A DNA stretch of 64,000 bases, taken from a virus. Lineage: Duplodnaviria > Caudoviricetes. The stretch spans positions 1 to 64,000 of IMG/VR virus record IMGVR_UViG_3300028805_000070, one strand, 5' to 3'. Numbering within the stretch: position 1 is the first letter of the stretch; the number at the start of each line of letters is the position of its first letter. Positions 1-64,000 of the stretch are shown piece after piece. The notes under the pieces were generated by a model, which had not been told where the DNA came from, ran no database searches, and worked only from the letters and a program-made list of their open reading frames with translations. The position numbers and the translations under genes are program-made.

Positions 1-113
1 ACCAAATTTTAGAAAAAGTCAAGTATGTATACTGTATACAATCTGCGCCTTAAAAAAAAGAGCTCCGCTCGCGCGGGCTCTTTAACTTTTTATTACACCG
101 ATTTCAATTCCAA

Positions 114-602
114 TTACGCCTTGGTGTAATAAGACTTCTTGTCACCATCGCGGTGAGATTCAACAAGCACACCAGCAGCCACTAGGCGCTTCGCGGCGGA
201 GCCGACCTGCATCACTAGCACGTTGGAGGGAAGGCCACCCTTAACGGCGTTGTAGATGTCAGTAGCAGTGTACTCGGTGAAGGCGGGCATACCCACGATT
301 AGAGCATCAAGCGCATCGCGGCGAGCCTGAGCTTCGGGATTGGGGCCCTTGGGAGCAGCGGGCTTAGCAGCCTTCTCAGCAGCCTTCAACGCGGTCTCAG
401 CTTCCCAAGCCTTGTACTCGGCAACGGCAGCTTCCATATTGAAAGCCTTGTGGGTCTTAGTGTCCTTGGCAAGCGCGGCACCAATGGTAACCTTGGCGAC
501 GCCATCTTCACAAGGAATCACGATGAAATTGGACTTGTTAGCGCGCGCATTCTGAGCGCCATCGAAATTAGCAACTAGGTTTTTGAGTTCATTAATAGTC
601 AT
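114..602 (-). CDS. Hypothetical protein with C-terminal winged-helix-like domain (162 aa)
   Basis: AAAGGAG RBS before ATG 602. C-terminus (YTATDIYNAV...VGSAAKRLVAAGVL...KKSYY) has a wHTH pattern. Terminator hairpin at ~52-83. Confidence 0.7.
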   Translation of the reverse strand: MTINELKNLVANFDGAQNARANKSNFIVIPCEDGVAKVTIGAALAKDTKTHKAFNMEAAVAEYKAWEAETALKAAEKAAKPAAPKGPNPEAQARRDALDALIVGMPAFTEYTATDIYNAVKGGLPSNVLVMQVGSAAKRLVAAGVLVESHRDGDKKSYYTKA

Positions 603-711
603 TTTTACTCCTTTTCTCCGTGGTTTAGTGTACGGCAGTCCACCCTGCACAAATTATTTTTTTTCTTGTCCTCTTGGAACATCTTTATTATACCAGATTT
701 TTAAGAAGAAG

Positions 712-888
712 TCAAGTGTTGGGCTCTAAAAAAGTTGGCATCCAATAGAAAATTTTTTCACGGTTTTCGTGTTCCAGCTGTAAACAAAGTTCCTCTGCGC
801 GGGTAAGTGACTGAACTACGCATTCAATTCCGCGTTCCTCGCTGTCATTTTCCAGCTCCCAGACAATTACGTAACAGCGCTCTTCCAT
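712..888 (-). CDS. Small hypothetical protein (58 aa, MEERCYVIVWELEND...)
   Basis: Not in the ORF track. GGAGG RBS, ATG 888, TGA 712-714, own TTGACT promoter at 933-938. Confidence 0.7.
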   Translation of the reverse strand: MEERCYVIVWELENDSEERGIECVVQSLTRAEELCLQLEHENREKIFYWMPTFLEPNT

Positions 889-1376
889 TCTCTTCCCTCC
901 TTACACTAATATTATACACAAAATTTTAGAAAAAGTCAAATGTTAGATTGCGCGAAAACGGAGCCTCGCATTTTCACGCCGACGAATTTCCAGCTTGCGG
1001 CGGCTTGTGATATAAAGTTGCGTCGGGTTCCAGCTCCCAGCTTTCCAGCTCGTGGCGGGCCAGCTTTCCGTAGTTGCCAGCTTGTGGAGGCCCCACTCGC
1101 TATCCAGCTTCCAGCTTGTCAGCGTTCCAGCTTTTCTGCGAGGCGATGACGGAGCTTCCAGCGCGAGCTTATGGGAGAAGGGGAGGCGGGCGCGAAGGGC
1201 GAATGATTTGGGGTGGGATGGGTCGAAATGTTCGGAAGCACACGAACGTTTGGGTTGTCAAGAGGGAAATTTAGATGTGATACATCTAATTATTGATGTT
1301 GACTTTTCCTATATTCGTGTTATAATATAGCCAAGAAGTGAAGGAAAACACTGAGAAACCAGAAAGGACTTAGAAA

Positions 1377-1862
1377 ATGACGAAGTATTTGATTGTAAAG
1401 TGCGAAGAACTTGGTGACCAGTATGAATGTGACTGTGCCCGCGAACCTATGTTTCTGGTAGACGATTGGGAAGACTGGTTTAATAAGAACCATCCGACTT
1501 ATCAGTTTGAAGTATATAAGTTCGTAGATGGTGAAGAAGCGGAACTGGTAAAGCAGTACGACGATTATATGGATAAAGGAATGGCGCTGTATTATTGGGA
1601 TAATGATGAAGAAAGCCACGAAGAAGTGGCGCCTACCGTGATTGCACGCTATAAGGATTATGACCGTCATAGTCTTGTGCCGAAGGAGGTCTGGAAGGTT
1701 TTCCGGCAGGGCGCGTATTGGGCAGATGGTGATAAGTTTACTGAAAAAGAATTTAAGGCTGATTTGAAAAGTAGCGGTTATGTTTGCTGGTTGGACAAAG
1801 CGCAGGAAAAATTTTGGGTCTACGGATACTATAAGGACGGATGCTATTGTCTGGGGTATTAA
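1377..1862 (+). CDS. Hypothetical protein (inverted cassette)
   Basis: Palindrome 1271, TTGACT 1299, TG-n-TATAAT 1321, AGAAAGGA RBS, terminator hairpin 1864-1885. Confidence 0.85.
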   Translation: MTKYLIVKCEELGDQYECDCAREPMFLVDDWEDWFNKNHPTYQFEVYKFVDGEEAELVKQYDDYMDKGMALYYWDNDEESHEEVAPTVIARYKDYDRHSLVPKEVWKVFRQGAYWADGDKFTEKEFKADLKSSGYVCWLDKAQEKFWVYGYYKDGCYCLGY

Positions 1863-1985
1863 AAAAGAGGGCTATGCCCTCTTTTCCTTTGTTTTAGAGT
1901 TAGATGTATTACATCTAATACCGAGACTTGACTTTCCCATAAAATCTGATATAATGTGTATGTACTCAGAAAGGAGATGGAAAGT

Positions 1986-2330
1986 ATGAAGAAGATTAAG
2001 TATGAAGATGCCGCCTACATCCGCCGTTATAAGAAGAATCATTGTTTTGAAAAGTATTTCTGCAACTGGTTTATTGAATTAGAGAATCCTAATAGCGGTA
2101 TTATGAAGCTATATATGAAGAGATGGATGTATATTTTACTGTTTATTCCTATACACTGCATTGTATTTGGATGCTGTTTATGGGATGGCGGCATTAAGGA
2201 TTTCAGAATCAATCCTCGTATGATGCGTTGTGATACTGTTGTTGGTTTAACGTGCGACAATGATGAATCTACTATGTTTGGACGCTTTAAGATGATATGG
2301 GAGAAATATAAAGATGAAAAAGATTCTTAA
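1986..2330 (+). CDS. Hypothetical protein with a short hydrophobic segment
   Basis: Palindrome 1900, TTGACT 1928, TATAAT 1950, GAAAGGAG RBS. Confidence 0.75.
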   Translation: MKKIKYEDAAYIRRYKKNHCFEKYFCNWFIELENPNSGIMKLYMKRWMYILLFIPIHCIVFGCCLWDGGIKDFRINPRMMRCDTVVGLTCDNDESTMFGRFKMIWEKYKDEKDS

Positions 2331-2598
2331 AAAGCGTATTGTACTTTATTGCCCGTGGACGAAAGAAACTATTATCGGCGCAGAAGAATATGACGGCGCT
2401 TTGGATGATGAAAATATCTATCTCTCCTTCCACGAAGTGGGCAAGACTGAATGGTGTCCTACGCATCCAGACTATGACGAACTGTGGTATCTTAAACTCT
2501 GCGGGAAGGTACATCTTCCTTATTATAAGGTGCTGATAGATGACTTCTATATCTACGTGCCAACATTTTGGGATAAAGTGAAAAATGCCTTGCGATGA
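2314..2598 (+). CDS. Hypothetical protein
   Basis: Overlaps the stop of the upstream gene (coupled); ends just before palindrome 2615. Confidence 0.7.
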   Translation: MKKILKKRIVLYCPWTKETIIGAEEYDGALDDENIYLSFHEVGKTEWCPTHPDYDELWYLKLCGKVHLPYYKVLIDDFYIYVPTFWDKVKNALR

Positions 2599-2648
2599 GC
2601 AAGACATTTTGTTTTTAGATGTAATACATCTAATTATTAAAAGGGGCA

Positions 2649-2906
2649 TTAACCCCGATAGAGTAGCATCAGAAAATAGACATTAAGCGCCACGCTGGAC
2701 AGGTGCATCAGAACATCATTAATGTGCCGATGCTGGGAGAAGTCTTTGCATACGCCGAAAAGCGCAATGGCAAGGCCGAACCACGATACTTGAAGGCCGA
2801 AAAGCATAATGAGAATTACATTCAAGATGGTAATGCCGCACCGAAGGTCATTCCACTCAAAGCGGTAAGAGGTTTCAATTCCGAACCAGTTTTTAATTGT
2901 CTGCAT
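2649..2906 (-). CDS. Small membrane protein
   Basis: Three hydrophobic stretches; GGAGG RBS. Confidence 0.75.
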   Translation of the reverse strand: MQTIKNWFGIETSYRFEWNDLRCGITILNVILIMLFGLQVSWFGLAIALFGVCKDFSQHRHINDVLMHLSSVALNVYFLMLLYRG

Positions 2907-2907
2907 T

Positions 2908-3141
2908 TTAATCCTCCCATTTGTTCAATTCATATTCTTCAATATGATATTCTGTATAGTCATAATCATCATTACCTTCATAAACAATTTGCGCTTGACT
3001 GTCATCATTCAAAATAACGGGCAAATCAGTACGGAAATTATTATGGTGAATTACTTCACTGATGGCAAGATTCATCGTGGAAAACAATCCACAAGGCCCC
3101 ATTACTTCACCGCTAATACATTCAACAGAGTAGATTTTCAT
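2908..3141 (-). CDS. Hypothetical protein
   Basis: First gene after the palindrome-3217 promoter (TTGACT 3202-3207). Confidence 0.75.
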   Translation of the reverse strand: MKIYSVECISGEVMGPCGLFSTMNLAISEVIHHNNFRTDLPVILNDDSQAQIVYEGNDDYDYTEYHIEEYELNKWED

Positions 3142-3287
3142 TTTCAATCCATCCTTCCCGTTCCTCTTGGAACAATCTTATTATATCAGAATTATAGGAA
3201 AAGTCAACATCATACTTTAGATGTAGTACATCTAATAATTATAAAAATAAAAACGCTCCCTCAGAGGGAGTGTTTTCTTATACTTAG

Positions 3288-3503
3288 TTATTCGGCATCT
3301 TCAATTTCTCTTTCTGTGCGGCGATAATCAGTATAGCCATTTATATAAAAGTCTTTATATACTCTGATAGTATATAGAATCCACTCTTTGGATTCAGAAA
3401 CAACTTCTGTTTCTTCAAGAGGGTCGATTTCCATTTTTACAATATATCCTATTATGGGTATGTCTACTCCACAGAGCTGAACTTTTTGTCCAATCTTATA
3501 CAT
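3288..3503 (-). CDS. Hypothetical protein
   Basis: GTG start overlapping the upstream stop; terminator 3250-3276. Confidence 0.7.
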   Translation of the reverse strand: MYKIGQKVQLCGVDIPIIGYIVKMEIDPLEETEVVSESKEWILYTIRVYKDFYINGYTDYRRTEREIEDAE

Positions 3504-3732
3504 TTTCTTCCTTCTCCTTCTGCATTAATATATTAAGCATATTGACAACCTGATAAGGGTTAATGGTAAAAACGCTTTCGGTTAAGGGGTATTCCTGTGC
3601 AACTTCCAAATTATCAAGCAAGAGCGCAGAAATACCGCCAGGATAATTTTTTGCGTCTTTAATTAATTCTTTTTGCCGTTTCTCGCTGAAATCAAATTCA
3701 AATGTGCCGTGAATGTTGAATTCAAGTTTCAT
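3496..3732 (-). CDS. Hypothetical protein
   Basis: GAAAGGA RBS; promoter under palindrome 3807. Confidence 0.75.
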   Translation of the reverse strand: MKLEFNIHGTFEFDFSEKRQKELIKDAKNYPGGISALLLDNLEVAQEYPLTESVFTINPYQVVNMLNILMQKEKEENV

Positions 3733-3861
3733 TCTCAATCCATCCTTTCCGTTCCCTTGGAACAATTGTATTATATCACATTCTGGGAGAAATGCAAGTC
3801 TTTATTTTAGATGTAATACATCTAATAACTGAAAACAAAATAAGGTTGGCTCGCGCCAACC

Positions 3862-4059
3862 TTACAGTACATCATAGAAAGCAAGAATCTTTTCAATTTT
3901 CGGCACATCCTGTGTGCGGCAAGTCACGACGAAACGAATAGTATCTGATTGCCGATTTACCTTAAAGTCTCCGACACTGCATCCGACACGTTCAATTACA
4001 ATGTTCATAATCTGGCGGCCAATCTGGTTGTACGGAAGATAATAGATACGAGTAGTCAT
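3862..4059 (-). CDS. Small hypothetical protein (65 aa)
   Basis: AAAGGAG RBS; promoter under palindrome 4131. Confidence 0.7.
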   Translation of the reverse strand: MTTRIYYLPYNQIGRQIMNIVIERVGCSVGDFKVNRQSDTIRFVVTCRTQDVPKIEKILAFYDVL

Positions 4060-4183
4060 TTTCATCGCTCCTTTCATCCCTTGGGACGGTCTTATTATAT
4101 CATATCTTGGATAAAAAGCAATAGGTACTATTAGATGTATTACATCTAATTTTATTTGAGGAAAAATACCGCCCGAAGGCGGT

Positions 4184-4268
4184 TGGTGGATATGATGGGA
4201 GTTGCACCCACTTAGCACCTAGTGCCACCCGTACATGGGCTGACAATTACCTGATCGTCCTCATACCC
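4184..4268 (-). tRNA. tRNA-like element (class II, Tyr-GTA-like) with non-canonical anticodon arm
   Basis: Acceptor GGGTATG/CATATCC plus A-CCA end; T arm GTGGG-TGCAACT-CCCAT; variable arm GGCAC-TAG-GTGCT; D arm GACGAT/ATTGTC. Anticodon arm is only GCCC-ATGTAC-GGGT. Terminator 4168-4183. Confidence 0.7.
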
Positions 4269-4282
4269 ATAAAGGGGAGGGC

Positions 4283-4609
4283 TTACGCCCTCCGATAGGT
4301 ATTCGGCTTGCCTTCAATCTTCACAATCTCATCCTGCCACAGATGGGTCAGGGCGTACTGTACCTTACCCTTGGTGATGCCCGAAGGCACATCCTTCTCA
4401 ATGGCTTCCCACAGTTCGCCGCAAGTCACGGGAGTATCGGACAGGGTATCCACAATCAGGGAATGAATGGACTCATACGCTTCGGCGTTCTTCGCCTTGG
4501 CATCTTCACCCTTGTTAATCTCGGCATTCAGAGCATCCATAACTTCCTTGTTGTCATATCCGAAGTTGGTCAGAGCGTCTTTGATGGTCAGGTAGATGGA
4601 TTTCTTCAT
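4283..4609 (-). CDS. Coiled-coil + winged-helix DNA-binding protein, paralog 1
   Basis: Shares AE(I/L)N(K/R)G..KA..N...Y, PVT..E, K.KVQYAL..W...V.K.EGK.N.Y motifs with 8035-8361 and 10572-10904. Confidence 0.75.
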   Translation of the reverse strand: MKKSIYLTIKDALTNFGYDNKEVMDALNAEINKGEDAKAKNAEAYESIHSLIVDTLSDTPVTCGELWEAIEKDVPSGITKGKVQYALTHLWQDEIVKIEGKPNTYRRA

Positions 4610-4699
4610 TTTCAAATTCCTTTCTGGTTTGTAGGGTGTCCTTCCCTTTGTTCGTATTTAGTATATCACAGTTTTGCAACCTTGTCAAGAGTTTTTCAA

Positions 4700-4803
4700 A
4701 AAATTTTTTTTGTTCTTCGGGAGCGTGTTTCGTGTGCGTCCACACAGGGTTGTGCGCCCATCCCATTAAGGCTCGCCTTGGTTTCTCTTGCTTCCCTCGG
4801 AAC
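4700..4803 (-). ncRNA. Putative short non-coding RNA cassette
   Basis: Full promoter under palindrome 4847 but no credible ORF; hairpins AAGGC-GA-GCCTT and GTGTG-GACG-CACAC. Confidence 0.45.
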
Positions 4804-4885
4804 AATTATAGTATACCACAAATTTGGGAAAATGCAAGTATTAGAGTTAGATGTAATACATCTAACGCACTAAAATAAAACTGGC

Positions 4886-5401
4886 TTAATAGCCAGTAAA
4901 GATATTGAAAGCATAGTCAATCATAACGATATGTCCATTTTTCCAACCATAGTTCAGGCAATGCCTATCACCGATATTGTCACAAAGCCATTGCTCTTCT
5001 GATTTATTAGTGATATAAGCTTCGGCATCTCCCGCGCCATCTCTAATATGGCTAATCTTAGGCATAATATAGAAGGTGCGGTTGTAGTTTCTTCTATACG
5101 GAGTAATTTTTGCTAACAGGTGCGCATAGCCCTGTTTCTGCGCATAGCGGTACATTTTGACTTCATCAGCACAGCCGCCGAACCGCCCTTCACCCCAACC
5201 GTGGTAATTGATTTTAATCACATAGTCGGAAGTAATAAAGGCAATGCGAGTAGAACCAGACGCCATCTTAACGTTACGATGGTGGTCAGCATTGAAAAGG
5301 GCTACGGCGTTCGTAAACTGATAAAGCGTTTTGCACTCTTTAATGTAGGGATTAATCTGGGCGATAAACTTCTTAGCACGCTCTTCATAACTCGTCATCA
5401 T
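4886..5401 (-). CDS. Protein-kinase-like fold protein (APH/Ser-Thr kinase-like)
   Basis: ASGSTRIAF (P-loop-like), YVIKI (Lys), catalytic D-R-H-x-x-N, and IDYA (DFG-like). Confidence 0.7.
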   Translation of the reverse strand: MMTSYEERAKKFIAQINPYIKECKTLYQFTNAVALFNADHHRNVKMASGSTRIAFITSDYVIKINYHGWGEGRFGGCADEVKMYRYAQKQGYAHLLAKITPYRRNYNRTFYIMPKISHIRDGAGDAEAYITNKSEEQWLCDNIGDRHCLNYGWKNGHIVMIDYAFNIFTGY

Positions 5402-5507
5402 CTTTCATACCTCCTTCTGACAATATGGATTATATCATAATACAATAAAGAGGTCAAGTATGATTATTAGATGTATTACATCTAATTCCGGGAACGAGGA
5501 AAGTACC

Positions 5508-6497
5508 TCATTCGCCGAGGTACTTCATCAGTCTGTCTATGATATTTTCAAGCCGCTTAGTATAGACAGATTCGTCTTTAGTAGCAAGATAATTTTCAAT
5601 TGCGCTGATTACGACTTTCACTTCTTCCTCATCCGGGCGCTTTCTCCGCATCACAAACTCATCAGTAGTGCCGAGTTCACGGAAGGGGAAGAACATAATC
5701 CCCACGGTGATAGCGCTTTTCTTTGCAATCTTGCTGAGGATATAAGTTTCAATCTTGGCGTCATCCAGAGCAGTATGCGCTTCATCAAATCCATAATCAT
5801 CTTTGAGATAGCGATAACTCGCTTCGGCACTGGTTTTGAAAAAAGTCCCACTTGCGGTCAGCATTTCATTTTTCAGGCAGTTCTTCTTGTAGGTGGCATT
5901 ATTCAGGAGATGCTTTGTTGCCAGACCCCACAGGTCAAACAGCGGGAAATCCTCATCACGGAAACGAAAATTGTCCGCATCGAAAGTTTTTTCTTCATCC
6001 TTCTGATAACGTTCGTTAGCAATCTTATAACAAAGCTTGCGCTGTACTTCTTCCCACTTGTAATAATCGGGAGAATACAGTTTCTTGATATACAGGTCAG
6101 TGAAAGGAATCGCCTTCTTAAAATCAAACATAGAATTATAAGCGCCCACGGAGTCAACCTTGTGGAGGTCGGCCAGAAGGATTTCCGCAACTTCGTTCCA
6201 AGGCTTAACAACAGTTTCACCCTTTTTAAGCATATCCAGATAGAGAGGACGCTTTTCTGCATAATAAGCGGTGTTAAACACGGCAGGGACGGAGAAAGTT
6301 TCTGCAATCAGAAATTGCTTACTGTCCAGAATCTCACCCTTGCGGTTGGTAATAGTCCAACCAATATCATAAATCAGAGGACGGGCAATAGCAATCTTTT
6401 TCTTCTTTTCCGCATCGCCGTCAGCGATTTCATTGGCAAAGGGCAGAGTAGCAGTTTCACAATCCAGAACCATATGCCGATTTTCCTTACGACCCAT
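5508..6497 (-). CDS. DEDDh 3'-5' exonuclease (DnaQ/RNase T-like), paralog 1
   Basis: ExoI VLDCET, ExoII AYNSMFD, ExoIII EAHTALDD. Confidence 0.85.
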   Translation of the reverse strand: MGRKENRHMVLDCETATLPFANEIADGDAEKKKKIAIARPLIYDIGWTITNRKGEILDSKQFLIAETFSVPAVFNTAYYAEKRPLYLDMLKKGETVVKPWNEVAEILLADLHKVDSVGAYNSMFDFKKAIPFTDLYIKKLYSPDYYKWEEVQRKLCYKIANERYQKDEEKTFDADNFRFRDEDFPLFDLWGLATKHLLNNATYKKNCLKNEMLTASGTFFKTSAEASYRYLKDDYGFDEAHTALDDAKIETYILSKIAKKSAITVGIMFFPFRELGTTDEFVMRRKRPDEEEVKVVISAIENYLATKDESVYTKRLENIIDRLMKYLGE

Positions 6498-6647
6498 TTT
6501 TGCTCCTTTCCTGCGTGGGTTTCATTACGGCGGTTTTCCTTCCGCTAATTCTTGCGTCCCTCTCGGAACAATGATAGTATATCACATTATAGGAAAAATG
6601 CAAGAGGGATAATTAGATGTATTACATCTAAGTATTAAAAAAGGAAG

Positions 6648-6839
6648 TTAGCTTTCGCTAACTTCCTCGATACTCACATTAATCAGTTTATATTCCTTAG
6701 TCATATCAAACACGCATCCGCACTTATCGCAAGTGCAAGTCCACCACTGTTCACCGCCGTACATATCGAAACCATCGCCATAGTCATTGATTTCATAGTC
6801 TTCGCAACCACACTTGGGACAGGCTTCAATATACTTCAT
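6648..6839 (-). CDS. Small zinc-ribbon protein
   Basis: CPKC...CDKC; start overlaps the upstream stop. Confidence 0.7.
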   Translation of the reverse strand: MKYIEACPKCGCEDYEINDYGDGFDMYGGEQWWTCTCDKCGCVFDMTKEYKLINVSIEEVSES

Positions 6840-7164
6840 TTTCTTTCTTCTCCTTTTCTCTACGTTCCTTATCTTTCTTGGCCTTCTCGGCGCGAGCCTT
6901 AGCGGTTTCTTCCTTCTTTGCCTGCTTGGCGTTATATTCATCAATTTCCTTCTGCATCAGTTCTTCGGCGGTCATATCCTCGCGCTCTTCGGCGACAATC
7001 GCGCCGATACGCACATACCGCTGGACACCATTCAAGTCAGTGATAAGGACACCATACTGACGATCATTAACCTTAATAAAGTTCTGAATCTCATTGGTAA
7101 AAATAGCTTCAAACACGGCTTCACGCAACTGCTTGTCAACTACATTCTTAGAAATCTTAGCCAT
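6826..7164 (-). CDS. Hypothetical protein with Lys/Ala/Glu-rich helical tail
   Basis: Similar layout to 7493-7900. Confidence 0.75.
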   Translation of the reverse strand: MAKISKNVVDKQLREAVFEAIFTNEIQNFIKVNDRQYGVLITDLNGVQRYVRIGAIVAEEREDMTAEELMQKEIDEYNAKQAKKEETAKARAEKAKKDKERREKEKKENEVY

Positions 7165-7170
7165 TTTCTA

Positions 7171-7371
7171 TCACATCCTTTCTCTATCCTGCCGTTTGTT
7201 TGCTTCTTCTGCAAGAGCGGAAAAGATTCTATTCATAAGTTTCGGAGTCAGGTCAGAGTAACTAAGACTGACTTCCTCACAGGACGAATAATGTTCAAAG
7301 TCTCCTTCTACAATCTCATCATACAAATTTGAGATGTTCAGTGTCTTAGTGATTTCAATGTCAATCTTCAT
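7171..7371 (-). CDS. Hypothetical protein
   Basis: AAACCAGAAAGGA leader; promoter under palindrome 7459. Confidence 0.7.
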   Translation of the reverse strand: MKIDIEITKTLNISNLYDEIVEGDFEHYSSCEEVSLSYSDLTPKLMNRIFSALAEEANKRQDRERM

Positions 7372-7492
7372 TTTCAATTCCTTTCTGGTTTTCTGGTGTT
7401 TTCCTTCACCTTTCGTGGATAGTATAGCACGGATTTCGGGAGTAGTCAAGTCAGATAATTAGATGTATTACATCTAATTTCCTAAAATGATA

Positions 7493-7900
7493 TTACTCCC
7501 CTTTGGGAGTAATATCAATTTTACGGAGTTCTTTCAAGCCCTTGTTAGCTTCGGCAAGTGCCTTCTTTTCCTCTCGGGCCTTCTGGTCTTTGGCAATCTT
7601 GGCCTGCTTCTTCGCATCGGCGGCGGCCTTCTTTTCGGCCTTGTCTGCCTGCTCCATCTGGTAGTCCTCAGCGGCGGCATAGCCATCATAGGGGTCATAG
7701 CCATTCCCGTTGCGAGTACCACGGGGAACGCTGACTTTCACAACCACCCACGTTTCGTTACCTTCGGCATTCAGGCAGGGGATAGCAATCTCGCTTGTGC
7801 TCACACGGAGCACATCGGCGTCACGCTCGTCCTCGATTGCCTTGCTTACCAGTTCCAGAAATTCGTTACGGAGAAGAGTTTCCAACTGCGACTTATTCAT
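7493..7900 (-). CDS. Hypothetical protein with Lys/Ala-rich helical tail
   Basis: GAAAGGAG RBS; TTGACT 7953-7958. Confidence 0.8.
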   Translation of the reverse strand: MNKSQLETLLRNEFLELVSKAIEDERDADVLRVSTSEIAIPCLNAEGNETWVVVKVSVPRGTRNGNGYDPYDGYAAAEDYQMEQADKAEKKAAADAKKQAKIAKDQKAREEKKALAEANKGLKELRKIDITPKGE

Positions 7901-8034
7901 CCAACATCACTCCTTTCTGATTACATAGTAATTATAACATAATTTTGAAAAAAGTCAAGTATTTTTTTTATTGGATTCTGTATACAATTTAGATGTAATA
8001 CATCTAATTCTCCAACGAAAAAAAAGAGGGACGC

Positions 8035-8361
8035 TTACGCGTCCTTCTTGGCAGAGTAGGTATTGACCTTGCCCTCGGTCTTCGTGACCTCTTCGGCCCA
8101 GTAGTTCCGGAGGCCGTAGACAATCTTGCCCTTGGCATAGCCAGTCTCTTCGGCCAGTTCCTGAGCAGTCACCGGGACAGTGGCAGAGCGCAGGACTTCC
8201 ATCACCGCATCGTGGATTTCCTCATACAGGGCGCGATTGGCATCGGCCTTCTCCTTGCCCTTGTTGAGTTCGGCTTCCAGTTCGGCCTTGATTTCGTCCA
8301 GATTGGTAACAGTCTCACCGTTCAGATGGGCAACCAGAGCTTCGATAGTGTTCTTCTTCAT
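8035..8361 (-). CDS. Coiled-coil + winged-helix protein, paralog 2
   Basis: Same motifs as 4283-4609; own TTGACA promoter near 8437 without a palindrome. Confidence 0.75.
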   Translation of the reverse strand: MKKNTIEALVAHLNGETVTNLDEIKAELEAELNKGKEKADANRALYEEIHDAVMEVLRSATVPVTAQELAEETGYAKGKIVYGLRNYWAEEVTKTEGKVNTYSAKKDA

Positions 8362-8454
8362 AATTAAATCCCTTTCTGGTTTGTGGGGTTTTCCTTCCCC
8401 TCTTTTCATATTCATTATAGCACTTTGTGCTTATAATGTCAAGTGTTTTTTGAA

Positions 8455-8583
8455 ATTTTCCAAGGTTAAAGTTTCGTTCATTGGCGAGAGGACTTCAACC
8501 CTGAGATTCGCTCCTTTGTACGATTTACGGCCGTTTACGTACTCGGCATTGCCTTGGAGTAGGAATCCCTTGTCCCTTGGAAC
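8455..8583 (-). ncRNA. Putative structured short RNA
   Basis: A-tract TTGACA promoter near 8613, GTTCC leader, closing stem CCAAGG/CCTTGG, inner stems GTACG/CGTAC and GCGA/TCGC; no ORF with RBS. Confidence 0.45.
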
Positions 8584-8773
8584 ATCCTTATTATAGCACA
8601 GGATTTGGTGCTTGTCAAGGGGTTTCTGAAACTTTTTTTTGTTTCTCGTTCGAGTCCGCTCTCGCTCGCCCTTCCCCTTGGAACGATTATAGTATAGCAT
8701 AACTTTGATAGGAATGCAAGTGTTTTTTGCGCGAGAAATTAGATGTAATACATCTAATAAGAAAAAACCGGGA

Positions 8774-9541
8774 TTACTCCCGGCAAGTAAAGTTGTATGT
8801 ATCATTCCGTACATATTTTTTCAAGTACATTCCAGATACAATCTGTTTTCCGTTGACTTTAATGGTAAAGGGTTTTTCCTGTTCGCGTTTCAGAATCTTA
8901 TTAACCTTATAATCTTCGCCCCACTGCGCGCCTTGAGCAATACAGAAAAAGAGAATATCACTTTCAATCTCTACATCATAAAGCCCCATGTGCGCTTCGT
9001 CAAAGTCTGTATTGTTCTTAATGTACCGATAGACAATTTCCGCACTCGCTTTATAGTTTCCGGTGTCAGTGAAAAACTGGTGCTGTTCGCAGAAATCCTT
9101 ATATGAATCGGTGTAAGTAATCCATTTTGACGCATAGCCCCAAATGTCGTGAATTGCCACATTGTCAAAGGGATTAAACGTTTTGAACCAGTCACAATTA
9201 AACGTGAATACTTTATCGTCAAAGTCAGAATTGTAGGCATAGGCATCAGTGACTTCGTACTTCTTAATATCACGAATCATTTCTTGCATAGTATAGCCCC
9301 ACTTGGTCAAGGTTGCCTTGTGTGCACGCATAAGCTGAACATAAAGAGGGCGCTTGTCCTTGTAGTAGGCAGTTTCAAACAGGGGCAAATTATGCCATAC
9401 CTGTTCAATCACGAAATGTTTTGCTTCCATAACATCACCGGTGTCAGTATCAAGAATCTGGTATCCGACATCATAGCAGAAGCATTTTTCAAGGCCGGTC
9501 GTTTCGGTATCAAACACCATAATATATTTGCCCATTTTCAT
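8774..9541 (-). CDS. DEDDh 3'-5' exonuclease, paralog 2
   Basis: VFDTETTG, AYNSDFD, EAHMGLYD; shares AYY..KRPLY with 5508-6497. Confidence 0.85.
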   Translation of the reverse strand: MKMGKYIMVFDTETTGLEKCFCYDVGYQILDTDTGDVMEAKHFVIEQVWHNLPLFETAYYKDKRPLYVQLMRAHKATLTKWGYTMQEMIRDIKKYEVTDAYAYNSDFDDKVFTFNCDWFKTFNPFDNVAIHDIWGYASKWITYTDSYKDFCEQHQFFTDTGNYKASAEIVYRYIKNNTDFDEAHMGLYDVEIESDILFFCIAQGAQWGEDYKVNKILKREQEKPFTIKVNGKQIVSGMYLKKYVRNDTYNFTCRE

Positions 9542-9664
9542 AAGTCCTTTCTGGTTTTTGGTGAGGTATCCTTCCTCTTATCGTTACGATTATATCACAA
9601 TAACGGGAAAACCGCAAGCGTATAATTAGATGTATTACATCTAAAATCTCAAAATGAAATTGGG

Positions 9665-10108
9665 TTACTCCTGATGGAGCAACCCGGAAAGGGTGGAAAG
9701 GATTTCGGAAGGTTCATAAGCCTTGCCAGTCCAGTCATTTCTAATATCTTCGTTATCGTCAAACAGAATATCATCCTCTTCCGCAAAATCCTGCTTTGGA
9801 GTGCCATATTCTACAATATAAATTTCATCGAAAGAAACACTCCGCAGGTGGTCGTGTAGCCAATTCAGCTTTGCAATTTCAACCGCCCGGTTGTACTTTG
9901 CAGAGCCGCCCTTGGAAGTCCAGCTAATGATTCCGATTTCATAACCGAGCTTCTGGAGCTGGTTAAGATACCGGGCCAACATACTCATATTCAGCATAAC
10001 CTCAGCTTCCGCATAGGGAGAAGCATCGGAAGCCCGCAATTTTGGAAGCCAATTTTCCACCGCATACAGGTTCGCAATCGTGCCATCCATATCAAACCAA
10101 ATCTTCAT
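9665..10108 (-). CDS. HAD-superfamily 5'-nucleotidase/deoxyribonucleotidase-like protein
   Basis: Motif I FDMDGTIA, motif II IISW, motif IV ILFDD. Confidence 0.8.
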   Translation of the reverse strand: MKIWFDMDGTIANLYAVENWLPKLRASDASPYAEAEVMLNMSMLARYLNQLQKLGYEIGIISWTSKGGSAKYNRAVEIAKLNWLHDHLRSVSFDEIYIVEYGTPKQDFAEEDDILFDDNEDIRNDWTGKAYEPSEILSTLSGLLHQE

Positions 10109-10233
10109 CTTCAAGACCTCTCTTTCTGTTCCCTCTCGGAACAATGATATAATATCATAAATTGGGGAAAATGTCAAATGGTGAAATTAGATGTAATACA
10201 TCTAATTCGTAAAATGAAATGCGGTTTTCCGCA

Positions 10234-10428
10234 TTATCGGTTGGTCAGAAGTTTCACGACTACGGCAATTCCGACAATCAGTAGATCAAGTACCCACGAA
10301 ATCCAAAGCGGCGCGAGAACCCATACCCAACCCCAATTGATAACGCCGCACAATTTCAGAACAATGAAAGCAATAGTAAGCGCACCGCAGAAACCGATTC
10401 CACTCTTGTTACAATTCTTATTTTCCAT
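10234..10428 (-). CDS. Small two-helix membrane protein
   Basis: GIGF.GALTIAFIVLKLCGVINW.W.WVLAPLWI pattern of small phage membrane proteins. Confidence 0.8.
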   Translation of the reverse strand: MENKNCNKSGIGFCGALTIAFIVLKLCGVINWGWVWVLAPLWISWVLDLLIVGIAVVVKLLTNR

Positions 10429-10571
10429 TTTCTTTCCTTCCTTTCTTCGCCTTTCCCTTTCGGCAAGAGTATAATATCATACTTAAAGGAAAAAAGCAAT
10501 ACTTACAATTAGATGTATTACATCTAATTATAAAGAATGAAATTAGCCCGCCCAGTAGGGCGGGCCGTGTA

Positions 10572-10904
10572 TTACGCCCGGGTGTAGGAATTAACCTTAC
10601 CCTCGTGCTTAACAACATCATCAGTCCAGTAGTGCCCCAGTGCGTACTGCACCTTGGCCTTGGTAAAGCCGGCGGGCAGTTCCTTCTCCACGGCTTCGAA
10701 GATTTCCGCCACGGTCACAGGGGTCGCTTCGGGAATCACGTTCAGGACAATATCCCGAGCGGAATCGTACAGCTTGCGGTTGGCATCAGCTTTCTCAGCT
10801 CCCCGGTTCAGCTCAGCGTTCAGCTCAGCACGGACGGTCTCGGCTTCGGGCGTGTCGATGTTCGCAATCAGGGACAGGATGGTGGTCATAGTGTTCTTCT
10901 TCAT
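10572..10904 (-). CDS. Coiled-coil + winged-helix protein, paralog 3
   Basis: Same motifs as 4283-4609; A-tract TTGACA promoter near 10980. Confidence 0.75.
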   Translation of the reverse strand: MKKNTMTTILSLIANIDTPEAETVRAELNAELNRGAEKADANRKLYDSARDIVLNVIPEATPVTVAEIFEAVEKELPAGFTKAKVQYALGHYWTDDVVKHEGKVNSYTRA

Positions 10905-11156
10905 AATCATTTTCCTTTCTGGTTTGTGAGGTGGCCTTCCTCTTTCTTACGGGACTATTATATCACCGATTCAGCATCTTGTCAAGAGGTTTTTCAAACT
11001 TTTTTTCAGTTTCCTCTTGGTAAGCTGTCCTTACCTCGGGTGTTCCGTGTCCCTCGGAACAATTATTATTATACTCAAATTTCGGGAAAAGTCAACAATT
11101 GGAGTTAGATGTAATACATCTAATTATTTGATTTGAAAAAAACTAAGGCTTGCGCC

Positions 11157-12176
11157 TTAGTTCTGAGAGAGAGAAGAAAGATAAGACTTGATTTCATTAG
11201 CAAATACCCGTTCGGGTTCTTCGGGACGGTGGTTCCATCTTGCCAGATACTGGACAATGCGCCAGTTATTGCTAATTTCACAAGTGATGAGAGACTGGTC
11301 GGGTGCGGACTTTTTGCGGATAACCACAACGTGCGTGCTTCCCGCCGCTACCTTTTCCATATACAAGCGTTCAACACAATTATCTTGTGCTTCCGCTTCT
11401 TTATGGAATTGAGCGGCGGTAAGCAGAGGGAACATTACGTAGGTATCATTTTCATAATACAGTTCTTTCAAATCATTATGCTTTGCCAGATTTTCATCCA
11501 TATGTTCGTTTTTCCATACTTGATACATATGAGCAGTCTTGCAAATAGTAATCAGAAAGTTCTTAGTGATAGCCGGGTTGTTCTGCCCCATATTCTGGCA
11601 CCGAGTATAGTAATCTTCGAGTATAGACATCCGATTATAAGAGCCAAAACAATATTCATAATCTTCTAATTGAAGCCTCAGTAATGCCTTAATTGCCCAA
11701 TCAATCGGAAGTTCCCATTGATAATTATCCCGAATCATATTATCAATCAGAGTCCGATTGTTCCGAGTAAGCATCTGATATTCAGGCATCATAGCATAAG
11801 TAAATTTATTTTGAGCATAACAGGAAAGCTCACCATCAAACTGCTTTTTGATATAGTCCACAAAATCTTTTTTCAAATTCGGGAACGGATAATCACTATT
11901 AGACAGAATGTCGTGGTCAGCAGTATACAGGCCCACGCTTGCCAGACGCTCCCACCTATCAAGTGCCAAGGCCAGCTCTTCACCCATCAGATGAGAGCTA
12001 ATCCACCTGTGAGAAGTAATCATACGGTCATAAACAGACCCACGGAACGCCGGAGAAATGCCTTTCAGCTGAGTTCCTTTGTTGCCATAGCAAATACCAG
12101 TGGCCCAATCATACTGAGCCTTAATAACATCACCATCAAACGCAATCAGCAGATTCTTCTCTTTACGATAATCCAT
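11157..12176 (-). CDS. PcfJ-like domain protein
   Basis: C-terminal E...Q.NCV..Y...V..G...V.IRK...P..S..T.EI......VQ pattern. Confidence 0.65.
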   Translation of the reverse strand: MDYRKEKNLLIAFDGDVIKAQYDWATGICYGNKGTQLKGISPAFRGSVYDRMITSHRWISSHLMGEELALALDRWERLASVGLYTADHDILSNSDYPFPNLKKDFVDYIKKQFDGELSCYAQNKFTYAMMPEYQMLTRNNRTLIDNMIRDNYQWELPIDWAIKALLRLQLEDYEYCFGSYNRMSILEDYYTRCQNMGQNNPAITKNFLITICKTAHMYQVWKNEHMDENLAKHNDLKELYYENDTYVMFPLLTAAQFHKEAEAQDNCVERLYMEKVAAGSTHVVVIRKKSAPDQSLITCEISNNWRIVQYLARWNHRPEEPERVFANEIKSYLSSLSQN

Positions 12177-12301
12177 CTTTCTCTCTCCTTTCGTTGTCCC
12201 TCTCTCTTGGAACAATTGTATTATATCACAATATAGGAAAATTGCAATAGGAGAAGTTAGATGTATTACATCTAATTCTTTGAAACCAAATTGGTTATGA
12301 C

Positions 12302-12448
12302 TTATTCCAGCTCCTTCCCTTTATGCTTTGGCTTTTTATTGCGCTTATCTGGAATAACGCGAGTTACACAATAACCCTGCGGAAACTCCTTGCGCTCGGA
12401 CTGGAATACCTCCACCCACGTTTTAGGTTGCTTCTTCTTCTTGCTCAT
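12302..12448 (-). CDS. Small basic protein (48 aa, MSKKKKQPKTW...)
   Basis: Not in the ORF track. AAAGGAG RBS, TAA 12302-12304, promoter under palindrome 12517. Confidence 0.7.
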   Translation of the reverse strand: MSKKKKQPKTWVEVFQSERKEFPQGYCVTRVIPDKRNKKPKHKGKELE

Positions 12449-12550
12449 AATCTTCTCTCCTTTCCTTGGTACGTTGTAAGTATATCATAATCATACGTAA
12501 TTGTCAATTCTTATAATTAGATGTAATACATCTAAATATAAAAGTTACCC

Positions 12551-12817
12551 TCAGTCGAGGGTAACATCATACCACGCATAATCGCCCCATGTGCCGCCAT
12601 CAAAATGTTCTGATACATAATCGTCCCAGGCTTCTTCCTCATCGGTATAATCGCAATCTTCCAGCCACCAATTGAAGTCCTTATAAATCGAATAATTATC
12701 ACGGTGTTCTTCAAACCAATCACGGCAGGCTTGCCGAATCGGTTCGATAGTAGTATAAGCGTGAAGGGGTTCACCTTCCAATGTCAGAACGTATATCGTT
12801 TTACTTTCCTGTTTCAT
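12551..12817 (-). CDS. Acidic hypothetical protein
   Basis: Single-gene cassette; very Asp/Glu/Trp/Tyr-rich. Confidence 0.75.
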   Translation of the reverse strand: MKQESKTIYVLTLEGEPLHAYTTIEPIRQACRDWFEEHRDNYSIYKDFNWWLEDCDYTDEEEAWDDYVSEHFDGGTWGDYAWYDVTLD

Positions 12818-12933
12818 CGTAAGCACTTCCTTTCTGTCCCTTCGGACAAGTGTATTCTATCATATTTTTAGGAAAAGCGCAAGAGATAGAATTAGATGTA
12901 TTACATCTAATTATTCAAAACCAAATTGGCGCC

Positions 12934-13257
12934 TTAGCGCCAAATGGTCTTTCCGCCCTGCGTATATTTACTCTGATTGTGGTCTACCTTTTTCCGCAGG
13001 AAGTTCGGTACTTTCTTCGGGCCACCGTACACGGCTACCAGCTCACGCTGAGTGGTTACGTACATCGTGATAACTTTCAGCTTGTCCTCGGATTTAATGA
13101 TTGTAATGCCCGTGTCAGTGATGCACACATAGCACCCAGCTTGTCCCAGCCCACGGCCGCGGTACTGCTCGCGTACTACCTGTCCGATGCCGATTTCTTC
13201 CACGATATGCTGAACCCGGTTTGCTCTCTGCACTGCCACGTGATAGGTCATTTCCAT
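12934..13257 (-). CDS. Hypothetical protein
   Basis: Single-gene cassette between palindromes 12892 and 13334. Confidence 0.75.
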   Translation of the reverse strand: MEMTYHVAVQRANRVQHIVEEIGIGQVVREQYRGRGLGQAGCYVCITDTGITIIKSEDKLKVITMYVTTQRELVAVYGGPKKVPNFLRKKVDHNQSKYTQGGKTIWR

Positions 13258-13379
13258 TGCTCTTTCTCCTTTCTCTGTCCCCTTTGGACAAGTATATATT
13301 AGCATATCTTAAAGGAAAAAGCAAGAGGAAGAATTAGATGTATTACATCTAATTCGTATAAGGGTAAGCGCCGAAGCGC

Positions 13380-13613
13380 TTACTCATTATCAACAATCTC
13401 CCAATCGCCGGCGGTCAGGATGTTTCCGAGGTCTTTCTCTACAAAGTCAAAGCCCTCGCGCCGAGCTTCTACTACCAGATCTTCCAGCTGTTCCATAAAA
13501 TACTCAGCTCTCCGCTTGCGGTGGGCAATCTGACCAAAAATGTCAGCCAGACGGTCCATTTCATCCGCGCTCATAATATCAGTGTTAATCATCGTTCCGC
13601 CAATACGTACCAT
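13380..13613 (-). CDS. Hypothetical protein
   Basis: Single-gene cassette between 13334 and 13689. Confidence 0.75.
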   Translation of the reverse strand: MVRIGGTMINTDIMSADEMDRLADIFGQIAHRKRRAEYFMEQLEDLVVEARREGFDFVEKDLGNILTAGDWEIVDNE

Positions 13614-13731
13614 TTTCTTTCCTTCCTTTCTTGTCCCTTTGGACAAGTATAATATATCACAACCATAGAAGAATGTCAATCATAGAAGTTAGATGTAATA
13701 CATCTAATTACAAGAAACCGGGTGAACCCGG

Positions 13732-13956
13732 TTAAATGGCCTTGGCGTAATAGACAAGCGACATCCCAGTTTCGGGAGAGCAGTTGTAATAAAAGATTGC
13801 GTTACACAGCTTATCAAAGTCGGCGGTGGGGTCATCAGCTGGTTTAGTAGTCCAGCTTGCCAGCATACCATCGGGCCGGACGCGGTTGGGAATAATCATA
13901 ACTTCTTCGCCCTCGTTGTAGAGTTTCCGTGCCATACCCTTAGTAATCTTAACCAT
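13732..13956 (-). CDS. Hypothetical protein
   Basis: Single-gene cassette between 13689 and 14033. Confidence 0.75.
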   Translation of the reverse strand: MVKITKGMARKLYNEGEEVMIIPNRVRPDGMLASWTTKPADDPTADFDKLCNAIFYYNCSPETGMSLVYYAKAI

Positions 13957-14073
13957 ATCTGATTCCTTCCTTTCTGTCCCCTTCGGACAAGTATATAATA
14001 TCATAAATCGGGAAAAATGTCAAACGATAGAATTAGATGTATTACATCTAATTTTTAAAGAGTGACCGCAAGG

Positions 14074-14268
14074 TCACCACTCGATTGGCTTCAATTCTAC
14101 TTTATATCGGATAGTATAGTCATGTCCATCAATAGTAATGGTGCGGCAGGCGGAGTAAGGAAAGCACTCAGATAGAGAAGTGACGTCGGGGAACATATCA
14201 AAGGTGACGTCTACCATATTTACTGCATCATCAGCAAGCGCGTGAAGGGTATTTTTCAGTTCTTCCAT
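14074..14268 (-). CDS. Hypothetical protein
   Basis: Single-gene cassette; AAACCAGAAAGGA leader. Confidence 0.7.
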   Translation of the reverse strand: MEELKNTLHALADDAVNMVDVTFDMFPDVTSLSECFPYSACRTITIDGHDYTIRYKVELKPIEW

Positions 14269-14400
14269 TGTCGTGTCCTTTCTGGTTTGGGAGGTTGCCT
14301 TCCTCTTTACGTACACATTATATCATATTATGGGATAAAGTCAAGCAGTAAAGTTGGATGTATTACATCTAATAGTGAAGAATGAAATAAGGCAAGGGAT

Positions 14401-14643
14401 TTATTCCCTTGCCATTACTTCCTTGTAGTCGAGGTCTAACCATTCGCACACCGTTTCAAAGTCAAACCAGAAGAAATCATTTACTTCGGTGATACTCATA
14501 GGCTCGTCACCAGTTGTGGCGTTAATTTCTTCCAACTGGTTTTCAATGCTATCCAGCTCTTCGGGTGTTAACTTGGCGGCATTGCTTGCGGCGCTACCCC
14601 AGAAATGGAAATCCCTCAGTCTTTTTTCAATCGTCATTGTCAT
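14401..14643 (-). CDS. Acidic hypothetical protein
   Basis: F.FW..A...A..LT.EELD.IE..L...T..NDFFWF pattern; single-gene cassette. Confidence 0.75.
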   Translation of the reverse strand: MTMTIEKRLRDFHFWGSAASNAAKLTPEELDSIENQLEEINATTGDEPMSITEVNDFFWFDFETVCEWLDLDYKEVMARE

Positions 14644-14773
14644 TTTCTTTCGCTCCTTTTCTTTTTCTCTGTTCCCTTGGAACAATTGTATATTATCATA
14701 ATTTATGTAAGAAGTCAACGGTTAAAGTTGGATGTATTACATCCAAATATAAAAGAGAATTAAGGCCGAAGCC

Positions 14774-15004
14774 TTAATTCTCTATGAATCCATATAGAGA
14801 ATAGTAAGTAATGTCGGTGTTGTATTCATTAACGCTCTTTTCGCGCTCGATGCCCAGCTTGCGCTCCCATTTCTGTAACTCCAGCTCGCCTTGCCGGTTA
14901 TCTACAATCAGAAACAGGTCAACTTCGGCTTCCGTATCATAGTAGCCGATGCGGGTCTCATTGATGTGTGGGCCGCAAGTCATGGTGATGCTGATGGTTT
15001 TCAT
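14774..15004 (-). CDS. Hypothetical protein
   Basis: Single-gene cassette. Confidence 0.7.
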   Translation of the reverse strand: MKTISITMTCGPHINETRIGYYDTEAEVDLFLIVDNRQGELELQKWERKLGIEREKSVNEYNTDITYYSLYGFIEN

Positions 15005-15123
15005 TGCTTCTTCCTTCCTTTCTCTCCCCTTGGAGTGATTATAGTATAACATAGAGATAGGGAAGTGTCAATAGAGATAATTAGATGTAATACATCCAAA
15101 TTTACCACAAAGAAAATGGTTGC

Positions 15124-15363
15124 TCACGAATGAGCAACCACACGCCCGTTGCGGGCAATGTATTCTTCAAAAGTACGCGGTCCCAGCTCGCTCATAGCCT
15201 GCGTCCAGCTTGCCATCAGGTACACGCGCCCAGCGCGCCCGCCGAGGAACGAGGTTGCCAGCTCGCGCAGCTTACGCTCGCTTCTTACGGAAGAGGGCAC
15301 CTTAATCTGTCCATCGTTACCCATAGGGATCCATCCGGTATTGTCTGCATAGAACATATACAT
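15124..15363 (-). CDS. Hypothetical protein
   Basis: Single-gene cassette; GAAAGGAG RBS. Confidence 0.7.
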   Translation of the reverse strand: MYMFYADNTGWIPMGNDGQIKVPSSVRSERKLRELATSFLGGRAGRVYLMASWTQAMSELGPRTFEEYIARNGRVVAHS

Positions 15364-15489
15364 TGCTTCAATCTCCTTTCTTGTTCCTCTCTCTGAGGAC
15401 AATATCATTATATCATATTATAAGGAAAAGTCAAGTCGGGAAATTGGATGTAATACATCCAAATAAAGTGAAATAAAATAAACCGGGGT

Positions 15490-15765
15490 TCAACCCCGGT
15501 TTTCAATTTCGCCTGTATGAATATTGAACCGCATATTGTTGAGATACAGATGTTTGGCCAACTGATAAGTAAATCCCAATTCGCGCATGAACCATCCGAT
15601 GTGCTTAATGGTAGTGCGGCTATACAAACCGCTAATTTCCATCCAGCCTTCCGCATTGATTCCAATAACCGCCGTGGCGTAGCTTACCAGCGTCATAGCA
15701 CCGTTGTCGTACTTATAAACCTTAACCTGTGCGCTCTCGTGGCCCTTAATCTTTTCGATACTCAT
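15490..15765 (-). CDS. Hypothetical protein
   Basis: LVSY.T.V...I.GLYSRTT.KHI pattern common in small phage proteins; GAGG RBS. Confidence 0.75.
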   Translation of the reverse strand: MSIEKIKGHESAQVKVYKYDNGAMTLVSYATAVIGINAEGWMEISGLYSRTTIKHIGWFMRELGFTYQLAKHLYLNNMRFNIHTGEIENRG

Positions 15766-15876
15766 TGCTTTTACCTCTCTTTTATTTATTGTCCCTTCGG
15801 ACAAGTGTATATTATCATACTTATAAGAGAATGTCAACACGTATTTTTGGATGTAATACATCCAAACCGCGCGTAT

Positions 15877-16160
15877 AAAAAAGAGCGGTTGCCCGCTCCG
15901 GCTGTTTGCCCGCACATTTACGGACTCAAGTTCGTTTTTCCCGAACAGGGCGCCACCCTTTGCATCCATCCTACCAGCCCCGGGGTCCCAGATGCTCCCC
16001 TGTTGTTGCCTCAACATTTAAGCCAGCTCCCAGCTGACCCCAGGCTCCTCACCTGTATACCGCGTAGTAGGACTTCGGCGCGCGGTTGGTTCATCGGGTA
16101 GCGGTCTTACGGACTCTCGTGGGTCGCACCTCTTGGCTTTGCCGCCCCTCCCCTTGGAAC
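15877..16160 (-). ncRNA. Structured non-coding RNA, copy A (~285 nt)
   Basis: Promoter under palindrome 16205, terminator 15877-15898, GC-rich, no RBS-linked ORF; homologous to 17305-17600 with compensatory stem changes. Confidence 0.75.
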
Positions 16161-16233
16161 ATGTATAGATTACCACTTTTCGATGAAAAAAGCAAGAGGG
16201 CAAGTTGGATGTAATACATCCAAATATACGTAA

Positions 16234-16517
16234 TAAAAAAAGAGCCGTTCGGCTCTGTGTCAACAGGGTCCGGGGCATCCTCGTTTCCCGGTTTTGAAGG
16301 TCTTACACGAGCAACTCGCGCTCTCGCAACTGGCTTCTGCCTCCCTGGGGCTTGTTAAGGCGGTGGCCATCCGCCATTCAGTTGTCAAGGTTCAATGCCG
16401 GCCTTGGGGCTCCTGCCCTCAACCGACTGGGTGCTTACCTCCCGCCCATGTGGCCCGCTTCGCACCTGCCCGCGGGCCGGAGGGCCTCAATCCCCATCGG
16501 AATCACCTCCCGTTGAT
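16234..16517 (-). ncRNA. GC-rich structured RNA cassette containing a 20-codon sORF (16435-16497)
   Basis: Promoter under palindrome 16562 (TATACT 16524-16529), terminator 16234-16256, multiple hairpins; GGAGGTG RBS before MGIEALRPAGRCEAGHMGGR. Confidence 0.55.
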
Positions 16518-16613
16518 GGATAGAGTATAGCACTAACCGTCGAAAAGCGCAAGACCTCAATTTGGATGTATTACATCCAATTTATATAGGGCGCATTTAT
16601 GCGCCTTACGCCA

Positions 16614-16769
16614 TTACCGCCAAATGACGCGGTACCACTGCTTTTTCGCCCAATTTTCCGCGCCCTTGCGGGTTTTGAAAAACTTGACGCGCTCGCCCTG
16701 CTGCCCTGCACCCGTCCATTTCCAAATCTCAAAACCGCCGCGCATTTCGTAAATTTCGTAGTACATCAT
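16614..16769 (-). CDS. Small hypothetical protein
   Basis: Single-gene cassette; FKTRKGAENWA motif. Confidence 0.7.
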   Translation of the reverse strand: MMYYEIYEMRGGFEIWKWTGAGQQGERVKFFKTRKGAENWAKKQWYRVIWR

Positions 16770-16896
16770 GTTTCTGTTCCTCCCCTCTCTTGATGCCCTT
16801 ATTATACACCCGGTTACGGGAATTGTCAACGATTATTTTGGATGTAATACATCCAAACGATTTAAAAATGAAATTGCCCGGTTTCGGGCAATTTCG

Positions 16897-17208
16897 TTAG
16901 CAGTAGACAAGCGACATATCTTTCCATTTCAAAATTGAAATTTGCTTATGTTCGCGCCCAATGGCGAGCGCCTGTTTTTTGGTACTAATGCGGAAACTAT
17001 GGTCAATATAGTAAATTCCTTCACTGTACCAAATACCACAATTTCCCTGTAGTTGACGTACTACCTTTATGGCGGCTTCCGCCGTTGTCAATTCATACCC
17101 GTAATCCGCCACCTGATATCCCGTCTTATAGGTAATAGGCTTGCCCGCTTTGAGTGTGAGCCCGTCATTGTTCTGCAACTTCCTCAATGTCCGCACGTTG
17201 ATCATCAT
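16897..17208 (-). CDS. Hypothetical protein
   Basis: G.W...G.YYID.S......A...G....Q.SI..W pattern; GGAG RBS. Confidence 0.75.
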   Translation of the reverse strand: MMINVRTLRKLQNNDGLTLKAGKPITYKTGYQVADYGYELTTAEAAIKVVRQLQGNCGIWYSEGIYYIDHSFRISTKKQALAIGREHKQISILKWKDMSLVYC

Positions 17209-17304
17209 GGTGTCCTCCCTTCTTTGATGGTATAAGTATATCATAAAATGTGCGGACGCGCAAGACTTTAATTTGGATGTAATACATCCAATTATTGCAT
17301 AAGC

Positions 17305-17600
17305 GAAAATTCCTGGTACTACATTCCCCGGAATTTTCTAACCGATTTCAACGGATCCTTTCCGTTTTCCCTACGGCTGACGGGAAGGGGAGGTCTTCAC
17401 GAGATGAATCCCTGCCTGTTTCAGTCCCCTGCAGGTGCTGCCTCGACATTTGAACCAGCTCCCAGCTGATCCCACAGCTCGCCACTGTGTATCCCGCACC
17501 ATCTCGCTCTTTCGGCGTGCGGCCGGTTCATCGCGCGTGGTCTTACAGACTCTCATGGGTCACACCCGCCTTAGGGCTCTGCCCGCGCTCCCCTCGGAAC
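17305..17600 (-). ncRNA. Structured non-coding RNA, copy B (~295 nt)
   Basis: Promoter under palindrome 17645, terminator 17305-17338; paralog of 15877-16160. Confidence 0.75.
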
Positions 17601-17740
17601 AAGTATAGAATATCACTAACAGGGCTATATGTCAACACGGGAAGTTGGATGTATTACATCTAAAAGCGTGTCTTGCTTTTATAGCCTAAATGTGTTATAT
17701 TATAATCACTCCAAAGGGAGGAAGAAAGGATGGTAGAAAC

Positions 17741-17908
17741 ATGAAAGAGTATTTCTGGATGCACAAGGAAAACGGTTATCTGGTACGGGAAAGTGGTTTG
17801 TTTGATGATGCTATGCTGAATGGCTATGACGACATCACGGACCCCTGTTCCGTGGAATATGGCAATTATGAATTATATTATGAAAAGACAAACATGGCGG
17901 TTAAATAA
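17741..17908 (+). CDS. Small hypothetical protein (inverted cassette)
   Basis: TTGCTT 17673 lies 9 bp right of palindrome 17645; GAAAGGA RBS; terminator 17894-17918, then palindrome 17923. Confidence 0.75.
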   Translation: MKEYFWMHKENGYLVRESGLFDDAMLNGYDDITDPCSVEYGNYELYYEKTNMAVK

Positions 17909-17972
17909 CCGCCATTTCTATATTGGATGTAATACATCCAAAAGTGCCTACGCGAAAAAGAAGGAAGAGACC

Positions 17973-18152
17973 TCAAGTCTCTTCCCACCACTGACAACCG
18001 TAGGAAAGGCACCAATTTACTATCCCTTCCTCTGTGTAACCATTCCGGTTTACTCCGTACAGACGAAGAGTAAAAGCATTTATGGAAGGACGATACCAAT
18101 AAGCACCGATTACCTCGCCGAATTCGTTTGCAATCTTTCCTTTAGTCAACAT
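17973..18152 (-). CDS. Small hypothetical protein (59 aa, MLTKGKIANEFGE...)
   Basis: Not in the ORF track. GGAGG RBS, TGA 17973-17975, A-tract TTGACA promoter near 18208. Confidence 0.7.
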   Translation of the reverse strand: MLTKGKIANEFGEVIGAYWYRPSINAFTLRLYGVNRNGYTEEGIVNWCLSYGCQWWEET

Positions 18153-18407
18153 CGTTGGTTTCCTCCCCTTCTTTGATGATGCTATTATAGCATAGTTGAT
18201 TCATATTGTCAACTACTTTTTATAAAAAATAAAAAAATTTTCGGCGTGTCAAATATATCAAAATCGGACGATCCACTTTGCATAGGTGAATGATTGTTAT
18301 TACTACATACTATTCTATTAGACAAGTATACCATACACATGGTATGCCTGTCAACACTGATAATTAGATGTATTACATCCAATTAGGTATAAAAAAAAAG
18401 AAGGGCC

Positions 18408-18692
18408 TCAAAGCCCTTCCGCATAACCGCCATAACGAATCTGTACAATAATATCGTCATGAATCCATTCCGTGTCGTTGTCGTTCATTATCATAGAGAC
18501 AATATCATCAATATCCCAATCTTCAATCCCTTCAAAAGCCCACATATCGCCATTACAATCCTCACAGTATACCACATCATTATCATAATCAATTTCCCGC
18601 ACAATGGCAGTAGTTGGATAGATATCCGCATAAGCGCAGATGCTGGACAGAGTAATGATAACGGTGATGGTGATCATGATGGCCTTCTTCAT
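18408..18692 (-). CDS. Secreted/membrane-anchored acidic protein
   Basis: N-terminal MKK plus hydrophobic signal ending AYA. Confidence 0.75.
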   Translation of the reverse strand: MKKAIMITITVIITLSSICAYADIYPTTAIVREIDYDNDVVYCEDCNGDMWAFEGIEDWDIDDIVSMIMNDNDTEWIHDDIIVQIRYGGYAEGL

Positions 18693-18844
18693 AGTAATTC
18701 ATCCTCTCTGGTTTAGTGGGTTTTCCTTCCCTTTTTGATGATACAAGTATAGCACTTATAAGCGCGCCAGTCAACACTTTCTTTTGGATGTAATACATCT
18801 AAAAAGTATAAAAGAGAAAAGGATTTATATCCTTTTCTCTTTTT

Positions 18845-18973
18845 TTACTTCATTGGACGTACTTCTAAGAAATCTGCTACTTCCCGATGCCACCGGATCC
18901 AACTTTCTGCTACTTCCTTAGAAAGCTCGCTCACGTACACCCGCCCAGTCAATTTTCCATACACTTCGAACAT
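18845..18973 (-). CDS. Small hypothetical protein (42 aa, MFEVYGKLTGRV...)
   Basis: Not in the ORF track. AAGGAGG RBS, TAA 18845-18847. Confidence 0.65.
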   Translation of the reverse strand: MFEVYGKLTGRVYVSELSKEVAESWIRWHREVADFLEVRPMK

Positions 18974-19081
18974 TTTGCATGCCCTCCTTTATTTGATGCT
19001 TAATTATAACATACACTTTTCTAATCGTCAATACTTTATTTTGGATGTAATACATCCAAAGGCGCAAGAGCGCCGAAGCGC

Positions 19082-19267
19082 TCAGTATTTGTAAGTTGGA
19101 TACATGGTCAACCTTTGCTCGGCCTGGTGCTCCTTTTGCTCGGCTCTCAATTTGGCCGCGCCCATCAACGTCCACCCGATTAGCTCGCATACGGCAACAG
19201 CCCCAAGTGGGGCGAAGCTCCCAGCTATCAGCCCGCCCAGTACGATCCCAGCTCCTATTACTAACAT
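19082..19267 (-). CDS. Small membrane protein
   Basis: Two hydrophobic helices; AAAGGAG RBS embedded in AAGCTGG repeats. Confidence 0.65.
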   Translation of the reverse strand: MLVIGAGIVLGGLIAGSFAPLGAVAVCELIGWTLMGAAKLRAEQKEHQAEQRLTMYPTYKY

Positions 19268-19403
19268 TGTTCCAGCTCCTTTCCAGCTTGCAGCTTCCAG
19301 CTTCCAGCTTGCTTACGCGTGTATATACGGTATAAGCGAGATGTGGGTGGGCGTGGGCGTTGTCGATGTAAGGGATCGGCGCCCGAGCCGCTGCTTACTT
19401 TCG

Positions 19404-19715
19404 TGTGGTAAAGCGTGAAAGCGGTGGATAACTTTCCACGCCCTTGTGGAAAACTTTCCACAACCTTCGTAACATTTCTGTAACATTTCCGCTCGCTCCC
19501 TTCCTAATTTATATGGATATTATATCTTTTTGTTACAAGTTAGTCAACACTAACACTTGGATGTAATACATCCAAAGCTCCGGAACCGTTGAAAAATAAG
19601 GGTTTGCGCCGTTTTGCCAGACTTTGGTCTATTGTTACAGAAATGTTACATTTTGTCGTATCTGGTAAAATCCGAACATTTTTTAAGTTTATCAAAAAAA
19701 ATGTTCGGATTTTTT
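19404..19715. promoter_or_regulatory. Cluster of DnaA-box-like sites, two TGTTAC-N5-TGTTAC boxes and an inverted repeat, followed by an AT-rich tract
   Basis: GTGGATAA/TTTCCAC and TGTGGAAAA/TTTCCACA at 19424-19462; 17-bp inverted repeat 19469-19485 / 19633-19649; inverted repeat ~19667-19713. Confidence 0.5.
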
Positions 19716-19889
19716 ATTTCATGAAAAAATAATACGTTATAATACATTTTATGTATACAAAAAACATTTGAAAAACAAAAAAAATAAAAAATTTTTTTGA
19801 AAAAAAGAAGGAAAACAAAAAGAGACGGCGAATATATAAAAGTGTAAAATGTGAAGGAAAACACACAAAACCAGAGAGGATGAACAAAA

Positions 19890-20690
19890 ATGGCAAGGTA
19901 CGTAAACGCGTTGACAACTTTACAAGCAAGGTCAATCAATGACGCGGTTCGGCGCTTCGGAAAAGAAATTGATTATACCGATCGGTTTACTATCGAAAAA
20001 GCTGCTTTTAAGATTGTTAACTATTTGATTGAAACATTCCCCGACCAATTTGATAAAAAATTGGAAAAGAGAATGATTGCTTGTGCAAATTGTGGTTGTG
20101 GCTTGTATGGAATTGAGCAAGGCGCGCTTTCCGTAGGGGAATATATTTCCATGCTTGCGGAACACAAGGAAGGGTCGGAAAAATCGCTTTTTGACTTTGG
20201 CGCCTTCGGTGATTTAATCGAAATACTTGTGAGGTGTGCACTTTGCCGTGTTGACAACTTTATCACGGCAAAGGTACTATATGTAAAGGGTTATGATAAC
20301 ACTGACATTATATCGAAAAAATATGGAAAATTGGAAGTCGGTCACAACGGGAAAACTCTTTCCTTTGGCACTGTATTTGACATGATGAGCGGTGATTATA
20401 CCGGAATTGTATATGGCATGTTTTCCGAAGAAGACAAAAAAGAGATTTATACCCTTTGCAGGGAGGAAGAGTATAAAAAAGCTGTTCGGTTTGTCGCGGA
20501 ATATATGTGTATATGGCTTGACAAGTATGATTTTGAAAAGGATATGAACAACTTAACGCGCGGGAAGGGTATCACTTTGAAATGTGACGGGCCGCAAGTT
20601 GTTTTTAATTCCGGTAAATATACGGCATTTCAAAATGCAATTGAGGAAGGCAAGTTTATTACTGTAAAGGATATGATGAACCGCAAGTGA
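19890..20690 (+). CDS. Orphan protein with possible PD-(D/E)xK (restriction endonuclease-like) fold
   Basis: GAFGDLIE...TDII.....KLEVG spacing resembles E...D...ExK with the Lys replaced; carries the conserved leader; terminator 20704-20731. Confidence 0.45.
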   Translation: MARYVNALTTLQARSINDAVRRFGKEIDYTDRFTIEKAAFKIVNYLIETFPDQFDKKLEKRMIACANCGCGLYGIEQGALSVGEYISMLAEHKEGSEKSLFDFGAFGDLIEILVRCALCRVDNFITAKVLYVKGYDNTDIISKKYGKLEVGHNGKTLSFGTVFDMMSGDYTGIVYGMFSEEDKKEIYTLCREEEYKKAVRFVAEYMCIWLDKYDFEKDMNNLTRGKGITLKCDGPQVVFNSGKYTAFQNAIEEGKFITVKDMMNRK

Positions 20691-20703
20691 AAAGCAAGAC
20701 AAG

Positions 20704-20731
20704 AAAAAGCGAGCTAAAAAGCTCGCTTTTT
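20704..20731. terminator. Rho-independent terminator
   Basis: AAAAAGCGAGCT-AAAA-AGCTCGCTTTTT. Confidence 0.85.
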
Positions 20732-20858
20732 CTTTTTGTTTTTATGTTAGCGGGGGCTTACTTTCGGGCTTTAGCGTGATGAAGTGCCCGGCCTCCGGCC
20801 GGCCTCCACATTTTCCACCAACTTTTTTATTTTTAAAAAATAAATTAAACCCAAACAC

Positions 20859-20888
20859 TTGACAACCCACAACCCAATGTGATAAAAT
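20859..20888 (+). promoter_or_regulatory. sigmaA-type promoter heading the morphogenesis operon
   Basis: TTGACA 20859-20864, TG-n-TAAAAT 20880-20888, upstream A/T tract. Confidence 0.65.
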
Positions 20889-20913
20889 AAAATAAAGGAG
20901 GTGTTGAAATATA

Positions 20914-22188
20914 ATGAAAAAACCATATTCATTAGATTACAACATCGAACGAGACACTGACCGTCTTTAGCTTGTACGTAACATTCTAGACTCTCTAGAG
21001 AAAAACCCATCCGATGCCGAATTAGAACAAATGGCCACCTACATTCTCTACGGCAAAGATGAAAACGGGCAATCTTCCCTACGCCGTGGAGAAGTCTATG
21101 ATAATAAAAAACGCTACAATACTTTCAAAACCTCCGACGACTATGTGCTTTCGTTTGACGAAATAATTGAAAACCCAGCAACCGACGAGCAAGAATTTAG
21201 GAGTGCCTACAAGCGCGACGTATACAAAAAATCTTAGTCCGTCATTAACCGTCCGAAATACGACAAAAAAACTGGCGCCCTTATTGATATTGGAGACGCC
21301 GATATCCCAGGAATGGTAGAACTATGGGAGCGCCTAGACCATCTTGATAAATGGCTTCATATTTTACAAGGCAAACTGCCGCCCGACGAGAACTTCCTTC
21401 TATTTGAGGATGACTATCGCCTATACCGATTGCGCCATAACATCGTGGATATGAAGAGGACCCAATACTACCTTAAGGACGCCTACAAGCCCGCAATTCA
21501 TTTTCAAAAACTAGACCACCCAAAGCCCCAATTCTATGATTGGGACGGGGAGTCCGCATATTGGATTTCGCGCGCCGAATGGGAACGCCGCGTATCCAAG
21601 TCCTATACCCATACAATTTCCACGAATCTTGCTGACTATGAGACTCGCGGCGAGGGCGATAACTTACAAGTAAAGTGGGTTGTGTACTAGCATAATTTTG
21701 ATTGGGAAAATCCCAAACATATCTACCAACTTATGAATAACTACGATGCCCTACGCGAATAGCTTAAGGAGAAGTTAGATACGTATGGGCGCACCCTTAT
21801 ATGGGATATGGAGCGTTATCTTGAAATGACCCCATTAACACCCGTGCGCCGCGCCATTGCCGAACGTGTTCTTCAAAAAATGCCCCGCGAGCAAATCTCC
21901 GAGGAACTTATGTAGGAGTTTGGATTCACCTACAACCCCTTCTACCTAAGCACCCTAATCGCCAATGACATTCCCAAGGAAATTGCGCGAGAAGCTACCC
22001 GCAACCGCCTACTTTGTGAAACCCCAAAAGAGGAACTTAAGGTATGCAAAGGATGCGGCCAAGCCTTACCGCGCCACCCACTCTTTTATACAAAGAATTC
22101 CGGCCGCAAAGATGGCTTCCAATCATATTGTAGACAATGTGAGCGCCAACGCCGCCAGGAAAAAAGGTAGGTGGTAACTGATGGATGA
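20914..22188 (+). CDS. HTH + zinc-finger protein (424 aa with TAG read through)
   Basis: AAGGAGG RBS; track fragments 21031 and 21313 share this frame and are joined by TAG only; C-terminal sigma-region-4-like helices and CKGC...CRQC. Confidence 0.7.
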
Positions 22189-23125
22189 GAAGAAAAGACG
22201 TTGCCTTAGGTGTAAGCAAGATAAGCCCATTGAAGCATTTGTATATACGGCTTCGCGCTTCTTTCCCGCCCATCGTTCCCTCATATGTACTTCTTGCCTT
22301 GAAGCTACCACTAAGCAAGACAATCTGGATGAAGTAGACCGCGTAATGCAATGGCTAGATTTGCCATTTGACCTTGATAAATGGACGCAACTTTATGAGC
22401 AACATAAGGATAGGACATTTACTGCCTACTTCAATCTCCTCTACGACGATAAGTACGCAAAGCGCTCCTGGGGAGAGGAAAATGCGCGATGGGAGCTCGC
22501 GCGAAAAGAGGGCACCATCGATGATGAGATTAAGGTTCTTTCTGAAGCTCGTATGAAGAAATTGAAGAAAGTATGGGGTCCCACTTACAAGCCCGATGAG
22601 CTGGAATGGCTTGAAGATTTCTACAATAAAATTGTAGCAACTCAAAACGTTTCTACTCCAATTTTACAGGAAAAGGCACGCGACTTTTGTGAAATATAGT
22701 GGAATATAAAGAAAGGTTTGCGCGAAGGCCTTGATGTAAAGAAGTTAATGGATGCGGCGGACAATATCGTAAAAGTATATCACTTTGAAGCCTCTAATGC
22801 TAAAAGTGCGGCAGACTTCGAGTCCATTGGAGAGCTTATGGTTTACTATGGTAAGAAAGGCTGGCATCCCAATTGGCATACGGAACCGCAAGATTCTATT
22901 GATTTTATGATGGAAAATATTTAGAATTACTTGAAGCGCCTTGTAATGAATGAAGGCAACTTCGCAGAGTAGGTTGAAGATAAGCGCGCTCGCTATAATA
23001 TGACTGAACGTCTTGAAGAAATTGAGAATGAAAAAGTTGATTTTGACGAGACAGCAGACATCGAATATGAAGGTGATAGTGCTCTTGCGGCCGAACTATA
23101 GGACGAGGGGGGATATGATGAGTGA
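22181..23125 (+). CDS. Zinc-finger protein upstream of terminase, possible small terminase subunit (314 aa, TAG read through)
   Basis: CLRC...CTSC N-terminus; fragments joined by TAG; ends TGA overlapping the terminase start. Confidence 0.6.
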
Positions 23126-24908
23126 AATCCCCGAAGGGACCCTATTGCGCGATGGGGTAGCTATTGAAAAAGGTATTACTCTTACTCGTGAATTCTTAGA
23201 TAGAAATTAGGATTTACTTACAAAATATCTCAACCTCTGGATACTGTATCCCGACTTACTGTTAGATACTATTTAGTTAACCGAAGATGCGCAGCATTTT
23301 CACTTAATGCCTTTCCAGCGCATTGCTCTGAGAGCATCTATGCGCTATAGGTACCATTTTTGGACTGGTACGCGCGCCACATCAAAATCTTTCACGGCAT
23401 ACTTATGCGCGCTAGTCCGTGCTGTCTTATTACCCGGCTCTTGCGTTATGATTGCTTCTGAAGTTAAAGGTACCGTTATTAATATTGCGCGTGATAAATT
23501 TGCTTAGTTCTTCCGCCATTGGCCACTCCTTGAAAAGGAGCTAACAACGCGCACAGAGGATGGCAAAACGGGTATTAAATCTAGTAGCAATTACTACGAA
23601 CTTAATTTTAAAAATGGCAGTCAGATTACAGTAGTATCAAAAGATACTTCTCGTGGATTGCGTGCAACCGCGGCTATATTAGAGGAATGTGCTCTTATCT
23701 CTGAGGAGGCATATACCGAGGTACTATGGCCGCAGCTAAACATTAAACGCCATGAGCCAGATGGTTCTTTAAATGTCGATGAACCTTCTTCACCGCAGAC
23801 TTTCATTACAACCGCAAGTGACCGTACTGTATATATGTATTCGCGTCTTATCGAGATAGCGGTAAATGCTGTACTGCGTCCAAAGGAGTTCTTTTGCTGG
23901 GGCCTTAGTTATGAAATTCCAGTACATTATGGCCTTATAGATAGAGCGACTATGGAAGACCAAAGATATTCTACTTCAGTCAATGAAGATGCGTTCGCGC
24001 GCGAAAACCTTAGTATATGGACAGGTAATAACTCTGATGCGTGGCTAGATTCACGTCGTCTAACTAAGCATCGTTCTTTACTTAAATGCGAACGACACGC
24101 CTATATAAGTGAAGTATGCCCTGATGCTTGGTATGAAATTGGAGTAGACGTTGGTAGATATAAAGCAAATACTGCTATTATGGTTATTAAAGTATTACCG
24201 GGTGATTCACGCTATAAGAAAAATGTAGTATACACGGAAGTTATAAATGGCGCGAACTATATTACAGATTAGGCGCCACGCATTAAAAAATTAATTTAGT
24301 TATATAATCCACGTGAGGTTGTAATTGACGGTAACGGGCCTGGTATTGGTTTAATGGACGCGATGGCGCTTCCTTCTTTTGACGCTAAGACTGGAGAATA
24401 GTTCCCTGCATATTATACTTTTAATAATGAGAACCATTTGCCGCCAGAGCTTAAAATAGAATAGGAGGAACCCGTGCCTGCCTATAATGCAATCTTGTAT
24501 GATATTAAGGCTAGTGCTTCTAATGAGGATGCCATCCATGCGGCCTTTCTAAGCGCAATAAATACTGGCTCTGTTTCCTTTCTCGCGCATGAACGTGTTG
24601 TAAAGGATAAATTGATGAAGACTAAAAAGGGATAGAAAATGACACCTTATGATAGACGTAAATTCTTACTTCCGTATGAAATGACTTCGCGCCTTATGGA
24701 TGAACTAAATAATTTGCGCCTAAAGCCCACTGGGGTTGAAAATAAATTTAAAGTAGAAAGAATTTCTCGTTCAATTGAAAAAGATAGATTTAGCGCCTTG
24801 GAATATAGTTTATATAGAATTAAATATTATGAAGATAAAGAAATTTTTAAAAAAAGGAAAAAAAAGATAAAATAGTATGTGTTCTTCAGTCCTAAAAGTA
24901 GGGGGTGA
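23118..24908 (+). CDS. terL: Terminase large subunit (596 aa, TAG read through)
   Basis: Walker A-like TRATSKS, SRGLRA, Walker B AILEE, nuclease IGVDVG and KDRFSALEY; at least eight in-frame TAGs. Confidence 0.9.
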
Positions 24909-24913
24909 GGTTT

Positions 24914-26443
24914 ATGAATTCTTTTAAGCCGTTTGTAGATTTTGCGGCAAATAACAGAATATATCGAGTTCCTATTAATGAACGTGCTGTTAGTCGCTAT
25001 GGTTCAAATGCACGTACAAATTCTGTAGGGTCACACGATTTTTCTGTAGAAGAAATTGAAGATATTATTCGCACGGGAGACTTAGATTCTCTAAGATAGC
25101 TATCCCGCTACTATTATCGCACTAATAGTGAATACCGCGAAAATATTGATTTTTTAGCCACCTTACCTTTTTATGATACAATTGTCACCCCTATATTTGA
25201 ACAAGGAAAAGGCTCATAGGCTTAGATTATTAAGAGTTTCTATAATGCTTGTGCATTTGTAGATAAACTAGATGTAAAAAATACCTTTACACGTATTACT
25301 AAAGATTGGTTAATTAACGGTATGTATAATGGCATTTTGCGCGAAATTGGGAATAGAATTTCGATTCAAGACCTTCCGCTAGAGTTTTGCCGCACGAGAT
25401 TCAAGGACTATAATAACTTAAACATCCTTGAATTTAACGTAACCTATTTTGAACACAAGTTTTCTGATGAAAAAGAAAGAGCACGTATGCTACTTACATT
25501 TCCAGAAGTAGTGCAAAAAGCGTGGAGAAATTGGAAAGACAAGAAAACAACTGATCCATGGGTTATGATTTCATCCGCCGACGGTGGCATTAACTTTTGC
25601 TTCGCTGATGATCAAACGCCATTACTTATTGCCGCTATACCAAGATTACGTAAGCTTAAGGACGCAGTTGGTCGTGAAGAAACGCGGGATGAAAATGAGC
25701 TATACAAATTACTAATTCAACGCATGCCAATTGATAAAGATGGCGAGTTAGTATTTGAACTCGATGAGGTAGCCGACATTCACGCAGGAGTAGCGAGCAT
25801 GCTCCAAGATTTGGATACTGTAGACGTGTTAACCACTTTCGGGGATACATCGTTAGAGAATCTTCAGGATTCCTCTGCGGCATCACAATCGGCTGATCGT
25901 ATTGAAAAGTATACAAAAAATGCTTGGAACGCTCTAGGGCGTGGTTCTATTCTTTTTAATGCAGAAAATAGCTCTACGCTCGCATATAGTATTAAAAAGG
26001 ATGAAAGTCTTATGAAAAGCTATTTAAACATGTATAGTACGTGGATAAGATTTCAAATCAATTAGAGATTCGTTCGCACCGGATTGACTTTTGATTTTGA
26101 AATCTTGCCCACTACTATGTTTAATATCAAAGACTATTAGAGCATTTATTTCTAGGGCGCCCAGTACGGCTATTCCAAGATGAAAGCAGGTGTAGCAAGT
26201 GGAATTAAGCAGCTTGCACAATTAAGCCTAATGACCTTTGAAAATGATTTCCTCCATATGACCGAAAAGATGATTCCTTTACAATCGTCCTATACCTCTA
26301 GTAATAATGAATCTGGCGGCAATAGTGGCAGCGGAGGAACAAAGAAAACTTCAGTAACTGTGGGTAATCAAGGTGGCCGCCCAGAGTTACCTGACGAGGA
26401 GAAATCTGAGAAAACTCAGGCCAATATTGCGGCCATGGGTTAA
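24914..26443 (+). CDS. Portal protein (509 aa, TAG read through)
   Basis: Position after terL; size; C-terminal PLQSSYT...GGRP tail typical of SPbeta-like portals. Confidence 0.8.
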
Positions 26444-26454
26444 GGAGAACTACT

Positions 26455-27714
26455 ATGGATAAAAAAATACCTATTTACTTTGATAGTGTTATTATTGCTT
26501 CTCCTACGTAGCCAATTTCTAGCTCCAAACCAGAATTGGGTCGCTTAGATGTCGGAGTTTTTACCAAATATGGGAATCGTAACGGTTCCTATATTACAGA
26601 TGAAATCGCAGAAAGTTTAATTGCTAGCGCAACAAGTGGTAATACTCCAGTAGTAGGTTTTTTTGACCCAGAAACTGAAAGCTGGGCCGGGCATACCGGG
26701 CCAACATTAGCTAGCGCCTACGGATACGTAGAAGAATTTAAAGGGTGGCAACCTTTTACAGACACAGATGGAATTACACGTGATTATGCGGTATTTTCCG
26801 TCGTACTATTTAATAAGTATTATAAAGAAGCAAATTTAGTTGTCGGTTAGCACCAATCTATGGAATTAGATCGAGATTCTATTGACGGAGACTGGGCGGA
26901 CATTGACGGAATGGAATACTTCGTGTATACTAAAGCCGCAATAATGGGTCTATGTATTATAGGCGAACATGAGCCCTGTTTTTCTGTCTCTACTTTCTTT
27001 GAGCATGAAGACAATCATTATGCTTCTCAATATGAAAAGTTCTCTTCACTTTTATCCGGCTTAAAGGAACAAGTTGAAGAGGCGGAATTAGAACAAAAGG
27101 GAGGAGAACAACCTATGGAAGACAATTTTGAAAATAACGTAGGCACTCCCGCAGAAGAGCCTGTAACTCCTGTTGCAGAAGAGCCCATTGAAGACAACGT
27201 AGTTGCCATTGAGCCCGAACTTCCACTAGTAGAAGATCCTGCTCTAAACGCGGCTGAACCTGCGGCTGAGCCAATTGATTTTGAAGCTCTTCAGAATTCT
27301 ATTACAGAACTTACAAATGCTAATGCTGAGCTAACTACTAATTATGAAAATGCTCAGAATCGGATTGCGGAACTAGAGCAAGCTTTAACTACAGCTACCG
27401 CCGCGACTGAAAACGCAAATCAGCGCATTACTGAATTAGAAGCTTCTATTGCTCAGTATGAAGCAGAAAGAATTCGTTTAGAAGATGAAAAGAAAAATCA
27501 ATTAGTAGAAAAATATGAAAAACTTCTCGCAGAAGAAGAAATTGCCGAAGTTCGCACGGAGATTTCTAACTTTACCTATGACGAACTAGAAAGCAAATTA
27601 GCAATTAGTTTTGCAAATAAACAAATGGCTGGCAGTGATAATGATATTATTCCACTACCAGAACCACCTGTAGATCAATTTGCGCTTCTAATGAAGAATT
27701 ATCGCAAGAATTAA
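26455..27714 (+). CDS. Prohead protease/scaffold fusion (419 aa, TAG read through)
   Basis: QSMELD and GLCIIG...EPCF motifs followed by an acidic coiled coil; lies between portal and capsid. Confidence 0.75.
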
Positions 27715-27727
27715 GGAGGAATATGTT

Positions 27728-28378
27728 ATGGCGATGAAAAGATTTCCTATCACCAATCCAGTTGATGATATGGTAGATAAGTATCGTGACCCTGACGAAA
27801 AGCTATATGCCAGCCTCGAACTAAATCAGGTAGCTTTCCCAAAGACTGGTATGGTAGTTTCCCAGACTCCTCTAGGAGAAGCCTTTACAAAGGCCGCTCC
27901 TTGTGAGAATGGTATGTGGGTCGTAGGAGATAAGGCTGCAGGTGCTATTAATCCACCAACTGCTGCAACTTCTGCTCCTATTGGTATTGTATATACCACA
28001 GAAAAAGAATATGATATGATGCATTATGGCTTACAGCGCTTCGGCCGCAAGGTTGCTGGCGATTATCCCCGTGTAGGCTTACTAGGTGTTGGCGACACTG
28101 TAACTACTAACTGCTTACAGTATAATGACACCACTTTCCCAGCAGCCAATGGCAAGACTGCAGAGCAAGTACTATTAGATGCTCTAAAAGCAATTGATAC
28201 TACTCCTCTATATGTTGCTATTAAGCCTGTTGGACAGAACGAAACCGTTTCTGCTGCTAATGCGGTTCCAGAAATTGTTAAGAATATTCCAGAAGCTGGT
28301 ATTTATGGCAAGATCGTAAAGTTCTATACCATTCCTAATGGTGGTCTTGGCGTTAAGTATCAGATTATTAGAATTTAA
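27728..28378 (+). CDS. Head decoration/cement protein
   Basis: Directly upstream of the major capsid gene; ENGM...YPRVG..GD..TTN pattern; no TAG. Confidence 0.6.
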   Translation: MAMKRFPITNPVDDMVDKYRDPDEKLYASLELNQVAFPKTGMVVSQTPLGEAFTKAAPCENGMWVVGDKAAGAINPPTAATSAPIGIVYTTEKEYDMMHYGLQRFGRKVAGDYPRVGLLGVGDTVTTNCLQYNDTTFPAANGKTAEQVLLDALKAIDTTPLYVAIKPVGQNETVSAANAVPEIVKNIPEAGIYGKIVKFYTIPNGGLGVKYQIIRI

Positions 28379-28395
28379 TAGGAGGTGCGAACGTT

Positions 28396-29514
28396 ATGGA
28401 TAATCTACACATTTTAATGAACGGCGTATTTGGACGTAAAGTTCCTGCTGAGTTCGCAGCCGCCGATTATGATTATGAAGCTGCTCTTCGTGATGAGCTA
28501 GCTAAGCTAATGACCAAAGATGGTCGTCATTTTGACCGTCACGTCTTCAACCGCAATAAGGAAGACATTTTTGAACTACTTGAGCAGAATCTAGAAGAAG
28601 TACTACCTCAGAGTGTGCAGTCTGCTTTAGATATGTTCGTTGAAACCCTACATTTCGCTCAGGGTACTCGTCCTGAGTTCCGTGTAACTCGCGGTAAGCA
28701 GCGCGGTAAGCAGTTCGTTACTCGTGCTACCGAATCCGGTAACTATGAGACTTTCCGTCTCGACCGTGATCGCTTTGATGTCTACATTCAGGCCATTGGC
28801 GGTGCTGGATATGTAGACTTCGAGCGCTATCTAGATGGTCTAGAGAGCATGACTGATATTTATGAAGTCATCCAGGAAGGTATCGTTGATCGTCTATTTG
28901 AGATGGTTCAGGAAGTACTACTTGCTTCTTGGAATGCCGCTGGACGTCCTTCTCGTAACAAGGTTGCGGCTAATACTTTCAATCCTATTGCTATGAAGAA
29001 ACTTTGCAACACCGTTGCGGCTTATGGTTCTCCAATCATCTACTGCACTCCTGAGTTTGCAGCTGAAATGGTTAATGCTATTGTTTATAGCAATGCTAAT
29101 CCAAGCTGGGTTGGCGGAAAGATTTCTGATCAGGATATGATTGATATTCGTGAGCGTGGATATATCGGAAAGTTCCAGGGCGTACCAATTGTTATTATGC
29201 CTCAGTCCTTTACTGATGAAACCAACTCTAAGACTGTTATGAATCCATCTTTTGCTTATGTTTTACCCACTGGGAAAGAAAAGCTAATCAAGATGGCTTT
29301 CGAAGGTTCTCCATATTTCCGTGAATGGGATGATCATGAAGGCGATAATTCCATCGTTCTACAGGGATATGTAAAGGTTGGTGTCGGTATGTTCACTATG
29401 CCTAACTATTGGGGAATTTATTACAACGCGGCACTAGATGAAGGCAGCGGCTGGAAAGCTTACAACCAGGGTCTAGTTCCAAAGTTCGATGACAATACTA
29501 ATAACAATCAGTAA
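28396..29514 (+). CDS. Major capsid protein
   Basis: 372 aa, strong codon bias, position, G.IGKF.G.P motif, followed by a terminator; no TAG. Confidence 0.85.
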   Translation: MDNLHILMNGVFGRKVPAEFAAADYDYEAALRDELAKLMTKDGRHFDRHVFNRNKEDIFELLEQNLEEVLPQSVQSALDMFVETLHFAQGTRPEFRVTRGKQRGKQFVTRATESGNYETFRLDRDRFDVYIQAIGGAGYVDFERYLDGLESMTDIYEVIQEGIVDRLFEMVQEVLLASWNAAGRPSRNKVAANTFNPIAMKKLCNTVAAYGSPIIYCTPEFAAEMVNAIVYSNANPSWVGGKISDQDMIDIRERGYIGKFQGVPIVIMPQSFTDETNSKTVMNPSFAYVLPTGKEKLIKMAFEGSPYFREWDDHEGDNSIVLQGYVKVGVGMFTMPNYWGIYYNAALDEGSGWKAYNQGLVPKFDDNTNNNQ

Positions 29515-29529
29515 TTGATTGATAACCAC

Positions 29530-29564
29530 TGGGGTGGGTGATTTGCTCACCCGCCCCATTTTTT
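29530..29564 (+). terminator. Rho-independent terminator
   Basis: TGGGGTGGGTGA-TTTGC-TCACCCGCCCCA-TTTTTT. Confidence 0.85.
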
Positions 29565-29592
29565 CTTTTGGAGATAAAAGGAGGAATTTATT

Positions 29593-30036
29593 ATGAGTAA
29601 AATTACATTAACTAATGTTGGCACGGCGACCGTATCACTATTTTTTCCAAATATTAAGTGGAGTCGTGAATTAACGCCCGGACGTGCAGTTCCTGTATCA
29701 CAGGAAGATTATGAAGAAATGACTTTTGATCCTGGCTTTATGGCTCTTGTTAATGGACACTTTATTAAAGTTGAGGGTCTTGCAGAGGATGAGCAGGTTG
29801 AAGAAGTAGGTACTGTCGTAAGTGCGGCTGAGATTGCAGCTATGTTTGACAAAAATGATGTCACCGGTTTTGCAAAATTTATTCCTAATGCTACTGAATC
29901 TGAAAAAGATTCTGTTGTAAAGATTGCAGTAGATAAGGGAATTACATCACCTGCTTTCGTAGGTCTAATTAAGAAATACTGTGATGTTGACATTATTAAT
30001 GCCATTAATATGAAGCATCAAGCAGAAGAGAAGTGA
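29593..30036 (+). CDS. Hypothetical head-associated protein
   Basis: AGGAGG RBS; position after the capsid gene. Confidence 0.7.
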   Translation: MSKITLTNVGTATVSLFFPNIKWSRELTPGRAVPVSQEDYEEMTFDPGFMALVNGHFIKVEGLAEDEQVEEVGTVVSAAEIAAMFDKNDVTGFAKFIPNATESEKDSVVKIAVDKGITSPAFVGLIKKYCDVDIINAINMKHQAEEK

Positions 30037-30041
30037 TATAA

Positions 30042-30515
30042 ATGGCGACCCCTTTCTTAAAAGTTTATGAAGCCTTTTTGGCACGAATCACCGCCGATGA
30101 GTGGACTCTAGAAGAGGAGCTCGCCATAGTAGAGCGAGACTGGCAAGAACTTCTCAAAATGGCGGTTGAACGCTTTAAATATCCACGTATTAGTTTAGAA
30201 ATTGAAACAATAGAAAATAACGATGGCCAAGTAGCAATGCAGTTTAAAGAAGAGCTTACTAACGCGGAAATCCAGATGCTGGCATTATATATGAAGCACG
30301 AATGGGTTAAACGCTGTATTGCTAGTTGGGAAAATATCCGTTAGTTGTATGTTGATAGTGATTATTCCCAAGCAAACCACCTTGATAAATTATTAAAATT
30401 AGATGCCTCAATTGCGCTTGAGGTACATAAGGCGGAAGGGCGATATGATAGATCGCGTAACCATAGTCCCGCAGTCATCTTCAAACAGCTTGCGGGAAAA
30501 AGATATCGCGGATGA
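30042..30515 (+). CDS. Head-tail connector/adaptor (157 aa, one TAG)
   Basis: TPF..VY..FL..IT and D.SQANHL motifs either side of TAG 30342. Confidence 0.65.
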
Positions 30516-30777
30516 AACATTTGAAGGTTATATTGGTAAGTTAAAGAATCGCTTATATGGCCTTCTATGTGAACGTGAAAAAGGTGGGGAATGGGAAAAG
30601 TTTTTAGACTCTATTATTTTAGAGCTAAGAGGTCTTGGCGCGAATGCCATTAATTGGTGGGCACTTATAGGAAAATTGTCTATGCTCAGATATTTGTCTT
30701 ATGAGTATTTTAGAAAGACAATATTTGAATGTATGAACCTGGTAGGAAAATTGGATTATCCAGATGAACTATCTTGA
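30445..30777 (+). CDS. Hypothetical protein (start uncertain)
   Basis: Open frame ending TGA 30775-30777; fills the gap between head-tail genes. Confidence 0.55.
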   Translation: MIDRVTIVPQSSSNSLREKDIADETFEGYIGKLKNRLYGLLCEREKGGEWEKFLDSIILELRGLGANAINWWALIGKLSMLRYLSYEYFRKTIFECMNLVGKLDYPDELS

Positions 30778-32026
30778 TGTATACTATTCGCGCCTAAATC
30801 ATCTAGGTGAGACTATTGGCGAACGCATTACTAATGGTGGAATACGAACATTTTAGCGTTGGAAGGCCGAGTCTCCACATACAGTTACAAATCTTTCTGT
30901 TGAACGTGGATTATATTTTGATGGCGTTATTTTACAAAGTAAGGATAAGGAGTACCAGAAGATCCTACATTTAAATGTCTCTAATGACATACCTATCCGA
31001 GTCGGAGATATTATGACTTGGTAGCAAAAGGATGGAACAGAGGAAAAATGGATTTTGCTTTCTGAAGAAAAGAAAGTAAATGGTACTTACCGTACTTTTA
31101 GTATATTAAAGTGTAACTATTTATTAAAGTGGATTAATGACAAGGGTTATTTGCGGCAATCTTGGGCTTATGTTTTAAGCTCAACAGATGATAAGGTTAA
31201 GGGCAATTTTAGAACTTGGCACAATCTTATCACTCCACAGCCAAATAAATATGCTGAGATTATTATGCCTCGTCCAATTGATGCTGATACAGAAGTAGAA
31301 AATACTGTAAGTCGTGGTACCAATTTTATTATCGAGGATGAGAGCTGGAAAATGGTTGAAGCAGATTTTACTAGCGTGGCAGGTATTATTTATATGTCGT
31401 TAACTGAGAATAAAGTTAACCGCTAGTATGACGATCTGACAGTGGATGTTGCAGATACTGATAAATTAATATTTCCAACATTAGAACCAGTATATAATGT
31501 TGGAGATGAGATTGTTCCTCATTTTAATGAATAGACATTAAATGAATGGGAAATTGTATTAATACCAGAAGAGGATTAGAATATAGTTAATTTTAATGCG
31601 GCCGGGCGTCTTATTGCAGAGAACCCTGGTAGCACAACTATTAAAATGCGCTTAAAGAATTATGATGCTTCCAAAGCTAGAAAAGCAGTTACAAAAGAAT
31701 TTGCTATTGTTGTAAACGCTTCTATAGAGGATGCACCGGTATATATCTATGGGCCTGATAAAGTTAGGTTAGATAGATATGCTAATTATTATTTGACGCT
31801 AGAAGGATAGGAAAATATTCCATTAAGCGCAGAGATTAGTATTGTAGAAGATTCTGCCGCAAAAAATCCTCCTTCTGATTATGGTACATTGCAAGAAAGC
31901 GCGCAAGAACAACATGTATATGTGCTTCACGCAAATAATAAAAATAAACTAGGTAAACTTACTTTAGAAGCTACTTATAATAATAAGGTGTGCTCTAAGA
32001 CAGTAGAGATAATCCCATTATGGTGA
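30764..32026 (+). CDS. Head closure/neck protein with C-terminal Ig-like region (420 aa, TAG read through)
   Basis: ILKCNYLLKW motif; continuous frame except for TAGs. Confidence 0.6.
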
Positions 32027-32036
32027 GGTGAGATAA

Positions 32037-32543
32037 ATGGCAACAGAAACTCCGAGTCAGCGCCGATTCGCGGTAATGGGAGATAATACGTTTAAAATTG
32101 CTAATAAATTAATGTCTAATAAAGACTTATGTCGCTTATTAAAGTATCAAGTACGAGACCCTTTAAATAAAGAAAAATATCCGGATGTAGATGGGGCGGA
32201 GCTTATTAACCGCTAGATTCTAATTGTGCCAAAGATATTTGATGACAGCACTGAAAAAATGTCTTATGTAACAGCGCTATTTAGTAATTTCGTTGTCAAT
32301 TATTTAAATCCGGAATTTAAAATTTCTACAATTCGTTTTGATATAGCATGCCCATATGAAGAATGGCTGCTTGATGGAAGGACTTTGCGCCCATATTTAA
32401 TTATGGAAGAAATTGATAAAATGTTTAATGAAGCAAAAATGCAAGGCATAGGTACTTTATAGTTTTATCGCGCAGATGCCTTAACATTAAGTCCTTGGAT
32501 TGGCGGCTATTCTATGGTATATTAGATAAATGAATTTAACTGA
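32037..32543 (+). CDS. Putative tail completion/terminator protein (168 aa, TAG read through)
   Basis: Position; L.RLLKY...P and LRPYLIM.EID.MFN motifs. Confidence 0.55.
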
Positions 32544-33309
32544 TACCGAAGTTTTAAAGTTTTTAAAGGGTTCTCCTGTATTTGTAGAAGACATATGTGC
32601 GGTATTTCCTGTTACATTGGGGCAAATAGTGGATGAGGGTTACGATAATTTTTAGAAATATCTAAGCGTTCTAACTGCCAATAAGCCAAATACTAATTTT
32701 GATTCAGATCATGAATTAAAAGAACTAATGGCGCAATTGACCGATTTTTAGTACTTGCTTTTAATTGCAAGTACTGACCCAGAAATTCATAACCTTATGA
32801 AGCGAGGCTTTAGATTTTTCACACATGAAGATGTAATTTTTTCTTTAGACCCCGCACAAATCATTATAGGCCCCTTGGAGGAAAAACACATAATGACTGA
32901 GGATAAATTCTATGATTTTTAGCATTTGCTACGTAGAATGTATTTTCTTGAAACAGCGGAAGATGAGATTATTATTTATGAGGATGATCCGGAGATTACC
33001 AAGCGGCTTAAGATGCAATAGCGCGATAGGCGCGAAAAGCTTCGCCGCGCGAAGGCTAAAGAAGCTAAAAAGAATGGTACTAATATGGAGTTTTCAGATT
33101 TAATAGCAAGTTTGCCGCTAAATAATTGTGGCCTGAATATTTTAAATATTTGGGATGTTAGTTATTATGCTTTTCAGGACCAACTCAAGCGGATGGGGTG
33201 GCGTGATTAGTTTAATATAAATTAGCGCGCGGCGTTAGCAGGCGCGAAAATTGAGAAGTCGCAACTGAAGCATTGGATGCGTTCAATTGCTGATGGCGAT
33301 AAGTTATAA
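32530..33309 (+). CDS. Hypothetical tail-module protein (259 aa, TAG read through)
   Basis: Invisible in the standard-code track; single frame from ATG 32530 to TAA 33307-33309. Confidence 0.65.
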
Positions 33310-33325
33310 CTTGGAGGTAACTTTT

Positions 33326-35262
33326 ATGGCTAACAATGTTAATATTTTTGACAAGTATGGCATTAAGGAAGTTGCTAACGTATATTTTGAAGCTCTAGAT
33401 GACGATCTAAAGACCGGCGTCTATAAGGGCGATATCGTGCTCTTCCTAGATACTCTAAAAGTTTCCACCATTGAGACCACTGCAGAAAATGTAGCCGCTC
33501 AGGGCGGTCAAATGGCCCCGGCCGCCTAAAAAATTCCTTAATTTCTGGAAAATCCTAAAGCCATCGGAGATGGATATAAAATCCTAAGGAGGATGAATAG
33601 AATGGATAATCAGACGCTAAGCATTATGCCAAAACATGGTTTTGGCTTTGTGTATTGTTATACTTCTCCAAGTGGGAAGAAATACATAGGAAAAACAAAG
33701 ACTACTTTAAAAGCTAGAGCAAAAGATAATTGTAAAGGATATAAAGGTTGTACAGCATTTTATAATGCAATTCAAAAATATGGTTATGAAAATTTTGAGG
33801 TAGAGATATTAGAAGAAGTCCCATTAGAACGACTAATAGAAGCAGAAACACAGTATATTATTGATATGGATACAACCGACCCTAATAAAGGTTACAATAT
33901 CGTTACAAATTATCATGAATTTTTAGCTGCTTTTAACCGAATTCCCGTATATAGTTATGATGGTCAAACTGGTATTTTTATTGAAGGCTTTGAAAGTACA
34001 GCAGAGGCAGAACGAGTAATGCAAGTATATCGTGGCAGTATTAGAAGAGTTTTAAATATACCTAACCATCATGTACGAGGTCGTTTATGGAAAACAGAGA
34101 AATTTGATTCGGTTTCTGTAATTCCAAATAATATCTAGCCTAACACTAAACCAGTTTTTAGATATGATCCTGAAACTGGAGAGTTTTTACAAGCATACAG
34201 TTCTATTCGTGAAGCGGCACGTTAGACTGGTTTTGATAGAAAGACTATTAGCGATTAGGTAGCGTTAAAGGCTAAAAGAGAGCGGAAATATATCTTTAGA
34301 GATTTTAAAGTAGAGAATTTGTATAATGAAAGTTCAACGACTATCCCTAGTGGAGTAGATTCAAGTGAATCAAAACAGGAATAATAAGTTTATCTTATTA
34401 AGATATAGTCTAATCTTATAGGAAACTATAAGCAGTTCATAAGAGAACGCGCATATGCTCACGACTTATGCGGAATATTATTATGTGGGGCAATCCTCGT
34501 CTCGTGCAGTGGGACTATGGTAAGGAAATCAACATTACTCTAGAAGATGCTCTAATGTCTCTAGAATCTCTTCGTTTCATGCTAGGTGGCGCAATTCGTC
34601 GTACTAGTGATAATAATAACAGTGAAACGATTGTTGTACATCACACTGAGGAAGTAACTGCACTAGCTAATCATATAGTTCCTGCTCCAAAGGATCATAT
34701 TACTGGTACTGTTATGTATCCAGAAGCTAAGGCCAACCATCCAATTAAGTTAATCAACTTAACTAAGGGCTATCGTACTTAGATTGAGTATGATGAAAAT
34801 GGTACTAATAAGATGAAAGATAAAAATACTATCCTCTTTAAGAATCCTAAGGCTGGTATTGCAGCTGCCGGCGAACAGCCAGATGAAGGCGATAAGATTC
34901 GTATTTTCTGGGATGAAATTGTTGCTTCCAGTACTACTACTGAGGATGCAGTTGAAGTAACTATTTCTCCAGATACCTTCCCAGGAACTTATAAGGTAGT
35001 TGGCGATACTCTAATTCGTTCTGAAAAGACTGGCCGTGATGAGCCCTTCCAGTTCATTATTAATAAGGCTAAGGTACAGAGCAATGTTACTATTACTCTA
35101 CAGGCTGAAGGCGATCCTTCTACATTTGAAATGACCCTTAACGTATTACGTGATGGCAATGAAATGATGAAGCTTGTTCGTTATAATGTACTTACTTCTG
35201 ATAATTCAGTAGCTGGTAATGATAAGGGATCTATTGAAACTGCTCAGGATTCTGGTGGCTAA
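33326..35262 (+). CDS. Major tail (tube) protein, spliced: exon 1 33326-33508, exon 2 34486-35262
   Basis: Splicing yields ...AAQGG|WGNPRLVQWDYGKE..., matching ARGGW in the downstream paralog; one TAG at 34780; strong terminator 35278-35310. Confidence 0.85.
33509..34485 (+). mobile_element. Group I self-splicing intron
   Basis: 5' exon ends in U, intron ends in G; IGS GCCCCG-GCCGCC pairs with 3' exon TGGGGC and 5' exon GGCGGT; P (AATTTCTGGAA), Q (AATCAGACGC), R (GTTCAACGACTA 34332), S (AAGATATAGTCT 34400) elements. Confidence 0.92.
33602..34384 (+). CDS. Intron-encoded GIY-YIG homing endonuclease with two NUMOD1-like repeats (3 TAGs)
   Basis: FVYCY...KKYIGKT, ...GYN; repeats PVYSYD..TG.FI..FES..EA.R and PVFRYD..TGEFL..YSSIREAAR; AAGGAGG RBS. 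Confidence 0.88.
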
Positions 35263-35329
35263 TAATTAATCATAAATCCGGGGACTCATCCGAGTCCCCG
35301 GTTTCTTTTTGAAAGGTAGGTGAATACCT

Positions 35330-36217
35330 TTGATACACCAATACTTTGGAATTAAGGAATTATATGAAGTATGTTTGCGCGCGAAGACTGCTATGCGATT
35401 TGGCGAGCGCTATATCGAAGCAGACGAACCGGTTCTTTATTTTGAAAACATTAGTATGTCTATGTTATCAGAGCAAAGTAAAGAAGTCTATGCGCGCGGC
35501 GGTTGGCTGAATTAGCCAAAGGTAATATGGCAAGATCGGTCAGAAGTTCGCTTTCAAATGTCTGAAGGTGTAGTATCTCAATTTGGATTCGGTATCCTTT
35601 TGGGCGCGAAAGTTGCCATAAAAGGCAAAGAAAAACCTATACTAATGCATAAGACAGAAGGCCCTTTTGATTTTCCAATTGGAGAAGAGCGGCCGCGTAT
35701 TTACTTAGAGCATTGGCCGGTAGATGTTAACTAGAAGAAGACATTTATTTTTGAGTATGCTCGTGATGCCATATAGTCTAAAATATACGGTAAGAGAATC
35801 TATGGATAGCATCACGATCCGTTTTAGCCGGACGTAGAAACTCCTTGTGTGGAGTTGTATGAAGATAAAGCATTGACAAAATTGGCTGACACCAATAATA
35901 AATATATAGTAGATTACTACTATGAATATGGAAAAGAAGCAATTTCTTATACATTATAGAAAGAACGTTTTAACGGTTTATTCTCTTTAGAAGGGAAATT
36001 TTATTCTAAAGATGAGAATGAGGGGTAGAATTATACAAATATTTTGTATATGCCGAAAGTTAGGATTGTAAGTGATATTAACTTGCGATTGGGAGAAAGG
36101 GCTGATCCAACGGTGTCCGCGTTTGATATAATAGGGTTGCCGGAGACTGTCGGTGACGATAAAGATTTGATTGTTGAGATTTAGCATCTAGGGGAAGATT
36201 TGGATGCTGATATATAA
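35330..36217 (+). CDS. Tail-tube-like paralog / minor tail protein (295 aa, TAG read through)
   Basis: FGIKE, PVLYFE, ARGGW...W, P.V.I.S.I.L.L....DP motifs parallel the major tail protein; terminator 36217-36252. Confidence 0.65.
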
Positions 36218-36282
36218 GCCACTTTCTTGCGGGGAAAGTGGCTCTTTTTTTTATTTTAGGAGATAAAGGAGAGTGAGATGGG

Positions 36283-39200
36283 ATGGCAACAGAACTTAGG
36301 GTACCAGTAAAACTTGAAGTATTATAGAGTTCAATTGCAGATATAAAATCAACGTTAGCTAATTTGCGGCCGGAGACTACCGTTTGGAAAGAATTATAGA
36401 ATATTTTACGTTCAATGACCAAAGAGGCGGATGGCTTACAAAGCGCTATAAGTAAGCCTTTTAACGCTTAGAAAGATTTTACTTCCGCAGAAAAAGGTAT
36501 AGGTAAAATTGAGGATGCGCTAGAACGCGCTCGCATCGCAATGGGGCGTATAACTTTTTCTGATTTAAAATTGGATGAAAATTAGTCTGCTGCTTTAAAA
36601 GAATTTGAGCGTTAGTTATAGGTTATTGAAGATAAGGCTAGGAATTTTAAAGCAACTTTGAAGGCTGAATTACAAAGTGGCGATAACTGGGGTGATATAT
36701 TAGCTCTTGATCCTAATGCAATCACTTAGTCTTATGATGAAATTGTAAAAAGTATATAGAATAAAGTTAAGTAGATTGAAAGTGAATCAAAGAAAGCGGC
36801 GGAAGCTTTACGTATTGCTACTGAAGAAGCTAATCGCGCGACAGCAAGTAAATAGTTTTTTTCTGCTCAACAATCTTTAAGTACTGAAGGAATGGGTGAA
36901 GAGTGGAATACATTTTTTTAGAATAATAAAAATGGACAATTACAATTTCGCTCAGGACAAAAAAGTGCTTTTTATGAGTGGATGCGTGATAATTTAACTA
37001 TTACGCCAGCTTAGTATGAAGAGATTAAAAATAAAACTATTACTGAAATATAGTAGTGGATTAAAGATTTTGATGTTAATAAAATTATTAATGATGAAAC
37101 AAAAAAGAAACAGACAAAAGATGATGCAACAACACGCGTGGCAAATGTAACAGCAGAAGCATAGAAAGCATAGGTAGTATAGTAGGTTATTGCTGCAAAT
37201 CAAGAAAAAATTACTACTAATAATACTGCTTTAAGCAAAGAAACTGCGGTAGTAACTTCTAATTTAAATGATTATAAAGCTGCGGCAGAAAATGCTGCAC
37301 GAGCTTCACTATAGACTTCTTCTGGTATGCAGAAAGCAAGCAGCGAGTGTACTATGCTTACTAGTGCTTTATAGCGTTCTAACTCAGAATGGCTATAGAT
37401 GGATCGTGCTGCGACTACAATGAATGGATTACGTAATGCCATTCTTAATTTTATGGGTTTTAATTAGATTTTAAATTTAACTAAAACCGCAGTACGTTAG
37501 GCCGCTTAGCACATACAAGAACTTGATACAGTTATGAGTAAGATTGCAATTGTTACTGATATGTCAACTGGTGACTTATGGAAACAAGTTGATGCATATA
37601 GTGATATGGCGCAAACTTATGGTGTATCTATTAAAGGTGCGTATGAAGTATCATAGATTTATTATCAGCAAGGTCTAGAAACCGCTGATGTTTTAACATT
37701 AACTAATGAGACGTTAAAATTAGCAAAGATTTCTGGTCTAGATTATGCAACAACTACTGACTATATGACAACTGCTTTACGTGGATTTAAAATGGAAATG
37801 TCCGAGGCAGGAACTGTCGTAGACGTATATTCTGCTCTTGCTGCAAATACAGCAGTGTCATAGGAAGAATTGGCAGTAGCTATGAGTAAGACTGCTTCTT
37901 CTATGGAATCTGTAGGTTCTACCTTTGAAGAGACATCAGCAATGATTGGTACTATGGTAGCTGTTACTCGTGAATCTGCTACTAATATTGGTAGTGCTAT
38001 GAAGAGTATAGCTAGCCGTTATGGTGAATTGACTAAAGATCCAACTGCATTATTAGATGCTGAAGGCGAAGCTATGTCTTTCAACAAGGTTGATACGGCA
38101 TTACAGTCAGTAGGTATCTCAATGAAAACTGTTGATGGACAATTCCGTGAATTCACAGATGTTATTGTTGAATTAGGTGAAAAATGGGATTAGTTAGATA
38201 GTACGCAGCAACGTTATATTGCTACTTAGTTTGCTGGTAATAGACAACAATCACGTTTCTTAGCATTAGTTAGCAATGTTGATTTATTAAAGTCTAATAT
38301 GGACGTTGCAATGAACAGTGAAGATACTGGTACATTGCAAGCTTTAAAAGCATTAGACTCAATTGAATCTAAAACTGAATAGGTAAAAGTAGCATATTAG
38401 CAATTCTATACGACTCTTGGCGCCGAAAATGTTTGGAAAAGCGCTTTAGATGGATTAAAAGAATATATTAATATGTTAAATGGCTTACCGAAGTTATTTG
38501 ATAAAATACCAATTGGCGCGATCGCAATGGTAGCTAATTTGGTGGATTTAATTAAATTCGCTGGAACTAGTGTTATTAGCGGTGTAGCTGAAATCTGGAA
38601 AAAGTTTTTGCCTGAAAATGCTTAGGTAGATATTGCGGCGAAGAATATTTTGCCTAATGGACAGGCAGAAGCTTAGAAGGCAGGACAAGATGTTACTGCT
38701 GGTATGGCATAGGGCATAAAAGCAGGAGAAGGAGAAGTACGAGCTGCTGGTGTAGCTTTAGGAGAAGTTTCTATTGAAGGCTTACGCGATGGAGCCGGGA
38801 CACATTCTCCTAGTGTGCCAGCAGGTGAAACCGCAGATAACGTCGGCGCAGGAATGATTATTCATCTTGAGGCGGCGGTTGATGCTGTAAAAAATGCTGG
38901 TCGTTCTTTAGGTGAGGCTGCTATTGTTGGCGTTAAAGAAGGTATGCAAAATGTACAAGCTGTAGCGGATTTACTGGTATCATAGCTTGCTACTTTAGCA
39001 CCTGAAATTCAAAGTAAATTTGGTAATTTAAATGATTTTTCTATTGACAATATCCGTCAATTTGTTGAGCGCCCTGAATGGAATAATACTGAACGTGCGG
39101 CTGCTTATACTGCTATAGATGTATAGCGTTCTACATTAGAGGCTAATAATTTAATTAATGATATTAAATTAATTAATGATAAAATCGCAGCATATAGAAA

Positions 39201-42200
39201 TTTAGAGTAGGCGTAGTTAAAAGTTAAAAGTATTGAAGATAAAAATAGTGCAGAGTATAAAGCTGCAAGTTCTGAACGTAATGCTTTGGCTAAAGAATTA
39301 GGAACTTCTTGGAATGTTAATGCTTAGGGAAAAATAAGTGAATTAGAAGCATAGAGAGACTAGTTGATTACTTCAGTGCAAGAAAAGTTAAATGCTGTTT
39401 ATTTTGCAGTCAATTTTTAGTTAGCTAATGCGGAACAATTATAGGGGCAATTATCTGCATTAGGACTTAAGGTTGAAGTTGAACCTGTCATAAAAAGTGC
39501 CGCGGCATCATAGGCAATAGATGAGATTAGAGAAAAAGCCGCGAGTGCTAAAGAGGCTGCTGCAGAAATAATGCCTTCAAAGGCAACATCATATACTCCT
39601 CATGAAGATAGTTTGCCTAAAGCTGATTCTTCACCGACGTTATTTACTATTGGTACACAACAGAATTAGGTTAATCTAATTAATCAACAGATTGATGCTT
39701 TATATAAATTACGAGAAGCAAAATTAGCAGTAGAAAATGCCGGTAATAATTCTAATGAAAAAAGTGCGGCTATAGAAAATTATAAATAGCAAATAGAAGA
39801 GATTAAGTCTATTATTAATGTAGATATGTTTTCTAACGGATTTAATTGGAAAACTAATATTAATGAAATTGATGCTGTTATTGCATAGTATTAGGAACGT
39901 TTATCTAACTTTGTAGTTAAGCCTACTGTTGAAATAGAACCTGGCGCGGAATAGTTAGGCTTTGATTTAACTTTATTAGGTGTCCCACAAGTTCAAGTAG
40001 AAGATTCTGCTAAGCAAGAAGCGGTAGAGCAAGTTAAAACTGAAATGCAAGAAGCTGTACAAGGCGAATAGCTAGAAATGCAGTTTGATGCAGAGTATGA
40101 AGATGTATATGAGTAGATGCAACTTGCACAAAAGCTTCAAGATTTTGAAGAAAGCCGTATTACTACTGCTTAGGAATATAAACGAGAATAGCAAAGAATT
40201 AAAGAAGAGTTGCTAGAACAACGAGATATTTAGGATAGGATAGCTCGTAGTAAATAGGTTAATGCAGCATCTAGCGCTGCGGCATAGAATCTTGATTTTG
40301 GAAAACTTGATAATGAAATAATTGAATCTGAAGAGCGTTAGCAAAATGCTATTAGAACAACTATTGATACTATAAAAGAAAAAATACAAGCAATGCAGAA
40401 TCAGGAATTAAGTCGCTCTTTATCTGGAATTGGTTCTGCAATTTCTACAATTTCCAGTGTTTTAGATAAATCTTCTGCGGGCGGCCGCACATTTGCTGGC
40501 GTAATGACTGCTGTAGGTGGAACAATTAAAGTAGTAAGCGGATTATTAAGCAAGAATCCTTGGATGGCAGTTGCTACAGGAATTATTACGATTATTAACG
40601 GTATTTCTTTAGCAATAGAAGATGATGCAGAGAGACTAGAAAGATTAACTAAGGAAGCTGAAGAAGCCAGTAATGAAGCTAAAAAGACTAAGGCAAATTT
40701 AAATATCTTAGAAGCGGGAAAAACAAAATTAGAAGAATTAGAAAAGAAACGTTATGATAGTGCTGAAGCCGCGGAAGAATATTAGAGTAAAGTAGAAGAA
40801 TTAGCTAGTGCTTTTCCACAATTAATTAGCGGTTTTGATGAAGCGGGTAATGCTATTATTGAAACTAGTAATATGGAAGATGTTCTTACTGCTGCACGTG
40901 AGTAGAGCGCGGCGGCAACCTTAGCCGCAGCGGAAGCTGAAAAGAAGAAATCAGCGGAAGAACGTAAACAAAATTAGGAAATATTAGCTGGAAATGTTTC
41001 TGATGCTATTAATAGTCTAGATACTTTATAGGATGTTATAGATTCATAGAAGGCTGGAGAAGCTCCAGGTATACCAGCAGACTATACTTATAACCCATCA
41101 TAGAATAAAGATTTGACCAGTGCTTTAGGCGCTATATTTAATAATGATATTGTAGCAGCTAATATGGGTAGTCTTAATAGTATTAGTTTTGAGGGTATAT
41201 TTACAGATTTATTATCTACAGGAATGCTAGCCGATAGTTATAAAAAGAACATTGGCTTCATGAATATTTTAACATAGGCTGGTTTTAATTTAGATCTTTT
41301 ATCTCAAGCGGCAAACACTCTTACTTGGGAAGATTTTGAGACAGAAGAAGAAAATCTTGCATAGAATGCTGAAAACCTTTAGCAATTTATTTTAGCTTAT
41401 TACCAATTATTAAAAGATGCATCTAAATTAGGTTCCGCAGATAGAGAAATGCTAAATTTCCTTAATGAAAATTTAGATATAGAAACTGGTTTAGCAGATT
41501 TTAAAGACGATTTTAATGCTAAACCGACTGTCGAAGCGCTATCTAAACTATAGGAAGCTATTAAAGAAAATAATATAGAAGACATTTCTAAATATTAGTT
41601 AGAGGCATAGCAAGAATTTTAGAAATTAAAAAATAATACTGATTACACTAGTGTATATAAAGACTCTTTTGAACAATTATCAGAGTTGATGGAATCTATT
41701 ACATCTAATGCTAATAATTATCTTCAAGCGGCTATTCAAGATAATGCTAATGCCATTGCAGTAGTTAATGGTATTATTCGAAATCGTAATCCTAATAGTG
41801 ATTTTATTAATGATAAGAGTGGTATTATTAGTTTAATTTCTGGTACCTTTGGTAGACGATGGTAGTAGCAATATGTAGAAGCTGAAGGTAATTATAGTCA
41901 AGAAGATTTTGAAGATAAAAATAATGTAGATTTAAATGCCGCGGTAGAAGCTTCCGAACAATTTTGGCAGGATTTAGTCAATAGCGGTTCTGAAAGAAAA
42001 GATAAATTTGTTAAAATGCTTTCTGATATTAGTAAGTATCGAGAGTCTGATTTTACACAATTTTCGGATATTACAGATGAAGAATCATGGAACTAGGTAT
42101 ATGACTTAATAAAAGAAAATACTGCTGAAAGAATAAAAGGAATTTAGAATAGTTTAACAAATTTTTATTTTAAAAATGTCGTTCCTGCATTTAATAGCCG

Positions 42201-45200
42201 TAGTTCTAATGCTAATCTAACCTGGCGTACAGCAGCAGCGACAGCTGAAACTGCAACCGAAAGTCAATATTTAAAAGATATTTATCTTTAGTATGCGCAA
42301 TTAAATTAGGCAGGTTTAACAGGACGAGCTTCTGACTATATGACTGCTTCGTTAGAAATTTATAATTAGATACTTCCTCTTGATGGTGATTTACGAACTG
42401 CTATTTGGTCTAATATAGAAAAGAATGGTTTAAAAACTAAAGAACAAATTCAAAAAGTGATTCAAGCTGTGTAGAATAATGACACAGGTGATGATGACTT
42501 TTTAGTAGGATTATTAGAAAATTTATCTAAAACTATTTCTGATAATATTATTCTTGCCGTATAGGCTTCAAGTAGTGCTTTTGTTGAAGGTTGGTCTGAT
42601 GATAGTAAAACTATTAAGAAATTAAGTTCAGGACTAGATCTTAGTGAAGTTGAAGGACTTATTAATAGTGAAGCTGGTCAAAACGCAGGACTAACAATGA
42701 GCAGCTTTGTTTCAGATGGTGAAAAACTGATACTAAAAGCTAATGAAATGGATAGGTATTTAACGGAATATTTTGCAACGCAATAGGAAACCTATAATGC
42801 TCGTTATATTGAGTTAGAAAATGCGGCAAAATAGCTAGGGATTACTTCTACTAGTGCACACATCACGCAAACAAAAGAATCAGATTTTAAGGAAGAAGAT
42901 TTATTAGCAATTGATGCAATTTTAGGGAGTCAAGATTCAATTAGTAATTATGTAGATGAAAAAACTGGAGAAATTGATACTAAAGGATTAGCTACGGCTT
43001 TATTAAAAGCGTACTAGAGCGGCGAAACTGCATTAGCGAATTATTAGGATTATATTAATTGGGCACAAGCACAAGTTGAAACTTCGAGATAGTGGGCTGA
43101 AGGAAATTATTCTTCTTTAGATGAATTAGCGCATGGTAAAGGAAATGGTAATAAAGCTGTATTAAATTTTGCAAAAGCATCAGCTAGAAATTAGCTATTG
43201 TTAAGTTCAAAAGACAATCCTGATTTACTCAGTGCAGTTGGGCAAGTGCAATCTACTGCTTCATCTTTAATCTCCGATGCATTGTCTAAAGGTTTAAATA
43301 ATCTAAGTGCTTTAGATTATAAAGCCTTACCAATTGAATTAGATTTTTCAGGCTCATATGTAGAATTCCTTAATCGCTATGCTACTTATACCGGGAAAAC
43401 CGTTGATGAAATTAATGCCTTGTATGCTCAAGCCTTAGAAAAGGATTAGGAACAAGTTGCCAGCTCTTTAATCAAGGATTTTACCTTTACTTCTGCTGAT
43501 ACTTTCATGGCATCTACTTCTGCCTTACAGGGACTAGCAGATGCATATGATGTTGCGTTAGAAACTCTTATCTCTAAGTTAGGATTTAATGAAGCGACAG
43601 AGCAGTATTTCGGCAACATTTCTGACCTTGGAATTGATTTAACTAAAATTAATAACTATCAATAGATAGTATAGGATAGCATTGTAGACTATATTAATTC
43701 TATTAATATTACTGATTTCCTTAATGCGACTTCAAGCGCAGAACGGGTAGCGACTGGAACTAAGTTAGCTAGTGAAATCTAGAACTATCTTGATATGACC
43801 GGTCAAACGGTTGTAGAATTATTTACTGGTCAATCTGAAGCAATAATACAGTAGTAGATCGCTTCTACTAAAGCTTTTATGAAAGCTGTACCTTCTAAGT
43901 CGATGAGTGAATCTCAAAAGCGTGGCGCAGATTTAGCCGCCTTAGAAGAGCAATTACGTCAATTGTAGTCTTATACAATGGACGATGTATTAGCTATTCT
44001 TGAAGCCGGTGGTGAAGAAGCCGTTGCCTTACTTAAAAGGTTAAAGGGCGACAATGTCACAACTTCCGAACTCGAAGCTGCCTTTAATAACAGTCAAATT
44101 GTAAAACTTCGTACTGCAATGTCTGACCTAGAAAAGGGCGTGGGTGAAACCGTAACTGGACTTGCGATGAATATTATGCAAGTAACTGATGGTTTTGAAC
44201 TTGCCGAACTAGACGATGGTAGCGCAGTTATTACCGCAGTTGGCGATATGGTTTAGGCTTATGCTAATCTCTATGCGGCGATGGAGAAGAATACTGATCA
44301 TACTACTGGTGATTTAAATAGCGCATATGCAAAATTAATTACTCAATATGCTCAATCTTCAAATGATTTAAAAGACTTATTATCCAATGCTGCGACAGGA
44401 ATTTCTGCTGATACTTTTGGAACTATAATGGAACATTATGGTTTAGTTATGAAAGAAGTATTAGAAAGTGCGGAAGGCATCGTTATTGATTAGTTTGGTA
44501 ATATTATTATTTAGGATTTTAAAGCTTTTGAAAACTGGATGAATGATAATGCCAATGTTGAATGGAATAGTAATGATCCAGCATTTAAATCACTTTATAA
44601 TTCTTATATAGATTCAAAAGTAGAAATATTAAATCGTCCTATTACAGATGCTTAGACTGCGGCGGAATAGCTGAATAATATTTTAAACGCTAAAAAGGGT
44701 GAAGCTGTTAATATTTCTTATCTTGATGAATTTGATAAAGCTGATGAAAAAACAAAAGAAGTATTTGAAGCTATATTGTAGAAATATGGAGCTGCTTATG
44801 AAGATGGCATTTTAATTATAAGCAATGAGACACAAATTCCTAATTTAGTGGGAGAAATTGGCCATTTAGCGCAAGAAGCGGGAATTATTATACCAGAATA
44901 GTTAGCAGAGTTAGAAGATGCTATTGTGGATTTATTAGATAATATTGTATCTTTATTATCTAATGGAGTAAACGGAAGTTTAAGTCATAAGGACGCTCTT
45001 ACAATATCTAATTGGTATAAGGATACTCTTGCTTAGCGGAAAGATTATACTGATTTTATTAAGGAATTAGATTTTTCTGATACTGCTGAAGGATTGCAAT
45101 TAACTGAAACTTCCTTAGCAAATATTTATGAATTATTAAAGGGTATTAATGCAGAGAAAGCTGATGCATTTTTAGAAAATATTATTAGTAGCAAAGAAAG

Positions 45201-48200
45201 TTATTAGACTTTAACTGGAGCATTACGTGAATTTAATGATTCGACTAATATTACAAATACCGCGGCTAGATTTAGTAGATCTGGTTATAATGGTACCGTT
45301 GACGTTAATTATAATAAGCGTCCACATATAATAAATGCAGATGGCTCTATTTCTACTGTTGAATCTTTATCTAGTGGTAATGGTGAGGTAGAAGTATTGG
45401 TTACGCCTATTCTTCCAGATGGTTCTAGATTAAGTGAAGATAGTGCAGCAAAATATGCTGATATGTTTGCCAATAAAGAAATTGATTTAACAACAAAGTT
45501 AGTAGGAGAAGATGGACAAGAACTAGAATATAGTTTTAAAGATATCTATATGGGCACATATGATACAGTCGAAGCTGCTAACGAAGTTGCAGAATCTTTA
45601 CATGAATGGCACGAAGCGATATCTAATGCAAATACTGAATTAAGTAAAACTTCTAGTATGATGCAAGATATAGTTTAGAAAGCTATGGTAAATCCGGATT
45701 CTATGAATTTTATGTCTAATAAATTGCCAGATGATATACAAACAGCTGTTAATGCGTGGGAAAATGCTTCTAAAGCAATTCGCACTTTAACTACAGCATA
45801 GAAAAAGGGCTATATGGGAGTCTAGGATTTCTATAATATTGTCACTACCGCATCTTCATTAATGGAAGCAGCAGGAAAAACGTTTGAAGTTGCTGAGATG
45901 AATGCGAGCGAATTAATGTTAAAAGGCGCTCAAAATATAAAGATAGTAGATGGTCAATTAACAGTGGATTTATCTTCCGCTGGTATGAACATTGTTGGTG
46001 ATGTTAATTCGCTTAAAGAAAATATGACAGATGGCGTTCAAGAGCTTGCTAAAGCAGAAATAGCAATTATTGATGCTGAAATTTAGGTATTAGAAATATT
46101 GGCAGCTATGGAGCAACTAGGGGACATGGATGTCGATGTTAATAGTAATGGTATTAATTTTGAGGTGGGCGACATATTTGACCCCGAAGGTCCTTATGGC
46201 TTTAGTTAGGATATGAAGGATTACACTACAGCACTTTTAGATATGTGTAAGACTAATAAGGAATTAGAATCTGCATTACAATAGGTAAAAATAAATAATA
46301 AAACTCTATATGAATTATTACAAGCTGATGCTAATACATGGATTGAAACTTTTGGTAGTAAAGAAAATGTATCTAAATTCTGGTAGAATTTTAGCGAAGG
46401 ATTAGAAGGCTGGGATTTAGAAGGTAATTTACAAGAGCAGGTTTTAAATTTCTTTAAAGGGTTAAATTCAGAATTAACTGTTGACTTAGGCGATAGTGGA
46501 GTTTTTCATATTGGTGTTAATGGCGCTGTTTGGTCTATAGATTTTACTAATGAGTAGCTAATGAAGGACGCTGAAGCTGCGGCTAAAAAATTTGATTTGC
46601 TTCATACAGGCGAAGATATTAAAGATAAAATAAAAGAAATTTTAGCAAAATAGCAAACTGAGGGCACATTAGACTTAGGAGAAACTTTTACATTACATGT
46701 CGCAAGTGGAACTATTACTTTAGTCACAGATGATGATGGAAATACAAGATATAAAGTTGGAAATAATACTTATTCGGATGCACAGTTAGCATCGGCTGTT
46801 GCGGATTTAACAAAGATAGGCGCGACAATAACTGATGATATTGATTTAAGTACAGACCCCCAATTTAGTTCGCTTGAAAATGGGACATTAAATGGAAAGT
46901 TAAAAATTGGTAGCTTTGAAGTAGAGGTTGAAAGCGCTGGTGAAGGAGTTACTTATACAAAAGATGGGTATACGGCAAATAGCTTAGATGACTTATATGC
47001 AAAATTATATTTAGAAAAATAGGATGCGACACAAGACAGCATTACTGATATTTTAGAATATAAAAAATGGCAAGTAAAACAAGGAATATTAGTTGAAACT
47101 ATTTTTGAAGTAAATGGCCAAGAGAGTGATCCTAATAAAAATGAAAATTTACGCAAAGCAATATAGGATTATTTAACTGGTAATAAGCCAATTACAAAAA
47201 AAGATATAGATATTGGAGAAAATGGCTCTACTGTTAAATTAGAAGAGGGTATAACCTTAACTATTCCTGAAAATAAAGTTCAACTGAACTTTGAGAAAGA
47301 TGGCTCTTTAACACAAAAATCTGCGGAACAATTACAATCTTACTTAAGAGAGATTACAGGAGTAGATTTAGGACTAAAAGATACAATTTCTCAAGCCATT
47401 ACTGAAGCATTTACCAATATCTCTTCTCAATTGACACTTCTTAATGCAACTGAACCTACCGGCATCACCGCCTGGTCTGGAGCTTTGTCTTCTATGGCTG
47501 ATGCAATTTCTAAAACAAGTGAAGCTGTAAAGAACTTAATTGCCGCATTAGAAAAATTAGGTTAGCTAAATGCGCCAACAGGTTCTACTCCGACTACCTT
47601 TACTGCTGATGGAGATTAGGCGCAAGAGGAAGCAGAAAAAACCAAACAGCAAATTAATGATATTCCAGATAAGACTGAAACTGAAATAACCGCAGATGGC
47701 TCTCAAGCACAGGCGGAAGCTGATGAGACAAAAGGAAAGTTGGATGCAATTCCAATAGATATTGATATTGATATCACCGCATCTGATAATGCTTCAGATG
47801 CCATTGATAAAATTGCCGAAGCAATTGAAAACCTTAAAGATAAAACTGTTAATGTTACTGTTAAAGAAACTATAGCAAAGGCCAAAGGAAATTCTAATAA
47901 TGATAATACTAGTGGTAGCGATAATAGCAAGCCTAATTTCGTTAAGGCTACTGGTAATGTTGGCTATGCTCGTGCATCCGGTACTTTAATGGGTGAACTT
48001 GGTCCAGAAATTTATGTTCAAAATGGGCGATATTATGTTGCAGGTCAAAATGGCCCAGAATTTGTAGATTTAGCTGAGGACGCTATTGTCTTCAATCATC
48101 TCCAAACCGAGCAACTTCTAAAGAAGGGCATGTCCTCTACTCGCGGGCGTGCAGTTACTAATGAGCGCACCGCAGTTGCATTCGCGCAAGGTAATGTTAA

Positions 48201-50553
48201 CGGCGGCCCCGCTATGGCAAGCGCTTCCGCAGCATTAGCCGCTTTAAAGAGATTACGTAGTATGTGGGAATCTCTTATGAATGCATCCGTGCAAGACCTT
48301 GCTGGTGCTGGCGGCGCTGGAGGTGGCGGTGGCGGTGGCGGAAAGGGTGCTAATGCTGCTTTTGTAAAACAATTAGAAAAATGGTATAACTGGTTATAGA
48401 AAATCGCTGAACTCGAAGAGAAAATTAATTATCAAGAATAGTTACGTTCTACTATCAGTTCTGGACAAAAGAAAAACGGTGCCGCCTATTATGCTAGCTT
48501 AAAAGAAAGCTTAAATAATTTATAGGAATAGGTTAAGACAGAGCAGAGTTTGGTACAGTCATAGCAGGAATACTTCGATAAGCGCCGCAAGGAAATGAAT
48601 AAGAATAGCAATCCTTTTACTTCACTTTATACATTTGATGAAAATGGACAATTGAAATATAAAGATGGGGCTTTAAAGAAATTATCTGATATTTCTGCAA
48701 AGGATGATACCGGAAAACCCAAGAAAACAGTTAAAGAACAGTATGACGCGATTTTAGCAATGAATTCCGATTTTGCGAAATACATGAAATATGATTCTTC
48801 CGGCAAGGAGATTGAATATGACGAGAATGGAAAGCCAAAAGATGAAGCAGCATATGCCTCGGCTGTTCAAGCATTCTGGGATAAAATTGATGCTGATAAG
48901 GAAGAAATGCAATCTCTTCATGATTCTATTAACGAGCATAAAGAAGCAGTCCTAGCCGCGCAAGAAAAATAGAATGAAATTCTACAAGAAATGCGCGATA
49001 ACTAGCTCGCAGTTGAGAAGGATGTGTATGATGCTATTGTGGATTCGCGCGAACGTGCTATTGAAGATTCAGAAGCGGAACGTGACGCAATTGAAAAATC
49101 CACTTCTAAATTTATTGACGGGCTATCTAATGCTCTCGATAAAGAACGTTCTATGTATGAAATGTAGTAGTCTTAGAATGATTTGGATTAGAAACGTCGC
49201 CGCTTAGCTATATTGTAGCGTACTGGCGGCTCTAATTCTGAGATTGCTAGCTTGTAGTCTGATATTGCTAGTTCTGAACAAAGCCTATATTTTGATAAAC
49301 AATAGGAACAAATTGATTTAATTCAAGAAGCCTCTGATAAATAGATTGAAAAGCTAGATTAGCAAATTGAATTAGATCAAGAATTATTAGATTATTAGAA
49401 AGCACATGGTTTACTTTGGGGCGAAGTAGCTGACATTATGAAACAGGATTCTGCTACTATTGCTGATTTTATTAAGACTAATAATTCAGAATGGTGGGCA
49501 AAATCACCAATAGAATCTGCGGATAGCTTACGTGATGTTATTTTTATGACAGATTAGTGGGTAAATTTTAGAGATGACTAGAATAAGTATTTTGAATAGA
49601 TTATTAACAGTATAAATTAGACCACTACTAGTGAAGCACCAAGTAATCCTAATGAGAGCTCAGATAGTACAACGCATACTGGTGGTACTGATAATGACAA
49701 TAAAGGCACTGTGACATATGAACAATTTAATGAGAAAAAGCACATAAAAGTTACAACCACCAAGGATAAAAATGGAAAAGAAAAAGAATCGAGGAAAAAA
49801 GAAGCTCATGAGTTTGATAAGAACGGCAAATGTACAAAATGTAAATATAAAAAAGTGACTGGTAGTGATAATAATGGTGGTGGTAAGCCACCAGCTGATA
49901 ACGGAGGCAAGCCGCCAGCTGATAATGGCGGTAAACTACCGGCTGACAATGGTAATAAACCACCAACGAGTGATAATAAGGTACCTGCTAATGATCCGAA
50001 TGATTCAGCTGTAGCACGTTATGAATACTAGCAAGAAGGTGCAAGTGGTCATAAGAAACGGGCTATTTATAAAAGTGGACGAGTTGGTACATACGGTAAA
50101 TTATAGCCACATAATTATAATGGTGGTAGAAAATGCACTGATTGCGGTTATAATCGCCACGGCAGTGTGGTATAGGAACCTGGGTCCGCTCCAGAATTAG
50201 CAACTAAAGACAAGACTATTAATAGTATAAATAAAGAACAAGATAATAGAACTCTTCATTCTCTTTCTGATATTAATCTTACTAAGAATGAATTGCAAAC
50301 ACTTCGCAATTCCACTCTTTCCAATGGTCTCAGTGCATTAAATAGTGCTATGCAAATGCACCTTGCGGCGATAGATAATTCTGCTTATACTACTATAGAC
50401 CGCGATAAATCCACACAAATCGGTTCTATTTCTCTCAATATGGATGTTAAACAAATAGCAAATGATTATGACGCAAAGCGCGCGGGAGAAAAAGCGATGG
50501 AAGAAATGCTCCGTATCGCTCGTAAGTCAACTACCGCGACAATAAGGAGGTAA
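36283..50553 (+). CDS. Tape measure protein (~4756 aa, TAG read through)
   Basis: Track fragments from 37870 to 50293 share one frame and end at TAG, except the last (TAA 50551-50553); TP901-type core (ELAVAMSKTAS...TRESATNIGSAMKSI.SR); HSPS motif; GELGPE motif. Not every line was checked for TAA/TGA. Confidence 0.85.
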
Positions 50554-50560
50554 AAGGATT

Positions 50561-52258
50561 ATGAGCAATACAGCAATATTAGTTGGATAGGAAGTTTCCA
50601 CTATTAAAATTCCATAGACTTAGGTCTATATGGCGACACACGATGGGGAAGGCAATCGCCTTCCCTATCGTTATCGCTCATTTATTAGTTTTAGTTTTGG
50701 TGGGAAATGGATAGAAGATTTTAATTTTATTGCATTTCTTGATGGTGATAGAATGCAACGCAATCTAGCACCCGAATTTGAAGACTTAACTTCTTCATAT
50801 GAAGTTTTAGATGGACAATTTTATCATAGTACGCATTTCCGTACTAATACTATACACTTTACTCTTATGAGTGACGAGATAGACGGACGCCTAATGGAGA
50901 GCTTTAAAAATTGGTTTTCTCCTGGTAAAAATGACAGACTTATTCTATCTGAATATCCGAATCGCGCGATTATGGCGCGAATAGCTTAGCCGCCAGAAAT
51001 GTCGATGTTACCATTTGAGAAAAAGGTAGAATTAAATATTGCTGGAACTAAGTATGAGACTAGTGTAACTAATTATAAAGGAACCGTTGATTTAGAATTT
51101 GTAATGGATGATCCTTTTTGGTATAGCATTATTAATATATTTGGGCAAGTTACAATTAAGGATGGGCATGAAGTTTATGCTAACCAATGGGATGGCTCAG
51201 AAGATTTTTTTAATGAACCCGATAAACTTAAAGATGTTTTAAAGATAGTTTATGAAGATGGTATTCCATTATATCATATGATTGCATCTCCGATGCTATT
51301 TGGTAATAATGTTTACGCCGCTTCAGGCGGGCGGCTTAATAGTAAGGTTGCTACTGTTATAACACAAAATGAATATGATAGCCATTCTACTGAAGAAGGG
51401 TATTTTTATAATTCTAAAGTGGTAGACGGTGAAACTGTTATAACTTATTATAAAGGCGCATCTATTAACTATGGTACTATTGATGGAGCTTATGTAACTA
51501 CTACTGCAAATAATTCTTTAACTATACCAATAAAGGGTTCAGTTAATTTATACTATAGCGGAACTGCTCCAGCACCAATTAAATTAAGTTTTAAGGTGCG
51601 GATTACTACGGATAATAATGGATATGTAAATAGTATAGCTAATATGAAAGCGTTGCAAAATGATATACCGTATAATACGATTACTTTTAAAAGCTTGCCT
51701 AAAAACGCATAGCAACTACGAGTAACGACCCCCAATTTTATTACTAGTTATAATCGCGCAATAGAGATATTCAGAAGCAGGCCAAAAAAGAAATCCTTTG
51801 AGGATTTACGAGGAGATATACGAGATGAAATTAGACATCCTATTATTCGTATGCTTGCTGCTGACTTAATTAATAAGAGTGCAAAGAGCAATGGTAGTGA
51901 AATTGATGTTACTAATGCTATATATGATACTCTAATTGACGGGTTAAAAGGTATTTGGCCATCTTCTGAAACAGCAGATTATTATGTACAGGTATGGCTA
52001 AATAGTAAAACAGGCGAAGCAATTGGGGAAATTAAATATCATGATATTTCTGATGATCAAGATAAAAAAGTGGAAGAAAATGTTGGAGATATGTTTGATT
52101 CTAATTACTTATTATTAAGAGATAGAAACTCATTTGATGAGCAAATGATGGTGCAAGCTTGGAGTGAATAGCATCCAGAGTATTCTTATGTTGTATCTCA
52201 TAATTTTATTGTTCCATTAGATGATTTTTCTGTTGAGTATTCTAATTTATATTATTAA
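50561..52258 (+). CDS. Distal tail protein (Dit)-like (565 aa, TAG read through)
   Basis: Follows the TMP; FSFGGK..EDF, LILSEYP.R...AR, F...DPFWY motifs. Confidence 0.7.
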
Positions 52259-52281
52259 TGAGTTAAAAGGAGGACAAAGTA

Positions 52282-55200
52282 ATGAGTGACAATTCTAATA
52301 AAAATGTCCGCGATTACGAAGTCTCCATCTGGACCCTTCAGGATAGTTATTTAACTACCCTGAAGTGGTCTAAATCTAGTCATAAGGGACAAATATAGAA
52401 TCCTAAGATGACCTTAGCGGATGATGGAACCCAATCATTTTCTTTCAGCATCCCAATGTATTTATATGTTTAGGATGGAGACGTATTAGTTAAAAAGGAA
52501 AATCCCAATTGGTATGTTATAAAAGATAATAATTTATTAATAGAAAATATGCGAAAAATTAAGGTTATTTTTAATAAAACTTTTGGTACTGAAGACGAAA
52601 AGAAAGCCAATGGGGAACGCATATTTGAATTTTTAATTACTAAAGTAACTGAATAGCATGAGAGTGATAATTTAACCTGTGAAGTAACATGTGAAGGGCT
52701 GGCTTTTCATGAGTTAGGAAAGCAAGGATATAAAATCGAATTAAGTAGCGACGTATTCGTTAATAGAGATTATATTTATTATCATGGTGAGCCTGTCGCA
52801 GATACATATATAGTATCTGAACAAGCCAATCAAAAGCGTTCATATATTTGGTATGATAATTTACATTAGCCGCACGCTGAATGTCCAGAAGCAACATTAG
52901 ACTACTGGATGAATGATTTAGGAATTAAGCACGCGAGATACACATATAAAACAGTCAAAATTACAGATGAAAATAAAACCTGCTTAAATGGTTTAAATAT
53001 TACTGATAATCCTAAGGAATAGCGTACAGATCTGAACTCAACTGAATGGTATTATGATGTATAGATGAATTAGAGTTTTTATACAGATATGATTGAAGAT
53101 GGCGATGAACGTCGTAGTGATTAGATTTATGAAGAGCCTTATGTTAGTTCTTGGGATAAAAATTTATCCCCTCTAAAAATAGAAAGTGCTCGTGTAAAAT
53201 AGCGTATGATAGATGCTAGTGAAAGTAATTTATATAATCTTACATAGACCATTGCTGAAACTTTTGAAGTATTTTGCCGCTATGAATATCTTTACGATGA
53301 AAATTATTCAATTAAAGGACGTAGAATTATTTTTTATAATAACTTTAATGCCGAAGATGAGTAGGCATATTTTGAATATTTAACATATCCTTATACGTCA
53401 TCTGCTATCACGCGTGAATATGACAGTACCGATATTACTACAAAAATGTATGTGCGTCCAGAAACGGATGATAGTAATTTAACCGGATAGATTAGTATCA
53501 TTGATAGTCCCGCAAATCCAACTAAAGAAGATTATATAATGAATTTTGACTATTTAAAAGAAATCGCAACTATTTCACAAGAATAGTATGATGCTATTAC
53601 TGAATATAATCAAAAGATGAAATTATATAATGAAGGAACTTCCTATAGTTCAAATCCATTACCACGGGTTAATGGGAATTATACTGGCGAAGTACTTTCT
53701 CTTGATGAGAATTATAAACGCTATAATAATAGAATTTATAGTCAAGATGGCGATAATGATGCTTGGCGGCAATACGGTCTAATTACTTTACAAGAATAGC
53801 TAATTTCTAAAAAAAGTAGAAAGATTGAACTGGAAGCGAAACTTACAGTCGCTAGAAATTCAATTACCGAAGCGGAAGAACGTATCGCAGATGCTTCTTA
53901 GCATATAGGGAGCGGCGCAGAGAAGTCTCCTAATGCTTTTTCACGTGATAAAAATAATCCAATGGTAACTAGCCTTGTTACTTATGAGAATAAAAAAAAT
54001 AATAAAACTAAAACTTATTATAAAGTAACAAACTTTTCAGATACTGGTATTAATGCTAATAGTATTCATATGTATCGTGACTATGATGATAAAAAAAAGA
54101 AGTTTCCTGTATATAAACAAACAGGAACTGTGCCAGAATCGACTTTTTTTTCACAAGTTAATGAACAATTAAATTTTAATGAAGATCCAGCGCGGCAAGC
54201 AGTCGAGACCTATCGTCTATTAATTGCTCCTAATCAAACGGATTAGTAGTAGATACAATCTATTCTTCAAAGATATATTACTGAGTTAAGTAAATATAAT
54301 GAAAATAAGGAGTCTTTAAAAGAAGATACAGGTCTAATTTTTTCTAGTTAGAGTAAGATAAAAGAAACTGACACTGATAATTTATTTAATAAATATAACA
54401 TTCAATACGATGAGATTGGTTGGGCTTTATTTACAATTGGCTATGCCAAATTAAACGATTCTTTAAATGCTACTGCTACTGAAGGCGGATGGGCAAATAA
54501 AAAATTCTTTTCTATTATTGGCCCTAATGGTAAAACTGAATATAAATTAACCGCTCAAACAGATAAAAAAGGTAATCATTTTATTAAAAAGGATGATTGG
54601 AATGCTTGGATTGCTAGTCGTTTAGCTTGGTGTTTAGTAGCTTGTGATGGGATAGAACGAAGTAATATTTCATTAAAGAAAGGTTCTAATAGGTATGATG
54701 TTGTATGCACACTACCGTGGGCTAAATTAGCTTCATCGTCAGACTATATTAAAGCGACAGTTTCAGATAAAGGTAAGGCGCAATGGAGTTGTAGTCTTGG
54801 GAGCCGTATCGCAGAGAATAAAACCTCTTTTAAAGATTTGCGTAATAAGGCAACTACTGAGAGTTATTATGAATTATTAGAATCAGTTGGTATTCACCGT
54901 TATCCTAATGAAATTGTAGGATTCAATGTAAAAACTGATAATTACGGACATGCTACTAGTATTGTCGCTATTCCTTATAATGAAAATGAAAGCTAGTTAA
55001 CTAAAGTATATTTAACATATTTTTATAATCCAATAACTCACTACAAAGCTGTAAAAGATATGTGGATTAAACGATTAACTAAGTCATAGTCTGAAGAAAG
55101 AATGTACGTATATACATTAACATATTTAAATCGTGTAATTAATAACTTTGAAGAAGTTATTAGGATTATGCTGAAGGAAAAATTTGAAGATGTACGTAAG

Positions 55201-58200
55201 TTTGATCATCTGATGGGCCCAGCAATGCGCGAAAGTTATTGGCAGCCTGAAGATTATAGAGACTATGGCGATTATTATTCTGCCTAGTTAAATCGTATTT
55301 ATTTTAATCATAATAGTATAAAAATGCCAAAATGGCGTTTGAATAAGATTAGTGCAGGATTTTTCTGGGATAATAAGCCTTTTCCAGAAGAAGAAACTGG
55401 TTATTATGAATTAGGCGTAGATTAGAAAAAAGCTTATTATCCATGTATTGATTTAGAAGCCTTCTTTAAATCAGTCGAAGAGACAGCAATTGCAAATAAT
55501 GCTCGGCCGCCTGTCATGTATACGCCAAATATATCTAAAGATTTTACAGCTGAAGAGGGCATAGACCCTCCAAGTGCTACTGAAGAGGAATTAGATTAGT
55601 TGTTTGATTACGTACTAACTAAAGGAAACGGCAAAACTTATCAAGGCACTTCTGGCACTAGTTATTAGGATGATCAAGTATATCGAAGCAGCGCGCAGAC
55701 CGCTATAAATGAATTTATTGCTCATTTGCCTTATTTTACTTTTGCTTTTTATAATGACTCATTTGATAAGTAGAAGTATAGTGCAGAAAAAAAGAATTAT
55801 GTAACAGATAGAACATTATATGCTAAAAAAGATGCAAAGGGGAATATTGAATGGGCATATAAAATAAAAGCCATTAATACGATGAATATTGATGGTAATA
55901 GTAATACTGATAGCAATAAAACTGTTATATATACCGAAGTTCCAGTACAGCGAGAAGAGGATGACCATGTTTTTTATCGCGTGGGTTCTGTTACAGCTAA
56001 AGGTGTATTTGTAGAAAACGATGAAGCTTAGCTAGTTTTTGTCAGAAACAAGAAGACTAATGTAATTAAACCAGTTTTAATGTTAAAAGGGTTAGACACG
56101 CTTCCTGAGTCAACATTACATTATATTACAAAACAAAAGGTAAGCTATGATACGAAATCATTTTTAAATAATAGTTAGTATGCAATAAATACATATTATG
56201 AAATTCATCCTGGCGCTTAGCCAGAATTGGGATACTATACTGAAAATGGTTTTACACCGATAGGAACAGTGCAGAAAAAACATTGGCTTTCTTGGAACAG
56301 TGATAATGACTATGAACTAGTATATCCTCGTATAAAAATTAATTCTTTATAGTTAAAGCCAGAAACAGTGGCCTTATCATTGAACTGTCAAACATTGGTT
56401 TAGTATGAAGATTATTATGTATTTACGCGAGATTCAGATTATTTAATTACTTTAAAACCATATACTTTTTATTCTGAAAAAGGTTCACGTGAAGCTATTG
56501 CTAAAAAGATTGAAGAAAGCGGCGGTAATGTATCAGAACTATTAAAAACCGTATCAACAGTTAACAATGGTTATGAAGACGCTTCTTTTTCTGAAGGAAC
56601 TGACGCCATTCATGCTCGTGTAAGTGGTAGTCATTCTACCAGCGGTTCAGGCGCTACTGATGATGATATTACACCTTTAAATGAGGAAGAATGGAATAAC
56701 AATGGATATTTAGAGAAAATTAGTATCATGCGTGAATTAGGCTTCTATTCAAGTAAAATGAAGTCTGTTTATAAACCCTTACGCATTACTTATGCCATAT
56801 CTAATGGTGGAACAAGAACCTATTTAGATGCCTTAAAAGTATTAAAAGAAAATTCTAAACCTAAAGTTACTTATACTGTTACACCGAATATTTTAAATAC
56901 AAATTTAATCAATTAGCTATATAATAAGTTATGCCAGATAGTTTCTATTAATGACCATGAATTAAAATTTAATAATGTATTCGGTTATATTTCTTCTATG
57001 GACTTAGACTTAGATAAACCTTGGGAAGATACAATTGAAATAAAGAATTACACTAATAAGTTTGAAGATTTATTTAGTTCCATTACAGCATAGACAGAAG
57101 CAATGAAAAAGAATTCCGGCATTTTAGCAAGTTTTGGCGCTGGGAATTTACCTGTTACAATTGTTTAGTCAGTAGAAGATACAATGACGGATGCACTTTA
57201 GAATTCTCCTATTATAAATAATTATTTAATGGAAGAATTTGATAGCGCGCAAGTCGTGAAAGATACATTGTATGATATCGTAGATTAGACTAATGTAATA
57301 TTAGGTAGTAGTACGGCCGCGATAGATGAGCTTACTACTTTAAACAATTTAAATGCAACTATTTTAGGTTCCTTAGTAAAAAATATTGAAGCACTTACTG
57401 CGCCTCAAGTTTTTAATGGAGATCCTAGCACAATTATTGGCTATAAGGCCGGTGATATCTGTTATGGAAGTGATGGCAAAGCATATATTGCCACCTCATC
57501 GGCAGGTTTCATGCCGTTCTTCGACGGCACGGTATCTAAAATTACTGGTGCAAGTGTAGATTGGGATGCTGACAAGGGTACTGTTGATATTCATGGAGCG
57601 ACTTCTATTGATATAAAAAGTGGAAATGATATTGATATTGCCGCAGACGCGAATATTTATATTATTGGTAATAAGTCAGTTAATATTGGCGGCGCAACAA
57701 TTAATATTGGTAGTGCGACAATTGATGATGGCACGAGCACGGGTGAAGAGGTCGTAGGTGGAATTAATATTGTTTCTTCTCATGTAGATTAGAAGAATAA
57801 GGCGAATAGTAGCTTGTCAGGTGTTTGGATTAATCCAAAGTCTATTTCAATGTTAAGCTCTAATATTGTAATGGAAGGTAGCAAACGTATTGTAATGAGC
57901 GCGTCAAAAGGCACGAACGTAGCAACCTCTGGAATTTAGATTGATGTTGATCAAGGAATTTGGATTGGCTCAGGAAAAGGTGTTAATATATATTCTGGGG
58001 CAGCATTTAAATTGACAAGTGATAATAGCGATGATGATGAAAATTAGAAATTGGTACTAAATGGTACACCAGGTACTTCATTATCATTAAATGGAAAGCG
58101 TGCACTTATAGGCACGTCTAATGATACTGCTGCGACAGTAATACGTATAAGCTCTGATTAGATGGTTATTGGTTCAGCAAAAGGATTCGGATTAACTGAT

Positions 58201-59877
58201 ATAAGCGGTGATAATGTCGATATTCCTGTTCCTTAGGCTAAACAAAATGCTAACATAATAGGCGCTGTCTTTTCTTCTTAGAATATAGGATTTGCTACCA
58301 GAAAAGGAACTTATCGTAATTTAATCGCAATGGATGAAACTGGTATTACACTAGGCCAAGCTCGGGTGAGTGGAAATGCTTATGCTTTACATGGCAGTGA
58401 CGAGACTTCAGAATCTATGGTAAATGATAACATTGAGGGCTCGTATGTTAAAATTGGTGTTGATGGTATTAAATTAGGCTCATTAGCAAATATGTATATT
58501 AATACTAATAATTTTAAATTACAGACCAAAGCTGATGAATCTACAGGAGAGCATACCATTCTTGCTGTAGGGACTCATTTTAATAATGTGTCTGGTAGTA
58601 CTGTTAATAACATTTTTGGCGCGGATACTGAGAATTCTGTGAAAGCGGGATTAGTATTTAATGCGAATGGTTTATTTATTAAAGGAACTGTATATGCAGA
58701 TGCGGGACAGTTTACAGGGACGGTCTATGCCACAAATGGCAGCTTTAGTGGTTCTATTTTTGCAGCGCAAGCGAGTAAAATTGCCGGTTTCTATATTGGA
58801 AATACATATATGGCTTCTATATTTAATAATAACAGTAATGATTATCATAAAAATAATTTAAGCAGTACTTATAGAGGAGTATATATTGGAACAGATGGAA
58901 TTAATATTAGTAGTAATTATGATTCTAACAGTTCTACACCTGAGAATACTATCTATGGGGATATTTTATTTAAAATAGATATTCCACAACGTATTTTAAC
59001 TTTTGGAAACTACCAAAAAACTTCAAAGCCAACTTTATTAACTGTAAATTAGGGTACTTCAACAGTTTCATTACATGGTATTTTTATATTAGACCCAGAC
59101 AAAGTGGCAGTTGCAGATGGGTATGCCTCTTTATCGATTCACTCCGATGGCGATCCATATTGTATATATACATCCGGTGCATATAGCAGATCAACAGACC
59201 ACTATCATATAGAAGATTATACTTTTGGTATTAATCATATTGGAGAATTATTTTGTTCTACATTAACTACAGGTGGAATAAGCGCATATTCTTTAAGTGT
59301 CCGGTCTGCTTCTTTTTATATTGATAATGTGTATGGGTTAAGATGTTTTAATGATAAATTTAGTGTTGATGTAAATGGTAATATTACTGCTAGTGATATT
59401 ACTGTTAGTAATATTACCGCTAATGCTATTACTGCTAATGATAATCTTATCGTAGGAGACGTATCTAATCTTGAAATGTCACCTAGTTCCGGAAACTCCT
59501 CTAGTTCCGGAAGCTCATCTAGTTCTGGGAACACCTCTAGTTTTACCAATGGATCGATTATTGCCGAAACAACAATTGCTGCAGGGGCATCAATTGCTGC
59601 AGGAGCATCCATTCGCGCGGGAACTTCAATTCGTGCAGGAACTTCTATAGCTTGCAATAATTTTTTATATATTAATGGGACAGATACTACTGGTACTAAT
59701 ACAACAAATATTGCAAGAATTGTTTTTGGAAGTAATGATACTGATTATCCTCGTCTCGTATCAAGAAAACGTGGTGGGAAATGGTAGTTGGTTTGGTTAT
59801 ACGCCTCTGGCAAAGAAACTATTCTCGCTTCAGAAGATGATTCTCAAACTACTTGGCAACCAAGGTCGTCAACCTAA
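52282..59877 (+). CDS. Large tail-associated/host-recognition protein, Tal/spike-like (~2531 aa, TAG read through)
   Basis: Fragments share one frame; SNLYNLTQ.IAETF and I.TK.YV hub motifs; beta-rich C-terminus; TAG-TAG-TAG at 54244-54252. Confidence 0.75.
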
Positions 59878-59904
59878 GGAATAAAAATCTTAAGCTAAAA
59901 AAAT

Positions 59905-59940
59905 AAAGCCCGCTCCTTTCGGAGCGGGCCATTTTCTTTT
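59905..59940. terminator. Bidirectional terminator between convergent blocks
   Basis: GCCCGCTCC-TTTC-GGAGCGGGC with A and T tracts. Confidence 0.85.
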
Positions 59941-59944
59941 CCCC

Positions 59945-60337
59945 TTATTCTTCATCAAACTCAATAAAGTTCTCAAGCTGCGCCATTTCAGCTGGCGTAA
60001 ACTCAACCTCACCAATATCATCCATCTTAATCTTATTCGCGCTAATTTCCACATTCGTATCAAGCAGCTCGCGCAACTCTCTACTAAATGCTTCCATTTG
60101 CTCTGCGGGAATCCTTACATTACCATTTTCCTCGGTCTTAAGTTCTCCATTCTCATCCTTCTCACCGTATTTCTTAATTAGTTCCATACGAGTCTCATTA
60201 AAGGACTGAATTTCCGCATCAGCACTTTTTAGAATCTTACCAACTGCATAAGCGCAGCGTGCCTTTAATTGTTTCTGACTTAATCCTTTAAGCCCCTCAG
60301 TCGCATTGACTAATTCTTCTAGCTTTACATTAATCAT
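59945..60337 (-). CDS. Hypothetical helical protein
   Basis: R..LIKKYG.KDE.G pattern common in phage proteins; ATG overlaps the upstream TGA. Confidence 0.75.
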   Translation of the reverse strand: MINVKLEELVNATEGLKGLSQKQLKARCAYAVGKILKSADAEIQSFNETRMELIKKYGEKDENGELKTEENGNVRIPAEQMEAFSRELRELLDTNVEISANKIKMDDIGEVEFTPAEMAQLENFIEFDEE

Positions 60338-61083
60338 ATATCTTCTCCCCAAGTGCTATGCACTCTTATCTTATTACAAAAGTATTTACCAATACAAATA
60401 GCATCTGCTTCATCTTCAGTACACTGTAAATTATACCAAATTTTAACTTTGGCTTGCGCCGCCTTCTTCCGCGCTTCTCGATGCTAATCACCGTCGCCAA
60501 CGCCGCAGTAGCTGCGCCATTCGCTTGGATAAACTAAGTCGCTATCTATACAGGCTTCAAATAGCGTGTCTAATATTACACCCTATAAATTAGCTAATGT
60601 CTAAAATGTTTTAACTTGTGCCTAAGCCGCGGATGCGCCATACTTTTGTAGCTATATATTTTCTATGCCCACAAAATCCGGTTCCCATTCTTTCAATGCG
60701 GCTTTAAGCCAATTTTTAACCTAATTAATTCTTTCTGTGGCTGGTAATGTCGCGCTAGTTTTAAAAGTACCGTAACCGACTAATGCTTTATTATCATAAA
60801 TGGAATAACCAGTTACTCCAGTTGCGGCATCTAATGCTAGCACTCTTAGCGTATCGTCTCCTTTAGGCGGTACCTTATTTTTTTTAACCTTATATGGGTC
60901 ACCAGCCATACAAATATCGCATATTTTATGCTTGCGCCAGTACTCAAATGTTTGCTACTGCTAATGTCCTTGCGGACATTGCATATCTAATGGTGTCTTT
61001 AAATTCTTATAAGTTTCACTTATAAGTTTCCATCCTTCGGCTTCTAAGGCATTCTATACAGTATATATATTAATACTTGCCAT
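60334..61083 (-). CDS. RuvC-like Holliday junction resolvase with N-terminal zinc finger (249 aa, TAG read through)
   Basis: VLALDAAT..TGYSI, VGIENI, P.EWR, EDEADAICIG catalytic motifs split by TAGs; CPQGH...CDIC. Confidence 0.85.
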
Positions 61084-61877
61084 TAGACGCCGGTACTCCC
61101 AAAGCCATTTTCGCCTCGGTCGGAATCCTCTAAGGAGTCTACAACCTTCGCCTTAAAGCGATAGGAAGGCATTACCATTAGCTGAGCAATACGGTCACCC
61201 GCATTAATAATGTGTGGAGTATCGGAAATATTATCATATAGAACACCAAGCTCGCCGCGATAGGAAGAATCAATAATTCCAACGCTATTGCTTAGACGCA
61301 GAGCAGTGTTCGCGCCAATACTAGACCGTGGGAAAATCATAGCAACCCAACCTTCTGGTAGCTGGATTTTTACGCCAGTACGAATCTTATTTCCGAGAGA
61401 ATTACCTTGAAGCACGGTAGTTTCCAGCGCATATAGATCCGCTGCTGCGTCTGTATCATGTGCATAGGTGGGAACCTGCACACCTTCCTCTAGGCAAATT
61501 GGTAGGTCAATTGCATACATATGATACTTTTCAAAAGCCGTATCAAAGATATTGAAAATCTTCTCAATGATGTTATCAAGTACTTTCTTCTTATTCCCCG
61601 TGATAATTCCATCGCCATATACTAGCTGGTTAACAAGGTCTTTAATAGCATCTACTGATTGTAGAGCTTCTGCGCGAGAAGCGCCTTGTGTTTCTAGATT
61701 TTGAATAATCTGGTTTACAGATGTCCGCATCTGTTCTGGAGAAAAACTCTCATTCAGCGCGGCTAAAAGCTGTTCCATAGATTCATCTGTAAAATACTTA
61801 TCATCAAGATTCTTTAGGCTATTAACAGCATCTACAAATGCTTTAATGCCTGGGTCATTTACTAATTGTTCGTTCAT
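61083..61877 (-). CDS. dut: Trimeric dUTPase with long N-terminal extension
   Basis: AAADL, PRSSIG, GIIDSSYRGE, GDRIAQL, RGENGFGSTG. Confidence 0.92.
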   Translation of the reverse strand: MNEQLVNDPGIKAFVDAVNSLKNLDDKYFTDESMEQLLAALNESFSPEQMRTSVNQIIQNLETQGASRAEALQSVDAIKDLVNQLVYGDGIITGNKKKVLDNIIEKIFNIFDTAFEKYHMYAIDLPICLEEGVQVPTYAHDTDAAADLYALETTVLQGNSLGNKIRTGVKIQLPEGWVAMIFPRSSIGANTALRLSNSVGIIDSSYRGELGVLYDNISDTPHIINAGDRIAQLMVMPSYRFKAKVVDSLEDSDRGENGFGSTGV

Positions 61878-61888
61878 ATTTATACCTC

Positions 61889-62098
61889 TCAATCACTATA
61901 AGTTTTTTCGGTAGTCACAACCATCCACATATCAACCACTTCGCCCTTAGACTTTTTAGTTTTTACGACATAGCCGGACTTAGTTAGGGTGTAGCCGCCA
62001 GAAATCTGCTTATCTTTCGCATCTTCAATCATACTCATTGCTTCTTCTTCGGTATCTACCCTATAAACATCAGTTGTCTTCAATAGTTGCTGTGCCAT
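61889..62098 (-). CDS. Small hypothetical protein
   Basis: RVDTEEEA...KTKKSKGE pattern; coupled to neighbours. Confidence 0.7.
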   Translation of the reverse strand: MAQQLLKTTDVYRVDTEEEAMSMIEDAKDKQISGGYTLTKSGYVVKTKKSKGEVVDMWMVVTTEKTYSD

Positions 62099-62459
62099 CT
62101 TCTTCATTCTCCTTTGCTTTTTCTTCGTTTAGTTTTCTTAGCTTTTGAATCAAATCTATATAATTAAGCTTTGTGGCGGTTTCATTTATCTCATCAATCT
62201 GAGACTTCTAAGCCACTTTAGCTTTATTACCTTTATTTTTCTTTGCGAGTGCTCGCCGTTGCGCCCGATTTAACTTAACGCCACCGTTGATTTTTGTTAC
62301 AGTAAAATCTGTAATCTTCTTCATAATTTCATCATCAGTTTCGGCGCCAACTAGTGCTTCGGCTTCTGCATAAGTTATACCTTGAATCTCTGCGAAGCGC
62401 TTAATTAAATCATTTGTTTGCGGCAACTCGATATTGCTTTTAGCTTCTGCATATTCCAT
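62070..62459 (-). CDS. Hypothetical protein (129 aa, one TAG read through)
   Basis: NRAQRR motif; frame continues past TAG 62208 to TGA 62070-62072. Confidence 0.65.
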
Positions 62460-62944
62460 TATAAATCTACCTCTTTCAACTTAGCAGGTTCCTTTGATGG
62501 CATCGTTTCACGTTCATTCCAAAGAGTGATATACCATCGAGTTGGGTCGCCTTCGCACTGTAATTTATGCTCAATCTTAAAACGATTAAAATTAATTTCA
62601 GGCTCAATAAAAGCTTCATCTTTTCCCGTTTCGGCACTGCGCCAGAAATTATCTGCTTGTGTTGTCCATCTCAACCAATGGTGCCGAGTAAGTAGCGCAT
62701 AAACCTTAGGCGATAATAATGACATTTCTAACACTATTTTCCATCCAGTCTTAGAGTCATATTTTTCATAATATTGAGTAAGCTGGTCAAAATAAACTTC
62801 GTGTTTTTCTTTACTATCCCACAGTCTATCATAAACTGTTAATAGTATATTTGGAATTTCTTTCTTTCCATACCAATTTTCGCGCGGATATTTCTGAATA
62901 GGATGCTCATCGTTTTCTATGTCAAGTCTATTAAAATATTCCAT
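62459..62944 (-). CDS. Hypothetical protein
   Basis: GGAGG RBS; translationally coupled. Confidence 0.7.
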   Translation of the reverse strand: MEYFNRLDIENDEHPIQKYPRENWYGKKEIPNILLTVYDRLWDSKEKHEVYFDQLTQYYEKYDSKTGWKIVLEMSLLSPKVYALLTRHHWLRWTTQADNFWRSAETGKDEAFIEPEINFNRFKIEHKLQCEGDPTRWYITLWNERETMPSKEPAKLKEVDL

Positions 62945-63979
62945 TTATCCTCCCGCGTTACGGTTATAACCGAACGTTTGTGTATCAAAGAATTCAATAT
63001 AGTATTTTTCAAGCTCGGATAGCTTATCCTTATCGCAATAAGTAATTACTTCAATTGACCAGTTCCAGAATCCTGTCTTTAATATTTCGTGATGAACCGC
63101 TTGGTCTGCGATGCTTTTAATTCCAATCGAGGACTTAAAATGGTCTGCTATTCGTTTCTTTATATCAGTACTTTTTCCAATATAAGCCTTGCCGCTATCC
63201 AAATTTGTTAATTTGTAAATCCCTGGCTCTGGCTTAATTTCTATACGTTTAAAAGTATCATCCAAATTAGGTTTAACATACTCTGCCCAAACTAGCTTTG
63301 ATATAATATCTGGATGCTAAACCTTTGCGGCGACAGTAGTAAGCAAAAATTCAATATCCTCTCGATATTCTTCAGGCAACTATATGGTATAGAATAATTT
63401 TGCCTATTTATCCATTTCATACTAAAGTAGCGGTTTGCGTAAACTTAAAAAGCGTTCACGCTGCTGTTCTTCGGCAAGCTAATATTCCTTAACTTTAGCT
63501 TGGGCTTCTTCAATTTGCTCAACCATCCATTTCTTGGCTTCTTCGGCCTACTTATCGCATTCTTTTAAAGTCTTATCTAACTCAGATTGCAAAACTGATT
63601 TCTTTTCATTAAATGTTTCGTCCAATGACTCTTGGCGGCGTTGCCGCTATTCATCCATTAAAGAATCCAATTCAGTCATCTTGTCATTTACTAGATGATT
63701 ATATTCATCACGTGCATCTGATAAACTAGTTTTTGCACTGTCTAATGAATTATATATATCAGTTAATTTTTGTTGCTCTGAATTAACTCTGAGTTGTATA
63801 TCCATTAATTTATAGCGATACTATTCTAGCGCTTCTTCATCAGAACTTAATTCTTTTTTAAGTTTAGCTGCCTGTTCATGATATTCATCTAATAGCTATG
63901 TATCAATAGATTGCTTTTGATAAAGTTTATACCCCAGAAATCCGATAGTAACTAAGCATAAAATTAAAACTACAACCAT
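62945..63979 (-). CDS. Membrane-anchored coiled-coil protein with C-terminal GIY-YIG nuclease (344 aa, TAG read through)
   Basis: N-terminal MVVVLILCLVTIGFLGY, ~190-aa coiled coil with several TAGs, then GIYKL...AYIGKS...R...H...E...GYN. Confidence 0.8.
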
Positions 63980-64000
63980 ATCATCACCTTTTTCTCTTGA

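Follow-up and report, generated by a model that had tools for sequence, protein, structure and literature searches.

The window analyzed here comprises the first 64,000 nucleotides of a 133,082-bp viral record (IMGVR_UViG_3300028805_000070) from a large, uncultured, long-tailed siphophage that reads TAG as an amino acid and has no megablast match among known phages. It carries an array of small gene and RNA units set apart by copies of the palindrome TTRGATGTA-N-TACATCYAA. The features of the array are as follows, with "gap" denoting the distance from palindrome to -35 box.

1271 to 19575, no single strand: whole array, 37 palindromes bounding about 36 units, each with terminator, palindrome, promoter, leader, and gene or RNA
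1271 to 2633, plus strand: distal convergent block, with palindromes at 1271 and 1900 each 9 bp upstream of TTGACT-16-TATAAT; kept in relatives
1377 to 1862 and 1956 to 2330, plus strand: open reading frames of the distal convergent block, driven by the promoters at 1271 and 1900
2615 to 2633, no strand: orphan palindrome at the point of convergence in the distal block
3217 to 7477, minus strand: seven 19-bp palindromes (3217, 3807, 4131, 4847, 5467, 6613, 7459), gap 9 bp
7989 to 8007, minus strand: palindrome, gap 30 bp (9 bp plus two helical turns)
8739 to 8757, minus strand: palindrome, gap 19 bp (9 bp plus one turn)
9626 to 9644, minus strand: palindrome, gap 8 bp
10187 to 16580, minus strand: sixteen palindromes (10187, 10509, 11105, 12257, 12517, 12892, 13334, 13689, 14033, 14354, 14728, 15081, 15444, 15847, 16205, 16562), gap 9 bp
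14670 to 14684, minus strand: example of the 5'-terminal leader hairpin (TGTTCC-loop-GGAACA) that opens many early transcripts
16838 to 16856, minus strand: palindrome, gap 8 bp
17273 to 17291, minus strand: palindrome, gap 9 bp
17645 to 17663, no strand: double-sided palindrome with a -35 box 9 bp off both sides (TTGACA on the minus strand, TTGCTT on the plus strand)
17923 to 17941, no strand: orphan palindrome with a promoter on neither side, as expected after inversion between two palindromes
18364 to 19575, minus strand: four palindromes (18364, 18784, 19041, 19557), gap 9 bp, at the promoter-proximal end, which adjoins a divergent sigma-like gene

Our search returned the same 37 copies between 1271 and 19575 that the earlier note had counted, and none in dinucleotide shuffles; 36 match the consensus exactly, and the copy at 1271 has one mismatch. 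The absence of copies that had been described for 44 kb of core genes extends to the whole record outside the array. The proposed scan of related phages found the same 19-mer in five related viral records, as single blocks of 25 to 38 copies. In a logo of 87 copies, 16 of the 19 palindrome positions carry about 2 bits, and the 9-bp gap carries about 0 bits; the palindrome is thus nearly invariant across related arrays, while the gap sequence is free to drift. Position 3/17 is mostly G/C in the palindromes from 14354 upward (TTGGATGTA type), and hybrid half-sites, with G on one side and T opposite, are also present.

Such a palindrome might extrude as a DNA hairpin and be recognized by a phage polymerase as its promoter or entry signal, as happens in N4, given that an 8-bp stem with a 3-nt loop is possible and that the phage encodes giant virion proteins. 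We consider this highly improbable. The hybrid half-sites break the pairing, which argues that sequence and not internal base pairing is the conserved property of the palindrome; the center base has no strand preference; canonical sigma-A promoters follow every site (the two orphans aside); and the 4,756-aa protein is the tape measure protein, in which no polymerase domain was found.

The gap distribution given in the earlier note was reproduced exactly. A gap of 9 bp separates 31 of the 37 copies from their -35 boxes, 29 of them on the minus strand and two (1271 and 1900) on the plus strand; the gap is 8 bp for the copies at 9626 and 16838, and the two long gaps belong to 8739 (19 bp) and 7989 (30 bp). 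The promoterless copies, 2615 and 17923, lie at the meeting points of convergent units. The assignment of promoters to strands had to be revised, as the copies at 1271 and 1900 serve plus-strand promoters, so that the array is not unidirectional, and the copy at 17645 serves both sides. The -35 boxes downstream of the palindromes belong to sigma-A-type (host-type) promoters, which are near consensus and have an extended -10 element. The geometry is identical at plus-strand and shared divergent promoters.

The cargo consists mostly of small orphans, as had been reported, although the description of these genes as unrelated does not hold throughout, since they include paralogues: three to four winged-helix proteins, two DEDDh-exonuclease-like proteins, and the related pair P10/P11. 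Several units have no open reading frame, and these gave no Rfam match. The array genes avoid TAG entirely, so that the early program can be read both before and after the phage switches its code. Intrinsic terminators number 51, an enrichment over the 18.7 in shuffles, and lie just upstream of most palindromes.

Since each site lies directly 3' of the upstream terminator, and since orphan copies persist between convergent units, the bound palindrome might act as an insulator or roadblock against upstream read-through, much like a stoperator, with no control of initiation. This reading appears improbable to us. Most sites are already preceded by intrinsic terminators, a roadblock would not need helical register with the downstream -35 box, and the symmetry of the palindrome contrasts with stoperators, which are asymmetric and have an orientation (PMC9283540).

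The layout is common to at least 13 related arrays. Among 326 promoters in 13 arrays, where the palindrome copies are partly homologous between genomes so that counts do not equal independent events, the gap is 9 bp in 263, 8 bp in 13, and 10 bp in 10. The remaining gaps are mostly 17 to 21, 28 to 33, or 39 to 40 bp, and the ranges of 11 to 16, 24 to 27, and 34 to 38 bp are empty; the alternatives to the fixed -35 distance therefore differ by whole helical turns. The maintenance of gap length while the gap sequence drifts argues for selection on where the site stands with respect to RNA polymerase. For a gap of 9 bp and a spacer of 17 bp, the palindrome spans about -63 to -45, with its center near -54. 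The same genome has 29 equally strong sigma-A-type promoters outside the array, and none of them carries the palindrome.

From geometry and conservation, we propose that the palindrome probably serves as an operator at one class of early promoters, where it binds a dimeric factor in contact with RNA polymerase. This develops the operator part of the earlier note, which gains strong but indirect support from the fixed length of a gap whose sequence is not conserved, from the helical-phase exceptions in 13 arrays, from use in either orientation, from the restriction to one sigma-A-type promoter subclass, and from distant relatives that have different palindromes in a similar register. In this scenario, a dimeric DNA-binding protein on the palindrome would touch host RNA polymerase, a contact suggested by the geometry, and a site centered at about -54 would leave space for a single alpha C-terminal domain to fit between that protein and sigma region 4. 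The palindrome sets about 35 array promoters apart from the approximately 29 equally strong sigma-A-type ones elsewhere in the genome and thereby most likely gives the array its own timing. The sign of the effect is not obvious, as near-consensus promoters need no activator and a site at -54 does not occlude polymerase. We lean slightly toward shut-off or feedback repression over activation, because the array promoters are already near consensus.

The palindrome differs among more distant relatives. In those with an early protein 55 to 62% identical, other palindromes (TGKACGTCCA; TTAATTAAA...TTTAATTAA) sit roughly one helical turn farther upstream, again at a constant register, and all copies in another clade share the symmetric change TTAGATGTT-N-AACATCTAA. 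The identical 19-mer is present in G004, a phage that uses the standard code, although its portal shows only 35% identity and its core proteins are only 25 to 55% identical to those of G000. The early protein P9 of L118 is 55% identical to that of G000 versus 27% for G004, and the motif of L118 differs.

The best candidate for the binding factor is a multicopy winged-helix early family encoded inside the array, with the following members and one distant relative.

4283 to 4615, minus strand: winged-helix paralogue P7b; one promoter of its own that is free of the palindrome (-35 box at 4688)
8035 to 8361, minus strand: winged-helix paralogue P12; two promoters free of the palindrome (-35 boxes at 8618 and 8442)
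10572 to 10910, minus strand: winged-helix paralogue P16, with a weak DUF6958 match, an AF2 pLDDT of 93, and a palindrome-free promoter (-35 box at 10985)
114 to 602, minus strand: distant winged-helix protein of the long form, located past the end of the array; its promoters at 939 and 715 have no palindrome

The family has a profile match to the winged-helix domain of Hop2 (E 0.005). In the AF2 model (pLDDT 93), three helices are followed by two strands, the order of a winged helix, and its fold matches are ArsR, HlyU, Fur, BlaI, MarR, and Hop2 domains, with probabilities of 0.9 to 0.99 and E values no better than 0.02. Of 29 winged-helix cassettes, 24 have a second promoter without the palindrome, compared with 34 of 320 others, so these genes could escape the common control. 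The winged helix is not found in every genome with a TTRGATGTA-type palindrome, as G004 lacks the TKxKVQYAL type, and its sole family member is divergent and differs in the recognition helix. Nor is any small phage protein well conserved among G000, G002, and G004, and the only HTH_3 protein (94323-94523) has no orthologue in G004. The lack of that winged helix in G004 and of a shared small protein weakens the phage-encoded candidate and makes room for a host factor.

Under that alternative, which we hold tentatively as a minority view, a host transcription factor that is recruited or titrated by the phage binds the site, and the operator model is otherwise unchanged. The identity of the 19-mer in G004 despite the divergence of its core proteins would fit a host protein, as would the lack of a conserved small phage DNA-binding protein common to the carriers of the 19-mer and the failure of motif type to track phage relatedness, as seen in L118 versus G004 by P9. 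Furthermore, a factor required in the first minute of infection must preexist phage gene expression. The symmetric variant in all copies of one clade, however, fits coevolution with a phage factor. The exact 19-mer occurs in 185,579 species genomes as 28 singletons in unrelated taxa, about as expected by chance, and its 15-mer core (with up to one mismatch) reaches at most 5 copies per genome in 401 Clostridia, about the control level; both are weak negatives against a host factor.

The second part of the earlier note, that the palindrome is a recombination site for cassettes, was supported in one respect and not in another. We found seven independent single-cassette inversions bounded by palindromes, each of which leaves an orphan beside a double-sided palindrome. 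One of them lies in the window.

17645 to 17941, plus strand: single inverted cassette, whose HSP 17645-17941 is plus/plus while all other HSPs are plus/minus

Homologues of this cassette in G001 and G003 have the array orientation, with homology from palindrome to palindrome. Gene-content breakpoints, which the note had suggested might fall inside palindromes, do so in part: 27 of 29 indel junctions lie at the palindrome-promoter module and 19 overlap the palindrome itself, although no array pair exceeds about 82% identity, so breakpoints are resolved to the module and not to the base. A dedicated system found no support, as neither the serine recombinase PF00239 (resolvase/invertase) nor the tyrosine recombinase PF00589 is present in G000, G002, G003, G004, and G005, a set of five related genomes of which four are essentially complete.

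The inversions and indels that end at palindromes, with their paired orphan and double-sided sites, are what one would expect if the palindrome were the target of dedicated, integron- or invertase-like site-specific recombination and its promoter distance were fixed by co-travel only. We judge this very unlikely, not only because the five genomes lack both recombinases but also because the gap has kept its length of 9 bp, or 9 bp plus whole turns, through changes in its sequence. In addition, the 13 array maps show a conserved backbone of cassette order rather than free shuffling, and each unit, in contrast to the cassettes of integrons, comes with a promoter. In the absence of such enzymes, ordinary recombination between repeats is the likely route, as with promoter-early stem-loops (PeSLs). 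Judged from the comparison with relatives, the palindrome is the place where related phages gain, lose, and flip units. As every unit carries the same module, general recombination would delete, insert, move, or invert whole units there, and a newly acquired gene would fall at once under early control.

Combining these elements, a more speculative model, which we consider possible but doubtful, is that a phage winged-helix dimer, in phase-locked contact with host RNA polymerase, gates about 35 early promoters and that cassettes are exchanged by crossover at its operator. If so, the array would be a self-regulating gene-capture platform in which recombined-in units are instantly wired into the early program with no integrase, and lineages would diversify by swapping operator and regulator jointly.

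Several known systems share parts of this arrangement. CRP makes a class I contact with the alpha C-terminal domain from sites at -61.5, -71.5, and further turns, and phi29 p4 illustrates that polymerase contact can activate or repress strong phage promoters. The array resembles both in having a putative dimer site upstream of -35 with allowed positions whole turns apart, with the interaction itself deduced from these positions; it differs in its center at about -54, its approximately 35 target promoters per genome, and its lack of homology to CRP or p4. In integrons, imperfect attC sites of 60 to 120 bp delimit promoterless cassettes that depend on a common Pc promoter and the tyrosine recombinase IntI. 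The linear array, the small and mostly orphan cassettes, the palindromic repeats, and the gain, loss, and reordering are shared, but the phage array has perfect 19-bp palindromes, a promoter and terminator in each cassette, and no integrase. The absence of PF00239 from the five array genomes likewise sets the array apart from serine-recombinase invertase switches.

Multi-operator regulons are known from temperate phages such as phiC31, with its conserved inverted repeats, and P1, with its dispersed C1 operators. The array would offer an exceptionally clear natural example of a single operator at tens of promoters in one fixed geometry, with clade-specific operator swaps, suited to the study of coevolution between a regulator and many sites and of the timing of host-takeover genes in lytic phages. 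The stoperators of cluster A mycobacteriophages are 13- to 14-bp, asymmetric, transcription-oriented sites that are bound by monomers and block elongation; these phages are temperate, and the binding protein is the immunity repressor (PMC9283540, PMC6550527). Here, too, one DNA-binding protein, predicted in our case, would face tens of near-identical sites with lineage-specific motifs. In contrast to stoperators, the array site is a symmetric 19-mer, used in both orientations and locked to -35, in a phage with no integrase.

A close parallel is provided by the PeSLs of T4-type phages, dozens of modules of a terminator and a strong sigma-70-type early promoter that flank small orphan genes. Their stem-loop is a G/C-rich terminator, five subclasses differ in where it lies relative to the promoter, and adjacent modules can recombine into mini-circles (PMC2839356, PMC4122927). 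Both have a repeated module of strong early promoter and terminator, small orphan genes, and a plastic region with indels ending at modules, and in both, recombination between modules explains indels and swaps among related phages. The array adds an invariant 19-bp palindrome at a fixed register, separate from the terminator, that has no PeSL counterpart (PMC2839356); it varies between clades, and other strong promoters in this genome do not carry it. Inversions bounded by palindromes likewise do not figure in the PeSL description (PMC2839356, PMC4122927), and the array phage, a long-tailed siphophage with Gram-positive-like signals, differs in host type and phage type and showed no homology to T4-type PeSL sequences or phages. 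The modules, with strong promoter, operator, stabilizing 5' hairpin, and terminator, would make compact parts, and a regulatory repeat at which orphan genes are gained, lost, and inverted in Gram-positive-type phages would extend the PeSL idea beyond the T4-type phages.

Our scan found 37 matches to TTRGATGTA-N-TACATCYAA in the window, every one inside 1271-19575, and none in 100 shuffles. The source record, an IMG/VR entry of 133,082 bp with an estimated completeness of 75%, begins with the 64 kb of the window; it was scanned whole and holds no further copy, in agreement with the earlier note, which had seen none among the core genes. Nearly all copies share one order on the minus strand: palindrome, 9 bp, TTGnnn (-35), 16-18 bp, and TGnTAnnnT (extended -10). 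The gap distribution previously described was reproduced exactly, with 9 bp in 31 copies, 8 bp in 2, 19 bp and 30 bp in one each, and two copies without a promoter. The uniform unit layout described with it holds for most copies but not for these:

Palindromes at 1271 and 1900: serve plus-strand promoters, gap of 9 bp
Palindrome at 17645: two-sided, a -35 box at 9 bp on either side
Palindromes at 2615 and 17923: promoter-less, at meeting points of convergent units

Terminator-like hairpins number 51 against 18.7 expected, and most palindromes are preceded by one. About 29 other promoters in the genome, mostly in the replication/tRNA region at 64-132 kb, are equally strong and none has the palindrome, which thus marks a promoter subclass. 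In approximately 16 of 27 strong non-array promoters (record 64-132 kb, minus strand), AT, often as TAT or ATAT, abuts the -35 box; array promoters lack AT at that place, and the dinucleotide may mark a second promoter class.

The identical 19-mer occurs as a single block of 25 to 38 copies in related viral records of 116 to 188 kb, including a 116-kb standard-code phage (G004) whose portal is just 35% identical, yet whose palindrome and 9-bp gap are the same. A sequence logo built on 87 copies, drawn from five genomes, shows about 2 bits at 16 of the 19 palindrome positions and about 0 bits across the 9-bp gap, so that selection acts on gap length and not on gap sequence. Among the 326 promoters of 13 arrays, 263 have a gap of 9 bp, 13 of 8, and 10 of 10; the remainder fall mostly at 17-21, 28-33, and 39-40 bp, leaving 11-16, 24-27, and 34-38 empty. 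Copies are partly homologous between genomes and the counts therefore nonindependent, but the helical phasing is plain. With a 17-bp spacer, the palindrome covers about -63 to -45, and by this geometry the 9-bp gap would accommodate one alpha C-terminal domain beside sigma region 4. The palindrome would thus be a protein-binding site coupled to RNA polymerase.

The upstream motif differs between clades. Relatives were retrieved by their homologs of the 5508-6497 early protein. Some, at 55% identity in that protein, have TGKACGTCCA in place of the 19-mer; it lies 23 bp ahead of the -35 box, keeping the same register across more than 12 promoters; a relative at 62% identity bears TTAATTAAA...CCGG...TTTAATTAA; and in one clade every copy is TTAGATGTT-N-AACATCTAA, a symmetric change. 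Hybrid palindromes also exist, with G at position 3 and T at position 17, so the conserved feature is the sequence, not hairpin pairing. On the strength of these hybrid half-sites and of the identity of the 4,756-aa protein as a tape measure, an N4-like hairpin promoter was rejected. The G/C variant at positions 3 and 17 clusters in 14 promoter-proximal units (14354-19575, as opposed to 1271-14051), among them units whose orthologs in two related genomes (G001 and G003) carry the A/T variant, a pattern that points to local gene conversion from one palindrome to another. Known phages gave no megablast match to the array, and a literature search for the motif returned chance primer matches only. 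The best-conserved cassette cargo over all arrays consists of the paralogous early proteins at 5508-6497 and 8774-9541 (minus strand), which have a DnaQ-like DTETTG motif (phrog_20187).

With respect to cassette rearrangement, cassette maps show a conserved backbone in which whole units are present or absent, with a few transpositions. Indel junctions between array pairs fall at the palindrome-promoter module in 27 of 29 cases, 19 of them overlapping the palindrome itself; no close relative with an array more than about 82% identical was found, so breakpoints are not resolvable to the base. The cassette at 17645-17941 is inverted relative to its own array, whereas its G001 and G003 homologs are not, and the inverted homology extends exactly from palindrome to palindrome. 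Across arrays, a promoter-less palindrome beside a double-sided one is the signature of a single inverted cassette, which necessarily places both breakpoints within palindromes; orientation against homologs confirmed seven independent single-cassette inversions in different cassette families. The suggestion that the palindrome is a site of cassette gain, loss, and shuffling is thus borne out for gain, loss, and inversion; the conserved backbone argues against free shuffling, and a dedicated recombinase finds no support, as five related records, of which four are essentially complete, contain neither an integrase nor a resolvase. The phage accordingly looks strictly lytic. Homology at direct events includes the promoter, and at inversions it consists of the 19-mer alone. 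Considering these extents and the lack of a site-specific recombinase in those records, exchange between the repeats, by ordinary recombination or by template switching, is the likely mechanism, by analogy with PeSLs, for which recombination between repeats has been proposed (PMC2839356, PMC4122927).

As to which protein would bind the palindrome, Pfam searches with the 34 array open reading frames gave no DNA-binding family at an E value of <0.05, save weak DUF6958 and HTH_11 matches. Three candidates were rejected: the sole HTH_3 protein of the genome (94323-94523), whose recognition helix differs in the ortholog from the relative G002 and which is missing from G004; the open reading frame at 19890-20690, adjoining the array, with a homolog in G002 only; and the sigma-factor-like gene, which shares just 23.5% identity with its G004 counterpart despite the palindrome being the same in both genomes. 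The features concerned are as follows:

20908-22185: sigma-factor-like gene, divergent, adjoining the array in all relatives examined
4283-4615, 8035-8361, and 10572-10910: multicopy early winged-helix family
114-602: distant member of this family

The family is a winged helix by prediction. A profile search matched it to the Hop2 winged helix (E value of 0.005), and its AF2 model (pLDDT of 93) has a long N-terminal helix, then three helices and a beta hairpin, with fold matches to ArsR, Fur, BlaI, and MarR type domains at E values of 0.02 or worse. An extra strong palindrome-free promoter accompanies 24 of 29 cassettes of the family versus 34 of 320 others, as would be expected of a regulator needing escape from its own control. 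At least one paralog with a TKxK[VL]QYAL recognition helix occurs in each genome with this palindrome type except G004, which has only one, divergent member. Three of the compared genomes (G000, G002, and G004) have no well-conserved small protein in common. We consider a phage-encoded factor the likelier binder, at slightly less than even odds, and a host factor the less likely one. A search of 185,579 species genomes showed the exact palindrome at chance level and no host regulon; among 401 Clostridia genomes, the core of the palindrome was likewise without enrichment. As these sets may not include the host, they lend a host factor no support and weigh little against it. A singleton in a Clostridiales MAG, within a longer palindrome between LacI-type and TctC-type genes, was judged chance or unrelated.

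Related early proteins at 7493-7900 (P11) and 6826-7164 (P10) share with the N terminus of the 114-602 protein (all minus strand) a small domain of the pattern IxIPC...G...V.V, behind which comes a tail rich in Lys, Ala, and Glu. The 114-602 protein joins this part to a winged helix, which gives the early proteins a modular look.

Further elements accompany the early transcripts. Many start with a 5- to 7-bp hairpin (TGTYCC, purine-rich loop, GGRACA), present in 82 of 262 leaders across the arrays versus about 11 in shuffles; a compensatory pair distinguishes its two main types of stem, and it may be a 5' stabilizer. In about 8 genes, the plus-strand gene at 19890 included, the ribosome-binding site is overlapped by another leader motif, AAACCAGARAGG. 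Palindrome-free internal promoters have their own element, approximately GAAAC, A7-8, GTTTC, AAAAAC, immediately before the -35 box; most of these promoters sit ahead of winged-helix genes, and the element may serve either as a second operator or as an UP element. Three G+C-rich units have a promoter and terminator and no ribosome-binding-site-linked open reading frame; two of them are paralogous (~290 nt), and Rfam gave no family across 1-21 kb, these units included.

14670-14684, 15789-15804, and 12835-12848: leader hairpins after -10 boxes
Near 9541, 7371, 14268, 10910, 4615, and 19890: AAACCAGARAGG upstream of start codons
4660-4720, 8414-8650, 10957-11020, and 18184-18245: palindrome-free internal promoters with the GAAAC-A7-8-GTTTC element
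15866-16204, 17292-17644, and 16224-16561: G+C-rich units

Beyond the array, long frames open only with TAG as sense, namely, the 4,756-aa tape measure protein (137 TAG codons), a 2,531-aa protein (44), the portal, and the terminase. Such genes, late and structural, lie at 20908-59877 (plus strand), with many more at record 60-133 kb. In the 34 array genes, TAG is found neither in frame nor as a stop (24 TAA, 10 TGA), so a code switch would leave their reading unchanged. No suppressor tRNA with a CUA anticodon was found among the 20 tRNAs that ARAGORN gave, at 118-132 kb of the ~75% complete record. Record 60-133 kb also holds free-standing homing-endonuclease-type genes (four GIY-YIG, two PD-(D/E)XK [PDDEXK_5], and a LAGLIDADG) and genes for a formate/nitrite transporter and a class III ribonucleotide reductase.

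Among known systems, the operator sets of phiC31 and P1 are similar in having many sites, and class I regulators and phi29 p4 show phasing similar to that of the array promoters. Stoperators (PMC9283540) likewise resemble the array as a many-site operator, and PeSL cassettes resemble it in layout and mosaicism. None of these systems is known to unite an invariant, symmetric putative operator, kept in fixed register with the -35 box at tens of early promoters of an apparently lytic phage, with clade-specific swaps of that putative operator and palindrome-bounded inversions.

Follow-up and report, generated by a model that had tools for sequence, protein, structure and literature searches.

We identified two neighbouring RNA genes on the minus strand of the analysed window (the whole 64,000-nucleotide stretch of DNA from an uncultured rumen phage), in the presumed early region, copy A at 15877-16160 (about 284 nt) and copy B at about 17301-17600 (about 300 nt, with an uncertain 3′ end). 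We put at roughly 0.8 the probability that both belong to a single large and so far undescribed family of stand-alone non-coding RNAs with extensive structure, with the identity and the fold presented here. A preliminary description of this DNA had already proposed a paralogous pair of structured non-coding RNAs of about 290 nt, belonging to a family that it did not recognise and took for a new phage class. Both proposals are borne out by the covariance-model matches of the two copies, by their 78% identity over the 5′ 160 nt, by negative searches of Rfam 15 and by more than 130 covarying loci.

As determined by pairwise alignment, the 5′ parts of copies A and B share 125 of 160 positions, with an alignment score of 74 compared to −2.2 ± 5.2 for shuffled sequences. 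By contrast, the 3′ parts (125-135 nt) gave no alignment (score −0.5 vs −8.6 ± 4.4 for shuffles). Copy A carries a 3′ domain designated type A, as in loci L004 and L022, and copy B a type B domain, also present in L001, L030, L059 and L136. The four ordered sequence blocks previously said to be common to the two copies were all found, in the same order, and the exact core GACCCAYGAGAGUCNGUAAGAC is present in both. With a first covariance model (R1), copies A and B scored 47 and 48 bits, respectively; with a second (R2), they scored 68.6 bits (E = 7e-14) and 65.5 bits (E = 4e-13), the R2 matches of both spanning model positions 1-102, which comprise the 5′ domain and P4. The two copies were the sole matches to the model across the 133-kb phage genome. 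We observed no reading frame conserved between them, in agreement with the earlier view of cassettes without an ORF linked to a ribosome-binding site (RBS). Many 1- and 2-nt indels separate the copies, and a 61-codon ATG frame of copy B, which starts within the invariant core, is broken in copy A, where ACG replaces the ATG and a stop follows 9 codons on. ARAGORN detected neither a tRNA nor a tmRNA within the window.

The 22-nt core occurs in at least 119 metagenome loci, mostly from cow, sheep and yak rumen, in 11 viral contigs and in 6 MAG contigs, and the family RNA measures 190-300 nt. The 4227 models of Rfam 15, which include ROOL, GOLLD, raiA, riboswitches, ribozymes, pRNA, T-box, 6S, SRP, RNase P and tmRNA, gave zero matches at gathering score over the whole window. 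Relaxing the threshold to E ≤ 10 added nothing to the window but unrelated noise of low score, all of it off the conserved fold; a 12-bit L2-leader match in the 3′ tail of copy B was the only overlap with either copy. At this threshold nothing was found on the RNA in 14 other members. A blastn search of 50,697 phage records gave no match, and the core motif was not found in the papers searched, a set that stops short of the candidates of a 10,000-candidate phage RNA survey (PMC10690425). The family was also found in none of 150 other genomes from the order of one carrier MAG. So far it appears restricted to phages, occurring in phage-like contigs and not in bacterial chromosomes. Resemblances noticed by eye to the RNase P CR-I (GAAAGUC), the sarcin-ricin loop (ACGAGAG), the L11-binding GTPase centre, the UGUAAU turn of SRP Alu, T-box stem I and the hammerhead were set aside, as they had neither model support nor a matching topology.

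The fold was derived from about 100 distinct family members. It consists of a k-turn, a three-way junction (P2, P3 and P3b) with about 20 invariant unpaired nucleotides, the hairpins P4 and P6, and three pseudoknots. The invariant junction nucleotides are CAAA, GAC[CCAYGAGA]GUC and NGUAAGAC. In copy A, the 5′ domain occupies 16088-16153 of the minus strand, and P1, P2 and P3 covary across the family. An NC stem (GG 16153-16152 with CC 16089-16088) is followed by the k-turn, in which GA (16150-16149) faces a GAU bulge and GA (16095-16091). P2 (16148-16143 with 16103-16096) leads through the junction (G)CAAA (16142-16138) to P3, formed by GCC (16137-16135) and GGU (16130-16128). The invariant core (16104-16127, minus strand), whose positions are invariant in about 96 of the 97 distinct members, comprises GC, the hairpin P3b, in which GAC (16125-16123) and GUC (16114-16112) enclose CCACGAGA, and the junction CGUAAGAC (16111-16104).

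The 5′ domain of copy B (17525-17593, minus strand) is built in the same way, and its P2 shows compensated changes between members. Its NC stem pairs GG (17593-17592) with CC (17526-17525), and in its k-turn GA (17590-17589) faces a GAU bulge and GA (17532-17528). P2 is formed by GCGCG (17588-17584) and CGCGC (17537-17533), the junction strand is CAGA (17581-17578), and P3 pairs GCCC (17577-17574) with GGGU (17567-17564). The invariant core at 17540-17563 (minus strand) comprises GU, P3b with GAC (17561-17559) and GUC (17550-17548) around CCAUGAGA, and the junction UGUAAGAC (17547-17540). The compensation in P2 is apparent when GCGCG/CGCGC of copy B is set beside GGG..GCG/CGC..CCC of copy A and GGGAA/UUCCC of L004. 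P3b has three independent compensated variants (L065, L118 and L081), with 100% of cells paired. A first model of the core, in which GUC paired with the GAC after NGUAA (P3a), was contradicted by divergent members, which support P3b. Of the three covarying stems listed in the preliminary description, CCGCG/CGCGG vs CCGCA/TGCGG corresponds to P4, which covaries, and CAGG-CCTG vs CACAG-CTGTG is a genuine hairpin in some members. The third, GGC-AAA-GCC vs GGGC-AGA-GCCC, was wrong: across the family, the GG closes P2, CAAA forms the junction, and GCC(C) provides the 5′ side of P3 by pairing with GG(G)U.

At the sequence level, both copies contain all the elements of a k-turn, namely a C-stem, a 3-nt bulge, tandem G.A/A.G pairs and an NC stem. 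In the family consensus, the GA of one strand is present in 87 and 86 of 88 members, the other strand (N-A-W-G-A) is near-invariant, and the flanking stems P1 and P2 covary. Since some subtypes (L005-type and L003-type) have other internal loops in place of the k-turn, its role is more likely one of architecture than of binding a protein at a fixed site. Neither a k-turn-binding protein of the L7Ae family nor a reverse transcriptase was found in the 75%-complete phage genome.

The 3′ domain forms a knot. The P4 loop takes part in two pairings, one with a junction just downstream (PK0) and one with a far 3′ segment (PK1), and PK2 joins the P6 loop to the 3′ end. In copy A, P4 (16060-16085, minus strand) pairs CCGCG (16085-16081) with CGCGG (16064-16060) and shows family covariation; its loop holds the 5′ strands of PK0 (GCC, 16079-16077) and PK1 (GUCCUACU, 16073-16066). 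Two accessory hairpins at 16022-16055 (minus strand), P4a (CAGG-UGAGGAG-CCUG, 16055-16041) and P4b (16038-16022), are placed between AUA and AAAUGU. Accessory hairpins of this kind are absent from most members, e.g., L003 and L118, and their stems are compensated in L004, L001, L102 and L080. The conserved junction UUAAAUGUUGA follows (16021-16011, minus strand), then the PK0 3′ strand GGC (16010-16008). P6 and the pseudoknot partners lie at 15962-16000 (minus strand), assigned by complementarity, with compensated versions in L004, L022 and L003: P6 pairs GGGG (16000-15997) with CCCC (15985-15982), its loop contains the PK2 5′ strand GCAUC (15995-15991), and the 3′ strands of PK1 and PK2 are GGUAGGAU (15975-15968) and GAUGC (15966-15962). 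The 3′ extension of copy A (15877-15961, minus strand) contains more hairpins, among them GUUCG-GGAAAAA-CGAAC (15946-15930), which is compensated in L004 and L022, and ends with an intrinsic terminator.

In copy B, P4 (17494-17522, minus strand) pairs CCGCAC (17522-17517) with GUGCGG (17499-17494), and its loop carries GCC (17516-17514) for PK0 and GCGAGAUG (17507-17500) for PK1. The accessory hairpins (17454-17489, minus strand) are P4a, CACAG-UGGCGAG-CUGUG (17489-17473), and P4b (17470-17454). The 3′ knot (17386-17453, minus strand) begins with the junction UCAAAUGUCGA and the PK0 3′ strand GGC (17442-17440). P6 then pairs CCUG (17435-17432) with CAGG (17418-17415) around the PK2 5′ strand AGGGGA (17430-17425), and the 3′ strands are CAUCUCG(U) (17406-17399) for PK1 and UCCCCU (17391-17386) for PK2. 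In L001 the corresponding pairs are compensated, CGAGAUU with GAUCUCG and GAGAGG with CCUCUC. The 3′ extension of copy B (17305-17385, minus strand) consists of small hairpins and a terminal AU-rich hairpin.

Searching for homologues and building a covariance model, a check suggested along with the initial proposal, showed heavy covariation across more than 130 homologous loci. In alignment A7 (97 distinct rows), 90.5% of the cells in nested helices are paired, a percentage inflated by the fitting of the alignment to the model, and both sides change in 24 of 26 pairs. The covariation score was 0.332, compared to 0.095 after shuffling and no more than 0.054 with slid partners; the first model, which preceded A7, gave a similar picture. 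On a MAFFT alignment not fitted to structure, PK2 was 97.7% paired, with changes on both sides at 5 of 5 pairs (type C), and PK1 was 99% paired. Duplex energies of PK1 for 30 loop classes, computed on a bounded region, averaged −10.4 kcal/mol for cognate and −7.1 kcal/mol for non-cognate partners (Mann-Whitney p = 6e-12). In a longest-helix search over 200 nt with G-U pairs allowed, cognate and non-cognate partners were barely apart (7.0 vs 6.1). PK0 pairs GCC of the P4 loop with a downstream GGC across the family, or GG with CC.

Each copy has its own promoter on the minus strand. That of copy B (17607-17635) was flagged by the promoter scan and consists of TTGACA (17635-17630), a 17-nt spacer and a TG-extended TATTCT (17612-17607). 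The copy A promoter (16167-16195) was not flagged by the scan and is homologous to that of B position by position; it is the weaker of the two, with a weak −35 box TTGCTT (16195-16190), a 17-nt spacer and the TG-extended −10 box TGgTAATCT (16175-16167). A 19-bp palindrome of the array lies 9 bp upstream of the copy A promoter (16205-16223) and recurs at the copy B promoter (17645-17663). The 5′ end of each copy coincides with the predicted transcription start of its own sigma-70-type promoter. Across the family, a −35/−10 pair is present in 75 of 97 distinct members and most members begin right at a predicted start of this type. The −10 box ends 4-10 nt ahead of the fold in 69 of the 97, which supports the earlier view of self-contained cassettes. 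At the other end, the terminator scan detected a strong intrinsic terminator in copy A (stem 15899-15882, T-run to 15877, minus strand), after which comes a full promoter. In copy B, the minimum-free-energy fold shows an AU-rich 9-bp terminal hairpin (17338-17330 with 17313-17305, minus strand), which has a poor T tail, was not flagged by the scan and is a weak terminator at best. The claim of a promoter and a terminator for each cassette thus stands for both promoters, that of A being weak, and for the terminator of A; B has only the weak hairpin. Downstream of most members we observed an A/T-rich spacer and a new promoter, and no expression platform. Early expression is predicted from promoter type and position only.

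Same-strand tRNAs accompany the RNA in 13 of 136 loci. They lie directly 3′ of it in L080 and L137, in L080 without a promoter in between, and tRNA matches in other loci adjoin the RNA and never overlap it. The present phage encodes 20 tRNAs, more than 15 kb from copies A and B. TAG is a sense codon in this phage and in four of the five other large carrier phages checked; TAG recoding was seen in its own genome and, through the portal gene, in all four of the other carriers with a detectable portal. In short loci, which are early regions of tiny genes, removal of any stop codon raises the number of open frames. The association of the RNA with TAG recoding may simply reflect shared ancestry. 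The terminase and portal of this phage lie at 23013-26443, and carrier phages measure 95-177 kb. In L028 and L111, the three-way junction alone serves as a predicted leader, with a stem and U-tract before small ORFs, and in L010 an RBS and an 80-codon ORF follow immediately on the complete RNA. The ORFs downstream in these three loci encode unrelated small proteins. The junction-only leaders hint at a possible cis role in some settings.

In the SAM-I riboswitch, a k-turn bends a helix, a pseudoknot ties a loop to the junction, and the junction nucleotides are invariant. The family RNA resembles this S-box design in its standard k-turn (C-stem, 3-nt bulge, tandem G.A/A.G), even in the wording ...CCCGAUGAAACC..., in its pseudoknot and in its invariant junction. 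However, its junction sequences and helix order are different, no Rfam SAM model matched, and most members have no expression platform. The phi29-family pRNA (RF00044) is likewise phage-encoded, driven by an early promoter and organised around a three-way junction, with loop pairings that covary, but its model gave no match. The 95-177 kb carriers rely on a large terminase for packaging, so one would not expect them to encode a motor RNA of the phi29 type. Phage pseudo-ToxI RNA mimics, reportedly described by Blower et al. in 2012 to neutralise the ToxN abortive-infection toxin, provide an earlier case of a phage using a pseudoknotted RNA of its own as a decoy against host defence. ToxI differs in being made of tandem 36-nt units processed by the toxin, whereas the family RNA is a single fold of 190-300 nt, and neither a repeat array nor a toxin gene was found near it. 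ROOL (RF03087) and GOLLD, large ornate orphan RNAs of bacteria and prophages, occur in prophages and near tRNAs (PMC5737381) and form homo-oligomeric complexes (PMC12286853). They share with the family a rumen or gut origin, phage association, frequent nearness to tRNAs, several pseudoknots and multistem junctions (PMC5737381; PMC12286853). In contrast, the family RNA shows no covariance-model similarity to them, is one third to one half their size, and has a core made of the k-turn and a three-way junction with the GAC[CCAYGAGA]GUC hairpin. It has so far been seen only in phage-like contigs.

Time and again, bacterial and phage RNAs that combine a complex fold with a large number of invariant unpaired nucleotides have proved to be ribozymes, riboswitches or, in recent cases, RNA-only cages. 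Our tentative preference is for an RNA made early and abundantly that would work in trans, binding a target or serving as a decoy. A factor of the host or the phage would recognise the invariant surface formed by junction and loop, and the k-turn would fold this surface back onto a knotted 3′ scaffold resistant to nucleases. Invariant unpaired nucleotides of this kind would be just as expected in the core of a ribozyme or in an aptamer for a small molecule. An aptamer with a junction that recognises a metabolite or a signalling nucleotide, in which the stand-alone RNAs would be sponges and the short leaders attenuators, agrees with about 20 invariant unpaired nucleotides in a compact junction whose helices vary freely, with the SAM-I-like combination of k-turn and pseudoknot, and with the junction-only forms of L028 and L111, closed by a stem and U-tract immediately 5′ of ORFs. 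We consider it rather unlikely, as no riboswitch model of Rfam 15 matched and most members, after which comes a terminator or a further promoter, lack an expression platform; moreover, since the ORFs downstream of L028, L111 and L010 are unrelated, there is no regulon pointing to a ligand. Self-cleaving or otherwise catalytic activity is improbable, even if a complex knotted fold with an invariant core is typical of ribozymes and HDV-like ribozymes, as Kienbeck et al. reportedly found in 2024, adjoin tRNAs in recoded gut phages: no ribozyme family of Rfam 15 (including hammerhead, twister, pistol, hatchet and HDV-like) matched at E ≤ 10, the context is neither multimeric nor rolling-circle, and by inspection the lengths of the junction strands do not fit a hammerhead core.

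An RNA-only assembly or tRNA-linked ornate RNA resembling ROOL and GOLLD, which would multimerise, maybe by intermolecular pairing of some of the predicted pseudoknot strands, and work on or alongside the phage tRNAs, would suit the shared habitat and setting, the tRNAs in 13 of 136 loci (direct in L080 and L137) and a phage with 20 tRNAs of its own. We regard it as a doubtful explanation, given no sequence or model similarity, a length of 190-300 nt against 580-800 nt, and tRNAs more than 15 kb from both copies in this genome. A leader, attenuator or 5′ stabiliser acting in cis on the neighbouring cassette gene, and not in trans, is suggested by L010, where the RNA runs into an RBS and ORF, by the junction leaders of L028 and L111, and by the lack of a convincing terminator in copy B. 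The strong terminator and full promoter after copy A, the spacer and new promoter after most members and the non-conserved downstream genes make a general cis role quite improbable. As for a guide or antisense RNA with a targeting variable segment, or a small protein-coding gene, segments do differ strongly between the paralogues and copy B has its 61-codon ATG frame. The guide scaffold once envisaged is disfavoured because its variable stretches pair with each other as the strands of intramolecular pseudoknots, complementary within each RNA and covarying. In addition, for neither copy did the rest of the 133-kb phage genome contain an antisense match longer than the 13-15 nt expected by chance, and no gene for a nuclease partner recurs consistently next to the RNA. 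A coding role is countered by the disruption of the frame in copy A and by the frequent 1-2-nt indels. Both the guide and the coding explanations are very improbable.

A further speculative reading, which we hold to be improbable, has the junction as a high-affinity site: the RNA would flood the cell early in infection and take a host component out of action. This component might be a nucleotide that signals in immunity, or a translation or termination factor whose loss would help a TAG-recoded phage to read its late genes. Such a sponge is compatible with the data because of the host-type early promoters, the paralogous copies and the presence of the RNA in the TAG-recoded carriers checked; if true, it would be the first of its kind made of RNA and not protein. 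Large TAG-recoded rumen phages carry the RNA as a self-contained, presumably early gene, in some cases fused to tRNAs, and it may serve host takeover or translation management. With more than 100 loci, a compact size and strong constraint, the family is unusually tractable for structure determination and biochemistry. Parts of the array also occur in two sheep metatranscriptome runs, as assembled contigs that may derive from DNA. Finally, the 5′ junction, the 3′ knot and the add-on domains occur in differing combinations among members, a natural example of RNA domain shuffling.

Small transcription units form an array on the minus strand at 1-19.6 kb of the window, and every unit has a sigma-70-type promoter. 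Ahead of each one lies a 19-bp palindrome, TTRGATGTAWTACATCYAA (35 copies, compared to 0 expected by chance); these palindromes span 1900-19575, each just upstream of a small-cassette promoter. The dominant form was TTAGATG...CATCTAA up to about 14 kb and TTGGATG...CATCCAA beyond that point. Two array units, copy A (about 16160-15877, minus strand) and copy B (about 17600-17301, minus strand), are without a conserved reading frame. The preliminary description had presented them as paralogous non-coding cassettes and this observation stands: both possess promoters, they have 78% identity over their first 160 nt (an alignment score of 74, compared to -2.2 ± 5.2 for shuffles) and they share no frame. 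The last 125-135 nt could not be aligned. The copy B promoter consists of TTGACA-17-TATTCT with an upstream TG, and that of copy A (TTGCTT / TGgTAATCT) is homologous and weaker. A clear intrinsic terminator closes copy A (15899-15882 and a T-run, minus strand); the 3' end of copy B is an AU-rich hairpin only. No conserved translated ORF was found in the two copies: the start ATG of a 61-codon frame in copy B sits within the most conserved block, copy A has ACG at this position and then a stop, and 1-2-nt indels between them are numerous.

The exact core string of the RNA matched 4 viral contigs. With two positions of the string freed, we recovered at least 119 metagenome stretches, mostly from cow, sheep and yak rumen, together with 11 viral contigs, 6 contigs of Clostridia/Bacillota MAGs and one Treponema MAG. 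Large viral records (95-149 kb) carried one copy each, and this genome two. For one carrier MAG, 0 of 150 other genomes of its order had a match and its six RNA copies lie on six separate contigs, some very short, which makes the family look phage-restricted. The proposed Rfam check (Rfam 15) gave no match to the RNA at the gathering score in the window, and nothing on it at E ≤ 10 in the window and 14 diverse members; blastn against 50,697 phage records gave no match, and the core motif was not found in the literature searched. We place the family among the phage-borne orphan structured RNAs; it should be of real interest for RNA biologists.

The fold comes from a comparison of about 100 distinct members and was then tested with R1 and R2, two covariance models of the 5' domain and helix P4. 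Taken together, the results show a stand-alone, apparently phage-restricted RNA with a predicted k-turn, an invariant three-way junction and three pseudoknots. The short stem P1 is the non-canonical arm of the k-turn, which has GA on its 5' strand and a 3-nt bulge plus GA on its 3' strand (GAUGA in copies A and B); of 88 sequences, 87 and 86 conserve the 5' GA, and N-A-W-G-A is the consensus of the 3' strand. Helix P2 covaries freely (GCGCG/CGCGC in copy B, GGGAA/UUCCC and CCC/GGG in loci L004 and L011 of other contigs), and the junction CAAA separates it from P3, a variable hairpin that accommodates insertions. Next come G-N and the hairpin P3b, GAC[CCAYGAGA]GUC, and 3' of it the junction NGUAAGAC leads back into P2. 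About 20 unpaired nucleotides of this domain show no variation in 93-96 of 97 distinct sequences. An early model, pairing GUC with a downstream GAC, was overturned by three divergent members. The helix is GAC/GUC, because compensated variants occur in L065 (GCC...GGC), L118:6548 (GGC...GCC) and L081:1064 (AGC...GCU). In the R2 alignment 90.5% of cells were paired, a percentage flattered by fitting to the model; both-sided changes affected 24 of 26 pairs, and the covariation score of 0.332 compares with 0.095 in shuffles and 0.054 or less with slid partners. The slid-control contrast and the number of pair types are still large. The GGC-AAA-GCC stem proposed earlier is not real: it is made of the end of P2, the CAAA junction and the 5' strand of P3, and L009 reads GGCAACCG...CGG.

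P4 (CCGCNN...NNGCGG) lies 3' of P1. It is the stem already noticed as CCGCG/CGCGG versus CCGCA/TGCGG, and its inner two pairs covary in the family. The second covarying stem noticed corresponds to one of two extra hairpins that copies A and B carry between AUA and AAAUGU; both copies further carry a 3' extension of 60-85 nt that contains more hairpins. The hairpin P4b (UCAGCUGGGAGCUGG; 16022-16038 and 17454-17470, minus strand), present in some members, has the same sequence in both copies and differs from that of their closest relatives in other phages, which suggests exchange between the paralogues inside this genome. The first 2-4 nt of the P4 loop form PK0 with nucleotides after the conserved junction KAUAUAAAUGUGA (GG/CC in 67 members, GCC/GGC in 25, GGCG/CGCC in one). 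PK1 joins the 3'-most 7-9 nt of the P4 loop to a segment 60-110 nt downstream, as GUCCUACU/GGUAGGAU in copy A, GCGAGAUG/CAUCUCG(U) in copy B, and GUCCUGUU/GGCAGGAC, GUCAUGCU/GGCAUGAU, GCCACGUU/GGCGUGGC or GCCGAAU/AUUCGGC in other members. Over 30 loop classes, the mean PK1 duplex was -10.4 kcal/mol for cognate and -7.1 for non-cognate strands (p = 6e-12). P6 lies 3' of P4, and its loop forms PK2 with the nucleotides just 3' of the PK1 partner (GCAUC/GAUGC in copy A, AGGGGA/UCCCCU in copy B, GAGAGG/CCUCUC in L001, which is related to B). A plain MAFFT alignment of 26 members, fitted to no structure, gave 97.7% pairing for PK2, with both-sided changes in 5 of 5 pairs, and 99% for PK1.

A -35/-10 pair was found in 75 of 97 distinct members; in 69 of these 75 the -10 ends 4-10 nt ahead of the first model position, which places the start of the fold at the transcript 5' end. 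Carriers differ in promoter and operator design: L004 and L001 have palindromes that overlap the spacer, and L028 has another array palindrome. From these differences the RNA gene is judged to be transferred as a unit between lineages. L028 (3000-3600) repeats the array design with the palindrome TAGGTGTTTAACACCTA. The RNA domains also come in varying combinations. A third non-coding cassette of the window (16235-16525, minus strand) is a structured RNA rather than a small-ORF gene, with no match to R1, R2 or Rfam; in L022 its first ~110 nt are fused directly ahead of a family member, and one promoter precedes both. A 1-nt deletion in the L022 homologue disrupts the 20-codon frame of this cassette and leaves the hairpin GGCCCGC...GCGGGCC in place. 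An add-on module (…CCUCUGAAACGCACUUCUGAAGAAAGCGUCCCUCAAG…), possibly another conserved RNA domain, recurs in L030 (3600-3665), L136, L106, L115, L002, L014 and L080 (2640-2685), 3' of members with the type-B 3' domain and some others, before the terminator or tRNA. A leader hairpin, GGG-AAGGAAAA-CCC plus CAAACC, precedes many window cassettes, as the preliminary description reported, and also lies upstream of the family RNA in L050, L075, L090 and L018.

Taking identity and fold as settled, we favor a trans-acting RNA that binds or decoys a protein, at a probability of about 0.35; the computed results fit this reading, an aptamer, an RNA assembly and a ribozyme alike. The k-turn would fold the 5' domain back against the rigid 3' knot and present the invariant junction and loop surface. 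This surface would be the working part, since it is the sole part surviving in minimal forms, where the junction occurs without the rest of the RNA (L028, L111, L044/L082/L117, L088, L011-type). A small-molecule aptamer or sponge is a doubtful alternative; the SAM-I aptamer uses a k-turn together with a pseudoknot, and the family recalls this combination as a likeness of design, not membership. Similarly doubtful is an RNA assembly linked to tRNAs in the manner of ROOL and GOLLD. Same-strand tRNAs were found in 13 of 136 loci; the RNA is followed by one extra hairpin and then tRNA-Glu in L080, and directly by a tRNA-like element and tRNA-Lys in L137. ROOL and GOLLD, both ornate, are the closest known RNAs and share with the family habitat, a phage and tRNA neighborhood and orphan status (PMC5737381; PMC12286853); the family differs from them in having no model similarity, a much smaller size and another core.

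A ribozyme appears unlikely, and a cis leader or attenuator more so; L010, in which an 80-codon ORF has the entire RNA as its leader, speaks for the latter. Least credible is a guide RNA or coding gene. The variable segments, put forward as part of a possible guide scaffold, are both strands of intramolecular pseudoknots, and the complementarity search gave no above-chance antisense match to copy A or B elsewhere in the 133-kb genome, which together make a guide role unlikely; the frame of B, broken in A, argues against coding. The rest of the probability goes to something else.

Parts of the array are present in two sheep metatranscriptome runs of one study, and one 2.8-kb metatranscriptome contig holds a relative of copy B. 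Since these are contigs only, which cannot show transcription, ends or strand, the proposed early expression is predicted from the promoter type, from where the array lies (opposite the late genes) and from its use of the standard code. Late and structural genes (20914-63979, both strands) are open only with TAG as sense, including frames at 36283-50553 (4756 codons, 137 TAGs) and 52282-59877 (2531 codons, 44 TAGs). PHROGs identified a sigma-factor-like gene (20914-22188), the terminase (23013-24908) and the portal (24905-26443). In four other large carrier phages the portal homologue has 1-8 in-frame TAGs, and every checkable carrier, this phage and those four, is assigned by its reading frames to a TAG-recoded clade; the association of the RNA with recoding may be shared ancestry and nothing more. 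This phage has 20 tRNAs at 118-132 kb, among which ARAGORN found none with a CUA anticodon in a genome 75% complete. The Rfam tRNA model gave the tRNA-like element of L137 (1136-1208), missed by ARAGORN, a score of 29.7 bits; the T-arm and acceptor stem of this element are perfect and its anticodon loop is oversized. A second such element, directly 3' of the family member in L031 (about 1172-1250, minus strand), has CUA within an 8-nt anticodon loop and could be an unusual amber suppressor.
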